NCBI RefSeq assembly: GCF_004353825.1
Contig: NZ_SMNA01000001.1
Location: forward strand, 124,001-188,000
DNA: 64,000 nt
Source of the DNA: Occultella glacieicola
GTDB taxonomy: Bacteria > Actinomycetota > Actinomycetes > Actinomycetales > Beutenbergiaceae
Direction of reading: 5' to 3'
Made by a program: the position numbers and the translations under genes. Below, one piece after another: positions 1 to 64,000 of this stretch (positions within the stretch are counted from its first letter, which is position 1; each line of letters opens with the position of its first letter). The notes beneath the pieces are model-generated. The model was not told the DNA's origin. It ran no database searches and worked only from the letters and a program-made list of their open reading frames with translations.

Positions 1-1045
1 CGTCCTTCTCCTTGAGCAGGTTCTTCTCGCGGGCGTACCGGTTGATCAGCGTGGTCAACGCGGACCGGAAACCCTCCTCGTGCGTACCGCCTTCCGAGGT
101 GTTGATCGTGTTCGCGTAGGTGTGCACGCTCTCGGAGTAGGCGCCGGTCCACTGCAGCGCGATCTCGAGGGAGATCTTGCGCTCGGTGTCCTCGGACTCG
201 AAGTCGATGATCTCCGGGTGGACCATCTCGGTGCGCTTGGCTGCGTTGAGGTGCTTCACGTAGTCGACGAGGCCGCCGTCGTACCGGTAGGTGACCGACC
301 GGGAGTGCTCATCGGCCTGTTCCACAGCGGTGTCCTCGGAAGGGCCGGCCACCTCGTCGCCGGTGTCCTCGGCGACCACCCGCTCGTCCGTCAGCGAGAT
401 ACCCAGGCCCTTGTTCAGGAACGCGTACTGCTGGAACCGGGCCCGCAGCGTCTCGTAGTCGAACTGGGTCGTCTCGAAGATGTCGTCGTTCGGCCAGAAA
501 GTGACGGTGGTACCGGTGTCCTCGGTGTCCTCACCCCTGGCCAGGGGGGCCATCGGGACGCCGTCGCCGTAACTCTGTCGCCACACGCTGCCCTGGCGAC
601 GAACCTCGACGTCGAGACGTCCCGACAGTGCGTTCACCACGGAGACGCCGACGCCGTGCAGCCCACCGGAGACGGCGTAGCCACCACCGCCGAACTTCCC
701 CCCGGCGTGCAGCACGGTCAGCACGACCTCGACGGCCGGCTTGCCCTCGGACTCCACCACGTCCACAGGGATCCCGCGACCGTTGTCACGGACCCGGAGG
801 CCGCCGTCAGCCAGCAGGGTCACGTCGATGTGGTCGCAGTATCCGGCCAGTGCCTCGTCGACCGAGTTGTCGACCACCTCGTACACGAGGTGGTGCAGTC
901 CCCGCTCACCGGTCGAGCCGATGTACATGCCGGGGCGCTTGCGCACCGCCTCGAGTCCCTCCAGGACCGTGATATTGCTGGCGTCGTAGCTCGTGGGCCC
1001 CGAGTTCTGTGCTTCGGTTGCCGGCTCAGTTGTGTCGTCAGCCAC
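1..1045 (-). CDS. gyrB: DNA gyrase subunit B, 5' part (runs off the window start)
   Basis: Manual translation from GTG at 1045: MADDTTEP...[53 protein letters not shown] upstream; missing from the ORF track because it is truncated. Confidence 0.97.
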
Positions 1046-1168
1046 GTTCTTCTGGCTCTCCTCATCGTCATCGAGGCACGCGCGCGGCACCGCTCGGTTG
1101 AGTGAGGTGCCTGCGTGCCGGCCCAGGACCACAGGCGTTTGAACCACTTGCCCCCGGACGGTCGCTCG

Positions 1169-1219
1169 ATTCTACTCCGAATCCGCGAGAACTCCGAATA
1201 TCCACAGAAGTTATCCACA
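1169..1219 (-). promoter_or_regulatory. Putative gyrB promoter (-10 TAGAAT) with two adjacent DnaA boxes
   Basis: ATTCTA 1169-1174 (TAGAAT on the minus strand); ATATCCACA 1198-1206; perfect TTATCCACA 1211-1219. Confidence 0.65.
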
Positions 1220-1364
1220 GCGTGTCGTGGTCTGGGGACAAGGCACCCGAGGGACGCTGTGGACCGGGTCCCGTGCAGCCCGTCAGGAGGGCGGCAGGAA
1301 GGTGGTCACGAGGTCGAGCGCAGGTCGGAGTGCAGGTCGAGGGCAGGTAAGTGCAGGGACCCGA

Positions 1365-1958
1365 TCAGCCGTAGGTGTCGCGCGGCCCACGCCCCCGCAC
1401 CGAACGGGGGCCCTTCCGCCAGCTCGGGCCGCCCGGCCCGAGCACCTGGATCGACGTGACCACCCCGTCGCCGACCTCCTCGGCGAGGCGGCGCTCCAAC
1501 TGGGGCAGCAGCAGGCGGATCTGGGTGGCCCACGCAGTCGAGTCGGCCCGCACCACGAGAGCCCCCTCGTCGAACGTCTCCGGCTCGCAGTGATCGGCGA
1601 TCTGGTCGCCGACCACCTCCCGCCATCGACCGACCACGCCCCCGATCGACAGCGGTTGGTTCCACCCGAGCTGACCCCGCAGGGACTCGAGGGCGGAGCC
1701 GATCATCCGCGGATCGCGCCCCGTCCCGTGCCCCGGCGCCGGCGTCGCCACCGTCCCACGCCCGCGCCGGCCGGCCCTGCCGGCACTGCCGGTGCCACCG
1801 GGGGCCAGACCCTTGGCCCGGGCGGCGTCCCGGGCACGGGCGAGCGCACTCCTCGCCGCCGCGTCGACGTCGGGCTCCTCGGCCGCCGGGGCTGCCGAAG
1901 CCCTCGGTGACCCGTCCTCCGGAGCGGCCCGGCCGCCCTCGGGCAGGTCAGCGGACAC
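1365..1958 (-). CDS. DciA / DUF721 family protein
   Basis: [24 protein letters not shown] motif and C-terminal GPRDTYG; lies between recF and gyrB; start uncertain (1958 or 1970). Confidence 0.9.
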
Positions 1959-3135
1959 GGGTGACCGCACCGTCCATCACGTCGTACCGAGCGCCGGCCA
2001 GGCCCTCGGGTACGTCCTCGGCGACGGCCGAGGTGATCAGCACCTGCTCCGCGTCGGCGACCAGGTCGGCCAGGCGAGCCCGACGGCGGTTGTCGAGTTC
2101 GGCGAACACGTCGTCGAGGATCAGCACGGGTTCGCCGTCGCTCTCGAAGTCGGTGTCGGCGCGCAGCAACTCGTAGGAGGCGAGGCGCAGGGCGAGCGCC
2201 AGCGACCAGGACTCGCCATGGCTGGCGTACCCACGCGCGGGCAGTCCGCCGAGCTGCAGCTCGAGGTCGTCACGGTGGGGGCCCACGAGGGACACTCCCC
2301 GCTCGATCTCCTTCGGCCGCAGGCGGGACATCGCGTCCAGGAGCCGAGCCTGGACGAGGTGCGCATTGGTGAGCGACTCCTCGGCCGTCACCGCTGCGCC
2401 CGGCGCCCGGTCGCCGTCGGACATCGTCTGCTCCAGGCTCGACCGGTACCCCAGCTCCGCGGCGCTCTGCGCGGAACTGACCCGCTCGTAGGCGCTCTCG
2501 ACGTGCGGGCGCAGCCCGCGGACCGCGGTGACCCGGGCGGCGATCAGCTGGGCGCCGGCCGTGGCCGCCTTCTCGTCCCACACATCGAGCGTGCGCAGGT
2601 CGGGCCCGGACCCGGCACGGCGGCTGGTGCCCGCGGACTTCAGCAGGGCGTTGCGCTGCTTGATCACGCGCTCGTAGTCGGAGCGGACCCCGGCCAGCTT
2701 CGGACTCAGGAGCACCAGGAGCTCATCGAGGAACCGGCGGCGGCCGTCCGGGTCACCCTTGACGAGCGCGAGATCCTCCGGGGCGAACACCACGGTCCGG
2801 AGCCGACCGAGCAGATCCCGCGCCCGCGGCAGCGCGGACCGGTTGATCCGGGCCCGGTTCGCCTTTCCTGCGACGAGTTCGAGTTCCAGCGTTGCCGGCC
2901 GGCCCGAGCGCACCACCTTCGCCTGGATCACCGCGCGGGACGAGCCCCGGCGCACCAGCGCGGCATCGGAGGCGACCCGGTGGGAGGTGAACGTGGCCAG
3001 GTACCCGAGGGACTCGACGAGATTGGTCTTGCCCTGGCCGTTCGGGCCGACCAGCGCGGTGATCCCCGGCTCGAAGGCGACGACGACCTGTGCGTAGGAC
3101 CGGAAGTCGGTCAGGGCGAGATCGGAGACATACAT
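1948..3135 (-). CDS. recF: DNA replication/repair protein RecF
   Basis: DFRSY, Walker [33 protein letters not shown]. Confidence 0.97.
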
Positions 3136-3148
3136 CGAGAGGCTGGGT

Positions 3149-4045
3149 CTAGCCGTCCGCCGCGGCCTTGGTCGCGTGCCCGCCGAACTGCTGGCGCAGG
3201 GCGGCCACGGCCTTCATGGCCGGTGAGTCCTCCTGGCGCGAGTCGAACCGCGCGAACAGGGCGGCACTGATGACCGGGGCGGGGACCGCGCGTTCCACGG
3301 CCTCCTGGACGGTCCAGCGCCCCTCGCCCGAGTCGGCGACGAATCCGCGGATGTCGTCCAGGTCGGGGTCCTCGTTGAGCGCCTTCACGAGGAGCTCGAG
3401 CAGCCAGGAGCGAACCACGGTGCCCCTCTGCCAGGCGGTGAAGATGGCCCCGACGTCGTCGATCAGGTCGTCGCGCGCGGCGAGGATCTCGTATCCCTCG
3501 GCGTACGCCTGCATCACGCCGTACTCGATGCCGTTGTGGACCATCTTCGCGTAGTGCCCGGCGCCGACCGGCCCCGCGTGCACGAAGCCCTCCGCGGCGA
3601 GACCTTCCGGGCGGAGCGCCTCGAAGATCGGCATCAGGGTGGCGATGGTCTCGTCCGGGCCGCCGACCATCAGTCCGTAGCCGTTCTCCCGGCCCCAGAT
3701 CCCACCGGAAACCCCAGCGTCGACGTACCCGATACCGCGTTCACCCAGCTCCGCGGCGCGGCGGGTGTCGTCGCTGAACTTGGAGTTCCCACCGTCGATG
3801 ATGACGTCTCCGGCACGCATGTGTTCGGCGACCTGTGCCACCACGGTGTCGGTGATCTCCCCGGCGGGAACCATCACCCAGACGATGCGCTGCTGCTCGG
3901 GGAGCGCAGCCACCAGGTCGGCGATCCCTGGGACGTCGGAGATCTCCTGGTTCTGGTCGTATCCGGTCACCCCGTGGCCCGCATTGCGCAGCCGGTCGCG
4001 CATGTTGCCGCCCATCCGGCCCAGCCCGATCAGTCCGATGTGCAT
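3149..4045 (-). CDS. gnd: 6-phosphogluconate dehydrogenase (short type)
   Basis: GLGRMG Rossmann motif, [27 protein letters not shown]. Confidence 0.93.
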
Positions 4046-4098
4046 GAGCGAATCTCCTTCGGCCGGCGGTGGTGGATCCCAGTCTGGTCGCGGCCCGG

Positions 4099-5226
4099 TC
4101 AGCTCGCGAATCGGATCGGCATGAGCAGGTACCGGAACTCCTCCGCGTGGTCGGCACCGTCGATGCTGTCCTGGCCGGTCATGACCGCCGGCTTCGAGGC
4201 GTGGGTGAAGGACAGCCGTACGAACGGGGTGTCCAGGGCGCCGAGGCCGTCCAGGAGGTACTGCGGGTTGAATGCCGTGGAGATGTCCTCACCCACGAGC
4301 GTGGACTCCAGGACCTCCGACGCCTGGGCGTCGTCGCCCTGGCCGGCCTCGAGGACGACCTGGCCCTCGCTGAAGGAGAGCCGGATCGGGGTGTTCCGTT
4401 CGGCCACGAGGGCCACCCGCTTGGCGGCCTCGACGAGCTCGCCGGTGCTCGTCACCGTATGCGTGGTGGTCTGCTCCGGGAACAGCCGACGGACCGGCGG
4501 GTACTCGCCGTCGACCAACAGGGACGTGGTCCGGCGGCCGCCGGCCTCGAAGCCCACGATGTCACCGTTCTCGACGAGGGCGACGTCGATCGTGCCCGCG
4601 TTACTGAGGTTCTTGGCAACGTCGGAGAGGGTGCGCGCCCGGATCAGGGCGACCCGGTTCACCGACGGAGAGGCGGGGGTCCAGGAGACCTCGCGCATGG
4701 CCAGCCGGTACCGGTCCGTCGCCAACAGCGTGACCTTGTCACCCTCGATCTCGACTCGCACGCCGGTGAGCAGCGGCAACGTCTCGTCCCGCCCGGCCGC
4801 GATCGTGACCTGCGAGATGGCCTGGGCGAAGGCGTCACCCGAGATGGAACCGGTCGTGTCCGGCAACTCGGGCAGCGAGGGGTAGTCCTCGACCGGCATC
4901 GTGAGCAGCGTGAACCGCGACGCACCGCAGACGACGACCACCTTGGACCCGTCGACGCTCACCTCGACCGGCTTGTTCGGCAGCGCCCGCGAGATCTCCG
5001 CGAGCAGCCGGCCCGAGACGAGCGCGGAGCCCGGCTCGTCGACCTCGGCGGCGATGCTGGATCGGGCCGAGACCTCGTAGTCGAAGGTGGAGAGCACGAG
5101 CGTGCCGTCGGTGTTGGCCTCGAGCAGGACACCGGCAAGAACCGGCACCGACGGACGGCTGGGCAGGGTGCGCGCCGTCCAGGTCACGGCATCCGCCAGC
5201 ACATCTCGCTCAACCCTGAACTTCAC
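4099..5226 (-). CDS. dnaN: DNA polymerase III beta sliding clamp
   Basis: MKFRVERDVLADAV, ATDRYRL, YLLMPIR; downstream of dnaA. Confidence 0.98.
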   Translation of the reverse strand: MKFRVERDVLADAVTWTARTLPSRPSVPVLAGVLLEANTDGTLVLSTFDYEVSARSSIAAEVDEPGSALVSGRLLAEISRALPNKPVEVSVDGSKVVVVCGASRFTLLTMPVEDYPSLPELPDTTGSISGDAFAQAISQVTIAAGRDETLPLLTGVRVEIEGDKVTLLATDRYRLAMREVSWTPASPSVNRVALIRARTLSDVAKNLSNAGTIDVALVENGDIVGFEAGGRRTTSLLVDGEYPPVRRLFPEQTTTHTVTSTGELVEAAKRVALVAERNTPIRLSFSEGQVVLEAGQGDDAQASEVLESTLVGEDISTAFNPQYLLDGLGALDTPFVRLSFTHASKPAVMTGQDSIDGADHAEEFRYLLMPIRFAS

Positions 5227-5826
5227 GATGTCGGCCTCTCTCCTGATCTGGTGGTGCGCGGCGGTCCTGCGTCGATTCCCGGCGCGGCCCGGCGTGGATG
5301 CTCTCGTGGGTCCTCAGAGCATAGTGACAAGGTTCGCGGGTTCGAACCATGGCCCGAACCGTGCCGAGCTGCTGGGAGCCTCGGGTGAGCCGGCCCTGCC
5401 GACAGTAGTCGAGGCCGGCCGGTCGGGGCAGGTTGACTGCGCTCGAGGGTCGGTTTGAAGGATCCGGTCGGACGATCTGGCAGATGTTGGTTGTTCACAC
5501 CTGGACCCATGAAACCTTGGTGTTCATCGTCATCGGTGCTGTGGATCCTGTGGATGAGCGACGTCTGCGCAGGTCAGGCGGGCGGTGGCCATGTGGACCG
5601 ATGGTGGTGTGGCCGTGCACAGGGCCCTGCGAACGCTGTGGATGGGTCTCGACGCACTCGGGGCCGTCCACGGTCGGCAGTGGCTGCGTCCACGGAATCG
5701 GATCGTGTTTCCACGGCTGTCCACAGGCTCGTCCACAACTGTGCATTCGTCTCACTGAGTGAATCTGTGCCCGTCCGCTCGGTGACACGGTTTTCACCGA
5801 GCGTTCATCCGGAGGGCCGATGCAGG
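5227..5826. other. oriC, dnaA-dnaN intergenic DnaA-box cluster
   Basis: Box-like 9-mers: TTGTTCACA 5491, TGTGGATCC 5540, TGTGGATGA 5549, TGTGGACCG 5592, CCGTGCACA 5613, TGTGGATGG 5637, CTGTCCACA 5717, TCGTCCACA 5729; canonical actinobacterial position. Confidence 0.85.
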
Positions 5827-7272
5827 TCAGCCGCGCTGTTGCTGCTTGATGCGGTTGGTCAGCTCGGTGACCTGGTTGAACGTGGACCGCCGCTCGGCCA
5901 TCTGCTGGCGGATCTTGCGGTTGGCGTGCATCACGGTGGTGTGGTCCCGGCCGCCGAACAGCTGCCCGATCTTGGGCAGCGACAGGTCGGTCAGTTCGCG
6001 GCACAGGTACATGGCGATCTGCCGGGCATTGACCAGGACCCGCGAGCGGTCGGCGCTGCACAGCGCCTCGATCGTCACCCCGAAGTAGGTCGCCGTCTGC
6101 GCCATGATCGACGACGGGGTGATCTCGGCACCGTCGTTGTCGGTGATCAGGTCCTTGAGCACCATCTCGGCGAGCGAGAGGTCGACGGATTGCCGGTTGA
6201 GGTTCGCGAACGCGGTGACCCGGATCAGCGCGCCCTCCAACTCGCGGATGTTGGAGGAGATCTTGGAGGCGATGTACTCCAGGACGTCGTTCGGGGCCTG
6301 CAGGCTCTCGCTGCCCGCCTTCTTCCGGAGGATCGCGATCCGGGTCTCGAGGTCAGGCGGCTGCACGTCCGTGATCAGGCCCCACTCGAACCGCGACCGC
6401 ATCCGGTCCTCGAAGCCATTGAGCAGCTTCGGCGGCAGGTCCGAGGTGATGACCACCTGCTTGTTGTCGTTGTGCAGGGTGTTGAACGTGTGGAAGAACT
6501 CCTCCATCGTCTGTTCCTTGCCCTGGAGGAACTGGATGTCGTCGATGAGCAGGACCTCGACCTCGCGGTAGCGGCGTTGGAACGCCTCCGCCTTGTCGTC
6601 GCGGATCGAGTTGATGAAGTCGTTCGTGAACTCCTCGGAGTTCACGTACCGCACCCTGATCCCGGGATACAGGCTCTTCGCGTAGTGCCCGATGGCGTGT
6701 AGGAGGTGGGTCTTGCCGAGTCCGGACTGACCGTAGATGAACAGCGGGTTGTAGGCCTTGGCAGGGGCCTCGGCGACGGCGGTCGCGGCCGCATGCGCGA
6801 ATCGGTTGCTGGAGCCGATCACGAACGTGTCGAACGAGTAGTTCGGGTTGAGGCGCGCGTTCGGGTCGACACCGGTCGCGTAGTGGTCCGGTTGGGGCGC
6901 CGGCCTGGTGGCCGGCCGGGGTGCGGGCCGGGTCTCGTGGGCGGGCTCCGGGTCGGGTCGTCGCGGTGGGTCGTCCAGGGTCAGCGTCTCCTCGAGGGAG
7001 GGATCGACGGTGACGGCGACCTTCACGTTGTGCGTCAGGGCCGCGGACAGGGCGGCGGTGATGGACTCCCGTGCGCGGGTCTCGATGAATTCCTTGGCGA
7101 AGTCGTTGGAGACGGCCAGCAGGATCGTGTCGTCGATGACACCGAGTGGTTTCGTGAGCCGGATGAAGCCCAGATGTGGCCCGCTGAGATCGCCCCGGTC
7201 GGTCAGGATCTCGATGGCGCGCGCCCAAGCGGGACCGAGCGCCGCGGCGTCAACTGGCGATTCGGACAACAT
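5827..7272 (-). CDS. dnaA: Chromosomal replication initiator DnaA
   Basis: [40 protein letters not shown]; start placed at ATG 7272 behind a G-rich SD. Confidence 0.98.
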
Positions 7273-7313
7273 GACCCCCTGCGACAAAGATGGTTGGAGC
7301 ATCGGCGGTGACG

Positions 7314-7603
7314 TCATCCACAACTCTATCCACAGTCTGTGTGCAACCCATCGTGGTTCAACGAGGCGCGGGATCCTGCGGACGGTACGGGATGGCGAGA
7401 GCGTCGGGAGGTGCGAGCCTAACCCCGTCGGGCGGCCGATGCCAGCGCTCGTCCACAGTCATGTGGATCGCTTGGAGGGCCGTTCCGCCGTGACCCGCCG
7501 TGACGGACCGGCGGCGTCGTGCCGACGAGTGGGGCACGCTGGGCCGGTCGGCCGATGTCGGCCGCGCCAGGGCCTCGACGCCGCGTCACCGTGGTGTGGG
7601 GAA
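7314..7603. promoter_or_regulatory. DnaA boxes upstream of dnaA (autoregulation or second origin cluster)
   Basis: TCATCCACA 7314, CTATCCACA 7326, TGTGTGCAA 7338, TCGTCCACA 7449, TGTGGATCG 7462, TGTGGGGAA 7595. Confidence 0.7.
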
Positions 7604-7763
7604 GGCCTCTCCTGCGGGTTTGACCGGGTTGCCCGGGCTCGCGTACCGTGGATCAGTCGTATGGACACGCGCGTCCTCCTGCCCGGAGGCGTCCGGGTTC
7701 GAGCGGTATCGCGCCTTGCTTCCCCTGTGATGGCGCCCTTCCCAACATCTTTGGAGCACTCCC

Positions 7764-7901
7764 GTGAGCAAGCGGACCTTCCAGCCGAACAACCGGCGCC
7801 GAGCCAAGGTGCACGGCTTCCGACTGCGCATGCGCACCCGCGCTGGTCGCTCGATCCTGGCGGCTCGTCGCCGCAAGGGCCGCAGCGCGCTGTCCGCCTG
7901 A
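7764..7901 (+). CDS. rpmH: 50S ribosomal protein L34
   Basis: Manual translation [45 protein letters not shown]. Confidence 0.97.
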
Positions 7902-7906
7902 GCACG

Positions 7907-8257
7907 GTGCTGCCGGCACAGCACCGGATGCGTCACGGCGACGAGTTCGCCGACGCGATCCGGTCCGGTGCCCGCAGCGGCACGCCGCGCGTGGTGGTGC
8001 ACTACCGAGGATCCACCCGAGCCGAGCCGGCTCGGGTGGGTTTTGTCGTGTCGAAGGCGATCGGCGGCGCAGTGCAGCGGAACCTGGTGAAGCGCCGGCT
8101 GCGGGCGGTCACGGCGGCTCGACTGGAGGCGTTGCCACCCGGCACTTCGGTCGTGGTCCGTGCGTTGCCGGGTGCGGCGATCGCGAGCTACCCGGAACTG
8201 GAACGGGACGTCGTGCGTTGTCTGGACAGGAGCGCACGCGCGGAGGTGAAGCGATGA
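7907..8257 (+). CDS. rnpA: Ribonuclease P protein component
   Basis: MLPAQHRMR...RVGFVVSKAIGGAVQRNLVKRRLR. Confidence 0.95.
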   Translation: MLPAQHRMRHGDEFADAIRSGARSGTPRVVVHYRGSTRAEPARVGFVVSKAIGGAVQRNLVKRRLRAVTAARLEALPPGTSVVVRALPGAAIASYPELERDVVRCLDRSARAEVKR

Positions 8258-8640
8258 CGCAGCCGCGCGGTGAGGCATCGGAGTCGGCCGGCACCCGGCC
8301 GCGGAGGCGCCCGGTCCGCAACCCGCTGACCTGGTTGCTCGTGGGTGGGGTCCGTGCCTATCAGCTGATCGTGTCGCCGTGGTTCGCCCCGACCTGCCGG
8401 TACTACCCGAGCTGCTCGACGTACGCGATCGACGCGCTGCGCAAGCGTGGCCCGCTGGCGGGCACCGGCCTGGCCGTGTGGCGAGTCCTTCGGTGCAATC
8501 CGTGGTCGGCCGGTGGCGTCGACCATGTACCTCCCCGGCGATCCCAGATGGATCACGGACATCCTCACCGCAGCCCGGACCGGCGAGCACGTACCCTCGT
8601 CGCAGGACCTGCCAGCATGGGCCCGCAGCCGCGCGCCTGA
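8254..8640 (+). CDS. yidD: Membrane protein insertion efficiency factor YidD
   Basis: CRYYPSCSTYA, RVLRCNPWSAGGVD. Confidence 0.95.
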   Translation: MTQPRGEASESAGTRPRRRPVRNPLTWLLVGGVRAYQLIVSPWFAPTCRYYPSCSTYAIDALRKRGPLAGTGLAVWRVLRCNPWSAGGVDHVPPRRSQMDHGHPHRSPDRRARTLVAGPASMGPQPRA

Positions 8641-8660
8641 CATTGGAGATTTACTAGTTC

Positions 8661-9755
8661 ATGGGCTTCTTCGACAGCTTGTTGTCGCCGATCATGGTGG
8701 CGGTCGCGTGGATCATGGTCCGCGCGCACGACGTGTTGACCTGGCTGGGCATGGATCCGGCCGGCGGTTGGACCTGGTTGCTCTCGATCGTCGCGCTGGT
8801 GGTGGTCATCCGGATCCTGCTGATCCCGCTGTTCGTGCGGCAGATCAAGGCGTCCCGTGGGATGCAACTCGTTCAGCCGGAGATCCAGAAGCTGCAGAAG
8901 AAGTACAAGGGCAAGACCGATCCGGCGTCACGCCAGGCCATGCAGCAGGAGATGATGGCCATCTACAAGGAGGCCGGGACCTCACCGTTCGCGTCCTGCT
9001 TGCCGATCCTTGCGCAGATGCCGATCTTCTTCGCCCTGTTCCGGGTGCTGAGCTCGCTCGAGCCGCTGGCGACGGGAACCTACGTCAACGACAGCATCGG
9101 TCCGCTGACGCAGGAACTCGCGGCGCAGGCGGAGTCCTCGGAGATCTTCGGCGCTTCGCTCTCCTCGACGTTCCTCGGCTCGGACGACCTGGCCGTGAAG
9201 CTGGTGACCGCGGCCCTGATCATCATCATGTCGGCGACGACGTTGTTCACCCAGCGCCAGCTGACCATGAAGAACATGCCGCCGGCGGCCCAGGACAACC
9301 CGATGGCACGTCAGCAGAAGATGCTGATGTACATCCTGCCGCTGGTGTTCGCGTTCTCCGGTGTGAACTTCCCGATCGGCGTGCTCGTCTACTGGTCGAC
9401 GTCGAACCTGTGGTCGATGGGTCAGCAGTGGTTCGTCATCCGTCGCTCGCCCGTCCCCGGGTCTGAGGCGGACAAGGCGTACCAGCAGCGACAGGCGCGC
9501 AAGGCGAAGCGACGCGGACGGTCCCTCGAGGACGACGGCGTGCACGGGCCGGAGGACGTAACCGGCGAGATCGAGGCGGGTGGCCACGGTGTTCCCGGTG
9601 GGCAGCGTCAGCAGCCCAAGCGCAACAGCCCGCGGGCCAAGCGGTCCGGGGGTCGGCCTGCGATACCGCCGGCGCCCGGAACGACCAGCGAAGTGGAGCC
9701 GGCGACCGAAACGGGCGCCCCGGCCCCCTCCAAGTCCACCAAGCCCAAGAAGTAG
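8661..9755 (+). CDS. yidC: Membrane protein insertase YidC
   Basis: IRILLIPLFVRQ, SCLPILAQMPIF, GVLVYW; multiple TM helices. Confidence 0.96.
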   Translation: MGFFDSLLSPIMVAVAWIMVRAHDVLTWLGMDPAGGWTWLLSIVALVVVIRILLIPLFVRQIKASRGMQLVQPEIQKLQKKYKGKTDPASRQAMQQEMMAIYKEAGTSPFASCLPILAQMPIFFALFRVLSSLEPLATGTYVNDSIGPLTQELAAQAESSEIFGASLSSTFLGSDDLAVKLVTAALIIIMSATTLFTQRQLTMKNMPPAAQDNPMARQQKMLMYILPLVFAFSGVNFPIGVLVYWSTSNLWSMGQQWFVIRRSPVPGSEADKAYQQRQARKAKRRGRSLEDDGVHGPEDVTGEIEAGGHGVPGGQRQQPKRNSPRAKRSGGRPAIPPAPGTTSEVEPATETGAPAPSKSTKPKK

Positions 9756-9789
9756 CGCCAGACGCGCTCCGCAGCCCGAGAGGTCGATC

Positions 9790-10359
9790 ATGACGAACGA
9801 GACCAACCAGATCGAGACCGCAGTCTCGCCGGCTGACGCGGTCGTTGAGACCCAGCCCGGTCCCGATGAGGTCGCGCCGAGCAACCGGCTCGAGGAGGAG
9901 GGGGAGATCGCCGCCGACTACCTCGAGGAACTCCTGGACATCGCGGACCTGGACGGCGACATCGACATCGATGTCGACCACGGGCGCGCCGCCGTCGAGA
10001 TCGTGACCGAGTCCGAGGACGCGCGGTCCCTGAACCGGCTCATCGGTGCCGACGGTGAGGTCCTGGATGCGTTGCAGGAACTCACCAGGCTCGCAGTGCA
10101 GGCCAAGACCGGTGAACGGAGTCGGCTGATGCTGGACGTCGCGGGTCACCGTCAGGCTCGGAAGGTGGAACTGACGGCGATCGCGCAGGAGGCCATCGAC
10201 CGCGCCCGGGCGGAGGGGGCCGACGTGTCCCTTCCGGCGATGAACCCGTTCGAGCGCAAGGTCATCCACGACACGGTGGCGTCCGCCTCCCTGGTGAGTG
10301 ACTCCGAGGGTGTCGAGCCCAAGCGTCACGTCGTGGTTCGCGCGCCTGCCCAGGCTTGA
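9790..10359 (+). CDS. Jag/EloR family KH-R3H RNA-binding protein
   Basis: LEEEGEIAADYLEELLDIADLDGDID, MNPFERKVIHD (R3H). Confidence 0.92.
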   Translation: MTNETNQIETAVSPADAVVETQPGPDEVAPSNRLEEEGEIAADYLEELLDIADLDGDIDIDVDHGRAAVEIVTESEDARSLNRLIGADGEVLDALQELTRLAVQAKTGERSRLMLDVAGHRQARKVELTAIAQEAIDRARAEGADVSLPAMNPFERKVIHDTVASASLVSDSEGVEPKRHVVVRAPAQA

Positions 10360-11033
10360 GCACCGAGGTGCCGACCGGTCCTGGGAACGACCGCGACGTC
10401 AGCGACGCCGCGGAGGTTGTTGTCGACGACGACGCGAGTCGTCGCGTGCTTGGACTGGCATGGTCGGGGGCGGCCCGGTTCGCTGAGATGTTGGCGGACG
10501 AGGGTGAGTTGCGAGGGCTGATCGGCCCCCGTGAGGTGCCACGGCTGTGGTCACGGCATGTGGTGAACTCGGCGGCGGTGGCAGGCTTCCTCCCGGAGTC
10601 GGGTTCTCTGGCCGACGTCGGCTCGGGAGCCGGCCTGCCGGGTGTGGTGCTGGCGCTGATGCGGCCCGATCTGGACGTGCACCTGATCGAGCCGATGGAG
10701 CGACGGATCGCGTGGCTGGGTGAGGTCGTGGACGAACTGGATCTGGACAACGTGACCCTGCACCAGGTTCGGGCGGAGGAACTCCACGGCAAGCTGGAGG
10801 TCGACGCGGTGACGGCGCGAGCCGTGGCCGCCATGGGCAAACTCGCCCGCCTGACCCTGCCCTTGGTGTCTCGTGGTGGCGTGCTGCTGGCACAGAAGGG
10901 CCGCCGCGCGGAGTCCGAACTCGCCGATGCCGCCACAGCACTGCGGAAACTGGGCGTGACGGCGACCTCGGTTCACGAGGTGGACCTGCTCGGCGACGGC
11001 GAGATCACGATGGTGGTAGAAGTCCGGAAGTAG
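10356..11033 (+). CDS. rsmG: 16S rRNA m7G527 methyltransferase RsmG (GidB)
   Basis: GLIGPRE, DVGSGAGLPG, VTARAV. Confidence 0.95.
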   Translation: MSTEVPTGPGNDRDVSDAAEVVVDDDASRRVLGLAWSGAARFAEMLADEGELRGLIGPREVPRLWSRHVVNSAAVAGFLPESGSLADVGSGAGLPGVVLALMRPDLDVHLIEPMERRIAWLGEVVDELDLDNVTLHQVRAEELHGKLEVDAVTARAVAAMGKLARLTLPLVSRGGVLLAQKGRRAESELADAATALRKLGVTATSVHEVDLLGDGEITMVVEVRK

Positions 11034-11247
11034 GTCCAAGCGCCGGCCGGCGCGGTTCGGCACCGTCCGGACGGATTGGTCAGGGAGATACTCGGCCATC
11101 GCCGTTGGAACGCGCGTTCGACTGCGGTGCGTTTGGGGGCGATTCGACAGGTGGCCGCCGTGGTCGTAGAGGTGTCACCGAGAGGGATGGCCGGCGGTCC
11201 GCGATCGGTGCTGTGGGCCGGATCGAGGGTGCTGTGGGAACCGTCGC

Positions 11248-13393
11248 CGTTTCACGTGAAACGCATTCAGACGGCGCATGAGTGTGCTCGAGGTACGTTG
11301 CCGTGGCCGACCGGTTTGACGGACTCCGCCCGCTCGGTGGAAGGTCAGCCGGGCGACACCCGGGCGACACTCGTCCAACATGGCCAGGTGGTCCCGGCGG
11401 ATCGGTTGTCCGGGTGGAACCGACGGTCCGGCACGCTCGGGAGCGCGGCGGCTCTCCGGTGCGTCGTTCTCCCCCGAAGGTGTGCCTCCTAGCTCGCGTG
11501 TCTGGGACTCGCGTCCGGGTGTCGTTTCACGTGAAACGCGGTGCGGAGGCCTGGGGACGGGCGGCGGTGCGCGTCACGGTGACCGCGGGACCTTGGGCTG
11601 GGGCGGCTGCGCTCGTTTGTCTACCCCGGTGGCCGCGCGTGGCTGTGTGAGACGCGGCCTTCCGTTGCGTGGGACGTCTGGCGGCGCCGCCAACGACGCC
11701 CCGGCCGGGCTGGCTCGGCGAGCGACCAGGTGCACGCTCCGGGTCGGATCCTTGGGCTAGCTGGGCTCGATCCTCGCTGGGACCCTCGGAGTCTCCCAAG
11801 TCTCGGGTGCGGTCCGAGGTTGAGATCCCGTTCCGTCGACGCATCGTGATGGTGGGCCTGCTGGCGTCGTGTGCTGATGTCTGCCCACGGTGTCTCGGTG
11901 GGGGCCGGGCGTTGGGTGGCTGTTTCACGTGAAACGTCGGGTTCGCCATCGGTTCGCGATCACGGTGGTCTGGCTCGCCCCTGGTTCCTCGGTGATGGCT
12001 GCGGTTGGCCGGACGCGGAGCCCTGTTTCACGTGGAACGTTTCATGGGATCGAGGGCCGTTCGCTTCTCGACTCGTCGCGCCCGAACTGCCGTGTCGACG
12101 GCGGGTTCCTGTAGCGCTCGACAGGCGCGAGCGCGCCGCCGTGCCCTAGCCCGAGAATCGCCGAGTCGACGCCGTCGCTGCCCATGGCGATAGCCTTCAT
12201 CGCTGCGCGCCGCGGCCGCTGCCACGGTGGGTCCTGGTGGAATTGAGTTTCACGTGGGACGGATGGCGGACACGCCGTCGTCCTGGCCTCGGCCTGTCCC
12301 AGCCGGGTCCAGGCCTGGTCCGTACTGGAGTCTCTCGCGCACGCGGTGTACTTCCAACCCGGTGCCCGTGCTGGGACTCTGACCACCGACGCCCCACCGA
12401 AGAGCAGAGGTGAGCATGACGTCCTCCGCGACCGTGTGCCCGGTCATGTACTCGGGTCGGCGTGGATCAATGGGCGGCGTGGCGGCGCCGTCGGCCGGCA
12501 GGCGTGCTGGCGATGTGGGACCGGCTCGGGTGCACGAGTCGGTCCACCGGGCAACTCGGTCCCGGGTCGAGTGTTGCGTGCCGGGCCACTCGGGTGTATC
12601 CGTCGGGAACTGCGATCGGTGTGTCCCGGATCCGCATGGTCGGACGAGCCCGCTGCGGCCTGCAGTGCACACGGTTGGATGACGGCCGGTGTAGCGGTCC
12701 ACGCGAGCAGGTGATGGCGCACTTCTCCAGCGGTTGCCCGGGGTGGTGTGTTTCACGTGAAACGCGGCTCGGCGGACGGTACGCACTGGCTGTCGACGGG
12801 CGTCGTCGGAGTGGTCCGATCCCGCTTCGTCCCTCGCGGACGCGCTGAGGGCGCCACTCCCGGCCCCGGCCGGCAAGGCCGTGTCGCAAAGGGTCGTTGA
12901 GTCGCGCGTGCGTACGGAGGGGTTGTCGACGTACGCGCGAGCGTTTCACGTGAAACGGACCGAGATGCTGGCGAAGTCGCGCCCAGTCGAATATCGTCGC
13001 CGCTTCGATGCACGCGCCGAGCTGGTCAGGCGTAGAGCGGCGCGCGCCTCCTCCTGCGATTGCCGCTGCGTGAGGGTGCCAGGCCGCCCACCGCGTACCC
13101 GCGTGGACGCCGGTGTCGCACCGCAGCACGAGGTTCGCGACCCGGCTTCACGTGAAGCACGCGTCTTTCCCTGACGTGCACAGCCATGGTGCCCCAGGGG
13201 TCGTGTCGTGAGTCGCAACTGCCCGATCCGGGACAGCGCGCGTGGGTTCCACGTGAGACATGCTCCGCCCGGCCACGCGGTTGCTGGTTCTGCGTGCAGC
13301 ACGTTCGGCACGCCCGGCCACGCGGTTGCTGGTTCTGCGTGAGCGTGCTTCGCTCGCCCGGACCGCGAACGGCTGCTGGTTCCACGTGAAACG
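11248..13393. repeat. Array of about 10 parS palindromes (GTTTCACGTGAAAC)
   Basis: Perfect cores at 11248, 11523, 11921, 12749, 12942; variants at 12024, 12246, 13144, 13245, 13378; immediately upstream of parA. Confidence 0.93.
13266..13341 (+). repeat. 31-bp direct repeat, 2 copies, 45-bp period
   Basis: CGCCCGGCCACGCGGTTGCTGGTTCTGCGTG at 13266-13296 and 13311-13341. Confidence 0.9.
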
Positions 13394-13423
13394 AATCTGC
13401 CGAGGGATGCGCGACGCGCGCGT

Positions 13424-14566
13424 GTGGATGGTCTGAGCACCGGCCGAACACGCTTAGGCTGGTCCAGTACGCCGATCCCCCTTGAACGGACGCTCCACGT
13501 GGACCAGGAAGACGCCGGTGTCGTTGCCTCGACACCTCCGGATGTCACGACTCCGCTCTCACCGGAGGAGGAACGTCGGCTCGAACTGATGTCGGCCATC
13601 CCGGTCATGGATGAGACCACACCACTCGCCGCGGAACTCGCGCTGGATGCCAGGCGCCGCATCGAGCTGTCGGGACGTCGGTTCCCGCCGCCGTGGCAGA
13701 CGAGGGTGTTCACGGTCGCGAACCAGAAGGGCGGCGTTGGGAAGACGACGACCACGGTGAACCTCGCAGCCGCGCTCGCGAAGGCCGGCCTGAGGGTGCT
13801 CGTTATTGATAATGATCCTCAAGGGAATGCCTCGACCGCGCTGGGGGTCGAGCACCACAGCGGTGTCCCCTCGACCTATGACGTGCTGATCAACGACGTC
13901 CCGATCGCCGACGTGATCCAGGAGACAGAGGCGATCCCGGGCCTCTACTGCGTGCCCGCGACCATCGATCTCTCCGGAGCCGAGATCGAACTCGTCTCGG
14001 TCGTGGCCCGGGAGAACCGGCTGCGCAACGCATTGGCCGCTTACCTCAAGGAGAGGTCACGTCAAAGTCAACCACGGATCGACTACGTCTTTGTGGATTG
14101 CCCTCCCAGTCTCGGTCTGCTCACCGTCAACGCGTTCGTCACGGCGCGTGAGGTCCTGATCCCGATCCAGTGCGAGTACTACGCACTGGAGGGACTGAGC
14201 CAGCTCCTCAACAACATCAACCTGATCCGGGCGCACCTGAACCCCGCGCTGCACGTATCGACGATCCTGCTGACGATGTTCGACGGCCGCACGAACCTCG
14301 CACAGCAGGTCTCCGAGGAAGTGCGTGAGCACTTCCCGGACCAGACCCTGCACACCGCGATCCCTCGATCCGTACGGATCTCGGAGGCACCGAGCTACGG
14401 ACAGACGGTCCTGACCTACGATGCCGGGTCCTCGGGCGCCCTGGCCTACCTCGAGGCGGCGCGGGAGATCGCGAAGATGGGTGCGTTGCCTCCGGAGCCC
14501 GCGGCCCTGCAACCCGATGACACCGCGGCCGCCGAGGCACCGGAAGTGGAAGGAGCGACCCGATGA
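13424..14566 (+). CDS. parA: Chromosome partitioning ATPase ParA (Soj)
   Basis: [34 protein letters not shown]; true start probably further downstream (13499-13607). Confidence 0.96.
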
Positions 14567-15813
14567 CCGAACGTCGACGAGGACTTGGACGGGGTCTCGG
14601 AGCCCTGATTCCCACCGCGCCAACGAGCGGGGTCGGGGGCAACGGCCGACCGGTCGATGTGTTCTTCCCAGATTCCCGTGGCGCTGCGACGGCCGTCGAG
14701 ACCCCGCCGGCCACCGACACCGCCGTTTCGGCCGACTCCCCGCCCGAGTCGAGCCCGAGTGGGCCCGACGAGGCGCGTCCTGCCGGCGTCGACGACACGG
14801 GTGTCGTGGCTCCCGCGCAGGCGCCGACCGCCGGGGCGGGCACCGAGGTCGACGACCGCGACGAGGACACGACCCGGCAGGACGTCGCGCCCGGTGCACG
14901 GTCGCAAGCCGCTGCCCCGGCCGGGGACGGCCCCGCCACGGAACCCGTCAGTCCAGAGCTGCGCCCGGTTCCCGGCGCCCGGTTCGCGGAACTGCCGTTG
15001 GACGCCATCCGTCCGAACGCGAACCAGCCCCGGCAGGTCTTCGATGAGGACGAACTCGAGGAGCTGTCCAGCTCGATCCGCGAGGTCGGAGTGCTGCAGC
15101 CGGTCGTGGTGCGCCCCTCCGGCACCGATGTGGAGGGCCGGCCCACCTACGAGCTCATCATGGGCGAGCGCCGGTGGCGGGCATCTCGGCTGGCCGGCAA
15201 CGACACGGTCCCCGCGATCATCCGGGACACCGCTCAGGACGACATGCTCCGGGACGCGCTCCTGGAGAACCTGCACCGGGCCCAGCTGAACCCGCTCGAG
15301 GAGGCAGCCGCCTACCAGCAGCTGCTGGACGACTTCGGGTGCACCCACGACGAACTGGCAACGAAGATTGCTCGGTCGCGGCCACAGATCTCGAACACGT
15401 TGCGGCTGCTGAAACTGCCCCCGCTCGTACAGCGGCGCGTCGCCGCGGGCGTCCTCTCCGCGGGCCATGCCCGCGCACTCCTCGGACTGCCGGACGGCGG
15501 CGCCATGGAACGTCTCGCCCAGCGCATCGTGGCCGAGGGCCTGAGCGTTCGGGCCACGGAGGAGATCGTCACGCTCGGCGACGACCCGATCCACCCGGAG
15601 ATGCGCCGACGCCCACGGGCGGGCGACCACAGCGAGGCCTTGGACAACCTGGCCGTGCGGCTCTCCGACCGCTTGGACACGAAGGTCAAGGTGAACCTCG
15701 GTCAACGTAAAGGTCGTATCAACATCGAGTTCGCAAGCGTTCAGGACCTCAACCGGATTCTGAACGCCCTTGCCCCCGACGATCCGGGAGTGCTCCAGCC
15801 GGCCTCCGAGTGA
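14563..15813 (+). CDS. parB: Chromosome partitioning protein ParB
   Basis: N-terminal [22 protein letters not shown] CTPase motif, [17 protein letters not shown]. Confidence 0.97.
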
Positions 15814-15837
15814 ACCGGGCTCACCCGGCCCGGTTCA
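15811..15837. terminator. Hairpin between convergent parB and ddl-like gene
   Basis: TGAACCGGGC-N7-GCCCGGTTCA inverted repeat. Confidence 0.55.
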
Positions 15838-15864
15838 TCCCCGGCCCGGCCCGGGCCGCCCGGC

Positions 15865-16854
15865 TCAGTCCCGCTTGGTGAGCTGGGCCGCGGCGACGAT
15901 GCTCCGATAGAGCTCGCCGAGGGACCGTCCGCCCGCCTGCGCAGCCTGCGGGAGCAGCGACGTCTCGGTCATCCCCGGTGCCACGTTGACCTCGAGAAAC
16001 CAGGGGACGCCGTCGGAGTCCACGATCATGTCCGTCCGGGACAGGTGGCTCAGGCCGAGGGTGCGGTGCGCGAGCACCGCGAGCTCGGCTGCGGCGCGCT
16101 CGGCCTTCGGGGTCAGGCGTGCCGGCGCGAAGTACTCGGTGCGACCCGGGTTGTACCGCGCGTCGTAGTCGTAGGCCCCCTCGGTGGAGATCTCGACCGC
16201 GGGTAGTGCGACCGGTCCGTCACCGACGTCGACCACGGAGACAGCCAGCTCGGTGCCGGTGACGACCTGCTCGAGCAGGGCGTTCTCCCCGTAGGAGAAG
16301 CACGTGACCATGGCTCGAGGCAGTTCGTCGGTGTCGGTGACCACGGAGACGCCGAGAGCCGACCCGCCCTTGGCGGGCTTGACCACCAACGGCAGTGGGA
16401 GCCGTTGCAGCACGATGTCCAGGACGGCCTGGGCGCCGACCTCCCGGAACAACGACTGCGGCAGGCTCGCGAACTCCGGCGTGCATGCGCCGGCCCGCGC
16501 CATCAGGGTCTTTGCGACGGGCTTGCTCCAGGCAATCCGGGAGCCCGCGGAGTCGGTTCCCACATAGGGCACACCGACCAGTTCGAGCAGGTCACGGATC
16601 GACCCGTCCTCACCCGTGGAACCGTGCAGGATCGGCCAGACCACATCGGGCCGCGCCGACTCGAGGTATCCCAGCAGGCTCGCGTCCACGTCGCGCACCG
16701 TCACCGACATCCCCAGGCCCCGGAGTGCCTCCGCGACCCGTCGGCCCGATCGCAGGGAGACATCCCGTTCGTGGGAGAGCCCTCCGGCGAGGATCAGCAG
16801 TTCCATGGGCACGATGGGCACGATGGGCACAGCATCGGATCCGGCGGCGTGCAT
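15865..16854 (-). CDS. D-alanine--D-alanine ligase family ATP-grasp protein
   Basis: LAGGLSHERDVSLRSG, LHG..GEDG, VKPAKGGSALG, YDYDARY, LEVNVAPGMTETS; alternative start at 16806. Confidence 0.9.
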   Translation of the reverse strand: MHAAGSDAVPIVPIVPMELLILAGGLSHERDVSLRSGRRVAEALRGLGMSVTVRDVDASLLGYLESARPDVVWPILHGSTGEDGSIRDLLELVGVPYVGTDSAGSRIAWSKPVAKTLMARAGACTPEFASLPQSLFREVGAQAVLDIVLQRLPLPLVVKPAKGGSALGVSVVTDTDELPRAMVTCFSYGENALLEQVVTGTELAVSVVDVGDGPVALPAVEISTEGAYDYDARYNPGRTEYFAPARLTPKAERAAAELAVLAHRTLGLSHLSRTDMIVDSDGVPWFLEVNVAPGMTETSLLPQAAQAGGRSLGELYRSIVAAAQLTKRD

Positions 16855-16865
16855 GATCTCCGTCC

Positions 16866-18233
16866 TCAGGCCTGGTTCGGGGAAGGGGCTTGCGTCCCGC
16901 GGACCACCTGGGTGGCGGCCCCGGTGCCGAACATCCGGACCAGGTCGTGCTCGTCGTTGACGACGGTCGCGAGCCGGCGGACCCCCTCGTGGATGCGCTC
17001 GGGCGTCGGGTAGCAGAACGAGAGCCGCATATGGTCCTGGCCCTGACCGTCCGCGTAGAACGCCGTGCCCGGGACGTAGGCGACCAGACCGGTGACCGCC
17101 CGCGGGAGCATCGCCTGCGCGTCCAGGCCGGCCGGCAGGGTGACCCAGGTGTAGAAACCACCGGCCGGTACCGTCCAGGTGGCCGCCGGCAGGTGCTCGG
17201 CGAGGGAGCCGAGCATCGCGTCCCGGCGCTCCCGGTAGACCTCGCGGAAGGACTTGATCTGGCCGCGCCAGTCACACGTGCTCAGGTAGGTGGAGATCGA
17301 GAGCTGGCTCATCATCGACGGGCACAGGATCGCGGACTCGCTGGCCAGCACCAGACGCTCCCGGACCGCGTGCGGGGCGAGGGCCCACCCCACCCGGTAC
17401 CCGGGTGCGAACGTCTTCGAGAACGAGCCGAGGTAGACGACCGCCTCGGGATCGTAACTGTGCAGCGCGGGGAGCGGGTCGCCGTCGAAACCGAGGAGCC
17501 CGTACGGATTGTCCTCCAGCACGAGCACGCCGTGGCGGCGCGCGATCTCGACGATCCGCGGACGGCGTTCGAGGGCGAGGGTGACCCCCGCAGGGTTGTG
17601 GAAGTTCGGAACCGTGTAGAGCAGCTTCACCCGGCGCCCCTCAGCCCCGAGCCGGCTCAGGGCCTGCTCCAGGGCCTCGGGTACGAGCCCGGCGTCGTCC
17701 ATCTCGACGTGGACCACGTCCGCCTGGTAGGCCCGGAACACCCCGAGCGCCCCCACGTAGCTGGGCGCCTCCGCGAGCACGACGTCACCAGGGTCGACGA
17801 AGATCCGGGTGACCAGGTCCAGCGCCTGCTGGGACCCGGTCGTGACCACGACGTCGTCGGAGTGCGCCCGGATACCCTCGAGTGCCATCACGTCGAGGAT
17901 CTGCTCGCGTAACGCCTCCTCGCCCTGACCGGAGCCGTACTGCAGCGCCACCGCGCCGCGTTCGGTCAGCAGTTTCTGGGTGAGTTCGGCGATGTTGTCC
18001 AGCGGTAGCCCGGCCAGGAACGGCATGCCGCCGGCCAGGGAGACCACCTCGGGGCGGTTCGCGACGGCGAACAGGGCCCGGATCTCCGAGGCCTTCATGC
18101 CATGGGTCCGGTCCGCATAGTTCGCCAGCCACGGGTCGAGCCGGGTGCCACGGCCCGGTTCGGCAGCAGCGGCGGCGGCGGCGGCGACGGTGGGCGTCGT
18201 CGGGTCGGGTGCCTGCTCGCTGCGCTCGTTCAT
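16866..18233 (-). CDS. PLP-dependent aminotransferase class I/II
   Basis: SLAGGMP, GSQQALDL, PNFHNPAG, EDNPYG, GSFSKTFAPGYRVGW. Confidence 0.92.
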   Translation of the reverse strand: MNERSEQAPDPTTPTVAAAAAAAAEPGRGTRLDPWLANYADRTHGMKASEIRALFAVANRPEVVSLAGGMPFLAGLPLDNIAELTQKLLTERGAVALQYGSGQGEEALREQILDVMALEGIRAHSDDVVVTTGSQQALDLVTRIFVDPGDVVLAEAPSYVGALGVFRAYQADVVHVEMDDAGLVPEALEQALSRLGAEGRRVKLLYTVPNFHNPAGVTLALERRPRIVEIARRHGVLVLEDNPYGLLGFDGDPLPALHSYDPEAVVYLGSFSKTFAPGYRVGWALAPHAVRERLVLASESAILCPSMMSQLSISTYLSTCDWRGQIKSFREVYRERRDAMLGSLAEHLPAATWTVPAGGFYTWVTLPAGLDAQAMLPRAVTGLVAYVPGTAFYADGQGQDHMRLSFCYPTPERIHEGVRRLATVVNDEHDLVRMFGTGAATQVVRGTQAPSPNQA

Positions 18234-18355
18234 CGTGGTTGCCTCCGGAAAATGGGTCGCCGACCGTGAAATGACCGACCCCCCGAGTGTTTCACGTCTC
18301 GGGGGGCCGGTCGTTCGCGTCCCGGGCCGTGTCGGCCCGGTGCCGATCCGTTCGG

Positions 18356-18685
18356 TCAGGCGATGTACTCGGAGATCTCGTCGAGGAACTTCTTCTTCGG
18401 GCGCGAGCCGACCAGGGACTTCGACAGCTCACCGCCGGTGTAGACGTTGATCGTGGGGATCGAGACCACGTTGTAGTCACGGGCCACATCGGGGTTCGCG
18501 TCCACGTCCACCTTGACCACCTTGATCTTGCCCGCGTACTCGTCGGCGATCTCCTCGAGGATCGGTGCGAACTGGAGGCAGGGCGGGCACCAGCTGGCCC
18601 AGAAGTCGACGATGACCGGCTGATCGGCCTTCAGCACGTCCTCACCGAAGGAGTCGTCGGTGGCGTGGGTGACGTTGTTGCTCAT
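18356..18685 (-). CDS. trxA: Thioredoxin with a WCPPC active site
   Basis: VDFWASWCPPC, SIPT; follows trxB. Confidence 0.92.
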   Translation of the reverse strand: MSNNVTHATDDSFGEDVLKADQPVIVDFWASWCPPCLQFAPILEEIADEYAGKIKVVKVDVDANPDVARDYNVVSIPTINVYTGGELSKSLVGSRPKKKFLDEISEYIA

Positions 18686-18725
18686 GGGAGTCCTCGGATC
18701 TCGGGTGGGGTGGTGGGAGTGCGGG

Positions 18726-19721
18726 TCATTCGGCGACGGATGCGGCCAGGGCGCCCACGTGGTCCCCGGCGTTCGAGGCGTCCAGGGCGGCGAGGTAGCG
18801 CTCCGCGTCGAGGGCGGCGGCGCACCCGGTTCCGGCGGCCGTGATGGCCTGCCGGTAGTGGTGGTCGACGACGTCACCCGCGGCGAACACACCCGGGAGG
18901 TTGGTCCGGGTGCTGGGGTGCGCGACGTCCACGTAGCCCTCGCTGTTCAGGTCGATCTGGCCGGCCAGCAGTTCCGTGCGCGGCAGGTGCCCGATCGCCA
19001 CGAAGAGCCCGGTCGCGCCGACCTCCCGGGTCTGGCCGGTGACCGTGTCGCGCAGGGTGGCGCCGGTGACCTTGGCGTCCCCGTGGATCGCCGCGACCTC
19101 GCTGTTCCATGCGAACGTGATCTTCGGGTCGTTGAGGGCGCGCTCGGCCATGATCTTCGAGGCGCGGAGCTCGTCGCGCCGGTGCACCACAGTCACGGTG
19201 CGGCCGAACCGGGTCAGGAACAGGGCCTCCTCCATCGCGGAGTCGCCGCCGCCGATCACCAGGATGTCCTGGTCCTTGAAGAAGAACCCGTCGCAGGTGG
19301 CGCACCAGGAGACGCCGCGCCCGGAGAACTGCTTCTCCTCGGGCAGGCCGAGCTCCTTGTAGGCCGAACCCGTGGCCAGGATCACGGTGCGGGCCTGGAC
19401 CTCCTCGCCGTCCTCGGTCGTGATCGACTTCAGGTCACCGGCGAGCTGCACGGACGTCACGTCCTCGTAGCGGACGTCCGCGCCGAACCGCTCCGCCTGC
19501 TCCTGCATCTTCTCCATGAGCTCGGGGCCGAGGACACCGGTGGGAAAGCCGGGGAAGTTCTCGACGTCCGTGGTGTTCATGAGCGCGCCGCCCGCGGTCA
19601 CGGAGCCGGCGAACACGATCGGGGCCAGTCCCGCGCGGGCCGCGTAGACCGCCGCCGTGTAGCCGGCCGGCCCGGAGCCGATGATGACGACGTCGTGAAC
19701 GGTGGAAGTGCCTTCGGTCAT
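18726..19721 (-). CDS. trxB: Thioredoxin-disulfide reductase
   Basis: [28 protein letters not shown]. Confidence 0.97.
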
Positions 19722-19793
19722 GCTCGGTCCTTCGTGAGAGATGGGTGCTGCTGGGGTGAACCACGGCCGGCCCGGCATTGTTCCGGACGCTGC

Positions 19794-22700
19794 TCAGCCG
19801 ACCGTGATCTCGGCGAGTTCGATCCGGTTGCGGCCGTCGGAGTCGGCCACCGGCAGCTCCGGGAACCACAGGACGATCGAGCCGAGCTCGGTGGGCGTCG
19901 ACAGGGTGTACGTGGTGTTCGGACCCATCGGGCCCTCGGCCAGCACCTCGCCCCCGTTCGGTGCGGTCGGGTCGGTGTTGCGGATCTGCACGATGCCGCC
20001 GGAACCGTGCACGTCCAGGGTGACGGTCGTGATGAGGGCGGGCTCCTCCAGGGTGACGACGAAGCCGAGCCCGTCCTTGATGCCGTAGTTCGGATTGTTG
20101 TACCGCAGGGAGTTCCAGGTGGTCGCCGGGTCGCCGTCGATGGCCCGGCCCGCTGTGTCCTCGTTGTCCCCCACGCCGGACGCGGGGTCGAGCGACTGCG
20201 CCGAGACGAACGTGGCGACCGTCGGCGGTGGCTCGGTGGTGGGCTCCGGGGTCGGCTCAGGCGTCGCCGAGGGCGTCCCGTCCGTCGGCGCGACGGTCCC
20301 GGTCGGCTCCGTGGCGGGCTGGTAGGACGTCCGAGCATCGCTGAGGGAGTTGAACGCGAGCAGGGCGGCGACCACGACGAAGGCGATCATCAACAGGATC
20401 ACGAACGGCGTCGGGTTGAACCGGGGTCGCGGCTCGGCCGGCCCGGCGGCCGCGCCCTCCTCCTCGGTCTCGGGACGGCGGAACCGGTCGCCGACCGCGC
20501 GGGCGTTCTCCCGTAGGGCGCCGAGGGCGCGTTGGGAGCCGGCGACGGCGGCCCCCACCCCGGCGGTGACGGCGGACGGCTCCTGCTCGTCGACGAGGCC
20601 CTCGGTGGGCAGGTCCCAGCCGGCCTGGGCGGGCGGGGGTGTCGGGAGCGGACCCGCTCCGATCGCGGGGGCCGGGGGCGCGTCGTCCCTCGCCACGAGC
20701 TTGTCGTCCGGTCCGGCCGGCGCCTCGGGTGGCAGGTCCCAGCCGGCCTGCGCCGGCGGCGGGGCGGGCAGCGGACCGGCACCGATGGCGGGTGCCGTGG
20801 CGATGGCGGCCGGACCGTGGTCGGCGGACGCCGTGGCGCCCGCGATCCCGGCGGCCCCGGCCGCCTCGGCTCCGGTCTCGGCGGCACGGGCACCCGCACC
20901 CGCACCGGCTCCGGCGAGCGCGCCGGTGACCGCCGTGACGAGGGCACGGCCGCGGGCACCGAGACGTTGCCACAGCGACGCCTGCTCGGGCTCCTCCGGC
21001 GCGGTCGCGCCCGCGTGCTCGTGCCGGGCGTGGTAGCTGTCGATGATCTGGGTCCGGTCCCCTCCGGCGTCGGTGGCCCGGACGAGATCGTCGAAGTCAC
21101 GCTGCTCGGTCTGGTCGGGGGGCGGCTTGAGGCTCCAGGTGCTCGGGTCCGCGGGCGCTCGCACCGGTGACAGCCGGGTGGTGGCGTCGGGTCGGTCCGG
21201 GCCCGAGGTGGTGGGCTCCGGTGACCCGGCTCCAGCCGCGGCGACACCGGTGGGCTCGAGACCATGGGACCCGGTGGTGGCTCCGGCTCCGGCGGCACCT
21301 CGGCCGGCGGCATCCCCGAGACCGGCCGCTCCGGCGGCCGCTCCCAGACCGGCCGCACCCGCCGCACCAGCGATACCGGCGACTCCTGCGGCACCCGCCA
21401 TGCCGGCGCCCCGCAGTCCGCCCTGGTGGCCACCTGCCTGACCGACGCCGTCCGTCCCACCCGACGATCCGCCGTCGTCCCGCCTGCGGGCCGCCGCGGC
21501 CACGCCCGGGTCGATCTCGTCCCAGGGCGCGAGGTCACGGACCAGCTCGCCCGGGGTGTACGGGCCGTCCTCGTGCGGGCCGAAGGTGACCGAGCAGAGG
21601 GTGTCGAGGTCGTGCGGGATGCCCTCGACGACATCCCCGGGTGGTACCGGTGCGCCGCCGTGGCGTGCGGCCAGGGGCAGGCCACCGGCGCGCTTCGGAT
21701 CACCCGGCCAGGTCCCGGTCAGCGCCGTGTACATGAGGGCGACGAGGTCCACGCTGTCGGTCCGGGCCGCGGCGCGGGCATCGCCGCCGTCGACACCGAG
21801 CTCGGCCGCGTCGACGGCGAGGCCCTTGAGCACCACGCCGCGCTCGCCGACCAGCAGCGACGCCGGACGCAGCTGGAGGTGATGCACACCGCGCTTGCGG
21901 GCGGCCTCGATGGCGGCGGCCGCCTCCCCGACGAGGGAGCGGGCCACCGCGGCGGGCACCGGCCCGGACCGCACCAGATCGGCGAGGGACGGGGCGTCGG
22001 TGGCGTCGGTGACCAGGTAGCCCAGGCCGCCGGAGGTCCCGACCCGTAGGATCCGGGCCAGTCGGTCGTCGCCGACCAGGGCCGCCCGGCGAGCGGCGTC
22101 GAGGGCTTCCTCGCGGTGCGGGCCGTCCAGGGTGATGATCCGCACGTCGCGCTGCAGGATGTCGTCCCGTGCGCTCCAGAGGCTGCTCTGCGGAAGTGGT
22201 GCCTCGAGCCGTGCGAGGAGCACATACCGGTCCGCGATGGTTGAACCGACCACCAGGTCCATGGCGGTGCCTCGAGTCACGGGGGCGCCTCCGATACGCT
22301 GTGGAACTCCGCTGATCTTCCCCCACATGGTACGCAACGGTGCGGGCATCGGGATCCGAGCCACCAGGGCGGTGACCGGCCGGGCCACCGGGGCTGTCAT
22401 CGCGGACACCCGGTTCAGGAGCGCGTCGAGCTCCCCCACCCGCAGCTGGCGGAGCAGGATCAGGTAGATCACCAGCATCAGCGCACCGAGCACGAGCACC
22501 CGCGCCAGCGCCCCGGCGAACCCGGTCTGCACGCCCCAGAGGTGCAGCAGCCCCCACCCGACGAGAGCCGCGGGCACCGCGGCCATGAACACCCGCAGGT
22601 GGGTCAGGAAGACACGGCTGCCGTCGAGGCTGGGCAGTTTCCGGCGCAGGGCCAGGTAGGCGACCAGGGCGCCGAAGGTGTTCGCCACGGTGGTGGCCGC

Positions 22701-24020
22701 GCCCGCACCCGCGACCCACCACTGCAGGTCCAGGAGGAAGTAGCTGAGCAGGCTGCCGACGATGAGGATGGCCGCCATCGGAACCTGGATCCCGAACAGC
22801 GACTTGGTGTCCTCGAACGCGAAGTAGACCCGCTGGGCCATGGTCCAGATCGCGATCGCGGGCAGGCCGGCGAGCATCGCGACGAGCACCCCACCGACCG
22901 CCCGGTACGCGGGAAAGGAGGCGGTGTCGAACTGGATCACCTGGGTCACCGGGATCGCCAGGACCATGAGTGCGGCCGCGGCGAACACGGTGAACACCGC
23001 CAGGGTCCGCAGCCCGAAGGACAGGCTGTCCCGGACGGCGCGGGTGTCGGAGGAGGCGGCCTGCTCGGACAGCCGGGTGAACATCGCGGTCACCAGCGAC
23101 ACGGTGATCAGCGACTGCGGCAGCATGAAGATCAGGAACGCGTTGTCGTAGGCGGCGTTGCCGGCGACCCCGAGGTCGCCGGCGGCGGTCGAGCTCGCCG
23201 CGGCCGCGAGGTTCGAGACACCCAGGTAGCCGACCTGCCCCACGGCCAGGGCGGCGAACGCCCAGGTCGCCACGCGGCCGGCCGTGGCGAGGCCGGTGTT
23301 GCGCAGGCCCCACACGGGCCGGAACCGGAAGCCGCTACGCGCCAGCGGGATGATCAGGACCAGCGCCTGCACCGCCACCCCCAGGGTCGCGGAGCCGGCG
23401 AGGAGCGCGATCCGGCCCGCGTCCCAGGCCTCGACGGGCGGTGGATCGGTCCGGTCGAAGCCACCGAAGATGACCAGGTAGGCCACCAGCCCGGCGATGG
23501 CGATGATGTTGTTCGCGGCCGGTGCCCACATGTACGGGCCGAAGATCGAGCGGGCGTTGAGGACCTGGCCGAGCAGGGCGTACATCCCGTAGAAGAACAG
23601 TTGCGGAATGCACCAGAGCGCGAACGAGACGGCGAGCGCACCCCAGGGACCGTTGCGGAACTGGGCCGCATACAGCGTCACCAGCAGCCCGGACGCGAGG
23701 GTCAGGACCACCGTGACCAGGAACAGGAACGCCCCGGCCAGGGTGAGCAGCCGGTTCACGTACTCCTGACCGCCGTCCTTGCGGCGCATCGCGCGCACGA
23801 TCTGCGGCACCAGAACCGCGTTCAGGATCCCGCCGGCGAGCAGCATGAAGATGATGTTCGGCAGCTTGTTCGCCACCGAGAACGCATCCGCGGCGCCACC
23901 GGTCGAGAAGATGGCCGCCACCAGCAGGGCGTTGCGGACCAGGCCCAGCACCCGGGACACGAGCGTCCCGGAGAACATCAGTGCCGCGGAACCGGCCAGG
24001 CCCCCACGTGGTTGGGTCAT
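19794..24020 (-). CDS. murJ: Lipid II flippase MurJ/MviN fused to a pseudokinase domain, long linker, TM helix and extracellular domain
   Basis: N-terminal MviN (SRVLGLVR, AGGILNAVLVPQIVRAM); kinase-like IADRYVL..ARDDILQRDV..GVHHLQLRP lacking HRD; C-terminal AIDGDPATTW. Confidence 0.9.
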   Translation of the reverse strand: MTQPRGGLAGSAALMFSGTLVSRVLGLVRNALLVAAIFSTGGAADAFSVANKLPNIIFMLLAGGILNAVLVPQIVRAMRRKDGGQEYVNRLLTLAGAFLFLVTVVLTLASGLLVTLYAAQFRNGPWGALAVSFALWCIPQLFFYGMYALLGQVLNARSIFGPYMWAPAANNIIAIAGLVAYLVIFGGFDRTDPPPVEAWDAGRIALLAGSATLGVAVQALVLIIPLARSGFRFRPVWGLRNTGLATAGRVATWAFAALAVGQVGYLGVSNLAAAASSTAAGDLGVAGNAAYDNAFLIFMLPQSLITVSLVTAMFTRLSEQAASSDTRAVRDSLSFGLRTLAVFTVFAAAALMVLAIPVTQVIQFDTASFPAYRAVGGVLVAMLAGLPAIAIWTMAQRVYFAFEDTKSLFGIQVPMAAILIVGSLLSYFLLDLQWWVAGAGAATTVANTFGALVAYLALRRKLPSLDGSRVFLTHLRVFMAAVPAALVGWGLLHLWGVQTGFAGALARVLVLGALMLVIYLILLRQLRVGELDALLNRVSAMTAPVARPVTALVARIPMPAPLRTMWGKISGVPQRIGGAPVTRGTAMDLVVGSTIADRYVLLARLEAPLPQSSLWSARDDILQRDVRIITLDGPHREEALDAARRAALVGDDRLARILRVGTSGGLGYLVTDATDAPSLADLVRSGPVPAAVARSLVGEAAAAIEAARKRGVHHLQLRPASLLVGERGVVLKGLAVDAAELGVDGGDARAAARTDSVDLVALMYTALTGTWPGDPKRAGGLPLAARHGGAPVPPGDVVEGIPHDLDTLCSVTFGPHEDGPYTPGELVRDLAPWDEIDPGVAAAARRRDDGGSSGGTDGVGQAGGHQGGLRGAGMAGAAGVAGIAGAAGAAGLGAAAGAAGLGDAAGRGAAGAGATTGSHGLEPTGVAAAGAGSPEPTTSGPDRPDATTRLSPVRAPADPSTWSLKPPPDQTEQRDFDDLVRATDAGGDRTQIIDSYHARHEHAGATAPEEPEQASLWQRLGARGRALVTAVTGALAGAGAGAGARAAETGAEAAGAAGIAGATASADHGPAAIATAPAIGAGPLPAPPPAQAGWDLPPEAPAGPDDKLVARDDAPPAPAIGAGPLPTPPPAQAGWDLPTEGLVDEQEPSAVTAGVGAAVAGSQRALGALRENARAVGDRFRRPETEEEGAAAGPAEPRPRFNPTPFVILLMIAFVVVAALLAFNSLSDARTSYQPATEPTGTVAPTDGTPSATPEPTPEPTTEPPPTVATFVSAQSLDPASGVGDNEDTAGRAIDGDPATTWNSLRYNNPNYGIKDGLGFVVTLEEPALITTVTLDVHGSGGIVQIRNTDPTAPNGGEVLAEGPMGPNTTYTLSTPTELGSIVLWFPELPVADSDGRNRIELAEITVG

Positions 24021-26329
24021 CGGTCGTCCTCGGTGTCGGTGGCGGCTGGTCGCGGCTCGGCGGCCTCCGGCGGGTAACGGCGCCCACCCTTGCGGATGGT
24101 GCGGATCAGGCCGAACACGAACGCCACCCCGAGCACCACGACCGCCGCGGTCAACCCGGTGCTCTCCCAGTCCGGGCGGACCCGGACGTCGAACGAGGAC
24201 GGTTGCGCCACGGACGTGCCGTCCTCGGCGGCCAGGACCAGGACCTCTACCGTGACGTCGCCGCTCGCGACCGCGGTCACCGGGACCCGCACCGTCGTGG
24301 TGCCGTTCGCCGGGATCGTCGCCGCGACCCCATCGTCCGCGCGCAGCCGCGGGTCGCTCGGGTCCAGCTGGACCACGACGGAGGCGTCCGCGTCCATGGC
24401 GTTGTCGATCGTGACCGGGACCTCGCTCGCGTCCGAGATGAGCAGCACGCTGCTGCCGGCCTGGACGCTGATCTGAGTCAGCAGGTCCGCCACGGCCGCG
24501 GTGGCTCCGTCGACGAGCGTGGACCGGATCTGGGTCCGCTCGATCAGTGCGGTGGCGGGTGCGCTGAGCAGGCCGACGGCGGGCGCGTTCGTGAGGGCGC
24601 CGGGCTCGGCGAGCACGTCGTTGAACGCGTCGAGACTCGTCCAGGTCTCGCCGAGCCGGCGCAGCTCCGCGCCCGTGAGGCGGTCGCCCTCCGGGGCGCT
24701 CACCTGCACCGAACGCCCCTCGGTGCCTGCAGAGCGGCCGAGCAGGCTGCGCAGACTCGTCACCTCGAGCCAGGGTGCCTCGGCGAGCGAGCCGAGGATG
24801 GCCCGCAGCCGTTCGGCATCCCCGGGGTCGGCGCCCAGGTCGCGCGGGAGCGCGGCCAGCAGGCCGCGGGCGTCGTTGGGGCGTTCGCGGGTGACGACGG
24901 CGGTCTGGGCGAGGAAGGACTGGCGTGCCTCGACGGCGGTCAGGTCCGGGTCGGTGAGCGAACGCGACAGTGGACCGTCCCAGAGCGCCGCCTCGACCTC
25001 GCCACCGGACGTGCTGATCTCGGTCCGCCCGGACGGGGTGTACGTGAGGTCGCCGGTCGTGGGGACCTCGTCCGCGGGGAGCACGACCGTCTGCGCGCCC
25101 GAGCGGGCGATCGCCTCGAGCGTGGCCGCATCAGTGGCCGCCGGCCAGATGACGTCGTCCAGCACGACCACCTCCCGCTCCTCGAATAGCCTCGCGGCAC
25201 GGTCCGCAGCCGCGTCGGCGATCGTGGTGTCCTCGCTCTCGGCGAGGGTGACGGCGTCGGCGTCGGCGTAGGAGAGGGCGACGACGTCCCGCTGGGCGCT
25301 CGCGGCCGCGAGCGACTGCACGAACGCAGGCAGGTCCGTGGCGGTCAGGATGGCGTCCGGGTCCGCACCCGAGCCAGGGGCCGGGTCGGTCGGGGTGCCC
25401 GACGGCGTCGGCTCGGTGCCGGGGTCGGTCGCACCCGGGGTGGTGGTCGGGTCCGTCGGGTCGGTGGGGGTCGGGTCGGTCGGGTCGGTGCCGTCCGTGG
25501 CACCCGGGGGGTCGACCGTCGCCGGGTCGGTGGTCTCGCCGGCGCCGTCATCCGCCGGTCCCGTGGTCGGGTCCTGCTCGCCGGGCTCGGCGCCGGTCGG
25601 CTCGGAGCCGACCGGCAGCTCGAGCAGGACCGGGTCGAGCGCCCAGGCCACCGGCAGGTCCCGGGTGGCCTCCACCAGAGCCGTGATCCTCGGTGCGGCG
25701 ACCTGACCGACCAGGACGTCCTGCTGGGTCGCCGCGGCCCACTCCTGCGCCGTCGGGGTCAGCGGGAGCAGCACGGTCACCTCGGTCCGAGCGGTGGTCT
25801 CGAGCGTCTCGGGGTACCAGAGCAGTTCCGACCGGGTCCGCCAGGTCTCGCCGGCGTCACTCACGACGATCTCGATCCCGCGGGGTCCCCAGGCGGGGCT
25901 GCCCCCGAACGGCGACTGGTCGGACGGGATCGAGACGGTGAAGGCCGCCGACGCGCCCGGGGCCACGTCCTGGCCGAGGTTCGCCAGGGTCAGGGTGCTG
26001 ACCAGACCGGCGGTGGCCTCACCCTCGAGCCACCGGTCCAGGGAGTTGCGGGACTCCGGGACGCGGGACTGCATCCGCAGCCGCACGGTCGGGTCCGTGA
26101 GGACCTCGCCGGTCTCGTTGGTGATGGTGCCGGTCACGACGAGATCGAGCCCGGGACGCAGCACCGCCGGTGTCATTCCCGTGATCTCGACGGTGACGTC
26201 GCCCGGCGCGGCCGTGGCGGACGGCACGGTGGCCGCGGGCGCGAGTGGACCGAGCGCGGCGAGGATGCCGAGCAGGCACGCCGCGAGCACGGCCCGCACG
26301 CGGATCGCACGGGGTTCCCGGCGCGTCAT
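24017..26329 (-). CDS. Secreted, C-terminally anchored DUF6049-like protein
   Basis: Signal peptide, C-terminal TM helix, conserved position between NUDIX and murJ. Confidence 0.75.
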   Translation of the reverse strand: MTRREPRAIRVRAVLAACLLGILAALGPLAPAATVPSATAAPGDVTVEITGMTPAVLRPGLDLVVTGTITNETGEVLTDPTVRLRMQSRVPESRNSLDRWLEGEATAGLVSTLTLANLGQDVAPGASAAFTVSIPSDQSPFGGSPAWGPRGIEIVVSDAGETWRTRSELLWYPETLETTARTEVTVLLPLTPTAQEWAAATQQDVLVGQVAAPRITALVEATRDLPVAWALDPVLLELPVGSEPTGAEPGEQDPTTGPADDGAGETTDPATVDPPGATDGTDPTDPTPTDPTDPTTTPGATDPGTEPTPSGTPTDPAPGSGADPDAILTATDLPAFVQSLAAASAQRDVVALSYADADAVTLAESEDTTIADAAADRAARLFEEREVVVLDDVIWPAATDAATLEAIARSGAQTVVLPADEVPTTGDLTYTPSGRTEISTSGGEVEAALWDGPLSRSLTDPDLTAVEARQSFLAQTAVVTRERPNDARGLLAALPRDLGADPGDAERLRAILGSLAEAPWLEVTSLRSLLGRSAGTEGRSVQVSAPEGDRLTGAELRRLGETWTSLDAFNDVLAEPGALTNAPAVGLLSAPATALIERTQIRSTLVDGATAAVADLLTQISVQAGSSVLLISDASEVPVTIDNAMDADASVVVQLDPSDPRLRADDGVAATIPANGTTTVRVPVTAVASGDVTVEVLVLAAEDGTSVAQPSSFDVRVRPDWESTGLTAAVVVLGVAFVFGLIRTIRKGGRRYPPEAAEPRPAATDTEDDR

Positions 26330-26351
26330 CCCAGGCTCACGCGGGCGGTCG

Positions 26352-26876
26352 TCATGAGCGCCCGGTGAGCATGTCCCGGGCGGTCGCGACGACCCGGCGC
26401 TCGTTCGGGTAGGCCAGCCGGGCCGCGACGTCCGAGAGTGCGACCCAGGCCACCGCCTCGGCCTCGTGGTCCGGGTCGTTCTCCGTGGTGAGCTCACCAC
26501 CGAGCGCCTCGAGCAGATAGTGGTGGACCACCTTGTGCACCCGCCGGTCCGACCCAGCGAACCAGTAGTCGATGGTCGCGAGGTGACGGAGCACCTGGCC
26601 CTCGATCCCGGTCTCCTCGGCGATCTCCCGGACCGCGGCCTCCTCGGCGGTCTCGGCGCCCTCCAGGTGACCCTTGGGCAGGCACCATTCCAGGCGGCCG
26701 GCACGGTTCCGGCGGGCGATGACGGCGGTGAACGCCGCACCGCCGACGACCCGAACGACCAGACCACCCGCCGAGGTCTCGTCCACCACCGGAAGGGAAT
26801 GCGCGTGGGTGCGCCGCAGACGCGTGACCGGGGGCCGTGGCGCCCGCGGTCGGGGGGTCGGTGCGGCGGCGGACAT
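26352..26876 (-). CDS. NUDIX hydrolase
   Basis: ETSAGGLVV and Nudix box LPKGHLEGAETAEEAAVREIAEETG. Confidence 0.93.
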   Translation of the reverse strand: MSAAAPTPRPRAPRPPVTRLRRTHAHSLPVVDETSAGGLVVRVVGGAAFTAVIARRNRAGRLEWCLPKGHLEGAETAEEAAVREIAEETGIEGQVLRHLATIDYWFAGSDRRVHKVVHHYLLEALGGELTTENDPDHEAEAVAWVALSDVAARLAYPNERRVVATARDMLTGRS

Positions 26877-27011
26877 AACGACACTGTAATCAAGCGCGCG
26901 CCGGGGTGGTGTACCCGGCACGCCTGCGCGCGGGCCGGTACGGCCCGCTGCTACCGGTCGAACCCGGATCGGCTGGCAGCAGCAGGCCGACGCATGGCAC
27001 GCTAGACGGTT

Positions 27012-28481
27012 GTGCCCCCCACGACACCCACCCCGCCCCGCGAATCCCCCGCGGAACTGCTGCGCACCGCCCTTGGGGTGCTCGCGGAGTACGCCCCTGA
27101 CGCGATCGAGCTCGGGCAGCTGTTCTCCGACGCCGGGCACGAGCTCGCATTGGTCGGCGGGCCGGTGCGGGACGCCTTCCTCGGCCGCGCCGGCGTCGAT
27201 CTCGACTTCGCGACGTCGGCGCGGCCGGACGACACCGAGCGGATCCTGGCTGGCTGGGGCGACGCCCACTGGGACATGGGACGGGAGTTCGGCACCATCG
27301 GGGCTCGGCGTGGGGACGTGATCGTCGAGGTCACCACCTACCGCACCGAGGCGTACGACCCGACCTCGCGCAAGCCGCAGGTCGCTTACGGTGACACGCT
27401 CGACGGCGATCTCTCCCGCCGGGACTTCACGGTCAACTCGATGGCCGTGCGGCTACCCGACCTGACGTTCGTCGACCCGTTCGACGGGCTCACCGACCTC
27501 GCGAACGGTCTCCTGCGTACCCCGGTCACCGCGGAGCAGTCGTTCGACGACGACCCGTTGCGGATGATGCGGGCAGCCCGGTTCAGCGCTCAACTGGGGT
27601 TCGACGTCGACGAGTCCGCGATGACCGCGATGACGGCGATGGCCGAGCGGATCACGATCGTCTCCGCCGAGCGGGTGCAGGCCGAGTTGGTCCGGCTGCT
27701 GACGTCTCCGGCCCCCCGGCGCGGCCTCGAGCTGATGGTCTACACGGGCCTGGCCGAGTTCGTGCTGCCCGAGCTGCCGGGCATGCAGCTGACCATCGAC
27801 GAACATCACCGGCACAAGGACGTCTACGAGCACACCCTCACCGTGCTCGACCAGGCGATCGACCTGGAGACCGGAACGGATGGGCCGGTGCCCGGACCCG
27901 ACCTGATCCTGCGGCTCGCGGCACTCCTGCACGACGTCGGCAAGCCGGCGACGCGGCGGCTCGAACCGGGCGGCGGGGTGAGTTTCCACCACCACGAGAT
28001 CGTCGGGGCGAAGATGGCCACGAGGCGGCTGCGTGAACTGCGCTTCGACAAGGCCACGATCAAGGCGGTCTCCCACCTGGTGGCGTTGCACCTGCGCTTC
28101 CATGGGTATGGGGAGGCCGCCTGGACGGACTCCGCCGTGCGCCGCTACGTCACCGACGCCGGCGACCAGCTGGAGCGGCTGCACCGACTCACCCGAGCCG
28201 ACTGCACCACCCGGAACAAGCGCAAGGCCGCCCGCCTCTCACATGCCTACGACGATCTGGAACGGCGGATCACCGAGCTCGCCGCCGAGGAGGAGCTCAA
28301 GGCCATCCGCCCGGACCTGGACGGCACGCAGATCATGCGGATCCTGCAGATCGGCCCCGGTCGGGACGTCGGTGCCGCGTACCAGCATCTGCTTGCGCTC
28401 CGGATGGAGCACGGCCCGCTGGACCCCGACCGTGCCGAGGCGGAACTACGCTCCTGGTGGGCGGCCCGTCAGACCGACTGA
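27012..28481 (+). CDS. CCA tRNA nucleotidyltransferase with HD domain
   Basis: VGGPVRD, DLDFAT, RRDFTVN, DDPLRMMRA, LLHDVGK. Confidence 0.95.
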   Translation: MPPTTPTPPRESPAELLRTALGVLAEYAPDAIELGQLFSDAGHELALVGGPVRDAFLGRAGVDLDFATSARPDDTERILAGWGDAHWDMGREFGTIGARRGDVIVEVTTYRTEAYDPTSRKPQVAYGDTLDGDLSRRDFTVNSMAVRLPDLTFVDPFDGLTDLANGLLRTPVTAEQSFDDDPLRMMRAARFSAQLGFDVDESAMTAMTAMAERITIVSAERVQAELVRLLTSPAPRRGLELMVYTGLAEFVLPELPGMQLTIDEHHRHKDVYEHTLTVLDQAIDLETGTDGPVPGPDLILRLAALLHDVGKPATRRLEPGGGVSFHHHEIVGAKMATRRLRELRFDKATIKAVSHLVALHLRFHGYGEAAWTDSAVRRYVTDAGDQLERLHRLTRADCTTRNKRKAARLSHAYDDLERRITELAAEEELKAIRPDLDGTQIMRILQIGPGRDVGAAYQHLLALRMEHGPLDPDRAEAELRSWWAARQTD

Positions 28482-28641
28482 GCGGGCGAGACCGCCGGCG
28501 AGAGTGCTGATCCGGCAACCACTTCAGCACCCTCGTGCACCCGGACCGCGCACGAGCGTGCAGGACCGGCTGCCACCACCGCACTCTCGACGCGACCCAC
28601 GGCGGGTGGGTGACGCAGTGCCCACGACGCGAGATGCGGCG

Positions 28642-29973
28642 TCAGACCGGGCTGCGCTCGCCGTCGAGCACCGGCACCGGACGATCGTGCACCCGCACGA
28701 CCCCCCGCCGGTAGGCCACGGCGAGCACTACGTAGGCGACCGCGAGGGCGGCGAACACCGGCCTGGACCAGCCGGTATCGGGAAGGGCCGCCGCCGCCAA
28801 TGCCGCGGCACCGGCGAACGCGGCGTTGTAGAGCATGTCGTAGAGGGAGAACGCCCGGCCGCGGAAGGAGTCGTGGGTGTCCCGCTGGACGATGGTGTCC
28901 ACGGCGATCTTCGCGCCCTGTACCGCCAGTCCCATCACCACCGCGGCCGCGGCGATCACGCCGAACTGCGGGGCCGAGGCCATCAGAACCTGGCTGAGGG
29001 CACCGAGGCCGAGGCACACCAGGATCCACGTCGACGGGGCCATCCGCTCGTGTGCGATCGGGGTGGCCACGATGGCCAGGCCGTTCCCTGCGAACGAGAT
29101 CGAGGCGAGCAGCCCGAACATCGCCAGGCCCGCGTTCGCGTCCGCCGGTTCCACGAGCAGATTCCGGGAGATCAGGATCAGCGCGATGAAGTTCAGCCCG
29201 TACAGGAACCGGTGCAGCGCCATCACCCCCAGCGCCATGCCCGGGGTGCGGCGCCGGACCAGGTACCGGGCGCCGTCGGCCAGGTCGCGCACCGTGGCGC
29301 GCACGTCCGCGGAGAACGCCGCATACCCCCCGGGCCCCCGCGCCGCCCGCGTCGGGCCGAGCAGGTCCGCGCCCATCCGCAACGCGAGCAGCGCCGCACC
29401 ACCGAACAGCACCGCGGCGACGGCGAGCACCAGCCCCTGCTTGCCGGGGCCGTCCGGGACCAGCCAGCCGATCGCGAAGCCGAGGCCCGCCCCCACCACC
29501 GCCGAGACGGCACCGAGGGTCGGCGTGAGCGTGTTCGCCATCAGGAGTTGCTCGCGCGGCACCACCCGCGGCAGGCCGGCCGAGAGGGCCGCGAGCAGGA
29601 ACCGGTTCACCCCGAGCGTGAGCAGGGCGAGCACGTACACGGCCGGGCCGACCCCTCCGGTGGCCATGAGAACCGCGAGCGCCAGGGTCAGCAGCACCCG
29701 GATGCCGTTGCCGACGGCGAGCACCTGACGCCGTCGCCACCGGTCGAGCAGCGGGCCCGCGAACGGGCCGACGATCGTGAACGGGAGCAGGAGTACCGCG
29801 AACGCCGCGGCCACGTCCCCGGCGGTCGCGAGCTTCTCCGGTGAGAAGAAGAACAGGGTGGCCAGGCCGGCCTGGAACATTCCGTCGCCACACTGGGACA
29901 CGAGACGGACCGAGAACAGCTTGCGGAAGTCCCGATGGACGAGGACGGTGCGCAGGTCCGCGATCACACTCAC
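28642..29973 (-). CDS. MFS transporter
   Basis: About 12 TM helices; motif A GPLLDRWRRR. Confidence 0.88.
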   Translation of the reverse strand: MSVIADLRTVLVHRDFRKLFSVRLVSQCGDGMFQAGLATLFFFSPEKLATAGDVAAAFAVLLLPFTIVGPFAGPLLDRWRRRQVLAVGNGIRVLLTLALAVLMATGGVGPAVYVLALLTLGVNRFLLAALSAGLPRVVPREQLLMANTLTPTLGAVSAVVGAGLGFAIGWLVPDGPGKQGLVLAVAAVLFGGAALLALRMGADLLGPTRAARGPGGYAAFSADVRATVRDLADGARYLVRRRTPGMALGVMALHRFLYGLNFIALILISRNLLVEPADANAGLAMFGLLASISFAGNGLAIVATPIAHERMAPSTWILVCLGLGALSQVLMASAPQFGVIAAAAVVMGLAVQGAKIAVDTIVQRDTHDSFRGRAFSLYDMLYNAAFAGAAALAAAALPDTGWSRPVFAALAVAYVVLAVAYRRGVVRVHDRPVPVLDGERSPV

Positions 29974-30249
29974 ACGGGCAGGCTATCGCGGGGAGGTGAC
30001 CGGCCCTCGAGCCGACCGATCCGCGGCGGGCGGGCGGGCGGCCCGGTTCGGATAGTGGGACATGGTCGTCCGGTCGGTGACCGGAGCGTGTCGTCGGGTG
30101 AACGTTGACGGAACAAGCCGGCATCGGGGCCTGAGACGGTCGACCGTGCGTTCGTGGCGGGGTAGCGTCCCGTCTTGGAAATCGCAGGGCGTGCCTTCTG
30201 AGAGCCGCCCTCGAAAAAGATCACCCGTCACGATCGGAATGCCTCGCCC

Positions 30250-31194
30250 ATGAGTTCGCACGCGCTCCTCAGTGCTGCCCAGAGTGCTGCCCCGCCGGGC
30301 CGACGGGCAGCCCGGCGAAAGAAGCTCTGGCGCAATATCGGAGTATTCGCACTGCTCGCCGGACCGAATCTCGCGATCCTCCTGATCTTCACCTATCGGC
30401 CGATGTTCCTGAGCTTCTACTATTCAATGCTCAACTGGAACATCGGATCCGACTTCGCGCAATTCATCGGATTCGGGAACTACGTCGAGTGGTTCAACGA
30501 TCCGGAGTCCGCCCGGATCCTCGGCACGACGCTGCTCTACACGATCGCCACCGTCGCCGGTGGCATGGCCCTCGGCCTCGCCCTGGCTCTGGCCCTGAAC
30601 CGCAAGCTGTTCGGGCGTGGCATCGTCCGCACGATCACGTTCGCCCCCTACGTCCTGTCCGGGATCGCGGTCGGGTTCCTCTGGATGTACATCTTCAACC
30701 CGAACATCGGGCTCCTGAGGACGGTGCTCGGTTGGTTCGGGATCTCGTCGCCGCCGTGGTTCACCCAGGAACCGTGGCCGCTGATCATGATCATCATCGT
30801 CACGCTCTGGAAGCACGTCGGCTACGTCGCGCTGATCTACCTCGCCGGCCTGCAGTCCGTGCCCCAGGACCTGCGGGACGCGGCCGCACTCGATGGCGCC
30901 GGTACCTTGCGGGTGTTCCGGGGGATCGTGCTGCCGCTGCTCGGGCCGATCACGTTCTTCCTGCTGATCACGCTCACGCTGAGCGCGCTGCAGTCCTTCG
31001 ACCTGATCCGCTCCATGACGAACGGTGGACCGCTCGGATCCACCAAGACCCTGATGTACCAGGTCTACGTGGAGGGCTTCCAGATCGGCCGGGGCGGCTA
31101 CGGCTCCGCGGTCGCCACCATCCTGTTCGTGATCCTGCTCGCTGTGACGGCCATCCAGATGAAGTTCGTCGAGAGGCGGGTGCACTACCAGTGA
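30250..31194 (+). CDS. Carbohydrate ABC permease (UgpA-like)
   Basis: AGLQSVPQDLRDAAALDGAG EAA loop. Confidence 0.9.
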   Translation: MSSHALLSAAQSAAPPGRRAARRKKLWRNIGVFALLAGPNLAILLIFTYRPMFLSFYYSMLNWNIGSDFAQFIGFGNYVEWFNDPESARILGTTLLYTIATVAGGMALGLALALALNRKLFGRGIVRTITFAPYVLSGIAVGFLWMYIFNPNIGLLRTVLGWFGISSPPWFTQEPWPLIMIIIVTLWKHVGYVALIYLAGLQSVPQDLRDAAALDGAGTLRVFRGIVLPLLGPITFFLLITLTLSALQSFDLIRSMTNGGPLGSTKTLMYQVYVEGFQIGRGGYGSAVATILFVILLAVTAIQMKFVERRVHYQ

Positions 31195-32126
31195 GCACGA
31201 CCACGGCCACCAGACCCAGCCAGAACACCGCCGCCGGGCCGCGCATCGCCGGCGCGCCGGATCCTGCCGGACCGGCCCCCCGCCGTCGGCGTCGACGCTC
31301 CCCCGGTGCCCGGGTGCTGGACGGTGGCCTCTACGTGACCCTCGTGATCGCGGCGCTCGTGATGGCGTTCCCGTTGATCTGGATGCTGCTCGCCAGCTTC
31401 AAGACGACCCCGGAGATCTCCGCGGTGCCGATCCAGTGGCTGCCACAGGAGTGGAACCTCGACAACTTCATCGCGGTCGCGAACTCCATCCCGATCGGCC
31501 GGATGATCTTCAACAGCGTGTTCATCACGGTGGTCAGCACGTTCCTCAAGGTGATGCTCGGTCTGGCCTGCGCGTACGCACTCGTGTTCGTGGACATCCC
31601 GTTCAAGAACGTCGCGTTCATGATCGTGCTGTTCACCCTGCTGATCCCCGGCCAGATCACGATCATCCCCAACTACGTCCTCGTCGCCGGCCTGGACTGG
31701 ACGAACACCTACCTGGGCATCATCCTGCCCGGCCTGGCCAGCGCGTTCGGGACGTTCCTGTTCCGACAGCAGTTCATGCAGGTGCCCCGGTCCCTGCTGG
31801 AGGCCGCCGAACTGGACGGGGCCGGACATCTGCGCCGCCTGTTCCGGGTGGTGGTCCCGATCTCCGTCCCGACGATCGCCGCGGTGACCCTCGTGACGGT
31901 GGTCGGGGAGTGGAACGAGTACCTGTGGCCCTCCCTGGTGGCCAAGAGCCCGGACCTGATGACCCTGCCCGTTGGCCTGACCCACCTGCAGGACCTCGAG
32001 GGCATCCAGAACTGGGGTGTGCTGCTGGCCGCGACCACCCTGCTGACGCTCCCGATGCTCGCCATCTTCCTGATCCTCCAGCGTCGGCTCGTGGCCGGAC
32101 TCACCGCCGGCGCCGTCACCGGCTGA
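31191..32126 (+). CDS. Carbohydrate ABC permease (UgpE-like)
   Basis: LLEAAELDGAG, WNEYLWP; GTGA overlap with the upstream gene. Confidence 0.9.
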   Translation: MSTTTATRPSQNTAAGPRIAGAPDPAGPAPRRRRRRSPGARVLDGGLYVTLVIAALVMAFPLIWMLLASFKTTPEISAVPIQWLPQEWNLDNFIAVANSIPIGRMIFNSVFITVVSTFLKVMLGLACAYALVFVDIPFKNVAFMIVLFTLLIPGQITIIPNYVLVAGLDWTNTYLGIILPGLASAFGTFLFRQQFMQVPRSLLEAAELDGAGHLRRLFRVVVPISVPTIAAVTLVTVVGEWNEYLWPSLVAKSPDLMTLPVGLTHLQDLEGIQNWGVLLAATTLLTLPMLAIFLILQRRLVAGLTAGAVTG

Positions 32127-32191
32127 GCCGGAGCACCGACACCTCCCGTACCGAAACCCCGTCCCCAACGCCATCACAAGGAGTCCCAGCC

Positions 32192-33577
32192 ATGCGCTCT
32201 CGTAGCGGCCTCATCCTGCCCGAGTCCGTCCGCCGACCGTCCCGCCGAAACGTCCTGCAGCTGGGCGGGCTCGGCCTCGGAGCCGGCCTGCTCGCGGCCT
32301 GCTCCGGCCCGTCGGTCGGCTCCAGCGACGGCGGCGGCAACGCCCAGACCGCCGCGGAGACCGACTGGTCCACGATCGAGCCGGCCGAGCAGATCACGTT
32401 CATGTCGCTGCAGCAGGGCACCGAGCTGGAGCAGGCGCTGGTCGCGGAGTTCACCGCCGAGACCGGCATCGAGATCAACCACATCTCCGGTGGCGGCTCC
32501 TACGAGGAACTCGCACAGAACTTCCGCGCCTCGGCCGGCACGTCCGAGCAGCCGGACGTCGCGCAGGGCTCCGACGTCTTCTGGTTCCAGTACCTCACCT
32601 CGGGCAACACGATCGCGCTGGACTCCCTGCTGGAGTTCCTCGAGGTCGAGGTGGACGACTTCCAGGAGGCCCTGTACGGCGACTACCTCTACGAAGGTCA
32701 GCACTACGCCGTGCCGTATGGCCGCTCGACGCCGATGTTCTATTACAACAAGGCCGTGTGGGAGGCCGCCGGCCTGCCCGACCGCGGCCCGGACACGTGG
32801 ACCGAGTTCCAGGAGTGGTCGCCTCAGCTCCAGTCCGTGCTGCCCGCCGAGGGTGCCGCAATGGGGTGGAGCGCTCCCGGGCCCTCCAACACCGCGTGGT
32901 ACGGCCAGAGCATCCTGTGGGCGCACGACGCCGCGTTCTCGCACGAGTGGGAGTGGTCCCTGGACACCGAGGAGGCCCTCTGGGTCGGCAACTTCTACCG
33001 CGATGCGTTCAACGGCCCGGACGCCTGGTCGAAGGTGGCCGTCGACCCGGCAGCCGAGTTCGCCGGCGGGCTGTACGGCGCGATCATGGGATCGACCGGG
33101 GGCATCGTGTCCTACCGGGAGATGCTGCCCACCCTCGGGGTCGCGTTCATGCCCGGCGGCACCATCCCGGCCGACGCCCCGCGGGTGCCGACCGGCGGGA
33201 ACGGGCTCACGATCTCCGGCCCGACCCCCGAGAAGCAACTCGCCGGCGGGATGCTCCTCAAGCACCTCACCACCCCCGAGAACTCGGCCCGCTGGGCGGT
33301 GTCCACCGGCTACATGCCCACCCGCAAGGCCGCGATCGAGACCGAGACGATGCAGGCTGCCATCGCCGAGGTCCCGGACCGGCAGATCCCGCTCGACCAG
33401 CTCGCCATCACGAAGGTCCAGGACTACGCCCGTGCCCTCCTGCCCGGTGGTGATCTGCTGATCTCCGAGCACTTCGAGCGGATCATCCTGAACGGGGAGG
33501 ACGCCGCACCGGTCTTCGAGGACCTCACCGCGGAGTTCCAGCGCGCGTTCGAGCAGAACGTCGAACCGCACCTGTGA
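32192..33577 (+). CDS. ABC substrate-binding lipoprotein (UgpB-like) with Tat signal
   Basis: SRRNVL twin-arginine, LAAC lipobox, PYGRSTPMFYYNK, TGYMPTRK; AAGGAG SD. Confidence 0.88.
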   Translation: MRSRSGLILPESVRRPSRRNVLQLGGLGLGAGLLAACSGPSVGSSDGGGNAQTAAETDWSTIEPAEQITFMSLQQGTELEQALVAEFTAETGIEINHISGGGSYEELAQNFRASAGTSEQPDVAQGSDVFWFQYLTSGNTIALDSLLEFLEVEVDDFQEALYGDYLYEGQHYAVPYGRSTPMFYYNKAVWEAAGLPDRGPDTWTEFQEWSPQLQSVLPAEGAAMGWSAPGPSNTAWYGQSILWAHDAAFSHEWEWSLDTEEALWVGNFYRDAFNGPDAWSKVAVDPAAEFAGGLYGAIMGSTGGIVSYREMLPTLGVAFMPGGTIPADAPRVPTGGNGLTISGPTPEKQLAGGMLLKHLTTPENSARWAVSTGYMPTRKAAIETETMQAAIAEVPDRQIPLDQLAITKVQDYARALLPGGDLLISEHFERIILNGEDAAPVFEDLTAEFQRAFEQNVEPHL

Positions 33578-33649
33578 CCGCTCGCTCCGGGGCCTCGACC
33601 GCGACGGCGTATCGCGCGCCCCGAGGTCGGGTCCCGGTTCGCCGCGGGG

Positions 33650-33719
33650 TGAGATCGGACCCGCCGCACTGAGATCGCACTTCGCGGGGTGCGATCTCAG
33701 CGGCGCGGGTCCGATCTCA
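33650..33719. repeat. Long nested inverted repeat (REP-like element or terminator)
   Basis: TGAGATCGGACCCG...CTGAGATCGCAC-N8-GTGCGATCTCAG...CGGGTCCGATCTCA between convergent genes. Confidence 0.7.
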
Positions 33720-33751
33720 GCGAGTGGCGCCGGCCGGGTAGCTCACGCTCG

Positions 33752-34525
33752 TCACGTCACGGGTGCCGCGTCCCGGGCGGCGAGGATCTCACGCGGGGCG
33801 TCGGTGCAGATGGCGTCGGCGCCCATCGCGGTGACCTCCAGGGCTCGGACCGGGTCGTTGATCGTCCACACCCACGCCTCCATGCCGGCCTCGTGGATGC
33901 CGTCGATGATCTCCGGCGTGAGGTTCTGCTCGTAGATGGAGATGCCCGGGGCGCTCAGACGGGTGCCGAACTCGACGGCGTCGCGCCAGTCGCGCCGCAT
34001 CCGCTCCAGGGCATCGACCTGCTCCGGGGTGACCCGGTCGCGGTACCGCTCGATCATCGCCTCGGCGTTCGCCCGGGTGCCGATCGAGAGCGGGTACACC
34101 TGGGCCCCGGCGCGCTCGTGGATCTGCTCGAGCGCCTCCCAGTGCCCGGACGAGGCGAACCAGTCGAGGTCGGGCAGCGCCGCGACCGCGGCGATGACGC
34201 CGTCGACCGCTTCCGGGTCCTTGATCTCGATGTTCACCCGCATCTTCCCGCAGACGAGGGCGAGCACTTCGTCGAGGGTGGGCACGTACTCGCCGTTCCC
34301 GGCGTCCACCAGGCGCAATTCCTCGGCCGTGCGCTCCTTGACCGGACCGGTCGCATTCGTGGTGCGGTCGAGGGTGTCGTCGTGAATGACGACGATTCGG
34401 CCGTCCTTCGCCTTGTAGCAGTCGAGTTCGATTCCCTCGGCGCCGTATTCGAGCGCTTTCGCGAATGCGGCCAGAGTGTTCTCCGGCAATTCGATCGATG
34501 CGCCGCGGTGTGCATAGACGTGCAT
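33752..34525 (-). CDS. Glycerophosphodiester phosphodiesterase
   Basis: AHRGAS..PENT, IELD, IHDDTLDRTT, NIEIK, WTIND, ICTD. Confidence 0.93.
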   Translation of the reverse strand: MHVYAHRGASIELPENTLAAFAKALEYGAEGIELDCYKAKDGRIVVIHDDTLDRTTNATGPVKERTAEELRLVDAGNGEYVPTLDEVLALVCGKMRVNIEIKDPEAVDGVIAAVAALPDLDWFASSGHWEALEQIHERAGAQVYPLSIGTRANAEAMIERYRDRVTPEQVDALERMRRDWRDAVEFGTRLSAPGISIYEQNLTPEIIDGIHEAGMEAWVWTINDPVRALEVTAMGADAICTDAPREILAARDAAPVT

Positions 34526-34786
34526 GATGCTCCTGACGATGGGAGGTGATGGCGCTAGCACGCTACAGAGTGCCGCTGAACCGACGGTGGCAATCCGATG
34601 AACGCTCATCGGCGGAGGACTCGCCCGACGGCTGGGCTTCGGCACGGCGAGCGTCGGAGAACGCGCCGGCGCAAGGAGCACCGACTCCCGGAACTGTTCG
34701 ACGACCGGGCAGCCTGCCCGGCCGGAACGGCGAACGCCCACCGCGGCCGGAGCCGGCGGTGGGCGTTCGGGGTCGGGTTGGGCGCG

Positions 34787-35866
34787 TCAGCGCTCGATCT
34801 CGCCGCGGATGAACGCCTCCACCTTCGCGCGGGCGGTCTCGTCGTCGTACTGCTCCGGCGGCGACTTCATGAAGTAGCTGGCCGCGGACAGGATCGGCCC
34901 GCCGATGCCCCGGTCCTTGGCGATCTTCGCGGCCCGCAGGGCGTCGATGATGATGCCGGCCGAGTTGGGCGAGTCCCAGACCTCCAACTTGTACTCGAGG
35001 TTCAGCGGGACCTCCCCGAACGCGCGGCCCTCGAGGCGCACGTACGCCCACTTGCGGTCGTCGAGCCACTGGATGTAGTCCGAGGGGCCGATGTGGACGT
35101 TCCGGCTGCCCAGGTCGTGGTCCACGTTCGAGGTCACCGCCTGGGTCTTGGAGACCTTCTTCGACTCCAGCCGGTCCCGCTCCAGCATGTTCTTGAAGTC
35201 CATGTTGCCGCCGACGTTCAGCTGGTACGTGCGGTCCAGCACCACGCCGCGGTCCTGGAACAGCTTCGCCATCACCCGGTGCGTGATGGTCGCGCCTACC
35301 TGCGACTTGATGTCGTCGCCGACGATCGGTACCCCGGCGGCGGTGAACTTGTCCGCCCACTCCTTGGTGCCCGCGATGAAGACCGGGAGGGCGTTGACGA
35401 ACGCGACGCCGGCGTCGATCGCGGCCTGCGCGTAGAACTTGGCGGCGTCCTCGGACCCCACCGGCAGGTAGCAGATCAGCACGTCCGCGCGGGCCTCGCG
35501 CAGTGCGGCGACGATGTCCACGGGATCCGCCCCGGACTCCTCGATGGTCTCGCGGTAGTACTTGCCGAGCCCGTCCAGGGTGTGCCCGCGCTGCACCGGG
35601 ACGCCGAGCGGCGGCACGTCGGCGATCTTGATGGTGTTGTTCTCGCTCGCCACGATCGCCTCGGACAGGTCGAAGCCGACCTTCTTGGCGTCGACGTCGA
35701 AGGCGGCGACGAACTCGATGTCCCGGACGTGGTAGGGCCCGAACTCGACGTGCATGAGGCCGGGAACGGTGGTGCTCGGGTCGGCCCCGGCGTAGTAGTG
35801 CACGCCCTGGACGAGGGAGGCGGCGCAGTTCCCGACGCCGGCGATGGCAACGCGGATGGTGCTCAT
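34787..35866 (-). CDS. ino1: myo-inositol-1-phosphate synthase
   Basis: [41 protein letters not shown]. Confidence 0.96.
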
Positions 35867-36534
35867 CCTTGCTCCTTGCTGTGGGTGGTTGGGGTCGTGG
35901 TGGGTCGTTCGGCGCCGGCCCGTCCGGTCCGTCCGGTCGGGTCGTCCGGTTCACCGGGGCCCGACGGCGTGGGTACCGTCGGCGCGTCCGGGTGCCGTTC
36001 GGCATGGATCAGGTCCTCGAGCCAGCGGACCTCTCGTTCGATCTGGTCGAGGCCGTGCTGCTGCAGGGCCAGGGTGTAGCGGTCGCGGCGCTCGCGGCTT
36101 CGTTGGGCGTGCTGGCGCATCGCGTCGTGCCGTTCGACCATGCGCATCCGGCGCCCCTCGAGGATGCGCAGCCGGGTCTCGGCGTCGGTGTCCGAGAACA
36201 GACTGAACCGCACGTCGAAGTTCTCGTCCTCCCAGGCGGCCGGCTCGGCCCGGGCCAGGGAGTCCCCCAGCCGGTCCCGGCCGGCGTCGGTCAGTTCGTA
36301 GACGATCCGGGTCCGCCGCCCGGCCAGTGCGTGCGGGAGGTCGGCCGTGTCGACCGGGCGGATCCACCCGCCCTCCTGCAGGGCGCGCAGACCGGGATAG
36401 AGGGAACCGTAGGACAGGGCCCGGATCATCCCGAGGGTGGCGTTGAGCCGCTTGCGCAGTTCGTACCCGTGCATGGGCGCACCATGGAGCTGGCCGAGGA
36501 TGGCCAACTCCAACACCTCACTGCGCGAGCCCAT
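35863..36534 (-). CDS. PadR family transcriptional regulator
   Basis: [25 protein letters not shown]; 4-nt overlap with ino1. Confidence 0.93.
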
Positions 36535-36544
36535 TCACACCTCC

Positions 36545-36565
36545 GATGTATCGAATTGATACATC
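36545..36565. promoter_or_regulatory. Perfect AT-rich palindrome upstream of padR-ino1 (putative operator)
   Basis: GATGTATC-GAATT-GATACATC, 10 bp upstream of the padR ATG. Confidence 0.65.
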
Positions 36566-36782
36566 CCGCCGAGCGTTGCCGTCAAGGGGCGCGCGGCGCG
36601 CCACCGGGCTCTCAAGGGCCCGCGGGCCGGGCTGTGGCGGCCGTCACCGGGGAGGGGCGGATCCTGTGTGGGCCCGGTGAAACGGCCGGGGATCCAGGGA
36701 TCTCCCAGACTTCGGCCGCATACTGGAAGGCGTTTGCGCCCACAGGATGGACGCCGACGAGACCCCACAGAGAGGTTCTAAC

Positions 36783-39272
36783 GTGGCAGAAGGACGACGC
36801 CCCGGCGCGCCAGACTCCGGCGACCCGTCGACGCCGCCGACCCGTCGGAGCGTGCGTGCCCGCCAGTCCTCCAGCCCGTCCAGCCCCACCGAGCCCGCAG
36901 GCAAGCGGGCCGGCTCCGAGCGGCCCCCCGTGATCCCGCCCGCCGGCGGTGGCGCCGCGGCCCGCAACGGATCCTCGGCACAGTGGAAGAAGACCGCCTC
37001 GGCGCGCCCCTCGAGAACCGCCACCACCACGACCTCGGCAGCTGCGCCGTCGGGTCGGTCCGCCTCGAAGGGCGCCAGGGCCAAGAAGGGCTACAAGGGC
37101 CGGCCGTACCAGGAGCCGCGGCGGTTCTGGAACTACCCGCGACCGAACAAGGGTCCGATCCACCGCTGGCTTCCGAGCTGGCGGTTCGTCCTGGGCACCT
37201 TCGTGGCATTCCTGCTCCTGGGCGTCGGACTGTTCGTCTACGCCTATCAGACGATCGGCGTGCCGGAACCCGACGACGTCGCCATGGCCGAGGGCAGCAC
37301 CGTCTACTTCGCCGACGGCACCACCGAGATGGGCACGTTCGCCGAGGTGAACCGCGAGATCATCGCGACCGAGGAACTCCCCGAGTACGTCGGGCAGGCC
37401 GTCGTCGCATCGGAGGATCGACGCTTCTACTCCAACGCCGGGGTGGATCCGATCGGGATCCTGCGGGCGCTGTGGAACAACCTCCAGGGCAACCCGACCC
37501 AGGGTGGTTCGACCCTGACCCAGCAGTACGTCGAGCGGTACTACACGGGGCAGACCTCGAGCTACGCGGACAAGTTCCGGGAGGCCATCCTCGCGATCAA
37601 GATCGACCGCGAGCAGCCCAAGGACGAGATCCTGGGCAACTACATGAACACGATCTACTTCGGTCGCGGCGCCTACGGGATCGAGCGGGCCGCCCAGGAG
37701 TACTTCGGCCACTCGGCGGCCGAGCTGACCCTGTCCGAGTCGGCGCTGATCGCCGGCATCATCCCGTCGCCGTCCAACTGGGACCCGGCGGTGAGCCCGG
37801 AGCAGGCCGAACGGCGGTGGAACCGGACACTCGACTACATGGTCGAGTCCGGCTTCATCACCGCGGCCGAGCGCAACGCCCAGGAGTTCCCGGCCACCAT
37901 CGAGCCGACGCGTTCCGACACCTACGCCGGACCGACCGGCTACCTGTTGGAGATGGTGCGTGCCGAGTTGCTGGCGGCCGGGCTGACCGCGGACCAGATC
38001 GACGGCGGTGGCCTGGACATCGTCTCCACGATCGACCCCGAACTGCAGGCGGCGGCGATCACGGCCTCGCAGAACATGCCCGAGGACACCCCGGCGGGGG
38101 TCCGGGTGGCGCTGACCTCGATCGACAACGAGACCGGCGGGATCGTCGCCCTCTATGGTGGCGCCGACTACCTGACCGTCCAACGCAACGCCGCCACCCA
38201 GGACGTCGCCCAGGGCGGCTCGACGTTCAAGGTGTTCGGGCTGATCGCGGCGCTCGAGAACGGCGTCACGCTGGAGGACCGGTACGCCAGCTACTCCCCG
38301 ATGGACGTCGACGGGTACGAGGTCCGCAACTTCGACCGCGTCAACCGGGGCAACATCGATCTCGTCGAGGCGACCGAGAACTCCGTCAACACGGTGTACG
38401 TGCAGATGAACTCCGAGGTCGGCCCCGAGCACCTGGTCGACGTGGCGCACCGCCTGGGTCTGCCCGAGGAGACCGCGATCGAGGCGGTGCCCTCCAACGT
38501 GCTCGGCCCGGCGGCGCCGCATCCGGCCGACATGGCCGAGGCCTACTCCACGATCGCCTCCGGGGGCGTGCACCGGGACCGCTACATCGTCGCCTCCGCG
38601 ACGAACGGCGACGGTCAGGTCCTCTACATGGGGGGCTCGGAGGAGGAACGGGTGGTCGAGGCCGACGTGATCGCGGACGCGACGTACGCCATGCAACAGG
38701 TCGTGGAGAGCGGCACCGGCGAGACCGCGAGCGAGATCGGGCGGCCCGCGGCCGGCAAGACCGGGAGTTCCAACGACTACCGCTCGGCCTGGTTCGTCGG
38801 CTTCGTGCCGCAGATCACCACCTCCGTGGCCATGTACCAGGTGGGTGAGAACGGCGAGGAGGTCTCGATGGTGGACGGCTTCGGAGGGGTCAGCCCGATC
38901 TCCGGCGGCTCGTTCCCGACCGACATCTGGACCGAGTACATGACCACGGCCGTCGCGGACCTGCCCGTGGAGGACTTCCCGGACCGTACCGAGCCGGAGG
39001 CGCCGACCTGGGAGCCGACCGAGGAGCCGACGACCGAGGAGCCCACGGAGGAGCCGACCACGCCGGAGCCCACGGAGGAGCCGACCACGCCGGAGCCGAC
39101 CGAGGAGCCGACACAGGAGCCCACCGAGGAGCCGACGGAGGAACCGACGGACGAGCCCACCGGGACCCCGACGGACGAGCCGACCGATCCTCCGACGGAG
39201 GAGCCCACCAACGGCACCGGGGTGCCGGGCTGGGACGATCTGTTCGCTCCACCGGGTCGCAACGACCCCTGA
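36783..39272 (+). CDS. Class A penicillin-binding protein (PonA-like)
   Basis: EDRRF, QGGSTLTQQ, STFK, SVN, KTG; Glu/Pro/Thr repeat tail. Confidence 0.95.
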   Translation: MAEGRRPGAPDSGDPSTPPTRRSVRARQSSSPSSPTEPAGKRAGSERPPVIPPAGGGAAARNGSSAQWKKTASARPSRTATTTTSAAAPSGRSASKGARAKKGYKGRPYQEPRRFWNYPRPNKGPIHRWLPSWRFVLGTFVAFLLLGVGLFVYAYQTIGVPEPDDVAMAEGSTVYFADGTTEMGTFAEVNREIIATEELPEYVGQAVVASEDRRFYSNAGVDPIGILRALWNNLQGNPTQGGSTLTQQYVERYYTGQTSSYADKFREAILAIKIDREQPKDEILGNYMNTIYFGRGAYGIERAAQEYFGHSAAELTLSESALIAGIIPSPSNWDPAVSPEQAERRWNRTLDYMVESGFITAAERNAQEFPATIEPTRSDTYAGPTGYLLEMVRAELLAAGLTADQIDGGGLDIVSTIDPELQAAAITASQNMPEDTPAGVRVALTSIDNETGGIVALYGGADYLTVQRNAATQDVAQGGSTFKVFGLIAALENGVTLEDRYASYSPMDVDGYEVRNFDRVNRGNIDLVEATENSVNTVYVQMNSEVGPEHLVDVAHRLGLPEETAIEAVPSNVLGPAAPHPADMAEAYSTIASGGVHRDRYIVASATNGDGQVLYMGGSEEERVVEADVIADATYAMQQVVESGTGETASEIGRPAAGKTGSSNDYRSAWFVGFVPQITTSVAMYQVGENGEEVSMVDGFGGVSPISGGSFPTDIWTEYMTTAVADLPVEDFPDRTEPEAPTWEPTEEPTTEEPTEEPTTPEPTEEPTTPEPTEEPTQEPTEEPTEEPTDEPTGTPTDEPTDPPTEEPTNGTGVPGWDDLFAPPGRNDP

Positions 39273-39430
39273 GCACACCCGCGCACACCCGTGCCACCGT
39301 GACGTTGTCCACACCCGCCGTCCCACGTCGGCCGTGGGTGCGGGGGTCCGGTAGGCTTGTCCGGTATTCCATCGGTCCGGTGCCGCGACCCACATCTGTG
39401 GGCCACGACCCCGGGCCGGGAGCACGCAGC

Positions 39431-39480
39431 ACCCTCCTGTCGCGGAGAGACCGTGACCGTATAGTCCGAAGGAGGTGGGT
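39431..39480 (+). ncRNA. Putative S6:S18-type ribosomal protein leader RNA
   Basis: CCCTCCT pairs with the SD AGGAGGT; inner hairpin GTCGCGG-AGAGA-CCGTGAC; directly before rpsF. Confidence 0.6.
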
Positions 39481-39486
39481 TCAAGC

Positions 39487-39777
39487 ATGCGTCAATACGA
39501 ACTGATGGTGATTCTCGACCCCGAGATCGACGAGCGCACCGTTGCTCCGTCCCTGGACAAGTTCCTGGGCGTCATCGCCACTGGTGGTGGAACCGTCGAC
39601 AAGGTCGACATCTGGGGCAAGCGCCGCCTGGCATTCGAGATCGCGAAGAACTCCGAGGGCATCTACGCCGTCGTGAACCTGACCGCGACCCCCGAGCTCG
39701 CCCAGGAACTCGATCGTCAGCTCGGGCTCAATGAGTCCGTGCTCCGCACCAAGCTGATCCGTCCCGACGCGCACTGA
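39487..39777 (+). CDS. rpsF: 30S ribosomal protein S6
   Basis: [22 protein letters not shown]. Confidence 0.97.
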
Positions 39778-39813
39778 GCGCGACCCCGCAGCGCAACCGA
39801 AGAAGGAGCGTTC

Positions 39814-40374
39814 ATGGCAGGCGACACCGTCATCACAGTGATCGGAAACCTCACGGCCGACCCCGAACTGCGGTTCACCCCGTCGGGCGCAGCCGTGGCG
39901 AACTTCACGATCGCCTCGACCCCACGCCAGTTCGACCGTCAGTCGAACGAGTGGAAGGACGGCGACACCCTGTTCATGCGCTGCTCGATCTGGCGCGAGG
40001 CCGCGGAGAACGTGGCCGAGTCCCTGACCAAGGGGATGCGGGTGGTCGCTCAGGGCCGCCTCGTGCAGCGCTCCTACGAGACCCGTGAGGGCGAGAAGCG
40101 CACCGTCGTCGAGCTGCAGGTCGACGAGGTCGGCCCGTCGCTGCGGTACGCCAGCGCCAAGGTCACCCGCACCCAGCGCGGTGGCGGCGGTGGCGGTGGC
40201 GGCTACGGCGGCAACAGCGGTGGCGGTGGGAACTTCGGCGGCGGCGGTGGCTACGGCGGTAACAGCGGTGGCGGCAACAGCGGCGGTGGGAACAGCGGCG
40301 GCGGTAGTAACGCCCAGTCGGACGACCCGTGGGCAACCGGAGGCTCGAGCTTCGGCGACGAGCCCCCCTTCTAG
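39814..40374 (+). CDS. ssb: Single-stranded DNA-binding protein
   Basis: [15 protein letters not shown], Gly-rich linker, DEPPF tail. Confidence 0.98.
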
Positions 40375-40436
40375 AACATCATCTTCAAGCGCGCGGCCAC
40401 CGGGCCCGACGCGCGAGTACCGAAGGAGTACCAACC

Positions 40437-40682
40437 ATGGCGAAGCGTGAGTCGCGCAAGCCCATCATCAAGAAGAAGGCGAACCCCCTCAAGGCCGTCA
40501 AGCTCGAGGGACCGATCGACTACAAGGACACCGTGCTGCTGCGGAAGTTCATCTCGGACCGCGGCAAGATCCGTGCGCGCCGCGTGACCGGTGTCAACGT
40601 CCAGCAGCAGCGTGAGATCGCCCGGGCCGTGAAGAACGCCCGTGAGATGGCTCTGCTGCCCTACTCGAGCTCTGCTCGCTGA
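40437..40682 (+). CDS. rpsR: 30S ribosomal protein S18 (Cys-free type)
   Basis: [33 protein letters not shown]. Confidence 0.97.
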
Positions 40683-40699
40683 GGCTGGAGGAGCACACC

Positions 40700-41146
40700 A
40701 TGAAGCTCATTCTCACCCACGAGGTCACCGGCCTCGGCACCCCCGGCGACGTGATCGAGGTCAAGGACGGGTACGCCCGCAACTACCTCCTCCCGCGCGG
40801 CCTGGCGACCGGCTGGACCAAGGGCGCCCAGAAGCAGATCGACCAGATCCAGGCGGCTCGGCGCAAGCGCGAGATCTCGACCATCGAGGACGCCCGTGCG
40901 GTTCGTGACTCGCTGCAGTCCAAGCCCGTGGTCGTGAAGGTCCGCGCCGGCAAGGGCGACCGGCTCTTCGGTGCGGTCACCACCACGGACATCACGGCGG
41001 CCATCGGGGCCGCCGGCGGTCCGTCCGTCGACCGCCGCAAGGTCGAGATCGGTAACCCGATCAAGTCCCTCGGCACCCACTCGGTGAAGGTCCGCCTGCA
41101 CGCGGACGTCTCCGCGACGGTGGACATCCAGGTCGTCCCGGCCTGA
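40700..41146 (+). CDS. rplI: 50S ribosomal protein L9
   Basis: [24 protein letters not shown]. Confidence 0.97.
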
Positions 41147-41164
41147 CCGCAGGTCCAGTTCCAC

Positions 41165-41203
41165 CCGTGAGGGCCCGGCGTCGTTGACGCCGGGCCCTCA
41201 CGG
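41165..41203. terminator. Intrinsic (probably bidirectional) terminator with an 18-bp perfect stem
   Basis: CCGTGAGGGCCCGGCGTC-GTT-GACGCCGGGCCCTCACGG between convergent rplI and PAAR genes. Confidence 0.85.
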
Positions 41204-41226
41204 CTTTCCACCCAGCGGCATCCAGG

Positions 41227-41541
41227 TCAACCGCCGATGATGACCGTGGGGCAGCCCGGGCCGGGCGCGATCGGCGTTCCGTGGGTGCTCAGATCCCCGA
41301 GCCTGGCCGCTGGGAAGTTGCCGATCATCACGGTCATCGAGCCCATCGCGATCCCGTTCGGGGGACCGACGCAGGCGATCCCGCCGGGGAGGCCGTTCGC
41401 CACTGCCGCGGGCATGTTCCCGATGAGCACCGTCGGGACGCTGGCCACCGGCGTGATCGGTCCACCCACGTGCGGCTTCGGTCCGTCGAAGAGCGGGCAC
41501 AGGGCCGAGTCTCCGGCGCGCAGGGCAGGTCCGGTCGGCAC
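41227..41541 (-). CDS. PAAR spike-tip protein
   Basis: CP..DGPKPHVGGPI, TVLIGNMPAA, TVMIGNFPAARLGD, PTVIIGG. Confidence 0.92.
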   Translation of the reverse strand: MPTGPALRAGDSALCPLFDGPKPHVGGPITPVASVPTVLIGNMPAAVANGLPGGIACVGPPNGIAMGSMTVMIGNFPAARLGDLSTHGTPIAPGPGCPTVIIGG

Positions 41542-41550
41542 CGCGCGCCC

Positions 41551-42882
41551 CTAGGGCGCCGCCGGCGGCGCCGGTACGGCGTTCGTGCCGCCGAGCAGCA
41601 CGGCCGTGTCGCAGGCGGCCGGAGGCGTCTCCACCCCGGGCGGCGCGCCCACCTGGCGGCAGTCGACCTCCACGACCAGCGACTCGCCGTCAGGCACCAC
41701 GAGCGGTGACTGGAAGTGGAAGTCGACTGTCCGGAAGTTCTCGAGGGCGAGGTCGAACACGACGTCCTCCCCGTGCCGGACCACGACCCGGCCGAAGTCG
41801 CCCTGGGGGTTCGAGAACACCCAGTCGGTCACCCGGAGGGTGGTGTCGGCGGGGACGGTGTGCGAGGCGGAGGTCGTGCTGCCGCCCTGACCGTCGGCGA
41901 CCTCCAGCCGGATGCTCGCCGGCGTCACGATCTCCGAGCCGCCGATCACCGACGCCACCGCATCCTCGACCTCGACCACACGCTCCTCGGCCGCGGCGGC
42001 GGAGTTGCCCGCGGTCTCGGCGGCGGATTGCGCACCCTGGGCAGCCTGTTGGGCCTGTTCCGCGGCCTGCTGGGCCTGCTCGGCCGCCTCGACGGCCTCC
42101 TGGCGTTCCTCCGCCACGGCGGCCTGGGCGGCCGACTCGATCGTGGGTTGCAGCACCGTGAACCAGAGCAGGGCGAGCAGGGCGAGCAGCGCCAGGAGTG
42201 CGAGCAGGGCCTTGAAGAACCACTTCGGCAGGATCGCCGTCTGCACATGCGAACCGTCCAGCGCCACCGGCGTGGTGGACTCGGTGGCAGCGGAGACCAC
42301 GAACGGGTGCGTCACGTCCGCGCCACGCCAGAACGACCTGATCGGCTTGACGTGCACCTTCGCGAAGGCGGCCTGCCCCGGATCGACGACCAGCTGCGGC
42401 GGCTGGATCCGGAAGATGAGGGCCGACTTGTCGTCGGTGCCGGCCAGGTTCACCGTCACCGGGACGTTGCCGCGGTTGTCCACGGCGACCTGGTGGGTGG
42501 CACCGCGGCGGCCGTGCGAGGATCGCGGGACGAGTTCGGCGGTCGTGTCGAGGTAGGGCAGGACCTCGACGACGCCCTCGGGAATCACCGCCTCCTCGGG
42601 ATGCTCCATTGGCACCACGCGCACACCGAAGTCGAACGAGCCGGCCGGGACCGTCCCGTCCTTCGGCGGCCGGAACGTGATCGACGCCGTCGTTGAGGTG
42701 TCCGGGTACAGACCGTCGATCTGCGCCGGCTCCACGGTCGCCCACGCGCCGGGGGTCCCGAGCACCTCGATCCGGTAGCCCTCGACGATCGTGCCGGTGT
42801 TGCGGATGCTCAGCGGCACCACGGCCTCCGAGCCCGCATCCAGCCGCAGGCTCGTGGAGTCGAGTTTCGCCAAGGTGGTCAT
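41551..42882 (-). CDS. CIS-associated single-pass membrane protein (Ig-like N-terminal domains, TM helix, coiled coil, C-terminal beta domain)
   Basis: LSIRNTGTIVEGY and VDNRGNVP beta-sandwich motifs; TM ALLALLALLALLALLWF; AEQAQQA coil. Confidence 0.72.
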   Translation of the reverse strand: MTTLAKLDSTSLRLDAGSEAVVPLSIRNTGTIVEGYRIEVLGTPGAWATVEPAQIDGLYPDTSTTASITFRPPKDGTVPAGSFDFGVRVVPMEHPEEAVIPEGVVEVLPYLDTTAELVPRSSHGRRGATHQVAVDNRGNVPVTVNLAGTDDKSALIFRIQPPQLVVDPGQAAFAKVHVKPIRSFWRGADVTHPFVVSAATESTTPVALDGSHVQTAILPKWFFKALLALLALLALLALLWFTVLQPTIESAAQAAVAEERQEAVEAAEQAQQAAEQAQQAAQGAQSAAETAGNSAAAAEERVVEVEDAVASVIGGSEIVTPASIRLEVADGQGGSTTSASHTVPADTTLRVTDWVFSNPQGDFGRVVVRHGEDVVFDLALENFRTVDFHFQSPLVVPDGESLVVEVDCRQVGAPPGVETPPAACDTAVLLGGTNAVPAPPAAP

Positions 42883-43051
42883 GGCCTCGACCGTATTCCC
42901 GCGGACACCCCGGGCGATCGCCCGCGAGGCGGGCCATCGGGGCAACGCTTCTGCCCGGTGAGTCAGCGTTGATTGCACGATCAGTGCGCTGAGCACACTG
43001 GTGCCCGAGCACCCGGTATCGGACATCGGGTGGGGGATGGGACAACTGGAC

Positions 43052-43675
43052 ATGGAACGCGTAGAGGTATGGGTGAGTGCCCGAGATCCGATCTCGGAGG
43101 CGGGCGTGGTGAGTGCGCTTCGGCCGCGGCCCGAGGTTCGGGTGCTGCGGGCCGATGAGGCGGATGACGCCCGGGTGGTCGTGGTCGTCACGGATGCGGT
43201 CGACGAGGATGCGCTCCGGATCATCCGCGTGGTGCATCGTCGAGGGCTCAGCAGGCCGGTCCTGGTGGCCGGGAGCCTGGACGGTTCGGATGTGGTCACC
43301 GCCGTGGAGGCCGGGGCAGTCGGGCTGGTACGTCGCAGTGAGGCGACGCCGGACCGGTTGATCCAGGTGATCACGGGGGCTGCCGTCGGGGAGGGTAGCG
43401 TCCCGCCGGATCTACTCGGCCGGCTGCTCGATCAGGTGGGCACGTTGCAGCGCCAGGTGCTGCGTCCCCGCGGCCTGACGTTCACCGGTCTGGCCACCCG
43501 GGAGATCGAGGTGCTGCGACTGATCGCCGACGGTCTGGACACCGCCGAGATCGCCGAGCACCTGGCCTACTCGGAGCGAACCGTGAAGAACGTGTTGCAT
43601 GACGTCACGACCCGGCTGCAGCTGCGGAACCGGTCGCACGCCGTCGCGTACGCGCTGCGCGAAGGCCTGATCTAG
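43052..43675 (+). CDS. Atypical LuxR/NarL-family response regulator (orphan)
   Basis: LATREIEVLRLIADGLDTAEIAEHLAYSERTVKN HTH; degenerate receiver; alternative start 43037. Confidence 0.9.
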   Translation: MERVEVWVSARDPISEAGVVSALRPRPEVRVLRADEADDARVVVVVTDAVDEDALRIIRVVHRRGLSRPVLVAGSLDGSDVVTAVEAGAVGLVRRSEATPDRLIQVITGAAVGEGSVPPDLLGRLLDQVGTLQRQVLRPRGLTFTGLATREIEVLRLIADGLDTAEIAEHLAYSERTVKNVLHDVTTRLQLRNRSHAVAYALREGLI

Positions 43676-43693
43676 GCGACCTCGGCGGGCGGG

Positions 43694-43719
43694 GGTGGGT
43701 GCCCGATCGGGCACCCACC
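43694..43719. promoter_or_regulatory. 26-bp perfect palindrome containing TGCCC-N4-GGGCA (operator and/or terminator)
   Basis: GGTGGGTGCCCGATCGGGCACCCACC; its core recurs at 50161 and 51025. Confidence 0.65.
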
Positions 43720-43845
43720 GGTGCCTAGAGGGCGGTCCGGGTGCGGCTCCCGCGGTCGGGCGGGGCACGGCACCGTGGGTTCGATGCGGCGGCCGGCCTG
43801 TCGGCCGAACCGGACGAGGACGAGCAGGAGTCGGGAAAGAGGTCC

Positions 43846-46800
43846 ATGGCACGCATGCTGGCGGTGACCGCTGCGCTGGGGCTGCTCGCCCCGGGCGCGG
43901 TCGCAGCCGTGCCCATGCCTCCGGTCACGGCCGAGTTGCCGGCGCCCGACGCGGCCTCGACGCGGGTCGCGTTCACCGAGCGCGGCGCTGGTCTCGGCCA
44001 GGCCGCGTGGAGCGTCCTCACCCCAGGTCAACTCGTCGGACCGGACGTGGAACTGCTCGAGGGCCGGGAGCAGGATTACGAGTTGTCCGTGACCCACGTG
44101 CAGTCGCCGCCGGAGGCCGTCTCCTCGTTCATCAGCACCCGCGATTCCGACGTGGGCGACGTCTACGTGCAGGGTGCCGAGGGCCCGGCGGTCCGGATCA
44201 CGTGCGACGAGGCCCGGGTCTCGCACCCGGTCGTGTCCCCGGACGGGCTGAGCGTCGCCTACTCCACCAGTGTGGACGACGGGCCGTGGCGGATCGTGGT
44301 CGCCGACATCGACGATCCACCGTGCACTGGGGGGACCGCGCCGGCGATCTCCGAGGGCGACTGGGACGACCTTTGGCCGGCCTGGCTGCCCGGATTCGGA
44401 AGCGAGACCCTGGTGTTCTCCTCCACCCGGCACGACCCGCTGGGGGACATCTACATGATCGACCGTGGGAAGGATCTCCTGTACCGGATCACGGAGGACC
44501 CCGGCGCGGACACCCAGCCCGCAGTCGGGGAGGTCGGCAACACGGTCGCGCTTGCGTTCACGACCACCCGGTTCCGCGCCGACGGCTCCCTCGCCGTCGT
44601 GGATCTGTTCGCCACGTCGCCGGAGGAACTCGAGGAGGCCGGCGAGATCGTCAGCCCGTTCAGCGGGACCATCGACCAGAGCAGCGAGCCGACCTGGGGC
44701 GTCAACGCGAACGAGGGTGTGGATGCGACGTTGTTGTACACGGGCACCAGGTACGACCCGTACGGCGACATCTTCTCGATCGACGTCACGGAAGAGGTCG
44801 AGTCGGAGTTCGGGACCCTGGCGTTCTCATCCGCAGGTCAGGTCGCGGAGGTATTCAGCCGCACCGATCGCGAGCCGCGGGCCGCCCCGTACTCGGAATC
44901 GCATCCGGCCTGGACGGTGACCCCGGGTGACGAACAGGAGGTCGGCGAGGACACCCGGGTGATCACGGCGACGTTCGGTGCGGCACAGTCGGACATCGGC
45001 GTGGTCGGCGCAGACGGTGCCGGGCGCGAGAGGCTGCCGGCGTCGACCGTCGACGTCGACGACGGCGGACCGGCTTACTCGCCGGACGGCGCCTGGGTGG
45101 TGTTCAGTTCGACGGTCACGGCGGAGGACGGGCGGGAGGGCGCTCGCCTCATGCTGGCTGCCGCCGACGGGAGCGTCGTGACTCCTCTCAACTATGCGTG
45201 GGACCCGGGGGTACCGCCCGGCTCGGAGGGCGAGGGGAGCCCGCCTGCCATCGACATCCATCCGGCCTGGTCCCCGGACGGGACCCGGATCGCGTTCGAG
45301 CGGATCTACCAGGGTGAGAGCGACGGGCAGGAGTTCCGGACGACCGAGGTCCTGATCGCGGACTTCGTGCCGGAGCCCGCCGGTGGCGACGTCCCGGTCG
45401 CCGCCACGCTATCGGTTCCCGGATACGGCAATCCGGACTGGTCACCGGACGGCCGCTACCTCGTCACGGCGGGGAGTCTCGAGCTGGCGGCGTACTCGGA
45501 CGTGGCGATCGTCGACCTTCAGGATCCAGATCCGGAGACCGCCCTCACGGGGCTGCAGTATGTGCCGCAGGGCTGCGGATCCGACGGCTGTCTGCCGGTC
45601 GGGGTCAACGGTCGCGCGCCGGCCTGGTCCCCGGACGGACGCACCCTGGCAATCGCCAACGTGTCGGTCCTCGGCCTCTCGAGCCTCGGGACGCGGGCCA
45701 TCTCTCCCGATGGCGAGACGACGCCCATCGCGCTGTTCACCGTGGACCCCGACGACCCGACCGCTCCGAGTCTCGAAGCGACACCGCTGGTGGGCTTCGA
45801 CGACCAGGGTCTGCCGACCCCGAGCCGCGCCGAACTGTCCAATGCGACCGATCCGGCCTGGTCCCCGGACGGCTCGGAGATCTATCTGGCCGGCCAACCC
45901 GCCGGCCTCGCCGACGACTGGGGAATCTACGCGATCCGGCCCGACGGAACCGGACTGCGGGAGGTGGCCCAGGGGCCCGGCCCGGAGATCGCCCCCGACG
46001 TCCAGCCCGACGTGGACCTGTCCCTGGCCATGACGGCGAGCCCGAACGTCGTCCCGGTGGGCGGCGCGAGCACCCTCACCCTGACGGTCCGCAACGAGGG
46101 CCTGCAGAGCGTCGGCACCTATCGGGTGCTCCTCGAGGCTCCCGCGGAGCTGCAGTTCGGCGAGCCACCGGCCGGGTGCACGGTCGACGACCTGGTGCTC
46201 ACCTGTGTCCCCACCGAGCCGATCGCACCGCTCGGCGTGAGCATCCTCGAGATCGCCGTGATCGGCCGGGTCCCGGGCACGACCGCGGAGGTGAGTGCGG
46301 TGGTGCTCCCGGGCGGACCGGACCGGGACGCCGACAACAACACCGTCTCGACCACGATCACCGTCACCGGCACCAGCATCGGCACCCAGGAGGCCGACCT
46401 GGACCTGAACCTCGCCGTCACCCCGCCGACCGGGTGGGTCGGCGGCCAACCGATGATCGCCAGGATCACGGTCACCAACAACGGTCCCGAGGCGATCACG
46501 AGCGCGACGGTCACGACCGGCTTCCCGGCCACCGTCGTCCCGACCGCTCTCGCGATCACGTCGACGGCCCCGGAGGATCTCGGCCCGCCCGTCGACCTCA
46601 CGGACCCCGTCACGGTCGCCTGCCTCACCGCGGCCGGGGCGTGCCCGATCGGGCCGCTCCTCGCGGGCGACTCCGTGGTGCTCGAGGCGAGCCTGCTCCC
46701 GGTCGGGCCGGCGGGCACCGGCGAGGTCACCGCGACCGTAGCCCTGGATCCGGCCGCCGCCCGGGTGGACGTGGACCCGGGCAACGACGCGGCGACCGCC

Positions 46801-47124
46801 GTCGTGACCGTCCTGCAGCCGGAGATCCGGCTGCTCCCGTCGGTCGCCCGGCCCGGGGACGTCGTGCTCGCCTACGGTGAGGACTTCCCACCCAACCAGG
46901 CGGTCACCCTGATCTGGACCCGGGGCATCACGGTCGATCCCGGACCGTACACGGTCACCCCGGAGGGCCGGTTGGTGGTCCCGATCGTTCTCGTCAGCCG
47001 GGACCTGCTCGGGGACCGGGAGATCGCGTCGACCTCCCCGGCCGGGGCGTTCGGTGAGGTCCGCGGCCCGCTGCTCGTGGTCGCCACCTCCGTCCAGGCA
47101 CCCAACTTCCTGTTCAGGGGCTGA
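43846..47124 (+). CDS. Secreted TolB-like (PD40/WD40) beta-propeller protein with C-terminal DUF11-like Ig domains
   Basis: Signal peptide; repeated P(A/D)(W/Y)SPDG; DL.L..T, T(V/I)TNNGP and D.D..NN Ig motifs. Confidence 0.8.
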   Translation: MARMLAVTAALGLLAPGAVAAVPMPPVTAELPAPDAASTRVAFTERGAGLGQAAWSVLTPGQLVGPDVELLEGREQDYELSVTHVQSPPEAVSSFISTRDSDVGDVYVQGAEGPAVRITCDEARVSHPVVSPDGLSVAYSTSVDDGPWRIVVADIDDPPCTGGTAPAISEGDWDDLWPAWLPGFGSETLVFSSTRHDPLGDIYMIDRGKDLLYRITEDPGADTQPAVGEVGNTVALAFTTTRFRADGSLAVVDLFATSPEELEEAGEIVSPFSGTIDQSSEPTWGVNANEGVDATLLYTGTRYDPYGDIFSIDVTEEVESEFGTLAFSSAGQVAEVFSRTDREPRAAPYSESHPAWTVTPGDEQEVGEDTRVITATFGAAQSDIGVVGADGAGRERLPASTVDVDDGGPAYSPDGAWVVFSSTVTAEDGREGARLMLAAADGSVVTPLNYAWDPGVPPGSEGEGSPPAIDIHPAWSPDGTRIAFERIYQGESDGQEFRTTEVLIADFVPEPAGGDVPVAATLSVPGYGNPDWSPDGRYLVTAGSLELAAYSDVAIVDLQDPDPETALTGLQYVPQGCGSDGCLPVGVNGRAPAWSPDGRTLAIANVSVLGLSSLGTRAISPDGETTPIALFTVDPDDPTAPSLEATPLVGFDDQGLPTPSRAELSNATDPAWSPDGSEIYLAGQPAGLADDWGIYAIRPDGTGLREVAQGPGPEIAPDVQPDVDLSLAMTASPNVVPVGGASTLTLTVRNEGLQSVGTYRVLLEAPAELQFGEPPAGCTVDDLVLTCVPTEPIAPLGVSILEIAVIGRVPGTTAEVSAVVLPGGPDRDADNNTVSTTITVTGTSIGTQEADLDLNLAVTPPTGWVGGQPMIARITVTNNGPEAITSATVTTGFPATVVPTALAITSTAPEDLGPPVDLTDPVTVACLTAAGACPIGPLLAGDSVVLEASLLPVGPAGTGEVTATVALDPAAARVDVDPGNDAATAVVTVLQPEIRLLPSVARPGDVVLAYGEDFPPNQAVTLIWTRGITVDPGPYTVTPEGRLVVPIVLVSRDLLGDREIASTSPAGAFGEVRGPLLVVATSVQAPNFLFRG

Positions 47125-47128
47125 GGCC

Positions 47129-47815
47129 ATGATCACCGAGGTCGACGACGCACTCCGGACCATGGTGCGGACCGCGCTGGGTGGTGCCGAGGCCGAGGTG
47201 GTCTTCGACGCACCCACCACGGACTGGGCCGCGCGTCGGAACGCCCCGACGGTCAACCTCTACCTCTACGACCTGCGCGAGGACCTGCGCAGGCGGACCA
47301 GGGGGTTCATCGAGACGCAGACCCCGGACGGGGTGGTCCGCTCCCACCCGCCGCGGTACTTCCGGCTCTCCTACCTCGTCACCGCCTGGACCCAGCGCCC
47401 CGAGGACGAGCACCGGCTCCTGGAGGTAGTGCTCGGACACCTCGTCCAGCACGAGGTCCTGCCCGAGCACGATCTGTTCCTGCCGCCCGGAGCGGACCCG
47501 GTGGTGCAGCTCCTGGTCGGTCTGCCGCCCCCGGAGGACCGCGGCTTCGCGGACGTGTGGAGTGCGCTCGGTGGCGAGCTGAAGCCGTCAATCGACGTGG
47601 TCGTGGTGGCGCCGCTCGCCGTGCGGCCCGGGCCGGCGGCGGGGCCGCCCGTGCGGGAGCCGCTCATCCTCGACGCCAAGGACGTGGTGCCCGACGGCGG
47701 AGCGGACGTCGGGCGGACGAAGCACAGTCCGCCGCCGCGCACCGAGGCGACCGGCCCTGCCGGAGGCGCCGACCGGCCGACGTCGCCGAAGGCCCGGGCC
47801 CGGGGGCGCCGGTGA
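47129..47815 (+). CDS. Pvc16/DUF4255 tail terminator-like protein
   Basis: PTVNLYLYDLRED, LSYLVTAW, DEHRLL, WSALGGELKPS. Confidence 0.88.
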   Translation: MITEVDDALRTMVRTALGGAEAEVVFDAPTTDWAARRNAPTVNLYLYDLREDLRRRTRGFIETQTPDGVVRSHPPRYFRLSYLVTAWTQRPEDEHRLLEVVLGHLVQHEVLPEHDLFLPPGADPVVQLLVGLPPPEDRGFADVWSALGGELKPSIDVVVVAPLAVRPGPAAGPPVREPLILDAKDVVPDGGADVGRTKHSPPPRTEATGPAGGADRPTSPKARARGRR

Positions 47816-50061
47816 CGACGACGCAGGACCCCACTCGGGTCGGCTCAGCGGGCCCGGAGGACCCAGCGGCCGGTCCCGCGCACGAGCGCAGGCCGGGCGA
47901 GCGGACCGAGGAGGCGGCGAGCATCGCCCACCTGCTCGGCCGCCTCGGCGTGCTCGAGGAGCGCATCCGTGCGCTGGTCGCCGAGCGCCGTGCCCACGAC
48001 CCACAGCCCGACGACCCGTTCCGTGGGCTCTACCTCAGCGACGAGGCGATCGAGGCGATCCTCGAACGCCGCCCCGGGCCGGCGCAGCCCACGCCGGCAT
48101 CCGTGCGGCTGGCGGACTGCGAGCGCGAGGCCGACGCGGCGCAGCATGCCGGGGCGCGGCTGCGGCTGCGGGAGGTCACCGACCGGTTCGGGCTGGACCC
48201 GCTCGATGTCGACCTGCTCCTGCTCGCGCTGGCCGCCGACGTCGACCCCCGGTTCGGGCAGTTCTTCGGGTACCTCAACGACGACGTGACCCGGCGGCGC
48301 CCGACCGTCGCCGTGGCACTGACGCTGTGCGACCGCCCCCTCGGTTCCGGCGCAGCGCGGGCCCACCTGATCCACGGCCCACTGATCGCCGGTGGCCTGG
48401 TGCGCATGGACGACGCGGACCAGCCGTTCCCGGTGCGGAGCCTGCGGATCCCGGACCGGGTGGCCGCCCACCTGCTCGGCGACGACGAGCCGGACCCGGC
48501 GCTCGCCGGTGTCCTGACCCCGGCGCCGGACACCGCCTGGGGCGACATCGACCCGCTGACCCGGGCGCTCGCCGCCGGGGTCGACCTGATCCACCTGAAG
48601 GAGGCGGCCACCGGCTCGGGACGGCTGCTCGGGATCGGAGCCCTGCACGCCCTCGGCCGGGACGCCGTCGTGCTCGACCTGCACCAACTCGCCGCCGCCC
48701 TCGACCCACCGGGCCTGGTCGACCTGGCGGTCCGCGAGGCCAGGCTCGGCGGGGCGGGTGTGGTGGCCGGTCCCGTGGAGGCGCTCGCCGAGACGTCCGC
48801 GGCCCGCTCGGCCCTGACGGCCCTCACGACGACTCTGACGAAGCCGAGTGCCACCGGCCCGGCCCGGTCCGGGCGCGACGTGCCGGTCCTCCTCGTCGGC
48901 TCCGCACCCTGGGACCCGGCCTGGGCGGCCCGGGCCCCCCTCCTCGTGGACGTCCCGGCCAGCACGGATGCCGAGCGGGCCGCGCTCTGGGCACGGGCCC
49001 TGGCCGATCCGGGGCCGGAGCCCAGCCGGGCGGCACCGACGAGCCCGCCCGGTCCGGACCCGGCCTTCGACCCCGAGGAGCTGGACGTCGCCGCGGCCAC
49101 GTCGCAGTACCGACTGGACCCGGAACAGGTGGTGCGGGCCGCGCGGGCGGCCCAGGTGCAGGCCCGGCTCGACGGCGGCCGGATCGCGGCCGAGCACCTG
49201 CGCCGCGGGGCTCGCGCCGAGAACGGCACCGCCCTGGACCGGCTCGCCCGCCGGATCGAACCGGCGGTCGGCTGGCCGGATCTGGTCCTGCCGCCGGCCA
49301 CCCTCACCGGGCTCCGGGAGCTGAGCCTGCGCGCCCGACACCGCGAACGGGTCCTCGGTGACTGGCGGATGCGCCCCGGGGGCGGCCGCGGGCACGGCGT
49401 CGCCGCCCTCTTCGCCGGCGACTCCGGCACCGGCAAGACGATGTCCGCGGAGGTGGTCGCCGGGGACCTCGGACTCGAGCTGTACGTCGTGGACCTGGCC
49501 ACCGTGATGGACAAGTACATCGGTGAGACGGAGAAGAACCTCGAGCGGATCTTCGCGGGGGCCGCACGTCTGAACGCGGTGCTGCTGTTCGACGAGGCGG
49601 ACGCCGTGTTCGGGAAGCGGTCGGAGGTCAAGGACGCCCACGACCGGTACGCGAACGTCGAGAGCGCCTACCTGCTCCAACGCATCGAGAGCTTCGACGG
49701 CCTTCTCATCCTGACCACGAATCTGCGCGCGAACATCGACGAGGCGTTCACCCGCCGGCTCGACGTCCTCGTGGACTTCCCGCTACCGGACGTCGAGTAC
49801 CGGCTCGCACTCTGGGACCAGTGCCTGGGGGCCGTGGTACCCCGGGCCGACGACCTCGACCTGGTGTTCTGCGCGGAGGCGTTCGCGCTCGCGGGCGGAG
49901 CGATCCGGTCGTCGGCGGTCACCGCCGCGTACCTGGCGGCGGCCGACGGCGGTCGGTTGGGGATGGTCCATCTGGTCACCGCGGTGCAGCGTGAGTACCG
50001 CAAGATGGGCCGGTTGAGCCTGCCGTCGGAGTTCGGGCGCTACTGGGACCTGATCGGCTGA
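47812..50061 (+). CDS. AAA+ ATPase (Afp15/Pvc15-like)
   Basis: GDSGTGKT, KYIGETEKNL, LLFDEAD, DRYANVE..YLLQRIE, AFTRR. Confidence 0.92.
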   Translation: MTTTQDPTRVGSAGPEDPAAGPAHERRPGERTEEAASIAHLLGRLGVLEERIRALVAERRAHDPQPDDPFRGLYLSDEAIEAILERRPGPAQPTPASVRLADCEREADAAQHAGARLRLREVTDRFGLDPLDVDLLLLALAADVDPRFGQFFGYLNDDVTRRRPTVAVALTLCDRPLGSGAARAHLIHGPLIAGGLVRMDDADQPFPVRSLRIPDRVAAHLLGDDEPDPALAGVLTPAPDTAWGDIDPLTRALAAGVDLIHLKEAATGSGRLLGIGALHALGRDAVVLDLHQLAAALDPPGLVDLAVREARLGGAGVVAGPVEALAETSAARSALTALTTTLTKPSATGPARSGRDVPVLLVGSAPWDPAWAARAPLLVDVPASTDAERAALWARALADPGPEPSRAAPTSPPGPDPAFDPEELDVAAATSQYRLDPEQVVRAARAAQVQARLDGGRIAAEHLRRGARAENGTALDRLARRIEPAVGWPDLVLPPATLTGLRELSLRARHRERVLGDWRMRPGGGRGHGVAALFAGDSGTGKTMSAEVVAGDLGLELYVVDLATVMDKYIGETEKNLERIFAGAARLNAVLLFDEADAVFGKRSEVKDAHDRYANVESAYLLQRIESFDGLLILTTNLRANIDEAFTRRLDVLVDFPLPDVEYRLALWDQCLGAVVPRADDLDLVFCAEAFALAGGAIRSSAVTAAYLAAADGGRLGMVHLVTAVQREYRKMGRLSLPSEFGRYWDLIG

Positions 50062-50096
50062 GCGGGCGCCGTCGGCAGACTCAACCGGTCGGGCGG

Positions 50097-50176
50097 TGCC
50101 CCTCCGGGCCGTCCGCCGCTCCGACGGGCTCGCCGCGCCTGCCCGGACGGCCCCCGCGCGGTGCCCGATCGGGCGC
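50097..50176. promoter_or_regulatory. Four TGCCC-N4-GGGC-like sites at 20-23 bp spacing upstream of the DUF4157 gene
   Basis: 50097 TGCCCCTCCGGGCC; 50117 CGCTCCGACGGGCT; 50140 TGCCCGGACGGCCC; 50162 TGCCCGATCGGGCG. Confidence 0.55.
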
Positions 50177-50264
50177 ACTCACGCTCGTGCGTAGCGACGC
50201 CGCCGGGTGACACGATCGCTGTTCCACCGATCCGCCGGACTCCGTCATGGAGAGGGGTGCTGTG

Positions 50265-51017
50265 ATGCACAGCCACGACCACACCGAGGACCTCGGACAG
50301 ATTCGGTCGGGCCCCGTCAGGCGCACCGAGGAGGGCTCCGGCGCCGCCCTGGCGGCCGCGGGAGCGGGCCGGCCGGACGTGCTCGGCTCCGCCGGCCTGC
50401 TGCGACTGCAGCGCACGGTCGGGAACGCGGGGGTCTCCGACCTGGTCGAACAGGAGCGCTCACCGGTCCTGGACGTGGTCGGGTCCGGCGGCGGGAACGC
50501 TCTCGACGACGACGTCCGCACCGACATGGAGTCGCGGCTCGGGCACGACTTCGGAGACGTCCGGGTGCACACGGACGGCGCCGCCAGCGCGTCCGCGGCG
50601 GCCGTGAACGCGCACGCCTACACGGTCGGCTCGAACGTGGTGTTCCAGCGGGACCGTTACGACCCGGGCTCCCACGAGGGCCGCACCATGCTCGCCCACG
50701 AGCTCACGCACGTGGTGCAACAGCGCAGCGGCCCGGTCGACGGCACGTCCACGGGTGACGGGGTGCGCGTCAGCGACCCGTCCGACCGGTTCGAGCGGGA
50801 GGCGGCCGCGAACGCCGAGCGGGTGATGTCCGCGCCGGCGCCGGCCGCTCCGGTGCAGCGCCACGGCGGGGCCGGGGAGGCCCCGGGTGGGTTCGTGCAG
50901 CGTGAGGGCGAGGAGGAGGAGCTCCAGGGTGCCTTCGTGCAGCGTGAGGGCGAGGAGGAGGAGCTCCAGGGTGCCTTCGTGCAACGTGAGGGCGAGGAGG
51001 AGGAACTCGAAGCGTGA
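50265..51017 (+). CDS. DUF4157 (eCIS core domain) protein
   Basis: LQRTVGN, DFGDVRVHT, AHAYTVG, LAHELTHVVQQ. Confidence 0.9.
   Translation: MHSHDHTEDLGQIRSGPVRRTEEGSGAALAAAGAGRPDVLGSAGLLRLQRTVGNAGVSDLVEQERSPVLDVVGSGGGNALDDDVRTDMESRLGHDFGDVRVHTDGAASASAAAVNAHAYTVGSNVVFQRDRYDPGSHEGRTMLAHELTHVVQQRSGPVDGTSTGDGVRVSDPSDRFEREAAANAERVMSAPAPAAPVQRHGGAGEAPGGFVQREGEEEELQGAFVQREGEEEELQGAFVQREGEEEELEA
50892..51008 (+). repeat. 42-bp tandem repeat, about 3 copies (FVQREGEEEELQGA)
   Basis: Units start at 50892, 50934 and 50976. Confidence 0.93.
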
Positions 51018-51137
51018 ACCCCGGGTGCCCGTTCGCGCACCCGCTGCTTCCCGACTGCTCGTCCGCGCGGACACTGTGCCCGGCCCCGGTCCCCGGCAGG
51101 CTGGTCTTCCCACAATCGATGCGCCCGAGGAGGCGAC

Positions 51138-52703
51138 ATGCCGACGTATCTCTCGCCAGGCGTATATGTCGAGGAGGTTGAGGCTGGGACACGACCCATC
51201 GAAGGGGTCGGTACCTCAGTCGCAGCATTCGTCGGCCTGGCATCGAAGGGTCCGGTGAACGAGCCGACACTCGTCTCCAACTGGACCCAGTTCTCTGAGA
51301 CCTTCGGGGATTTCGTCCCGGGGTCCTACCTGGCCCACTCCGTGTTCGGCTACTTCCAGAACGGCGGCAACAACGCCTACATCGTCCGGATCGGGGCGAA
51401 CGGCACCGATGGTGCCAGGAGTTCCCGGTCCCGGGCGTCGAAGGCACTGCCGGCCGGCGCCCCCGGCGGCCAGATCGGTGGCTACCGTGTGGTGGCCAAG
51501 GCGGACGCCCCGAAGGGCAAGAAGATCAGCGTCGAGGTCGCCGATGCCGGTGGGGACAACCCATCGGATGACCAGTTCAAGCTGGTCATCAAGGTCGACG
51601 GCAAGGAGGCCGAGACGTTCGACAACGTCACGACCAAGCGCGGCGCCGACAATGCGGCCACCAAGGTGAACCAGCAGTCCAAGCTCATCACGATCGAGGA
51701 GGTGGCCTCGGGCAGCGCCCTCGCGAAACCGGACAAGGGCTCCTCGGACCTGGTTGCCCCGGAGCCCGAGCCCGAGCCGCCGTCGACCACCGACCTGGGT
51801 GCCGACGACTACATCGGCGACGCCGCCGACCGCACCGGGTTCAGTGGCCTCGAGGCCGTGGACGAGGTCACCATCGTGTCCGTGCCGGACCTGGTCGCGG
51901 CGCTCGAGCAGAAGGCCATCGACGCCGAGACCTTCCAGGCCGTCCAACTGGCCATGATCGCCCACTGCGAGCTGATGGGCGACCGGATGGCGATCCTCGA
52001 CCCACCGCCGGGCCTGAATGCGCAGCAGGTCAAGGACTGGCGGGTGAACACCGCCGGCTACGACTCGAAGTACGCGACGCTGTACTGGCCGTACATCAAG
52101 GTCTTCGACCCGAGCGACGGTGCGACCAGGTTCGTGCCGCCGTCGGGCCACATGGCCGGGATCTGGGCGCGCAGCGACGGTGAACGCGGCGTGCACAAGG
52201 CCCCCGCGAACGAGGTCGTCCGTGGTGCCATCGCCCTGCAGACGCAGATCACGAGGGCCGAGCACGACCTCCTCAACCCGGTGGGCGTGAACGCTATCCG
52301 GACCTTCCCGGGCCGGGGTGTGCGGGTCTGGGGAGCGAGGACCCTCTCCTCGGACCCGGCGTGGCGCTACATCAACGTGCGGCGACTCTTCAACTACCTG
52401 GAGGAGTCGATCCTCGGCGGCACCCAGTGGGTGGTCTTCGAGCCGAACGACCGCGCCCTCTGGGCCCGCATCCGACGGACCATCTCCGCGTTCCTGGTGA
52501 ACGAGTGGCGCAAGGGGGCCCTGTTCGGCAGCACGCCGGACGAGGCCTACTTCGTCAAGTGCGACGACGAGACGAATCCGGCCGAGGGCATCGACGCGGG
52601 TCAGGTCGTCTGCCAGATCGGGATCGCGCCGGTGAAACCGGCGGAGTTCGTCATCTTCCAACTGTCGCAGTTCTCCGGCGGCACATCACTCGTGAGCGAA
52701 TAG
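51138..52703 (+). CDS. Contractile tail sheath protein
   Basis: YLSPGVYVEE, PPSGH, GVHKAPAN, WGARTL, YINVRR, VFEPN, APVKPAEF. Confidence 0.96.
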   Translation: MPTYLSPGVYVEEVEAGTRPIEGVGTSVAAFVGLASKGPVNEPTLVSNWTQFSETFGDFVPGSYLAHSVFGYFQNGGNNAYIVRIGANGTDGARSSRSRASKALPAGAPGGQIGGYRVVAKADAPKGKKISVEVADAGGDNPSDDQFKLVIKVDGKEAETFDNVTTKRGADNAATKVNQQSKLITIEEVASGSALAKPDKGSSDLVAPEPEPEPPSTTDLGADDYIGDAADRTGFSGLEAVDEVTIVSVPDLVAALEQKAIDAETFQAVQLAMIAHCELMGDRMAILDPPPGLNAQQVKDWRVNTAGYDSKYATLYWPYIKVFDPSDGATRFVPPSGHMAGIWARSDGERGVHKAPANEVVRGAIALQTQITRAEHDLLNPVGVNAIRTFPGRGVRVWGARTLSSDPAWRYINVRRLFNYLEESILGGTQWVVFEPNDRALWARIRRTISAFLVNEWRKGALFGSTPDEAYFVKCDDETNPAEGIDAGQVVCQIGIAPVKPAEFVIFQLSQFSGGTSLVSE

Positions 52704-52716
52704 AAGGAGTTGGACC

Positions 52717-53163
52717 ATGCCACTTCCCGACGCCCTTGACTCGTCCTCCGCCTACGCCTTCCGGGTCACAATCGACGGGATCGAGATCCCCAAGGTGATC
52801 GAGGTCGGCGGACTCAAGGCCGAGGTCGACAAGATCGAGATGAAGCAGCAGCTCAAGGACGGCAAGTACGTCGTCCGCCAGATCTTCGGGCGCCCCAAGG
52901 CTGGTGAGTTCACGGTGACGCGTGGCCTCACGGACTCCAAGACGGTCGTGGACTGGCTGAAGACGGTCAGCCAGGGCGACCTGGCCGGGGCCCGCAAGAC
53001 CGCCGCGGTGGAGTTGCTCGACTATCAGGACGGGCTGCTGATGACGTACAACTTCACGAACTGCTGGATCCGCAGCGTCGAGATCAGTTCGCTCAAGGCC
53101 GGGGCCACGGAACAGTCGACCGAGAAGGCCACGGTCTGCTACGACGAGGTCACGATCGCGTGA
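52717..53163 (+). CDS. Tail tube protein (T4 gp19-like)
   Basis: FRVTIDG, FTVTRGLT, YNFTNCW; follows the sheath gene. Confidence 0.92.
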   Translation: MPLPDALDSSSAYAFRVTIDGIEIPKVIEVGGLKAEVDKIEMKQQLKDGKYVVRQIFGRPKAGEFTVTRGLTDSKTVVDWLKTVSQGDLAGARKTAAVELLDYQDGLLMTYNFTNCWIRSVEISSLKAGATEQSTEKATVCYDEVTIA

Positions 53164-53615
53164 TGCAGCGCTCACGTGCCGCACTGGCTCCGGCCGATCC
53201 GGAGCAGGAGGTCCTCGCGCCTCCCGCTCCGGATCGCCCGGCCACCATGCGTACCGAGTTCGACTTCGAACTGCCGCGGGGCTTCGTGGACGGTGACGGC
53301 GTCGTGCATCGGCGGGGCACGATGCGGCTCGCCACCGCGCGCGACGAGCTCCTGCCGCTCTACGACGCCCGGGTGCAGGAGAACGCGGCGTTCACGACCG
53401 TGGTGCTCCTCGGGCGGGTGATCACCTCGTTGGGCACCCTCGGGGTCGTCAACGCGAACGTGGTCGAGAACATGTTCGCCTCGGACGTGGCGTTCCTGCA
53501 GGACTTCTACCGGCGGATCAACGCCGAGGGGCACACCAGGGCGGCGGTCACCTGCCCGTCGTGCTCGCACCGGTTCACCCTCGACCTCTCGGGTGGCCGC
53601 CTGGGGGAATCATGA
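53160..53615 (+). CDS. Putative tail assembly chaperone
   Basis: TEFDFELPRGFVD, GTMRLATARDE, DVAFLQDFYRRIN, CPSC; follows the tube gene. Confidence 0.78.
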   Translation: MMQRSRAALAPADPEQEVLAPPAPDRPATMRTEFDFELPRGFVDGDGVVHRRGTMRLATARDELLPLYDARVQENAAFTTVVLLGRVITSLGTLGVVNANVVENMFASDVAFLQDFYRRINAEGHTRAAVTCPSCSHRFTLDLSGGRLGES

Positions 53616-53770
53616 CGTACGGGGCCGACCGCATCTATCAGGAGGTCGCGTACGTCGCCTACCACTTCCACTGGTCGCGTGAGGAGATCCTCGACCTCGA
53701 GCACCCGCAGCGGCTGCGGTTCGTGGCCGAGATCGCGAACATCAACCGGCGTCTTTCCGAGGACAGGTGA
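53612..53770 (+). CDS. DUF6760-like small protein (gpT-like half of the chaperone)
   Basis: MTY..DRIYQEVAYVAYHFHWSREEILDLEH..R..FVAEIANIN. Confidence 0.8.
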   Translation: MTYGADRIYQEVAYVAYHFHWSREEILDLEHPQRLRFVAEIANINRRLSEDR

Positions 53771-53773
53771 GCC

Positions 53774-56700
53774 ATGCGATGGCCCTGGCAACCAGCGAAG
53801 GAGAAGACCCCACCGGCGCCGCCGTCTCCCTCGCCCGCGCCAGCGCGCCCGGCATCGGCGGCACCTGACCCTGAACCCGGGCCCGCCGGCTGGGCGTTCC
53901 TGCCACCGCTGCAACGGACCATCGGACCGGCCGAACTGGTCCATCGCCCGACGACGTTCCAGCACTCCCTGAGTGCGTGGGCGTCGCCGTCGTTCATGGG
54001 CGCCATGACGCACCTGGTCGACGCGTCCGCGCCGTCGGGGGTGGTCGACGGCGATCGCGCCGGTCTCATCGGTGCGCCGACCCAGCGGGTCGACTCCGCC
54101 GAACTCACGCTGCTGCCGCCCCCGCCGCCGTCGCCGCGGGTCCAACGGGCCGCATCGGGGGCCGCCGGGTCGATGACCCGGGCCGCCGCCGACGTGCGCG
54201 GACTGCCCGTGCACCATCCCACGGTCCTGCCCGACGTCCCGACCGAACCGGCGCCGCCGTCGGCGGACCACGGCGCGGGGCACGGTGAGTTCGGGCCGAA
54301 CGCCGACGCCGACGAACCCGGGCCGGAGACGGACGAACCGTCGGGATACCAGGAGGACGGAGCGACGTACGTGCCGATCGCCGCCCGGCCCTCCGGGGAG
54401 TCGGGAGCGGCGTCGGACGGCGCGATCGGAGCCGCGGGCACCCCCGTGCAGCGCACCGGGCCGACCGTTCCCGCGCCGCTCGCCGGGCCGGCGTCGGACG
54501 CACCGCTCCGACGCCTGGGGCTCGGTGCACCGCTGCCGACGGCGGACGTGCAGCGGCAGGTCGGCTCACCGGGGGCGTCGGCCGGGTCGAGTGCTCCGCC
54601 ATCCTCGGCACAGCCGCCATCGGTGTCACGCGTGGCTGGTCCCGCGGCCTCGTCCGGCCCGCCGCCTGGAGTCGCCACGGTGGCCGGGCCCGCGTCGACT
54701 TCCTCAGGGGCACCTGCGGGCCCGACCTCGACAGGCGCCTCGTCCGCGACGACCGTGGCGTCGCCCGGCACCGGCGCCACCGGTGCCGCGGTCCTCGGCT
54801 CGAACCCGGGCACGCTCGGTCCGCCGCCGGGTGTGCCGGCGACCGGACCGGTACCGGCGGGCGCGTTCCCAGCGGCGCCCCTGCCGCTGCAGCGGGCCGT
54901 GCCCGGGGGCGCAGCCACACGCGGTGACGAGCACGCTCCCACGGCCGGCGGCACGGGCGGGGCGTTCCCGGAGCACGACGGTTCAGCGTTCGCGGGGCCG
55001 GACCCGGCCAGCGCCGTGGCCGAGGCTGCGGGGGCGGTCGAGCCCGCGGCTGCGGGCGAACCTGCGCTCGCTATCGAACCCGCTGTGGCTGTCGAACCCG
55101 CTGTGCCCATCGAACCCGCTGTGCCGATCGAACCCGCTGTGCCGATCGAACCCGCAGGACCCATCGGAGCCGCAGTGCCCATCGAAGCTCCGACGCCCAT
55201 CGGACCCGCAGTGACCGTCTCGCGAACGGCCGCCGACCCGCAGACCGTGGTCCCCATCGGGCTTGGCCCCGTCACCGAGCCGCGTGCGGTGGATCCGCCG
55301 ATCGTCCCCTCGGTCGATCCACCGCACGCCCCCATGCCGCTGGCCACATCGGCCGGACCGGACGAGGCCGCCCGCGGCCCGGCGGGCGGCGCCACCGCAG
55401 TCCCCGGCCCGACCGCGGCGCCCACGCCGACGCCGGTGCAGCGGACGGCGGTGGCCCCCACCGTGCCGGAACCGGGCGTCCCCTCCTCGACGGTTGTGGA
55501 TCCCACGGCTGTTCGGTCCACCCTCGCACCACCGCAACGGACCATCGGACCGGCCGTCGACGCGGGTGGAGCCGGTTCATCCGTGCCGCCGGGTTCGGTG
55601 GGTTCGGCGGCACTGGGTTCAGCGGCACCGGGTTCGGCCGCGCAGGCGTCGGTCGTACAGCGGCAGGCGGCTGCCGGTGGCACGACGCCTGAGCTCGACC
55701 TCCGGCGAACCGGCGCGGACCGCGCACCCGGATCGGGCGCCACGGCCCCGGCCGGCGCGGGTCGCGTCGCCGAGCGGCCGACGCTCGCCCCGCTCCAGCG
55801 CGTGGCAGAGCAGTGGGGACGGACCACGCAGGGCGCTGCCTCGACGTCGGCCCGGCCGGGCCCGGGCCAGAGCGCCCGGCCCCCGCTGGTCCAGCGTGCG
55901 ACCACGACCCCGGCTCCGGATCGACCCGGTTCCGCGACGGCAGCATCGCGGGCCCCCGCCCGGGCCCCGGGGCAGGCACCCACGGTCGGCGCCGCCGAGG
56001 TCGCCGGACGCGTGGCCCCGGGACCACCCCCCGCAGGAACGCCCGGGCCAGCCGGCGTTGCCCAGGGGGTCGCGTTCGATGCCGCCTCCGGCACCGGCGC
56101 GGCGGCGGGCACGGGCCCGATCCTCGGGCCGGATCCGGACGCCGACGGTTCGGGTGCCGCGGGGTCCGACCTCCCGGCTTCGCTCACGGACACCGGAATC
56201 CTCGCGCAACGGACCGTGGCCGGACCCGCCTCGGCGCCGGCGACCGAACGCGGCCCGCTCGGCCCCGGATCCCCCAGCCGCGTGGACCTGCCCGTCGCGG
56301 TCGTCGGTGCGGCCACGGCAGGGTCCCACCCACCGGCCGGCGCATCCGGGAGGTCGCCGGGGAACGTCGCCCCGATGGTCTCCAGGGCGCACGCCTCCGC
56401 GGCCACGAGACCGATCGGGCCGGCCCTCGTGGCGCCACCGGCGGCCGGGTCCGCGCGACCGATCGGACTGCTCGGCGACGCAGGTCGTGGGCCGGTGGCC
56501 ACGCTCACCCGGTCGACCGAGGCGATCGGCACGGACCTCCACGACCCGGAGGTCGACCCGTGGCCCGGCGGCGGGCCGGTCCTGGCCCCCGCCGGTACAG
56601 TCGAACTCGGGGCCGGCGCCGCCGACGGACCGGTCGTGGCCCGGAGCATCCCGGGCACGCTGAGCACCCCGGGCACGCGGAATACCCCGGGCACGCTGAG

Positions 56701-57163
56701 CACGCTGAGCACTCCCGGCCACGTGGACCTCCCGGTCGCCCATGCGGTCGGCATCGAGTCGGTCGACACCGCGCCGGCTCCGACGCGCCCACGCCGGCCG
56801 CGCCTCCTCGGTGGTCATCGCGGCGGCGGCGCCCCGAACGCCGGCGGGCTCCCCCTGAACCAACCACCCGCGGCCGCCCAGCCCAGCCAGCCCGGCCCGT
56901 CCGGCCAAACCGGCCCACCCGGCACCGATGCCGCTGCGGCGAACCCGGGCTCCGCCGTCGGCCCCTCGGTCGCCCCGGCCGCCTCCGTGACGACCACGGT
57001 CGCCCGGGCCGACCCCGACCGCGCGGCGGGCGGTCTCGGCGAGCTCTCCGCGGGCGCCGTCGAGGAGCTCGCCGACCGGCTCACCGGCCCGATCATGCGG
57101 CGGCTGCGGGCCCAACTACTCGTGGACCGCGAACGTCGCGGCATCCGCACGGACCTGCGGTAG
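53774..57163 (+). CDS. 1129-aa Pro/Ala/Gly-rich CIS protein (tape-measure-like or lumen cargo)
   Basis: Lies between chaperone and second tube; N-terminal GW..LPPLQRT..F..SL.AW..PSF; C-terminal ELADRL..PIMRRLRAQLLVDRERRG. Confidence 0.7.
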   Translation: MRWPWQPAKEKTPPAPPSPSPAPARPASAAPDPEPGPAGWAFLPPLQRTIGPAELVHRPTTFQHSLSAWASPSFMGAMTHLVDASAPSGVVDGDRAGLIGAPTQRVDSAELTLLPPPPPSPRVQRAASGAAGSMTRAAADVRGLPVHHPTVLPDVPTEPAPPSADHGAGHGEFGPNADADEPGPETDEPSGYQEDGATYVPIAARPSGESGAASDGAIGAAGTPVQRTGPTVPAPLAGPASDAPLRRLGLGAPLPTADVQRQVGSPGASAGSSAPPSSAQPPSVSRVAGPAASSGPPPGVATVAGPASTSSGAPAGPTSTGASSATTVASPGTGATGAAVLGSNPGTLGPPPGVPATGPVPAGAFPAAPLPLQRAVPGGAATRGDEHAPTAGGTGGAFPEHDGSAFAGPDPASAVAEAAGAVEPAAAGEPALAIEPAVAVEPAVPIEPAVPIEPAVPIEPAGPIGAAVPIEAPTPIGPAVTVSRTAADPQTVVPIGLGPVTEPRAVDPPIVPSVDPPHAPMPLATSAGPDEAARGPAGGATAVPGPTAAPTPTPVQRTAVAPTVPEPGVPSSTVVDPTAVRSTLAPPQRTIGPAVDAGGAGSSVPPGSVGSAALGSAAPGSAAQASVVQRQAAAGGTTPELDLRRTGADRAPGSGATAPAGAGRVAERPTLAPLQRVAEQWGRTTQGAASTSARPGPGQSARPPLVQRATTTPAPDRPGSATAASRAPARAPGQAPTVGAAEVAGRVAPGPPPAGTPGPAGVAQGVAFDAASGTGAAAGTGPILGPDPDADGSGAAGSDLPASLTDTGILAQRTVAGPASAPATERGPLGPGSPSRVDLPVAVVGAATAGSHPPAGASGRSPGNVAPMVSRAHASAATRPIGPALVAPPAAGSARPIGLLGDAGRGPVATLTRSTEAIGTDLHDPEVDPWPGGGPVLAPAGTVELGAGAADGPVVARSIPGTLSTPGTRNTPGTLSTLSTPGHVDLPVAHAVGIESVDTAPAPTRPRRPRLLGGHRGGGAPNAGGLPLNQPPAAAQPSQPGPSGQTGPPGTDAAAANPGSAVGPSVAPAASVTTTVARADPDRAAGGLGELSAGAVEELADRLTGPIMRRLRAQLLVDRERRGIRTDLR
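55037..55216 (+). repeat. In-frame 18-bp degenerate tandem repeat (IEPAVP), about 10 units
   Basis: ATCGAACCCGCTGTGCCN units at 55073, 55091, 55109, 55127, 55145 with degenerate flanking copies. Confidence 0.85.
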
Positions 57164-57176
57164 GGAGGCGGAGCAG

Positions 57177-57614
57177 ATGTCAGAGGTGCTCCAGGAGGTC
57201 GAGACCGGAGTCGGTGTCCGGTACGTCGTCAAGATCGACGGCGTCGACCTGGGGTCGTTCAGCTCGTGCACGGGGCTCGGGGTCGAGGTGGTCATGGAGG
57301 TGCGCGAGGAGGGCGGCAACAACACCAACGCCTGGCAGTTGCCCACCCGCCTGAAGTACCCGAACATCACTCTGACCCGCCCGCTCGGGAAGGACACGTC
57401 CAAGGTCGCCGAGTGGTTCTCCTCGGTGGCGAAGGGGTACAAGCGCCGCACCGGCACCATCGAGGCGATGACCGTCGACGGGCGGATCATCGCGACCTGG
57501 GGTCTCACCGACATCGTTCCGGTGCGGTGGTCCGGTCCCACGTTCAACTCCGACAGTCCGGCGATCCTGACCGAGTCCGTCGAGATCGCCCACCACGGCT
57601 TCCTGGCCCCCTGA
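57177..57614 (+). CDS. Second tail tube-like protein (Afp5-like)
   Basis: FSSCTGLG, EEGGNN, QLPTRLKYPNITLTR, PVRWSGP, EIAHHGF. Confidence 0.92.
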   Translation: MSEVLQEVETGVGVRYVVKIDGVDLGSFSSCTGLGVEVVMEVREEGGNNTNAWQLPTRLKYPNITLTRPLGKDTSKVAEWFSSVAKGYKRRTGTIEAMTVDGRIIATWGLTDIVPVRWSGPTFNSDSPAILTESVEIAHHGFLAP

Positions 57615-57630
57615 TCGAGGTGAGATCGTC

Positions 57631-58425
57631 ATGCCCGCACCCGTAGCGTTCGAGGCCGCCGGAGCCGGTGGAGCCGGCTCCCCGGCCCGGCTCGAGCACG
57701 CCTACCTGCAGCTCCACGAGCCGTCCAAGGACGGGTCCCTGTCCAAGCCCGGACCGAAACTGGAGCGCGTCGACTTCCAGTTCAACCCCAAGGAGCTGAG
57801 CCTGACCAAACGGGCGGTGTGGAAGGACAGCCCGGCCACCGGCAACAAGAAGGCCGGGCCGCCGCAATACACCGGGCCGCAGCCCACCACGCTCACCCTG
57901 GAGATGTTCCTCGATGCCTCCGACACCCAGGACTCCTCGGTGGTGAAGAAGGTGGAGCGCCTGTTCACCTGCTGCGTGCCCACGGCGGCGTCGTTCGGGC
58001 AGAAGAAGGCGTCACCACCGTGGGTGCTGTTCCGGTGGGGCGGGCTGACCGGGTTCCTCGCCTATATCGAGTCGGTCTCGGCGACGTACACACTGTTCAC
58101 GTCCGCCGGTCTGCCGATCAGGGCCACCTGTACGGTGACCCTGAACGAGATCGCCGGTGAGCAGCCGGGCCAGAACCCCACCTCGGGCGGGCTCGTGCCG
58201 CGTCGCGAGCATGTGCTCCGCGCCGGGGACTCGCTCGCCGGCATCGCGTACGCCGAGTACGGGGACCCGGCCTTGTGGCGGGCGGTGGCCGACCTCAACG
58301 GAGTGGACGATCCGGTCCGACTCCGGCCCGGGCACCGGCTCCTGCTGCCCGCGGCGGACGAACTGCCGAGCGTGGCGGCCCGCCGTGGCCCGGTGGACGC
58401 GGAGGTGGCACATGCCGGCTACTGA
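57631..58425 (+). CDS. CIS tube initiator with LysM domain (Afp7-like)
   Basis: FQFNP, PPWVLFRWG, GLPIRA, GDSL..IAY.EYGDP.LWR.VA..N. Confidence 0.9.
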   Translation: MPAPVAFEAAGAGGAGSPARLEHAYLQLHEPSKDGSLSKPGPKLERVDFQFNPKELSLTKRAVWKDSPATGNKKAGPPQYTGPQPTTLTLEMFLDASDTQDSSVVKKVERLFTCCVPTAASFGQKKASPPWVLFRWGGLTGFLAYIESVSATYTLFTSAGLPIRATCTVTLNEIAGEQPGQNPTSGGLVPRREHVLRAGDSLAGIAYAEYGDPALWRAVADLNGVDDPVRLRPGHRLLLPAADELPSVAARRGPVDAEVAHAGY

Positions 58426-60247
58426 GACCTTCACCTCCAGCCTGATCGTGACCGTGGACGGGGCGGCCCTGGCGCCGACGCTTGCCGCGAACCTGGTCTC
58501 CGGGACGATCGAGGACACGATCCAGCTGCCGTCGATGTTCACGCTGCGGTTCGCCGATCCCCATGCCGAACTGATCGAGACGGCGCAACTGAAGATCGGC
58601 GCCAAGGTGGACCTGCGGGTGCAGACGAGTAGCACCGGCGGCCCGGAGGAGCTGTTCATCGGCGAGGTGACCGCGCTCGAGGCCGAGCTCGGGCCGACCG
58701 GCATGTTCGCGATCGTCCGGGGCATGGACCCCTCCCACAAGCTCCAGCACGGCACCCGGATCAAGGCCTACCTGAACAAGGGGCCCGGGGACATCGTCGG
58801 TGAGATCGCCGCCGCGCACGGCCTCGGTAAGGGGACCGTGGACGTGCAGCAACCCATCTACACCCACCTGACCCAGGACGGGATCAGCGACTGGGACTTC
58901 CTCGGCAGGCTCGGGAACCGGGTCGGGGCCCGCCCGAACGTGCGCGACGGGAAGCTCCACTTCCGCGCCGCGACCGACTCGAGCACCGCACCGGCCGCAG
59001 GAAGCCGGGCCGACCCGCTGGTCATCGAACGTGGCGTCGACCTGGAATGGGTCCGCGCCACGGTGACCGCCGCCGATCAGGTGCCCGATGTCGAGGTGCG
59101 TGGCTGGGACCCGGACGGCAAGCGCGAACTCGTCGCGACGGCGCCGGCGAAGACCGTGGTGGCGGCACCCGCCGGCCCGAGCACCCCGGCGAAGCTCGCG
59201 GCGGGGGTCGGCGCGCCCACCTACGTGGTGTCCCGGTCGTCGCTGAGCACCCAGGCCGAGTGCGACGGCGAGGCAAAGGCGCTCGCGGAGCGTCTCGCTG
59301 GGGGATTCGCCGAGGTCGAGGGCGGCGGGTACGGGAACGCAGCCCTGCGGGCCGGAGTGGCCGTGCTGCTGGCCGGGGTCGGCACCACCTTCGAGGGTGC
59401 CTACACGCTGACCCACGTGCGGCACGAGTTCTCCGATGAGGGCTTCCGCACCTCGTTCACGGCCTCCGGTGCGTCCGAACGAACCCTCTACGGCAGCACC
59501 CGCGGTGGTGAGAGCGCGCCGGTGCGCGCGGGCGTGGTCCCCGCGATCGTCACCAACCTCAAGGACACCGCTCAGGCGGGCCGGGTGAAGGTCAAGTACC
59601 CGACGTACTCCGGTGACTACGAGAGCGGCTGGGCGCGCCCGGTGCAGGTGGGCGCCGGCGGGCAGCGCGGAACGATGGTGCTGCCCGAGGTCGGCGACGA
59701 GGTCCTGGTCGCCTTCGCGGAGGGGGAGTTCGGCACCCCCTACGTTCTCGGAGGCCTCTACAACGGCAAGGACAAGCCCGACAAGGCGTTGTCCGAGCAC
59801 GTCGGCAGCGACGGCAAGGTGACGAGGCGCTCGTTCACCTCACGCACCGGGATGCTCGTGGAGTTCCTCGAGAAGCCCGGCGGGGAGTCCCTCGTGGTGA
59901 GCACGAACGGCGGCCAGCAGCGCATCACCCTGACCCAGAAGCCGGAGGCCGCCATCGAGATCGTCACCACCGGGCCCGTCACCGTCAAGTCGCAGCAGGA
60001 CGTCACGGTGGAGGCACAGCGCAACATCTCCGTGAAGAGCGTCGGCGGCGACATCGCGATGGAGGCCATGAACATCAAGCTCAAGGCCCAGGCAGGGTTC
60101 GAGGCCGGTGGGGCAACCGTGAAGGTCGCCGGGCAGGCGTCGACCGAGGTCACCGGTGCCAACGTGAAGGTGGCCGCGAACGCCGCCGCGGAACTCTCGT
60201 CCGGCGCCATGACCACCATCCGCGGCGCCCTCGTGAAGATCAACTAG
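58412..60247 (+). CDS. VgrG-like spike protein
   Basis: SDWDFL, VRGWD, GRVKVKYP, LPEVGDEVLVAF..G..PYVLGGLYNG; beta-helix tail ending VKIN. Confidence 0.93.
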   Translation: MPATETFTSSLIVTVDGAALAPTLAANLVSGTIEDTIQLPSMFTLRFADPHAELIETAQLKIGAKVDLRVQTSSTGGPEELFIGEVTALEAELGPTGMFAIVRGMDPSHKLQHGTRIKAYLNKGPGDIVGEIAAAHGLGKGTVDVQQPIYTHLTQDGISDWDFLGRLGNRVGARPNVRDGKLHFRAATDSSTAPAAGSRADPLVIERGVDLEWVRATVTAADQVPDVEVRGWDPDGKRELVATAPAKTVVAAPAGPSTPAKLAAGVGAPTYVVSRSSLSTQAECDGEAKALAERLAGGFAEVEGGGYGNAALRAGVAVLLAGVGTTFEGAYTLTHVRHEFSDEGFRTSFTASGASERTLYGSTRGGESAPVRAGVVPAIVTNLKDTAQAGRVKVKYPTYSGDYESGWARPVQVGAGGQRGTMVLPEVGDEVLVAFAEGEFGTPYVLGGLYNGKDKPDKALSEHVGSDGKVTRRSFTSRTGMLVEFLEKPGGESLVVSTNGGQQRITLTQKPEAAIEIVTTGPVTVKSQQDVTVEAQRNISVKSVGGDIAMEAMNIKLKAQAGFEAGGATVKVAGQASTEVTGANVKVAANAAAELSSGAMTTIRGALVKIN

Positions 60248-60260
60248 GCGGGAGGCAGGC

Positions 60261-60671
60261 ATGGGTCAGGAGTTCATCGGGGCCGGCTGGTCCTTCCCGC
60301 TGCGGTTCGACCGTACCGGGCGGGTCGCCCTGGTCCGCGAGACCCGTGAGATCGAGGAGAGCATCCGCCTGATCCTGGCCACCTCCCCGGGGGAGCGGCC
60401 GATGCGGCCGGAGTTCGGCTGTGCCATCCACGACTACGTGTTCGCACCGGCCAACGCCGCGACCGCCGGTGACATCGCCTACGTCGTGAGGGTGGCGCTG
60501 GACCGCTGGGAGCCCCGCATCGACCTCGAGGACGTGGTGGTGCGCTTCGACGCGGCCGACGACGGCGTCCTGTTCGTCGACGTCGTCTACTCCATCCGCG
60601 GCACCAACGAGCCGCGGAACCTGGTCTTCCCGTTCTATGTGATCCCCACCCACGACGAGGCCGGAGCCTGA
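60261..60671 (+). CDS. GPW/gp25 family baseplate protein
   Basis: GWSFP, ILATSPGERPMRPEFGC, WEPRI, NLVFPFY. Confidence 0.94.
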   Translation: MGQEFIGAGWSFPLRFDRTGRVALVRETREIEESIRLILATSPGERPMRPEFGCAIHDYVFAPANAATAGDIAYVVRVALDRWEPRIDLEDVVVRFDAADDGVLFVDVVYSIRGTNEPRNLVFPFYVIPTHDEAGA

Positions 60672-60672
60672 C

Positions 60673-62622
60673 ATGCTGCCCACCCCGAACCTCGACGACC
60701 GCCGCTTCCAGGACCTCGTCGACGACGCCAAACGGATGGTGCAGCGGCACAGCCCGGAATGGACGGATCACAACGTCTCCGACCCTGGGGTGACCCTCAT
60801 CGAGACCGTCGCGTTCATGACCGACGAACTCTTCTACCGGCTCAACCGGGTGCCGGACCGGCTCTACCTGACCTTCCTCGACCTGCTCGGCATGAGCCTG
60901 CTCCCGCCGACCGCCGCCAGCGTGGACGCCACCTTCTGGCTCTCCGCGGCGCAGCCCGAGACGGTCGCGGTGCCGGAGGGCTTCGAGATCTCCACGTTGC
61001 GCACCGAGGACGACCCGGCCACGCTGTTCGCGACCGTCCGCGCGCTGGAGATACCGCCGCGGCGGCTCGCGCACGTCATGACCCAGGGGGCCGAGGGGGA
61101 GGCGCTGCTGCGCGACGAGGACCTGCTCGGCGGCGACGGGTTCGAGGTCTTCTCCGCGAAACCGGTCGAGGACGACGTGCTCCTGGTCGGTCTCGACGAG
61201 CCGGCCCCCTCGTGTGCGGTGGCGCTCCGATTCGAGTCCGAGGTGCAGGGCGTCGGCGTCGACCCGCGGAACCCCCCGCTGGTCTGGGAGGCCTGGGACG
61301 GCCGACGGTGGGTCGCCTGCGACCTGGACAGCGACGGCACCGGCGGACTGAACCGGGCCGGGGACGTGGTCCTGCACGTCCCGGAGACCCACACGGCCTC
61401 GGTCATCGGGCGGGTCCGGGCCGGCTGGCTGCGGTGCCGGGTGATCCCCGCGGACGAGGGCTTCCCGTTCTACAGCGCCTCCCCCACGATGCGGGCCGCG
61501 AGCGCGACCACGGTCGGTGGCACGGTGCCCGCGGTCCATGCCGAGACGATCAATAACGAGGTCCTCGGACTCTCCGAGGGCACGCCGGCACAGGTGTTCC
61601 CGCTCGAGCGCCGTCCGGTCGTGGCGGGCGGTCCGCCGATCGAGCTCGAGGTGGCCGACGGCGGTGGCTGGCAGCGCTGGACGGAGGTCGACTCGTTCGC
61701 CGGTGCCGGACCGGACGACCACGTCTTCTGGGTCGACCGCGCCCAGGGGGCGCTGCACCTGGGTCCCGCGGTGCGTCAGGTGGACGGGTCGCTTCGCTCC
61801 TACGGCGCGGTGCCGCCGAAGGGGGCACCGCTGCGGGTCCTGAGCTACCGCACCGGGGGCGGGCCCTCCGGCAACGTCGGGGCCCGGACGATCCGCGTCA
61901 TGCGGGCCACGGTGCCGTTCGTGGACCGGGTCGAGAACCGGCGTCCGGCGCTCGGCGGGGTGGCGCCCGAGTCGATCGCCGAGGCCCGCCTGCGCGGGCC
62001 GCTGGCCCTGCGGACCAGGGACCGCGCCGTGACCGCGGAGGACTACGAGCAACTCGCCCGGGCCGCGGCGCCCGGGATCGCGAGAGTGCGGGCGGTCCCG
62101 GCCGTCGGCGATGCCGACGCGGGGGCGGTGCGGGTGCTCGTGGTGCCGTCCGCCGTCCCGGACGACGAGGGCCAGCTCCGGTTCGAGGATCTGGTGCCCT
62201 CCTCCGATGATCTCGCCGCGGTGGCGGCCTACCTCGACGACCGGCGCCCGGTGGGGGTGCGCGTGCTCGTGGAGCCGCCGTTCTACCAGGGCGTGACCGT
62301 CGTGGCCCGGTTGAGCCCGCGGCCCCGCACGACCGCACACGTGCTCGAGCGCAACGCGATCCGGGCGCTGAACCGGTACTTCGACCCGCTCACCGGAGGG
62401 CTCGACGGCGGGGGGTGGCCGTTCGGGAGACCGGTGCAGGCCGGCGAGGTGTACGCCGTGCTGCAGCGTCTGCCCGGCACGGAACTGGTCGAGGACGTGA
62501 AGCTGTTCGCGGCCGACCCGATCACCTCGCGGCGGGGCGAGCCGGTTCAACGCATCGAACTGGACCAGCATGCCCTGGCGTTCTCCTACCGGCATCAGGT
62601 CCGGATCACGGCGGGAGGCTGA
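60673..62622 (+). CDS. Baseplate J-like protein (Afp11-like)
   Basis: PNLDDRRFQDL, WTDHNVSDPGVTL, YRTGGG..GNV, RAVTAEDYE, GWPFGR. Confidence 0.93.
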   Translation: MLPTPNLDDRRFQDLVDDAKRMVQRHSPEWTDHNVSDPGVTLIETVAFMTDELFYRLNRVPDRLYLTFLDLLGMSLLPPTAASVDATFWLSAAQPETVAVPEGFEISTLRTEDDPATLFATVRALEIPPRRLAHVMTQGAEGEALLRDEDLLGGDGFEVFSAKPVEDDVLLVGLDEPAPSCAVALRFESEVQGVGVDPRNPPLVWEAWDGRRWVACDLDSDGTGGLNRAGDVVLHVPETHTASVIGRVRAGWLRCRVIPADEGFPFYSASPTMRAASATTVGGTVPAVHAETINNEVLGLSEGTPAQVFPLERRPVVAGGPPIELEVADGGGWQRWTEVDSFAGAGPDDHVFWVDRAQGALHLGPAVRQVDGSLRSYGAVPPKGAPLRVLSYRTGGGPSGNVGARTIRVMRATVPFVDRVENRRPALGGVAPESIAEARLRGPLALRTRDRAVTAEDYEQLARAAAPGIARVRAVPAVGDADAGAVRVLVVPSAVPDDEGQLRFEDLVPSSDDLAAVAAYLDDRRPVGVRVLVEPPFYQGVTVVARLSPRPRTTAHVLERNAIRALNRYFDPLTGGLDGGGWPFGRPVQAGEVYAVLQRLPGTELVEDVKLFAADPITSRRGEPVQRIELDQHALAFSYRHQVRITAGG

Positions 62623-62623
62623 G

Positions 62624-63166
62624 ATGCGCGGCATGCTCCCCGGGATCGTCCCGGTCGTCCCGATCGCCTCCCGAATGCCAGGGGTGTACGCCGACGACGA
62701 GGCGATGCAGGCCATCACGCGGGCCCTGGACGAGGTGCTGGCGCCGACCTACACCACGCTGGACTCCCTCTGGACCTACCTCGACCCGCACCTGGCGCCG
62801 GAGGACTTCCTGGAGTGGCTCGCGGACTGGGTCGGCGTCGAGGTCGACGACGCCTGGTCCCTCGAGCGCAAGCGGGAGATCGTGGCGCAGGCCGCCCAGA
62901 TCCACCGCCTGCGCGGCACGGCGGCCGGCCTGGAACTGGCCGTTCGGCTGGTCACGGGAGCGGAGGTCACGGTGGCCGACTCCGGCGGCACCATCTGGTC
63001 GCGGACCCCGGGTGCGGACCTGCCCGGCAAGGCGCCGGCGGAGCTGACCGTGACCGTGCACGTGCCCGACCCGGACACGGTCGACCTGGCCCGGGTGGAC
63101 CGGGTGGTCAGGGACGTCAAGCCCGCGCACGTGCCGCACGTCGTCGAGATCGTGGAGGTGGCCTGA
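62624..63166 (+). CDS. Baseplate wedge / P2 gpI-like protein
   Basis: YLDP.LAPEDFLEWLADWVG, RGT..GL, KPAH. Confidence 0.9.
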   Translation: MRGMLPGIVPVVPIASRMPGVYADDEAMQAITRALDEVLAPTYTTLDSLWTYLDPHLAPEDFLEWLADWVGVEVDDAWSLERKREIVAQAAQIHRLRGTAAGLELAVRLVTGAEVTVADSGGTIWSRTPGADLPGKAPAELTVTVHVPDPDTVDLARVDRVVRDVKPAHVPHVVEIVEVA

Positions 63167-64000
63167 TGGTGATCTGTCCCGAATGTGGCACCCGCAACGA
63201 GGTCGGGGAGCAGTTCTGTGGGGGCTGCGGCACCTATCTGGAGTGGGAGGAGGCCGAGTCCGAGGAGGCAGCGGAACCGGCACCCCAACCGGAGCCCGAG
63301 CTGGAACCCGAACTTGTGCCGGACCGGGCCCTGAGCCCGGAGCCGGATCTCGCGCACCCCGGGGCGCCGGAACCGGACGGGCCCCGGCCCGCGGAGCCTG
63401 CACGTGCCCTGCCTCCGGACGCGGTGCCGGACCGGCTCCCCGAGCCCGAACGGGTCCCCGAGCCGGCGCCGGGACGGTCCGCGGAGGTGACCCGAGCGAC
63501 CACGCGACCGGCCCCACCGGCGCCCGGCCCGGCCCCGGAACCGGCGCCCGGCCCGGCGCCCGAACCAACGCCCGGCCCGGCCCCCGAACCAACGCCCGGC
63601 CCGGAAGCGCCGCGGACCACGGGACCGGCCCGTGAACCCGTCTCGGCGTCGGAACCGGGCGCGCAGCCGGACCCGGTGCCGGAACCGGCCCCGCAGCCGC
63701 CGGCGGACTCCGCGACCGAGGCTGCGCCGTCGGGCACCGAACCCGCCCGACCCCCCGGCCAACCGCACCAGAACGGCACACCCGACCGGGAGACCGTCGA
63801 GCAGTCCAAACCGGCCGCGATGATCGCACCGGCGCTGGTGGCGCCGCCCGTGCCGCGCAAGCGCCGGAGCACCAGGGACTCCGAGCGACCCGCGTCCGGC
63901 GCCACCGGAGGGCAGCGCCCGGGTGCTCCCGTGCCCGTCGCCGACCAGCCGGGCGCCCAGTCGCCGGGCACCCCGCAGGCGGTGCGGCCGGGGGCGGCCA
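63166..64000 (+). CDS. Zinc-ribbon, Pro-rich protein (possible CisA-like membrane adaptor), truncated by the window end
   Basis: Manual translation MVICPECGTRNEVGEQFCGGCGTYLEW followed by a Pro/Glu-rich linker (PAPGPAPE repeats) and QAVRPG; no stop seen before the window end. Confidence 0.75.
   Translation, partial: MVICPECGTRNEVGEQFCGGCGTYLEWEEAESEEAAEPAPQPEPELEPELVPDRALSPEPDLAHPGAPEPDGPRPAEPARALPPDAVPDRLPEPERVPEPAPGRSAEVTRATTRPAPPAPGPAPEPAPGPAPEPTPGPAPEPTPGPEAPRTTGPAREPVSASEPGAQPDPVPEPAPQPPADSATEAAPSGTEPARPPGQPHQNGTPDRETVEQSKPAAMIAPALVAPPVPRKRRSTRDSERPASGATGGQRPGAPVPVADQPGAQSPGTPQAVRPGAA

Follow-up and report, generated by a model that had tools for sequence, protein, structure and literature searches.

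A complete chromosomal contractile injection system of subtype IId behind rplI in an Occultella-like genome, with a linked propeller gene and a predicted frameshift site

Judged by its gene content and sheath relationships, the locus that fills the last third of the window (the whole stretch of DNA that was analysed, 64,000 nucleotides) is an intact, chromosomal contractile injection system (CIS) of subtype IId, the Streptomyces type. This subtype is known and widespread; a 2023 list (PMC10020575 Supplementary Data 4) already included IId systems of Micrococcales (Cellulomonas, Sanguibacter), and occurrence in this order is by itself ordinary. Apparently undescribed are a CIS-linked propeller that is likely exported and a predicted frameshift site ahead of the gene in the tape-measure slot. 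The gene set and order originally predicted were recovered with Pfam and NCBIfam, comprising PAAR, Pvc16_N, WHD plus AAA, eCIS_core (DUF4157), sheath, two gp19 tubes, CIS_tube, VgrG_rel, gp25, Baseplate_J, Tail_P2_I and the Zn-ribbon protein, except for the LysM part of the hub, which was matched only weakly and by PHROG profiles. The features are as follows:

41165..41203, + strand: perfect GC-rich 18-bp hairpin between the convergent rplI and PAAR genes, likely terminator and left boundary
41227..41541, - strand: PAAR spike tip (Cis10-like; PF05488, E 2.5e-15)
41551..42882, - strand: Sco4256-type single-pass protein P0001, likely cargo or effector
43001..43675, + strand: NarL/LuxR-type regulator (PF00196)
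43846..47124, + strand: propeller protein P0002, 4 nt upstream of Pvc16, signal-peptide-like N-terminus
47129..47815, + strand: Pvc16/Cis16 cap, tail terminator (PF14065, E 9e-41)
47812..50061, + strand: WHD and AAA+ ATPase (Afp15/Cis15-like)
50247..51017, + strand: small DUF4157/eCIS_core protein (Sle2-like; PF13699)
51138..52703, + strand: contractile sheath
52717..53163, + strand: tube (Cis1a; PF06841)
53160..53615, + strand: G-like protein with a CPxC motif at its C-terminus, predicted to be a tail assembly chaperone (phrog_508 and position)
53603..53609, + strand: GGGGGAA, predicted -1 slippery site
53612..53770, + strand: DUF6760 (PF20546), predicted T-like extension, read in -1 relative to the chaperone-like gene
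53615..53655, + strand: conserved 9-bp stem, predicted frameshift stimulator, beginning 5 nt after the slippery site
53774..57163, + strand: Ala/Pro/Gly-rich protein of 1129 aa whose ends are conserved; by position it occupies the tape-measure slot
57177..57614, + strand: tube initiator (Cis1b)
57631..58425, + strand: CIS_tube/LysM hub (Cis7-like; PF19266)
58412..60247, + strand: VgrG-like spike (Cis8; NF033848)
60261..60671, + strand: gp25 wedge (Cis9)
60673..62622, + strand: baseplate J (Cis11; 9gtp_1K, E 4e-225; TIGR02243)
62624..63166, + strand: baseplate I (Cis12-like)
63166..64000, + strand: 5' part of the gene for CisA-type adaptor P0003 (541 aa); the whole gene ends at 64791
64775-67849 (window numbering continued), - strand: MalT/SARP-like regulator that closes the locus, wholly outside the window

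That the locus is a Streptomyces-type CIS and not a prophage, as had been proposed, was supported by structure matches, sheath identity and phylogeny. The sheath matched 8bky/9gtp with an E value of 6e-218 over residues 1-516 and baseplate J matched 9gtp, 9GTP being the structure of the S. coelicolor CIS. Sheath identity reached 57-60% with the best Streptomycetaceae plasmid CIS, against 34.5% with the best full-length phage sheath. In the tree, a quick search without bootstrap that has long outgroup branches, leaves out S. coelicolor and takes S. cattleya pSCATT (listed as IId in PMC10020575 Supplementary Data 1) as its IId reference, the sheath fell with pSCATT in a 56-row clade (SH-aLRT 95), apart from phage and Afp/PVC sheaths.

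The IId core set (Pvc16 cap, AAA+, sheath, two tubes, hub, VgrG, gp25, baseplate J and I) is shared with the S. coelicolor CIS (sco4242-sco4263, subtype IId; PMC10066040, PMC10020575 and PMC12237407), as are a CisA-type gene that immediately follows the baseplate genes, a Sco4256-type single-pass cargo and the lack of a conventional fibre. The two differ in that there is one cargo gene here and three in S. coelicolor, the cargo C-terminal domain is unnamed here and ricin there, PAAR is found here and in S. venezuelae but not in S. coelicolor, and the gene for the likely exported propeller-DUF11 protein is extra here. The pSCATT locus shares the order cargo, LuxR, propeller, Pvc16, AAA+, sheath and so on to the CisA-type gene, as well as the GGGGGAA junction, whereas it is plasmid-borne, carries DUF4157 beside the cargo gene, gives no PAAR match, has a sheath 57% identical and a CisA linker much shorter than the one here. 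The accessory module had been considered the host's own; this view had to be abandoned, as the same order occurs in many actinomycete genera, including Cellulomonas, Nocardioides and Pseudarthrobacter, and in the published pSCATT IId locus. With the SLP of S. lividans, which contains Sle1/Sle2 (PMC13277306 and PMC10286715), the locus has in common a small DUF4157 gene just 5' of the sheath and a cluster-linked regulator. Here, unlike in SLP, the gap of 120 nt between the DUF4157 and sheath genes holds no Sle1-type helical effector and no Sle1-sized gene; when examined for an Sle1/Sle2 pair, the DUF4157 gene was found between the AAA+ and sheath genes with gaps below 200 nt, and a coiled-coil tape-measure-like neighbour was absent. 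Many relatives have 3-7 kb of extra DNA in this DUF4157-sheath slot.

The G and GT proteins of phage lambda are a tail assembly chaperone frameshift pair. The same layout was found here: between the tube and the tape-measure slot there is a gene of about 150 aa, followed by one of about 50 aa in the -1 frame and one of about 1100 aa, with a conserved slippery heptamer, GGGGGAA, just before the first stop and a stem downstream. This heptamer is the recurrent motif among the annotated frameshifts of SEA-PHAGES genomes (PMC10885494). Unlike the phage pair, the present one belongs to a bacterial CIS, its fusion is predicted, and its long gene encodes a non-helical protein rich in Pro and Ala, unlike a classical tape measure; this 1129-aa product gave no Pfam or PHROG match. 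The chaperone-like gene was matched weakly by phrog_508 (E 0.0016) and by an 18-bit profile match to the unnamed post-tube gene 90 of phage LuckySocke; Pfam and PDB gave nothing, and neither did an informative Atlas cluster. Of 56 rows, 50 carried GGGGGAA between the chaperone-like gene and DUF6760 (within its own clade, 50 out of 51), and in four genes of the locus GAA accounted for only 12% of Glu codons and GGG for 30% of Gly codons. In one locus a Leu was changed to Pro, yet the G was retained. Among 46 downstream segments, which were chosen by the motif, the hairpin had a mean z of -3.3 and 43 lay below -1; the window's own 81-nt downstream fold was not significant (z -1.04), and a compensatory change in the stem was seen at one pair only. 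On the basis of these data, GGGGGAA and the hairpin are predicted to form a -1 frameshift site ahead of the tape-measure-slot gene.

It is possible, if rather unlikely, that GGGGGAA is kept for translational coupling, in which the run would act like a Shine-Dalgarno sequence, the hairpin would be opened by the terminating ribosome and DUF6760 would be a separate 52-aa protein. Such coupling would agree with the overlap of stop and start as RTGA, with the location of the hairpin at the start region and with a second CIS type in relatives, which lacks the site and has the two genes 10-13 nt apart; chaperone biogenesis without frameshifting has reportedly also been proposed for T4-like phages. 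It fits less well with a DUF6760 start codon that is CTG in 2 loci, with an invariant GAA and preceding G that are unneeded for 16S rRNA pairing, with a spacing of only about 4 nt, and with the fact that actinophage chaperone genes carry the same motif at the corresponding place in the gene order. Under the predicted frameshift, the tail would likely be assembled by the phage route: a -1 slip at GGGGGAA would yield two products, the short chaperone itself and, less often, its fusion to DUF6760, and both would accompany the long disordered product of the tape-measure-slot gene. Against this, a tape-measure gene is said in PMC12237407 to be absent from the S. coelicolor cluster; the particles are uniform in length, though no such gene was recognised.

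The locus encodes two single-pass proteins. P0003 had been described as a Zn-ribbon protein, and the Zn ribbon was confirmed, but architecture and gene position correct the reading to a CisA-type membrane adaptor: a Zn ribbon, a Pro-rich disordered linker, a second Zn ribbon, eight K/R residues upstream of a TM segment at about 363-381, and an F5/8-type domain. A CisA/Sco4242-type single-pass gene lies directly after the baseplate genes, as judged via proxy loci and published architecture, and P0003 was 28% identical to the same-slot protein of pSCATT (E 4e-15) and 31% to that of a Streptomyces plasmid locus (E 1e-18). The "membrane protein" assigned to the accessory module, P0001, proved to be a Sco4256-type protein by its Ig-Ig-TM layout and proxy alignments, and is likely the cargo or effector of the CIS. 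It contains two PapD-like Ig domains, a TM segment (221-243), a coiled coil and, at the C-terminus, a beta-sandwich in which two Cys are almost invariant; this last domain gave no Pfam, PDB-sequence or Atlas match. Identity to a Streptomyces RICIN-domain cargo was 36% over 7-222 (E 2e-42), and the N-domain fold matches include 6 of the chains listed for Sco4256 domain 1. For both proteins, homology to SCO4242/SCO4256 is based on proxies and published architectures.

P0002 is predicted to contain two beta-propellers (PD40), two DUF11 Ig domains and a conserved C-terminal Ig domain. Of the earlier label "TolB-like propeller", the PD40 and DUF11 domains were confirmed, whereas membership in TolB (Tol-Pal) was rejected, the TIGR02800 score being 76 bits against a cut-off of 343 and the PD40 repeats alone being in common. 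The integrin matches that Foldseek gave for the propeller model were also rejected (TM-scores of at most 0.20, rmsd above 20 Å) and read as shared domain order only. The N-terminus was hydrophobic in all 35 intact homologues examined, and P0002 is likely exported. In 48 of 80 related loci, and for eight of nine class-wide matches, the propeller gene immediately preceded Pvc16; a genome scan with the propeller as single-protein query gave no match. A cargo gene was visible in 70 of 91 loci. Among these, propeller and cargo C-terminal domain occurred together in 47 and were both missing in 18, while 5 had the domain without the propeller and none the reverse, using a profile trained on propeller loci and including 2 duplicate rows. 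After tree correction this link came down to 3 independent pairs (p 0.5) and is thus a lead only; the outer domain of the cargo is a possible partner of the propeller. A CIS-linked PD40/DUF11 propeller is apparently undescribed: neither it nor a frameshift in a CIS was found in the literature searched, which included the main texts of PMC8213781, PMC10020575 and PMC13277306. The regulator upstream was rightly called an orphan, being of LuxR type with no kinase in the locus; homologue starts indicate that its true start is probably 43052, and it is 49% identical to the same-slot protein of a Streptomyces locus. A sigma-70 promoter scan returned no sites.

We consider it fairly probable that this intact chromosomal IId CIS assembles in the cytoplasm, loads P0001, its Sco4256-type single-pass protein, as cargo and, once docked on the CisA-type adaptor, fires at the membrane of the producer itself. 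By analogy with work on S. coelicolor and S. lividans, cytoplasmic assembly and CisA-dependent firing under envelope stress are likely, and it would be the producer cell that is harmed or remodelled, with no attack on neighbours. The propeller-DUF11 protein would probably be exported by Sec and meet the outer domains of cargo or CisA as a sensor, receiver or guard, and the SARP-like and LuxR regulators would probably act at TGCC[CG] repeats. A broader reading, which we regard as unlikely, is that IId systems, Streptomyces included, keep the full phage tail-building programme, with a frameshifted G/GT pair and an unrecognised disordered tape measure that sets length, and that the CIS of a large propeller-bearing sub-lineage in unicellular actinomycetes is not a suicide machine but a two-sided envelope signalling device, whose co-encoded exported propeller catches or gates the outer domain of the membrane cargo that is fired.

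Also unlikely is a released, extracellular CIS, for which the unicellular host would lyse or fire outward and the fast-evolving propeller-Ig protein would serve, against neighbours, to bind receptors or tether the particle to surfaces. Within the genus, propellers are 55-66% identical, compared with mostly 85-95% for core genes, and propeller length ranges from about 1000 to 1900 aa; an exported propeller on an Ig stalk, as in the P0002 model (an analogy only, given its TM-scores), is also the expected look of an outward-facing receptor binder. The PAAR gene absent from S. coelicolor points the same way, as does the reading of Sco4242 as a possible fibre by Vladimirov et al. On the other hand, a signal peptide would part the propeller from cytoplasmic assembly, the studied IId systems considered here are all cytoplasmic, and no lysis genes were seen among the scanned ORFs. 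The absence of a tail fibre, as first reported, also held: the TM-bearing CisA-type gene, instead of a fibre gene, follows the baseplate.

The genomic setting agrees with an old, complete CIS. The locus is the right neighbour of rplI (40700-41146), and the 18-bp hairpin 3' of this gene (z -5.4; 0 of 200 shuffles as stable) is likely its terminator, as had been suggested, though without a T-run; thus a scan demanding a T-run found none. The position close to oriC was confirmed (dnaA at 5827-7323, about 34 kb away). The set had been called near-complete, whereas the locus is complete and extends 3.8 kb beyond the window, where the CisA-type gene and the MalT/SARP-like regulator are followed by MATE and dnaB. 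This flank excludes a prophage continuing past the window, and the ORFs scanned in the locus gave no capsid, terminase or integrase match; DotU/TssL was not found in the whole genome, in line with the reported lack of a T6SS membrane complex. Although its tail gene order parallels that of actinophage myoviruses and relatives differ in the size of the slot, the idea that a myovirus integrated after rplI and left a tailocin or defective prophage tail is hardly credible and already largely refuted by the CIS features (Pvc16, AAA+, DUF4157, CisA-type and Sco4256-type genes), the distant phage sheaths, the intact genes in an order alike across many genera, and the absence of two terminase families (Terminase_6N, TerL_ATPase) from the 100%-complete genome. 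Insertion after rplI as an island was supported by synteny with relatives lacking it. The island is old, since it occupies the same site in all four genomes of the genus examined and has a GC content of 73.0% (genome, 71.4%); a recent horizontal island was rejected on these grounds and because sheath clades roughly track host families. Each structural CIS gene is single-copy. A Micrococcales host was also supported, the genome being that of an Occultella-like soil actinobacterium, and we take this genus to be non-mycelial and non-sporulating.

Cytoplasmic CIS have so far been explained by multicellular development in Streptomyces. The carrier genera here are presumably unicellular, and an intact, conserved CIS in such genera makes that explanation testable; carriers in Cellulomonas and Pseudarthrobacter exist both with and without the propeller module and are culturable. 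In addition, the frameshift predicted for the chaperone-like gene, together with the long gene that follows, offers a specific and cheap hypothesis for how S. coelicolor particles may reach uniform length without a recognised tape measure.

All contractile-tail genes listed in the original prediction were present, intact and in the claimed order. The features considered here are as follows (window numbering, continued past 64000).

41551..42882 (-), P0001, Sco4256-type single-pass protein, predicted cargo
43052-43675, LuxR protein
43846..47124 (+), P0002, propeller protein (PD40/DUF11)
53160..53615 (+), 151-aa gene, the first of three after the first tube gene
53612..53770 (+), DUF6760 (52 aa)
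53774..57163 (+), 1129-aa gene, in the tape-measure slot
63166..64791 (+), P0003, Zn-ribbon gene for a putative CisA-type adaptor, extending past the window
64775-67849 (opposite strand to the P0003 gene), MalT-like ATPase that ends in a wHTH+BTAD module, beyond the window

The MalT-like gene is followed by MATE and then dnaB. No head, packaging or integrase match was observed among the scanned ORFs, including those of the flank past 64 kb, in line with the initial view that no capsid, terminase or integrase was visible. Searches of the 100%-complete genome for two terminase families and for DotU/TssL also came back empty; in 14 control genomes these searches gave matches in 5, 3 and 1, respectively. 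In keeping with the suggested proximity to oriC, dnaA is ~34 kb from the locus.

The sheath matched the structure of the contractile injection system (CIS) of Streptomyces coelicolor over residues 1-516 (E 6e-218), as did baseplate J (E 4e-225), and the closest phage sheath was 34.5% identical. In a quick IQ-TREE sheath tree (74 rows, 15 partial or duplicate rows dropped, without bootstrap and without S. coelicolor), the window fell into a 56-row clade (SH-aLRT 95) together with the Streptomyces cattleya plasmid locus pSCATT, with phages and Afp outside on long branches. The pSCATT locus is classed as IId (PMC10020575); the grouping with it, and not with phage sheaths, supported the proposed Streptomyces-type CIS. 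The system is of a known type, in an order (Micrococcales) already noted for it, and Cellulomonas and Sanguibacter carriers already appear in Supplementary Data 4 of PMC10020575. A second CIS type, with a sheath ~45% identical, was observed in the same family and order (L018, L020, L114, L116 and L118, in genomes G011, G024, G020, G029 and G049); in its fetched flanks Pvc16, AAA+, cargo, propeller and CisA all gave no match, and the GGGGGAA site was absent. It should be noted that a MAG labelled Brevundimonas (L026) holds this actinomycete locus and is grouped with Cellulomonas in the tree; it is probably misbinned.

The nearest named homologues belong to Occultella (66% and 56% for the propeller, 86% for Pvc16), a genus of Ruaniaceae, Micrococcales, which is consistent with the Micrococcales host first suggested. 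The host is not known to be mycelial. A sheath was detected in 19 of 61 related genomes, and the close type (75% or more) in nine, the window's own counted; precisely those nine have the propeller. In all four genomes of the genus the locus begins directly after rplI, with an rplI-dnaB distance of ~28.5 kb in three and a contig ending before dnaB in the fourth. Synteny with relatives lacking the locus was in line with insertion at this site: the rplI-MATE gap of nine other family members had no CIS match, spanning 0.6-0.9 kb in four and 3.9-15.7 kb of other DNA in five (L135, L136, L137, L139 and L140). This gap may be an insertion hotspot, and the same cluster was found at other genomic sites in five family members. 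A recent island is ruled out by a GC content near that of the genome (73.0% vs 71.4%) and by the rplI site common to the four genus genomes; because of these observations and the variable gap size in the family, the locus is an old insertion in a variable slot. In the three further genomes of the genus and in several relatives, dnaB (as in L002 and L007) contains an intein-like, in-frame insertion of ~400 codons at one of two sites; the dnaB of the window's genome has none.

The idea that the accessory module was the host's own was not supported, as most of the accessory genes are familiar components with counterparts in Streptomyces loci. CisA is described as having an N-terminus that is cytoplasmic and disordered, then a Cys-rich segment, a single TM helix and an outer domain resembling carbohydrate-binding ones, and its gene lies right after the baseplate genes (PMC12237407, PMC10020575). 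P0003 has the same layout (8 K/R ahead of the helix, 2 behind) and aligns to same-slot proteins of pSCATT (E 4e-15) and a Streptomyces plasmid locus (E 1e-18). P0001 resembles Sco4256 in its tandem PapD-like Ig domains, a TM segment at ~220-245 and a variable third domain, and aligns at 36% with a Streptomyces RICIN-domain cargo; the likeness of P0003 and P0001 to SCO4242 and SCO4256 was drawn via proxy loci and published layouts. Sco4256-type proteins of S. coelicolor fill the tube lumen and are required for stress-induced death (PMC10066040). Among relatives, the Kocuria loci L047, L055 and L061 lack a propeller and have a tandem pair of Sco4256-type genes, whose C-terminal domains are mostly different ones, and two Cellulomonas loci (L050, L051 2231-4162) have a CisA-type gene at the left end, after PAAR. 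The slot of Sle1-type effectors, from AAA+ to sheath, contains an additional 3-7 kb of DNA in many relatives (L024-L090, DUF4157-sheath interval; G005:C1:720700-727600; G013:C1:2557900-2562300) and nothing extra in the window.

The LuxR gene has counterparts in Streptomyces loci (49-53%). The receiver-like domain of the LuxR protein retains the Asp that follows beta-3 but, as read from the sequence, apparently lacks the acidic pair and the conserved Lys of the motif; the locus has no kinase gene. TGCC[CG] repeats were observed in intergenic gaps (42940-43006, 43700-43772, 50073-50166 and 51026-51098; also L022-L101). After LuxR they reach 1.9 per 90 nt vs a background of 0.39, with at least two copies in 44 of 60 loci and a commonest spacing of 22 nt. 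Spaced direct repeats are bound by SARP proteins; the TGCC[CG] repeats probably serve as operators for LuxR or for the SARP-like regulator encoded at 64775-67849.

In the predicted model of P0002 (pLDDT 79, pTM 0.70), three Ig-like domains carry two beta-propellers. A Pvc16 scan gave at least 592 confirmed stretches (592 of 599), from which the best 80 loci were taken; in 48 of these, Pvc16 is immediately preceded by the propeller gene. Carriers include Cellulomonas, Cellulosimicrobium, Nocardioides, Pseudarthrobacter, Knoellia, Humibacillus and others, as well as pSCATT. Class-wide, at least 10 of 401 genomes had it (two candidates per genome scored), and eight of nine non-self matches precede Pvc16, the ninth being on a 2.5-kb contig. 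Because all 35 intact homologues examined have a hydrophobic N-terminus (lenient heuristic; four fragmented ones left out), the protein is likely exported. Propeller and cargo C-terminal domain occurred together in 47 loci, neither in 18, the domain only in five and the propeller only in none; seven Arthrobacter/Pseudarthrobacter loci without propeller have a cargo shortened to ~270 aa. Since tree correction left only three independent pairs (p 0.5), binding of the propeller to this domain should be regarded as a lead only.

A run like that of the three genes after the first tube is found in two actinophage myoviruses, and its members are annotated in phage Abba, in order, as a tail assembly chaperone, a small ORF and a tape measure. 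The 151-aa gene only weakly matches chaperone family phrog_508. We surveyed its junction with DUF6760 in 56 rows chosen by protein similarity alone (5 duplicates among them). In 50 rows (one an error-rich assembly with an indel there), GGGGGAA stands one codon ahead of the stop and DUF6760 occupies the -1 frame; one row has GGGGGGA, and the site is missing in 5 rows of the second, distant CIS type. GGGGGAA is reported to be the sole form of the five-two motif in SEA-PHAGES frameshifts (PMC10885494). Most synonymous positions upstream vary freely, GAA accounts for only 12% of Glu codons (four locus genes), and the DUF6760 start codon is CTG in two loci. A 9-bp stem starts 5 nt downstream of the motif (mean z -3.3 over 46 motif-picked segments), with a compensatory change at one pair, but the window's longer 81-nt downstream fold has z -1.04. 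On the whole, the sequences point to a probable -1 frameshift at this junction, for which the lambda G/GT scheme is the background; translational coupling is the less likely alternative. As S. coelicolor CIS particles are reported to be uniform (268-nm) without a tape-measure gene (PMC12237407), the disordered 1129-aa protein is a candidate ruler.

No description of the propeller module or of a frameshift in a CIS was found in the literature searched, and these two, rather than the CIS type itself, appear to be new here, although the dbeCIS paper, the 2022 Virology chaperone paper, the eCIStem tables and further supplements may bear on this. As for function, the main rival is a particle acting outward, which seems unlikely. 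The most likely course, judging from Streptomyces work and gene context, is that the particle would assemble in the cytoplasm loaded with P0001, dock on the CisA-type adaptor P0003 under envelope stress and fire into the producer's own membrane, on whose outer face the probably exported propeller may act.

What the first reader, a model, noticed from the sequence alone, without database searches (positions are those of the whole stretch)
53601..53770. Candidate programmed -1 frameshift (G GGG GAA) fusing the CIS tail chaperone to the DUF6760-like ORF
Seen: the chaperone ORF ends ...CTG GGG GAA TCA TGA, with the heptamer GGGGGAA at 53603-53609 in slippage register. The next ORF is in the -1 frame and is open across the site (GGG GGA ATC ATG ACG...). 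The pair sits between the tube gene and a long tape-measure-like gene. Established: long-tailed phages make gpG/gpGT-type chaperones by frameshifting at this gene position, and GGGGGAA is a slippery motif in actinophage chaperone genes. Inference: this CIS makes a ~200-aa G-T fusion, so the DUF6760-like ORF is the T half and not only a stand-alone gene.
Basis: partly seen in the sequence, partly recalled or inferred. Interest (0 to 1): 0.8.

Follow-up and report, generated by a model that had tools for sequence, protein, structure and literature searches.

The report
Frameshifted chaperone in bacterial injection system
This bacterium's phage-tail-like injection system very probably makes a short and a long form of its assembly chaperone by letting some ribosomes slip back one base, a known phage trick whose signals are kept in many related bacterial and a few archaeal systems and which gives the unexplained DUF6760 family a role.

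Summary
Observation confirmed: the chaperone gene (G, 53160-53615) ends CTG GGG GAA TCA TGA; DUF6760 (T) lies in the -1 frame. Of 130 non-redundant homologous G+T pairs, 127 are in -1 frame and 108 carry G GGG G(A/G)N at a fixed distance from T. The slip Gly is GGG in all 108 (23% elsewhere), and 58 of the 108 have no ATG/GTG/TTG for T. New here: a stem-loop just 3' of the heptamer (window 53614-53656), stronger than synonymous recodings in 95 of 108 loci but in 1 of 11 loci of a clade without the slip site. Distant loci use other slippery words, and a related family fuses G-like and DUF6760 domains in frame (120 of 120 listed). G folds like phage tail chaperones; T resembles phage P2's frameshifted E' part. 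A programmed -1 frameshift is about 90% likely, but no product was observed. Extra stand-alone T from the ATGA overlap is not excluded, and the 'tape-measure-like' label is unproven. Ten literature searches found no report for injection systems. The scan's earlier notes found similar shifts in phages only.

The parts
53160..53615 (+). G: tail-assembly-chaperone gene of the injection system (150-151 aa; GTG 53160 or ATG 53163), C-terminal CxxC
   Evidence: phrog_508 tail assembly chaperone E 0.0016, 36 of 36 homologues hit it; model's best PDB matches are HK97 chaperone 2ob9 Z 6.5 and YqbN 3klu Z 6.2
53603..53609 (+). slippery heptamer G GGG GAA
   Evidence: G GGG G(A/G)N in 108 of 130 representatives; the same CTG GGG GAA stands at the end of gene 24 of phage L5, whose gene 25 is annotated as joined
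53591..53596 (+). GGGTGG, possible weak upstream Shine-Dalgarno-like helper, 6 nt before the heptamer (uncertain)
   Evidence: better than synonymous recodings in only 17 of 108 loci against 1 of 108 in a control window
53610..53613 (+). 4-nt spacer between heptamer and stem-loop
   Evidence: fold of 53610-53660
53612..53615 (+). ATGA overlap: G stop (53613-53615) and annotated T start (53612-53614); the G of ATG is the first paired base of the stem
53614..53656 (+). 3' stem-loop, candidate frameshift stimulator (GACGTACG paired with CGTACGTC plus upper stems, -24.0 kcal/mol)
   Evidence: z -4.0 against synonymous recodings, 0 of 60 as stable; the wider 81-nt fold gave only z -1.0
53609..53770 (+). 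T: DUF6760 domain in the -1 frame (53 aa after the shift; 52 aa from the ATG), three helices
   Evidence: PF20546; 29 of 58 homologues hit PF06528 Phage_P2_GpE weakly; hhalign to P2 E' probability 78, E 1.8e-5; model pLDDT 91
47054..47815 (+). Pvc16_N cap/terminator-type gene (start uncertain)
   Evidence: PF14065
47557..50061 (+). AAA ATPase with WHD domain (start uncertain)
50247..51017 (+). eCIS core (DUF4157) protein
   Evidence: PF13699
51138..52703 (+). sheath
   Evidence: PF04984, PF17482
52717..53163 (+). tube (gp19-like)
   Evidence: PF06841
53774..57163 (+). 1129-aa Pro/Ala-rich protein with xQR motifs; candidate lumen cargo or ruler, not shown
   Evidence: no Pfam hit; GC3 0.83; composition and motifs
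57177..57614 (+). second tube (initiator-type)
   Evidence: PF06841
57631..58425 (+). CIS_tube/LysM protein
58157..60247 (+). VgrG-like spike/hub ORF (true start probably later)
   Evidence: PF04717, PF05954
60261..63166 (+). baseplate genes gp25, J and I
   Evidence: PF04965, PF04865, PF09684

Best explanation
A programmed -1 ribosomal frameshift of the phage G/GT type, kept in a chromosomal contractile injection system. Most ribosomes read G to its stop two codons after the heptamer and release the chaperone G. A minority pause at the stem-loop that starts 4 nt after G GGG GAA, slip back one base (GGG re-pairs to GGG; GAA to GGA with one G:U), pass the stop and add DUF6760, giving a fusion of about 202 aa. 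By analogy with lambda, G coats an extended lumen protein and the T domain recruits the tube subunit, with the shift rate fixing the G:GT ratio. Shown: sequence, conservation, selection on codons and on the stem-loop, homology of both halves, natural in-frame fusions in a related family. Inferred: the slip itself, its rate, the stimulator role, the partners.
For: Frame: 207 of 210 pairs and 127 of 130 representatives are -1. Codons: among representatives with Gly then Glu/Gly at the site, 108 of 108 read G GGG; the codon before encodes eight different amino acids in nine codons, all ending in G (46% background); GGG is 23% of other Gly codons and 17-30 of about 107 at five other conserved Gly columns; Glu is GAA in 75 of 81 against 22%. 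No ATG/GTG/TTG between G-run and T's conserved Tyr in 58 of 108; G's stop is TAA/TAG in 54 of 108; where a start exists it lies 4 nt (43), 1 nt (6) or 7 nt (1) after the G-run, while the G-run stays 14 or 17 nt from the Tyr. The -1 frame before the annotated start is constrained as protein (Ile 85, Val 11, Met 7 of 108 three residues before the Tyr). All 9 representatives without any slippery word have a start codon. Stem-loop: mean z -3.8 just after the heptamer against -0.6 to +0.2 in twelve windows further away (27 loci); 95 of 108 beat synonymous recodings at p<=0.05 against 6 of 105 in a control window and 1 of 11 in the slip-less clade; two registers; rare Val GTA in 55 of 64 loci of one register against 53 of 1187 background; one pair covaries G-C 26 / C-G 21. 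Other heptamers in distant loci: G GGA AAC/AAT in two haloarchaeal plasmids, A AAT TTT in a 32% GC contig, G GGA AAA, T TTT TTA. In-frame fusions: L266 and 120 of 120 listed relatives carry G-like and T domains in one chain. Homology to phage chaperones. P2 itself has a GTGA overlap after its annotated shift site.
Against: No protein, ribosome-profiling or reporter data. G GGG GAA is not a canonical XXXYYYZ heptamer, and the actinophage cases in PMC10885494 are annotations, not tests. In the window's lineage RTG is mostly kept (25 of 25 G GGG GAA loci in an evenly drawn sample of genus g8); a 4-nt spacing of an SD-like word is common among this genome's coupled starts (25 of 217 with such a word), and 20 of 282 coupled starts sit in structure as stable as this one. 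An 11-representative clade (SH-aLRT 100, quick tree) has no clear site, no stem-loop and its own start, so T can stand alone; seven G genes with enough flank have no T beside them. RNAalifold on the mixed alignment found no stem, and most pairs within a register are invariant, not compensatory. The G profile did not match P2 gpE directly, PDB Z-scores are under 8, and the T model had no Foldseek match below E 0.001. Related loci are not independent, and the metagenomic set was picked by likeness to one alignment.
Confidence: 0.9

Rival explanations
1. Translational coupling only: GGGGG is the Shine-Dalgarno sequence for the ATG in ATGA, and T is a separate 52-aa protein.
For: The ATG is present; RTG is kept in most Actinomycetota rows; a 4-nt spacing and GGGG words occur among this genome's coupled starts; a clade with stand-alone T exists.
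Against: 58 of 108 slip-bearing representatives have no ATG/GTG/TTG. The synonymous change to GGA, which would give a better GGAG word, was seen in 0 of 108. The G-run is fixed relative to T's Tyr, not to the start. A stem-loop burying the start is under selection. A TGA stop plus the -1 frame forces an NTG codon, and the G of GTG pairs in the stem in 30 of 38 loci, so a kept GTG needs no initiation role.
Confidence: 0.06
2. Both routes in this lineage: the frameshift gives GT, and re-initiation at ATG/GTG also gives some free T. This is compatible with the best explanation and is scored as the chance that free T is made in addition.
For: CTG replaces RTG in few Actinomycetota rows although TCC is a common Ser codon, and ATG, which needs the rarer TCA, is frequent; terminating ribosomes would unwind the stem base.
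Against: The start is lost in scattered relatives (L051, L078, L089, L011 in the tree); stem pairing explains GTG; the ATG rows may share one inherited change.
Confidence: 0.3
3. Transcriptional slippage: RNA polymerase adds or drops G in the G-run, so some mRNAs carry the fusion in frame.
For: Runs of six or seven G occur in 27 of 108 loci. Not tested on reads.
Against: The run is only five G in 81 of 108. It is held in codon register with a 3' mRNA stem at a ribosome-like spacing, and distant loci switch to register-bound XXXYYYZ words. That polymerase slippage favours long A/T runs is recalled knowledge.
Confidence: 0.03

Closest known systems
Phage P2 gpE / gpE+E' (-1 frameshift in the contractile-tail operon)
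   Same: Same place after sheath and tube; annotated -1 shift near the end of the short gene; E' is PF06528, which DUF6760 members resemble; gpE is Phage_TAC_7, which a distant G relative (L265) hits above cut-off; P2 also has a GTGA overlap with a similar T-frame start.
   Different: P2 slips on a T-run and is followed by a true tape-measure gene. This locus uses G GGG GAA with a strong 3' stem-loop, is a chromosomal injection system, has a G with a CxxC tail, and in 24 of 101 representatives with enough flank a tube gene follows T directly.
Mycobacteriophage L5 gp24/gp25 and actinophage 'fivetwo' GGGGGAA chaperone shifts
   Same: Identical CTG GGG GAA near the end of the short gene; PMC10885494 reports GGGGGAA in about a thousand annotated SEA-PHAGES shifts (passages).
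   Different: Non-contractile phage tails with a much longer T part; no sequence match of this G or T to those phages was found.
Lambda gpG/gpGT
   Same: The functional model: G binds the tape measure, T binds the tube subunit, and the ratio is set by a -1 shift (PMC5009743 passages). G's model matches the HK97 chaperone fold.
   Different: Different heptamer; binding partners were not shown here; no recognised tape measure.
T4 gp26-like baseplate hub assembly chaperones (PF12322) fused to DUF6760
   Same: Double-G proteins homologous to G, with DUF6760 either in the -1 frame (L265) or in frame (L266 and 120 listed relatives); best viral fold matches of G are of this kind.
   Different: Two G repeats; the in-frame form needs no recoding.
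Streptomyces cytoplasmic CIS (CIS-Sc, SLP)
   Same: Same gene set; sco4251 follows the tube gene and is described as of unknown function.
   Different: Those papers mention no frameshift and no chaperone role for it. I did not see the S. coelicolor sequence, so its junction is untested.

Membership tests
Phage G/GT tail-assembly-chaperone frameshift | Short gene is a tail assembly chaperone | tested here: met
   phrog_508 in 36 of 36 homologues, best E 3.8e-10; weak Phage_TAC_7 and Gp41_Mu; fold matches to HK97 chaperone, YqbN and Mu FS-gp41 (Z under 8)
Phage G/GT tail-assembly-chaperone frameshift | Second ORF overlaps in a conserved shifted frame | tested here: met
   127 of 130 representatives in -1
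Phage G/GT tail-assembly-chaperone frameshift | Conserved in-register slippery site near the end of G | tested here: met
   108 of 130 G GGG G(A/G)N, 6 XXXYYYZ, 4 G GAG GG(A/G); synonymous controls
Phage G/GT tail-assembly-chaperone frameshift | Second ORF homologous to a known T part | tested here: met
   weak but repeated: PF06528 in 29 of 58, best E 0.0014, below cut-off; hhalign to P2 E' probability 78
Phage G/GT tail-assembly-chaperone frameshift | Position between tube gene and tape-measure gene | tested here: inconclusive
   the tube gene precedes; the following gene has no family hit here and is a tube gene in 24 of 101 representatives
Phage G/GT tail-assembly-chaperone frameshift | Fusion protein made at a low fixed ratio | not testable with these tools
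   needs reporter, immunoblot, mass spectrometry or ribosome profiling
Phage G/GT tail-assembly-chaperone frameshift | G binds the tape measure and T binds the tube subunit | not testable with these tools
   needs binding assays
Contractile injection system (eCIS type) | Sheath, two gp19 tubes, spike, baseplate, AAA ATPase, Pvc16 and eCIS core genes in one cluster | tested here: met
Stem-loop-stimulated -1 frameshift | 3' structure a few nucleotides after the heptamer, under selection | tested here: met
   95 of 108 against 6 of 105 (control) and 1 of 11 (slip-less clade); spacer 4 nt here, 2-6 nt in 86 of 108; function untested
Canonical X XXY YYZ heptamer | Both tRNAs re-pair fully after the slip | tested here: not met
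   GAA to GGA changes the middle base; only G:U pairing rescues it, as PMC10885494 discusses

The most novel reading that the evidence does not exclude
Injection systems with no recognised tape-measure gene still run the full G/GT assembly programme. A stem-loop-tuned frameshift sets the G:GT ratio that loads an unrecognised ruler or cargo (here perhaps the 1129-aa xQR protein or the eCIS-core protein) into the tube and so fixes particle length. This would be a widespread non-viral programmed frameshift shared by several bacterial phyla and haloarchaea, with a family that moves between shifted, fused and split forms.
Probability: 0.35. Interest if true: 0.8.

Novelty: new variant of a known kind. 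Interest (0 to 1): 0.6.

Why it matters
It gives DUF6760 a role as the frameshifted T half of a tail chaperone, and it implies that many annotations are wrong: a start is forced at ATA in Nostoc and the ORF is missing in Brasilonema. It adds a widespread cellular case to the short list of non-viral programmed frameshifts (that the list is short is recalled knowledge). S. coelicolor particles are of one length although no tape-measure gene is recognised (PMC12237407). A conserved G/GT pair predicts a hidden client that a pull-down could find. Anyone expressing, recoding or deleting these operons needs to keep the site and the stem-loop.

Tried and rejected
Complex prediction of T with the tube subunit gave no verdict (score 0.00); it counts neither way. 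The first search for fused forms (31 proteins) was rejected as evidence: the 12 sequences I read showed frame switches or unrelated extensions, and 22 of 31 carry the -1-frame junction residues. RNAalifold on 54 mixed sequences found no stem, because two registers are mixed. tblastn against phage records gave nothing useful for G (E 0.1 or worse) or T (terminase noise). Foldseek of T found no match under E 0.001. hhalign of G against P2 gpE found none. The upstream SD-like helper is weak. The careful tree did not finish, so the quick tree was used and no test of independent changes was run. The GTG ORF start at 53561 was rejected: in several homologues the T frame opens only 10-30 nt before G's stop. 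Genomes outside the window's phylum could not be sampled evenly (one search gave record handles only). RNA reads were not examined, so transcript-level slippage stays open. Viral scans gave 11 irrelevant loci and one duplicate; one search gave two duplicates.

Full report
Verdict. The locus is an actinobacterial contractile injection system. Its chaperone gene G and the DUF6760 ORF (T) carry the comparative marks of a programmed -1 frameshift: fixed frame, fixed slippery word, frequent absence of a start codon for T, a selected 3' stem-loop, and in-frame fusions in a related family. No product was observed. I put the frameshift at about 0.9.

The sequence. G runs 53160-53615 and ends CTG GGG GAA TCA TGA. 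The -1 frame is open across the site and encodes PF20546. Neighbours are Pvc16, AAA ATPase, eCIS core, sheath and tube upstream, and a 1129-aa low-complexity protein, second tube, CIS_tube/LysM, spike and baseplate genes downstream. The genome holds one copy of G. In-frame G GGG GAA is rare in it: 37 of 1,778,767 codon positions, and 2 of 4,825 crude genes end with it.

Homologues. I gathered 235 loci (from I fetched 12 of 46 plasmid hits, chosen for taxonomic spread). Of these, 210 hold a G+T pair and 25 were dropped: 11 with neither gene, 1 with T only and 13 with G only. Six of the 13 end within about 55 nt of G, and seven have no T beside G. Of the 210 pairs, 207 are in the -1 frame and 185 have G GGG G(A/G)N. 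After collapsing at 90% G identity, 130 representatives remain: 127 in -1, 108 with G GGG G(A/G)N, 6 with an XXXYYYZ word, 4 with G GAG GG(A/G), 3 with GGGG only and 9 with none. At 70% identity the figures are 28, 5, 1, 3 and 7 of 44. Named records with the G-run include many Actinomycetota, Paenibacillus, Paraburkholderia, Rhizobium, Nostoc and Brasilonema. Two haloarchaeal plasmids have G GGA AAC and G GGA AAT. A further sample of 41 genomes of unnamed genus g8, drawn evenly and searched with G only, gave 23 genomes and 30 loci. Of these, 25 have CTG GGG GAA, one G GGG GGG, one is -1 with no clear word and no start, two rows are one double-G locus with T TTT TTA, and one is an in-frame fusion. 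L007 comes from G148, which is unpublished.

Selection on the word, not on the protein. Every representative with Gly then Glu/Gly at the site reads G GGG (108 of 108). The codon before encodes eight amino acids in nine codons, all ending in G. Elsewhere GGG is 23% of Gly codons, and 17-30 of about 107 at five other conserved Gly columns. At the site Glu is GAA in 75 of 81, against 22%. The G-run lies 14 nt (97) or 17 nt (11) before T's conserved Tyr. These loci are related, so the counts are not independent, but the pattern spans the whole quick tree.

T often cannot start on its own. In 58 of 108 loci there is no ATG, GTG or TTG between the G-run and the Tyr, and half of the G stops are TAA or TAG. 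The -1 frame before the annotated start is constrained like protein. All 9 representatives without a slippery word have a start codon. RefSeq starts T at ATA in Nostoc, and GenBank omits it in Brasilonema.

In the window, 53614-53656 folds at -24.0 kcal/mol after a 4-nt spacer, with z -4.0 against synonymous recodings. A longer 81-nt window looked unremarkable (z -1.0). Across 27 of the 108 loci the mean z is -3.8 directly after the heptamer, -2.7 six bases on, and between -0.6 and +0.2 in twelve other windows. Against synonymous recoding, 95 of 108 pass p<=0.05, against 6 of 105 in a control window of T and 1 of 11 in the slip-less clade. The helix has two registers five bases apart (64 and 38 loci). 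One uses the rare Val codon GTA in 55 of 64, and one pair covaries (G-C 26, C-G 21). Most pairs are invariant, and the consensus fold of the mixed alignment failed, so the evidence is selection on stability more than covariation. An upstream SD-like helper is weak (17 of 108 against 1 of 108).

What the halves are. G homologues hit phrog_508, tail assembly chaperone, in 36 of 36 cases and weakly Phage_TAC_7 and Gp41_Mu. The G model (pLDDT 90) matches HK97 chaperone 2ob9 (Z 6.5, rmsd 3.4, 85 aligned) and YqbN (Z 6.2) ahead of unrelated chains. These Z-values are middling. Viral matches are T4 gp26-like proteins (best E 1e-7) and Mu FS-gp41 (E 0.05). T homologues hit PF06528 weakly in 29 of 58. 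PF06528 is the -1-frame part of P2's annotated E+E', and hhalign gives probability 78. A direct G-to-gpE comparison failed, but the G relative L265 hits Phage_TAC_7 above cut-off. L5 has the same CTG GGG GAA at its joined genes 24/25. P2 has a GTGA overlap, so such an overlap does not speak against a shift.

Three states in one family. Besides the shifted state there is an in-frame state: L266 joins a double-G (PF12322) domain to DUF6760. One search found 974 relatives among 8,000 scored candidates and listed 120, and all 120 carry G-like and C-terminal T domains. There is also a split state: 11 representatives of unnamed families f17, f41 and f62 form a clade with a long G tail, their own start, no clear site and no stem-loop, three of them in frame 0 behind a stop. 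The fused state shows that G-T is a working architecture. The split state shows that T can stand alone, which keeps a dual route open here.

Against. The RTG is kept in most Actinomycetota rows, and in 25 of 25 G GGG GAA loci of g8. SD-like words at 4 nt are ordinary among this genome's 282 coupled starts, and 20 of them are as structured as this one. The heptamer is non-canonical. The tape-measure label is unproven: of 101 representatives with flank, 24 have a tube gene next, 5 a gene like the window's, 36 another long ORF and 36 a short one or none.

Mechanism. Inferred: most ribosomes stop at 53615 and release G. A minority stall at the stem, slip -1 and make a fusion of about 202 aa. By analogy with lambda (PMC5009743), G coats a lumen protein and T recruits tube subunits. 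Rate and partners are unknown.

Literature. Searches. DUF6760 occurred in no paper, and injection system with Streptomyces and frameshift in none. The library lacks most subscription papers, so absence is not proven. The six CIS papers contain the word frameshift 0 times in the main text. The papers listed were seen as listings only, and Xu, Hendrix and Duda 2004 only as a reference entry. Unseen supplements, above all file 1 of PMC10020575 and the cluster tables of PMC3711429, could hold a prior mention or peptide data. The scan's earlier notes held phage cases only.

Scores. The mechanism is textbook for phages. The setting in a cellular injection system, the stem-loop, the shifted, fused and split states, and the role for DUF6760 appear unreported in the library searched. 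New variant of a known kind; interest 0.6.

Noticed in passing
L266:1495-2352 (G484:C2); proteins P0182-P0301: A large family with a double G-like (PF12322, T4 gp26-like) domain fused in frame to DUF6760, next to a gp19 tube gene.
   Followed up: partly
L265:1465-2429 (G500:C2): Double-G gene ending ACG AAT TTT TTA GTT CTG GAG TGA, an A/T-rich slippery word in a GC-rich genome, with DUF6760 in the -1 frame.
   Followed up: partly
L012, L016, L018, L020-L022, L230-L233, L235: Clade without a clear slip site or stem-loop: G lacks the CxxC tail and has a long acidic or low-complexity extension ending near a conserved R-I-E-E-V motif, and T has its own start. The extension might hold free T non-covalently.
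   Followed up: partly
L112, L114 (Haloferax and Halogeometricum plasmids): Archaeal loci with canonical G GGA AAC/AAT three codons before the stop, -1 frame open, ATGA present and no stem-loop signal at the usual place.
   Followed up: partly
L170, L172, L175, L181: Variant G GAG GG(A/G) directly before the stop, with a very strong stem in L170 (z -6), which may point to a P-site slip at a paused stop codon.
   Followed up: no
L115, L116, L117, L119, L132, L134, L135: G genes with no DUF6760 beside them (Pseudanabaena, Deinococcus and Treponema plasmids; viral contigs).
   Followed up: partly
window 53774-57163: 1129-aa Pro/Ala/Gly-rich protein with 11 spaced xQR motifs and a short tandem repeat near residues 420-480; candidate lumen ruler or cargo.
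   Followed up: no
own genome C17 (minus strand, near 528,330) and C21 (near 6,170): Two other long frames end just after an in-register G GGG GAA with a long open -1 frame behind; not checked whether they are genes or chance.
   Followed up: no
window 43741-47124: 1127-aa protein with PD40 propeller repeats and DUF11 domains directly upstream of the Pvc16 gene; possibly part of the cluster.
   Followed up: no
window 39475-41146: rpsF, ssb and rplI-like genes (recognised from their N-termini, not scanned) lie about 6 kb upstream of the cluster.
   Followed up: no
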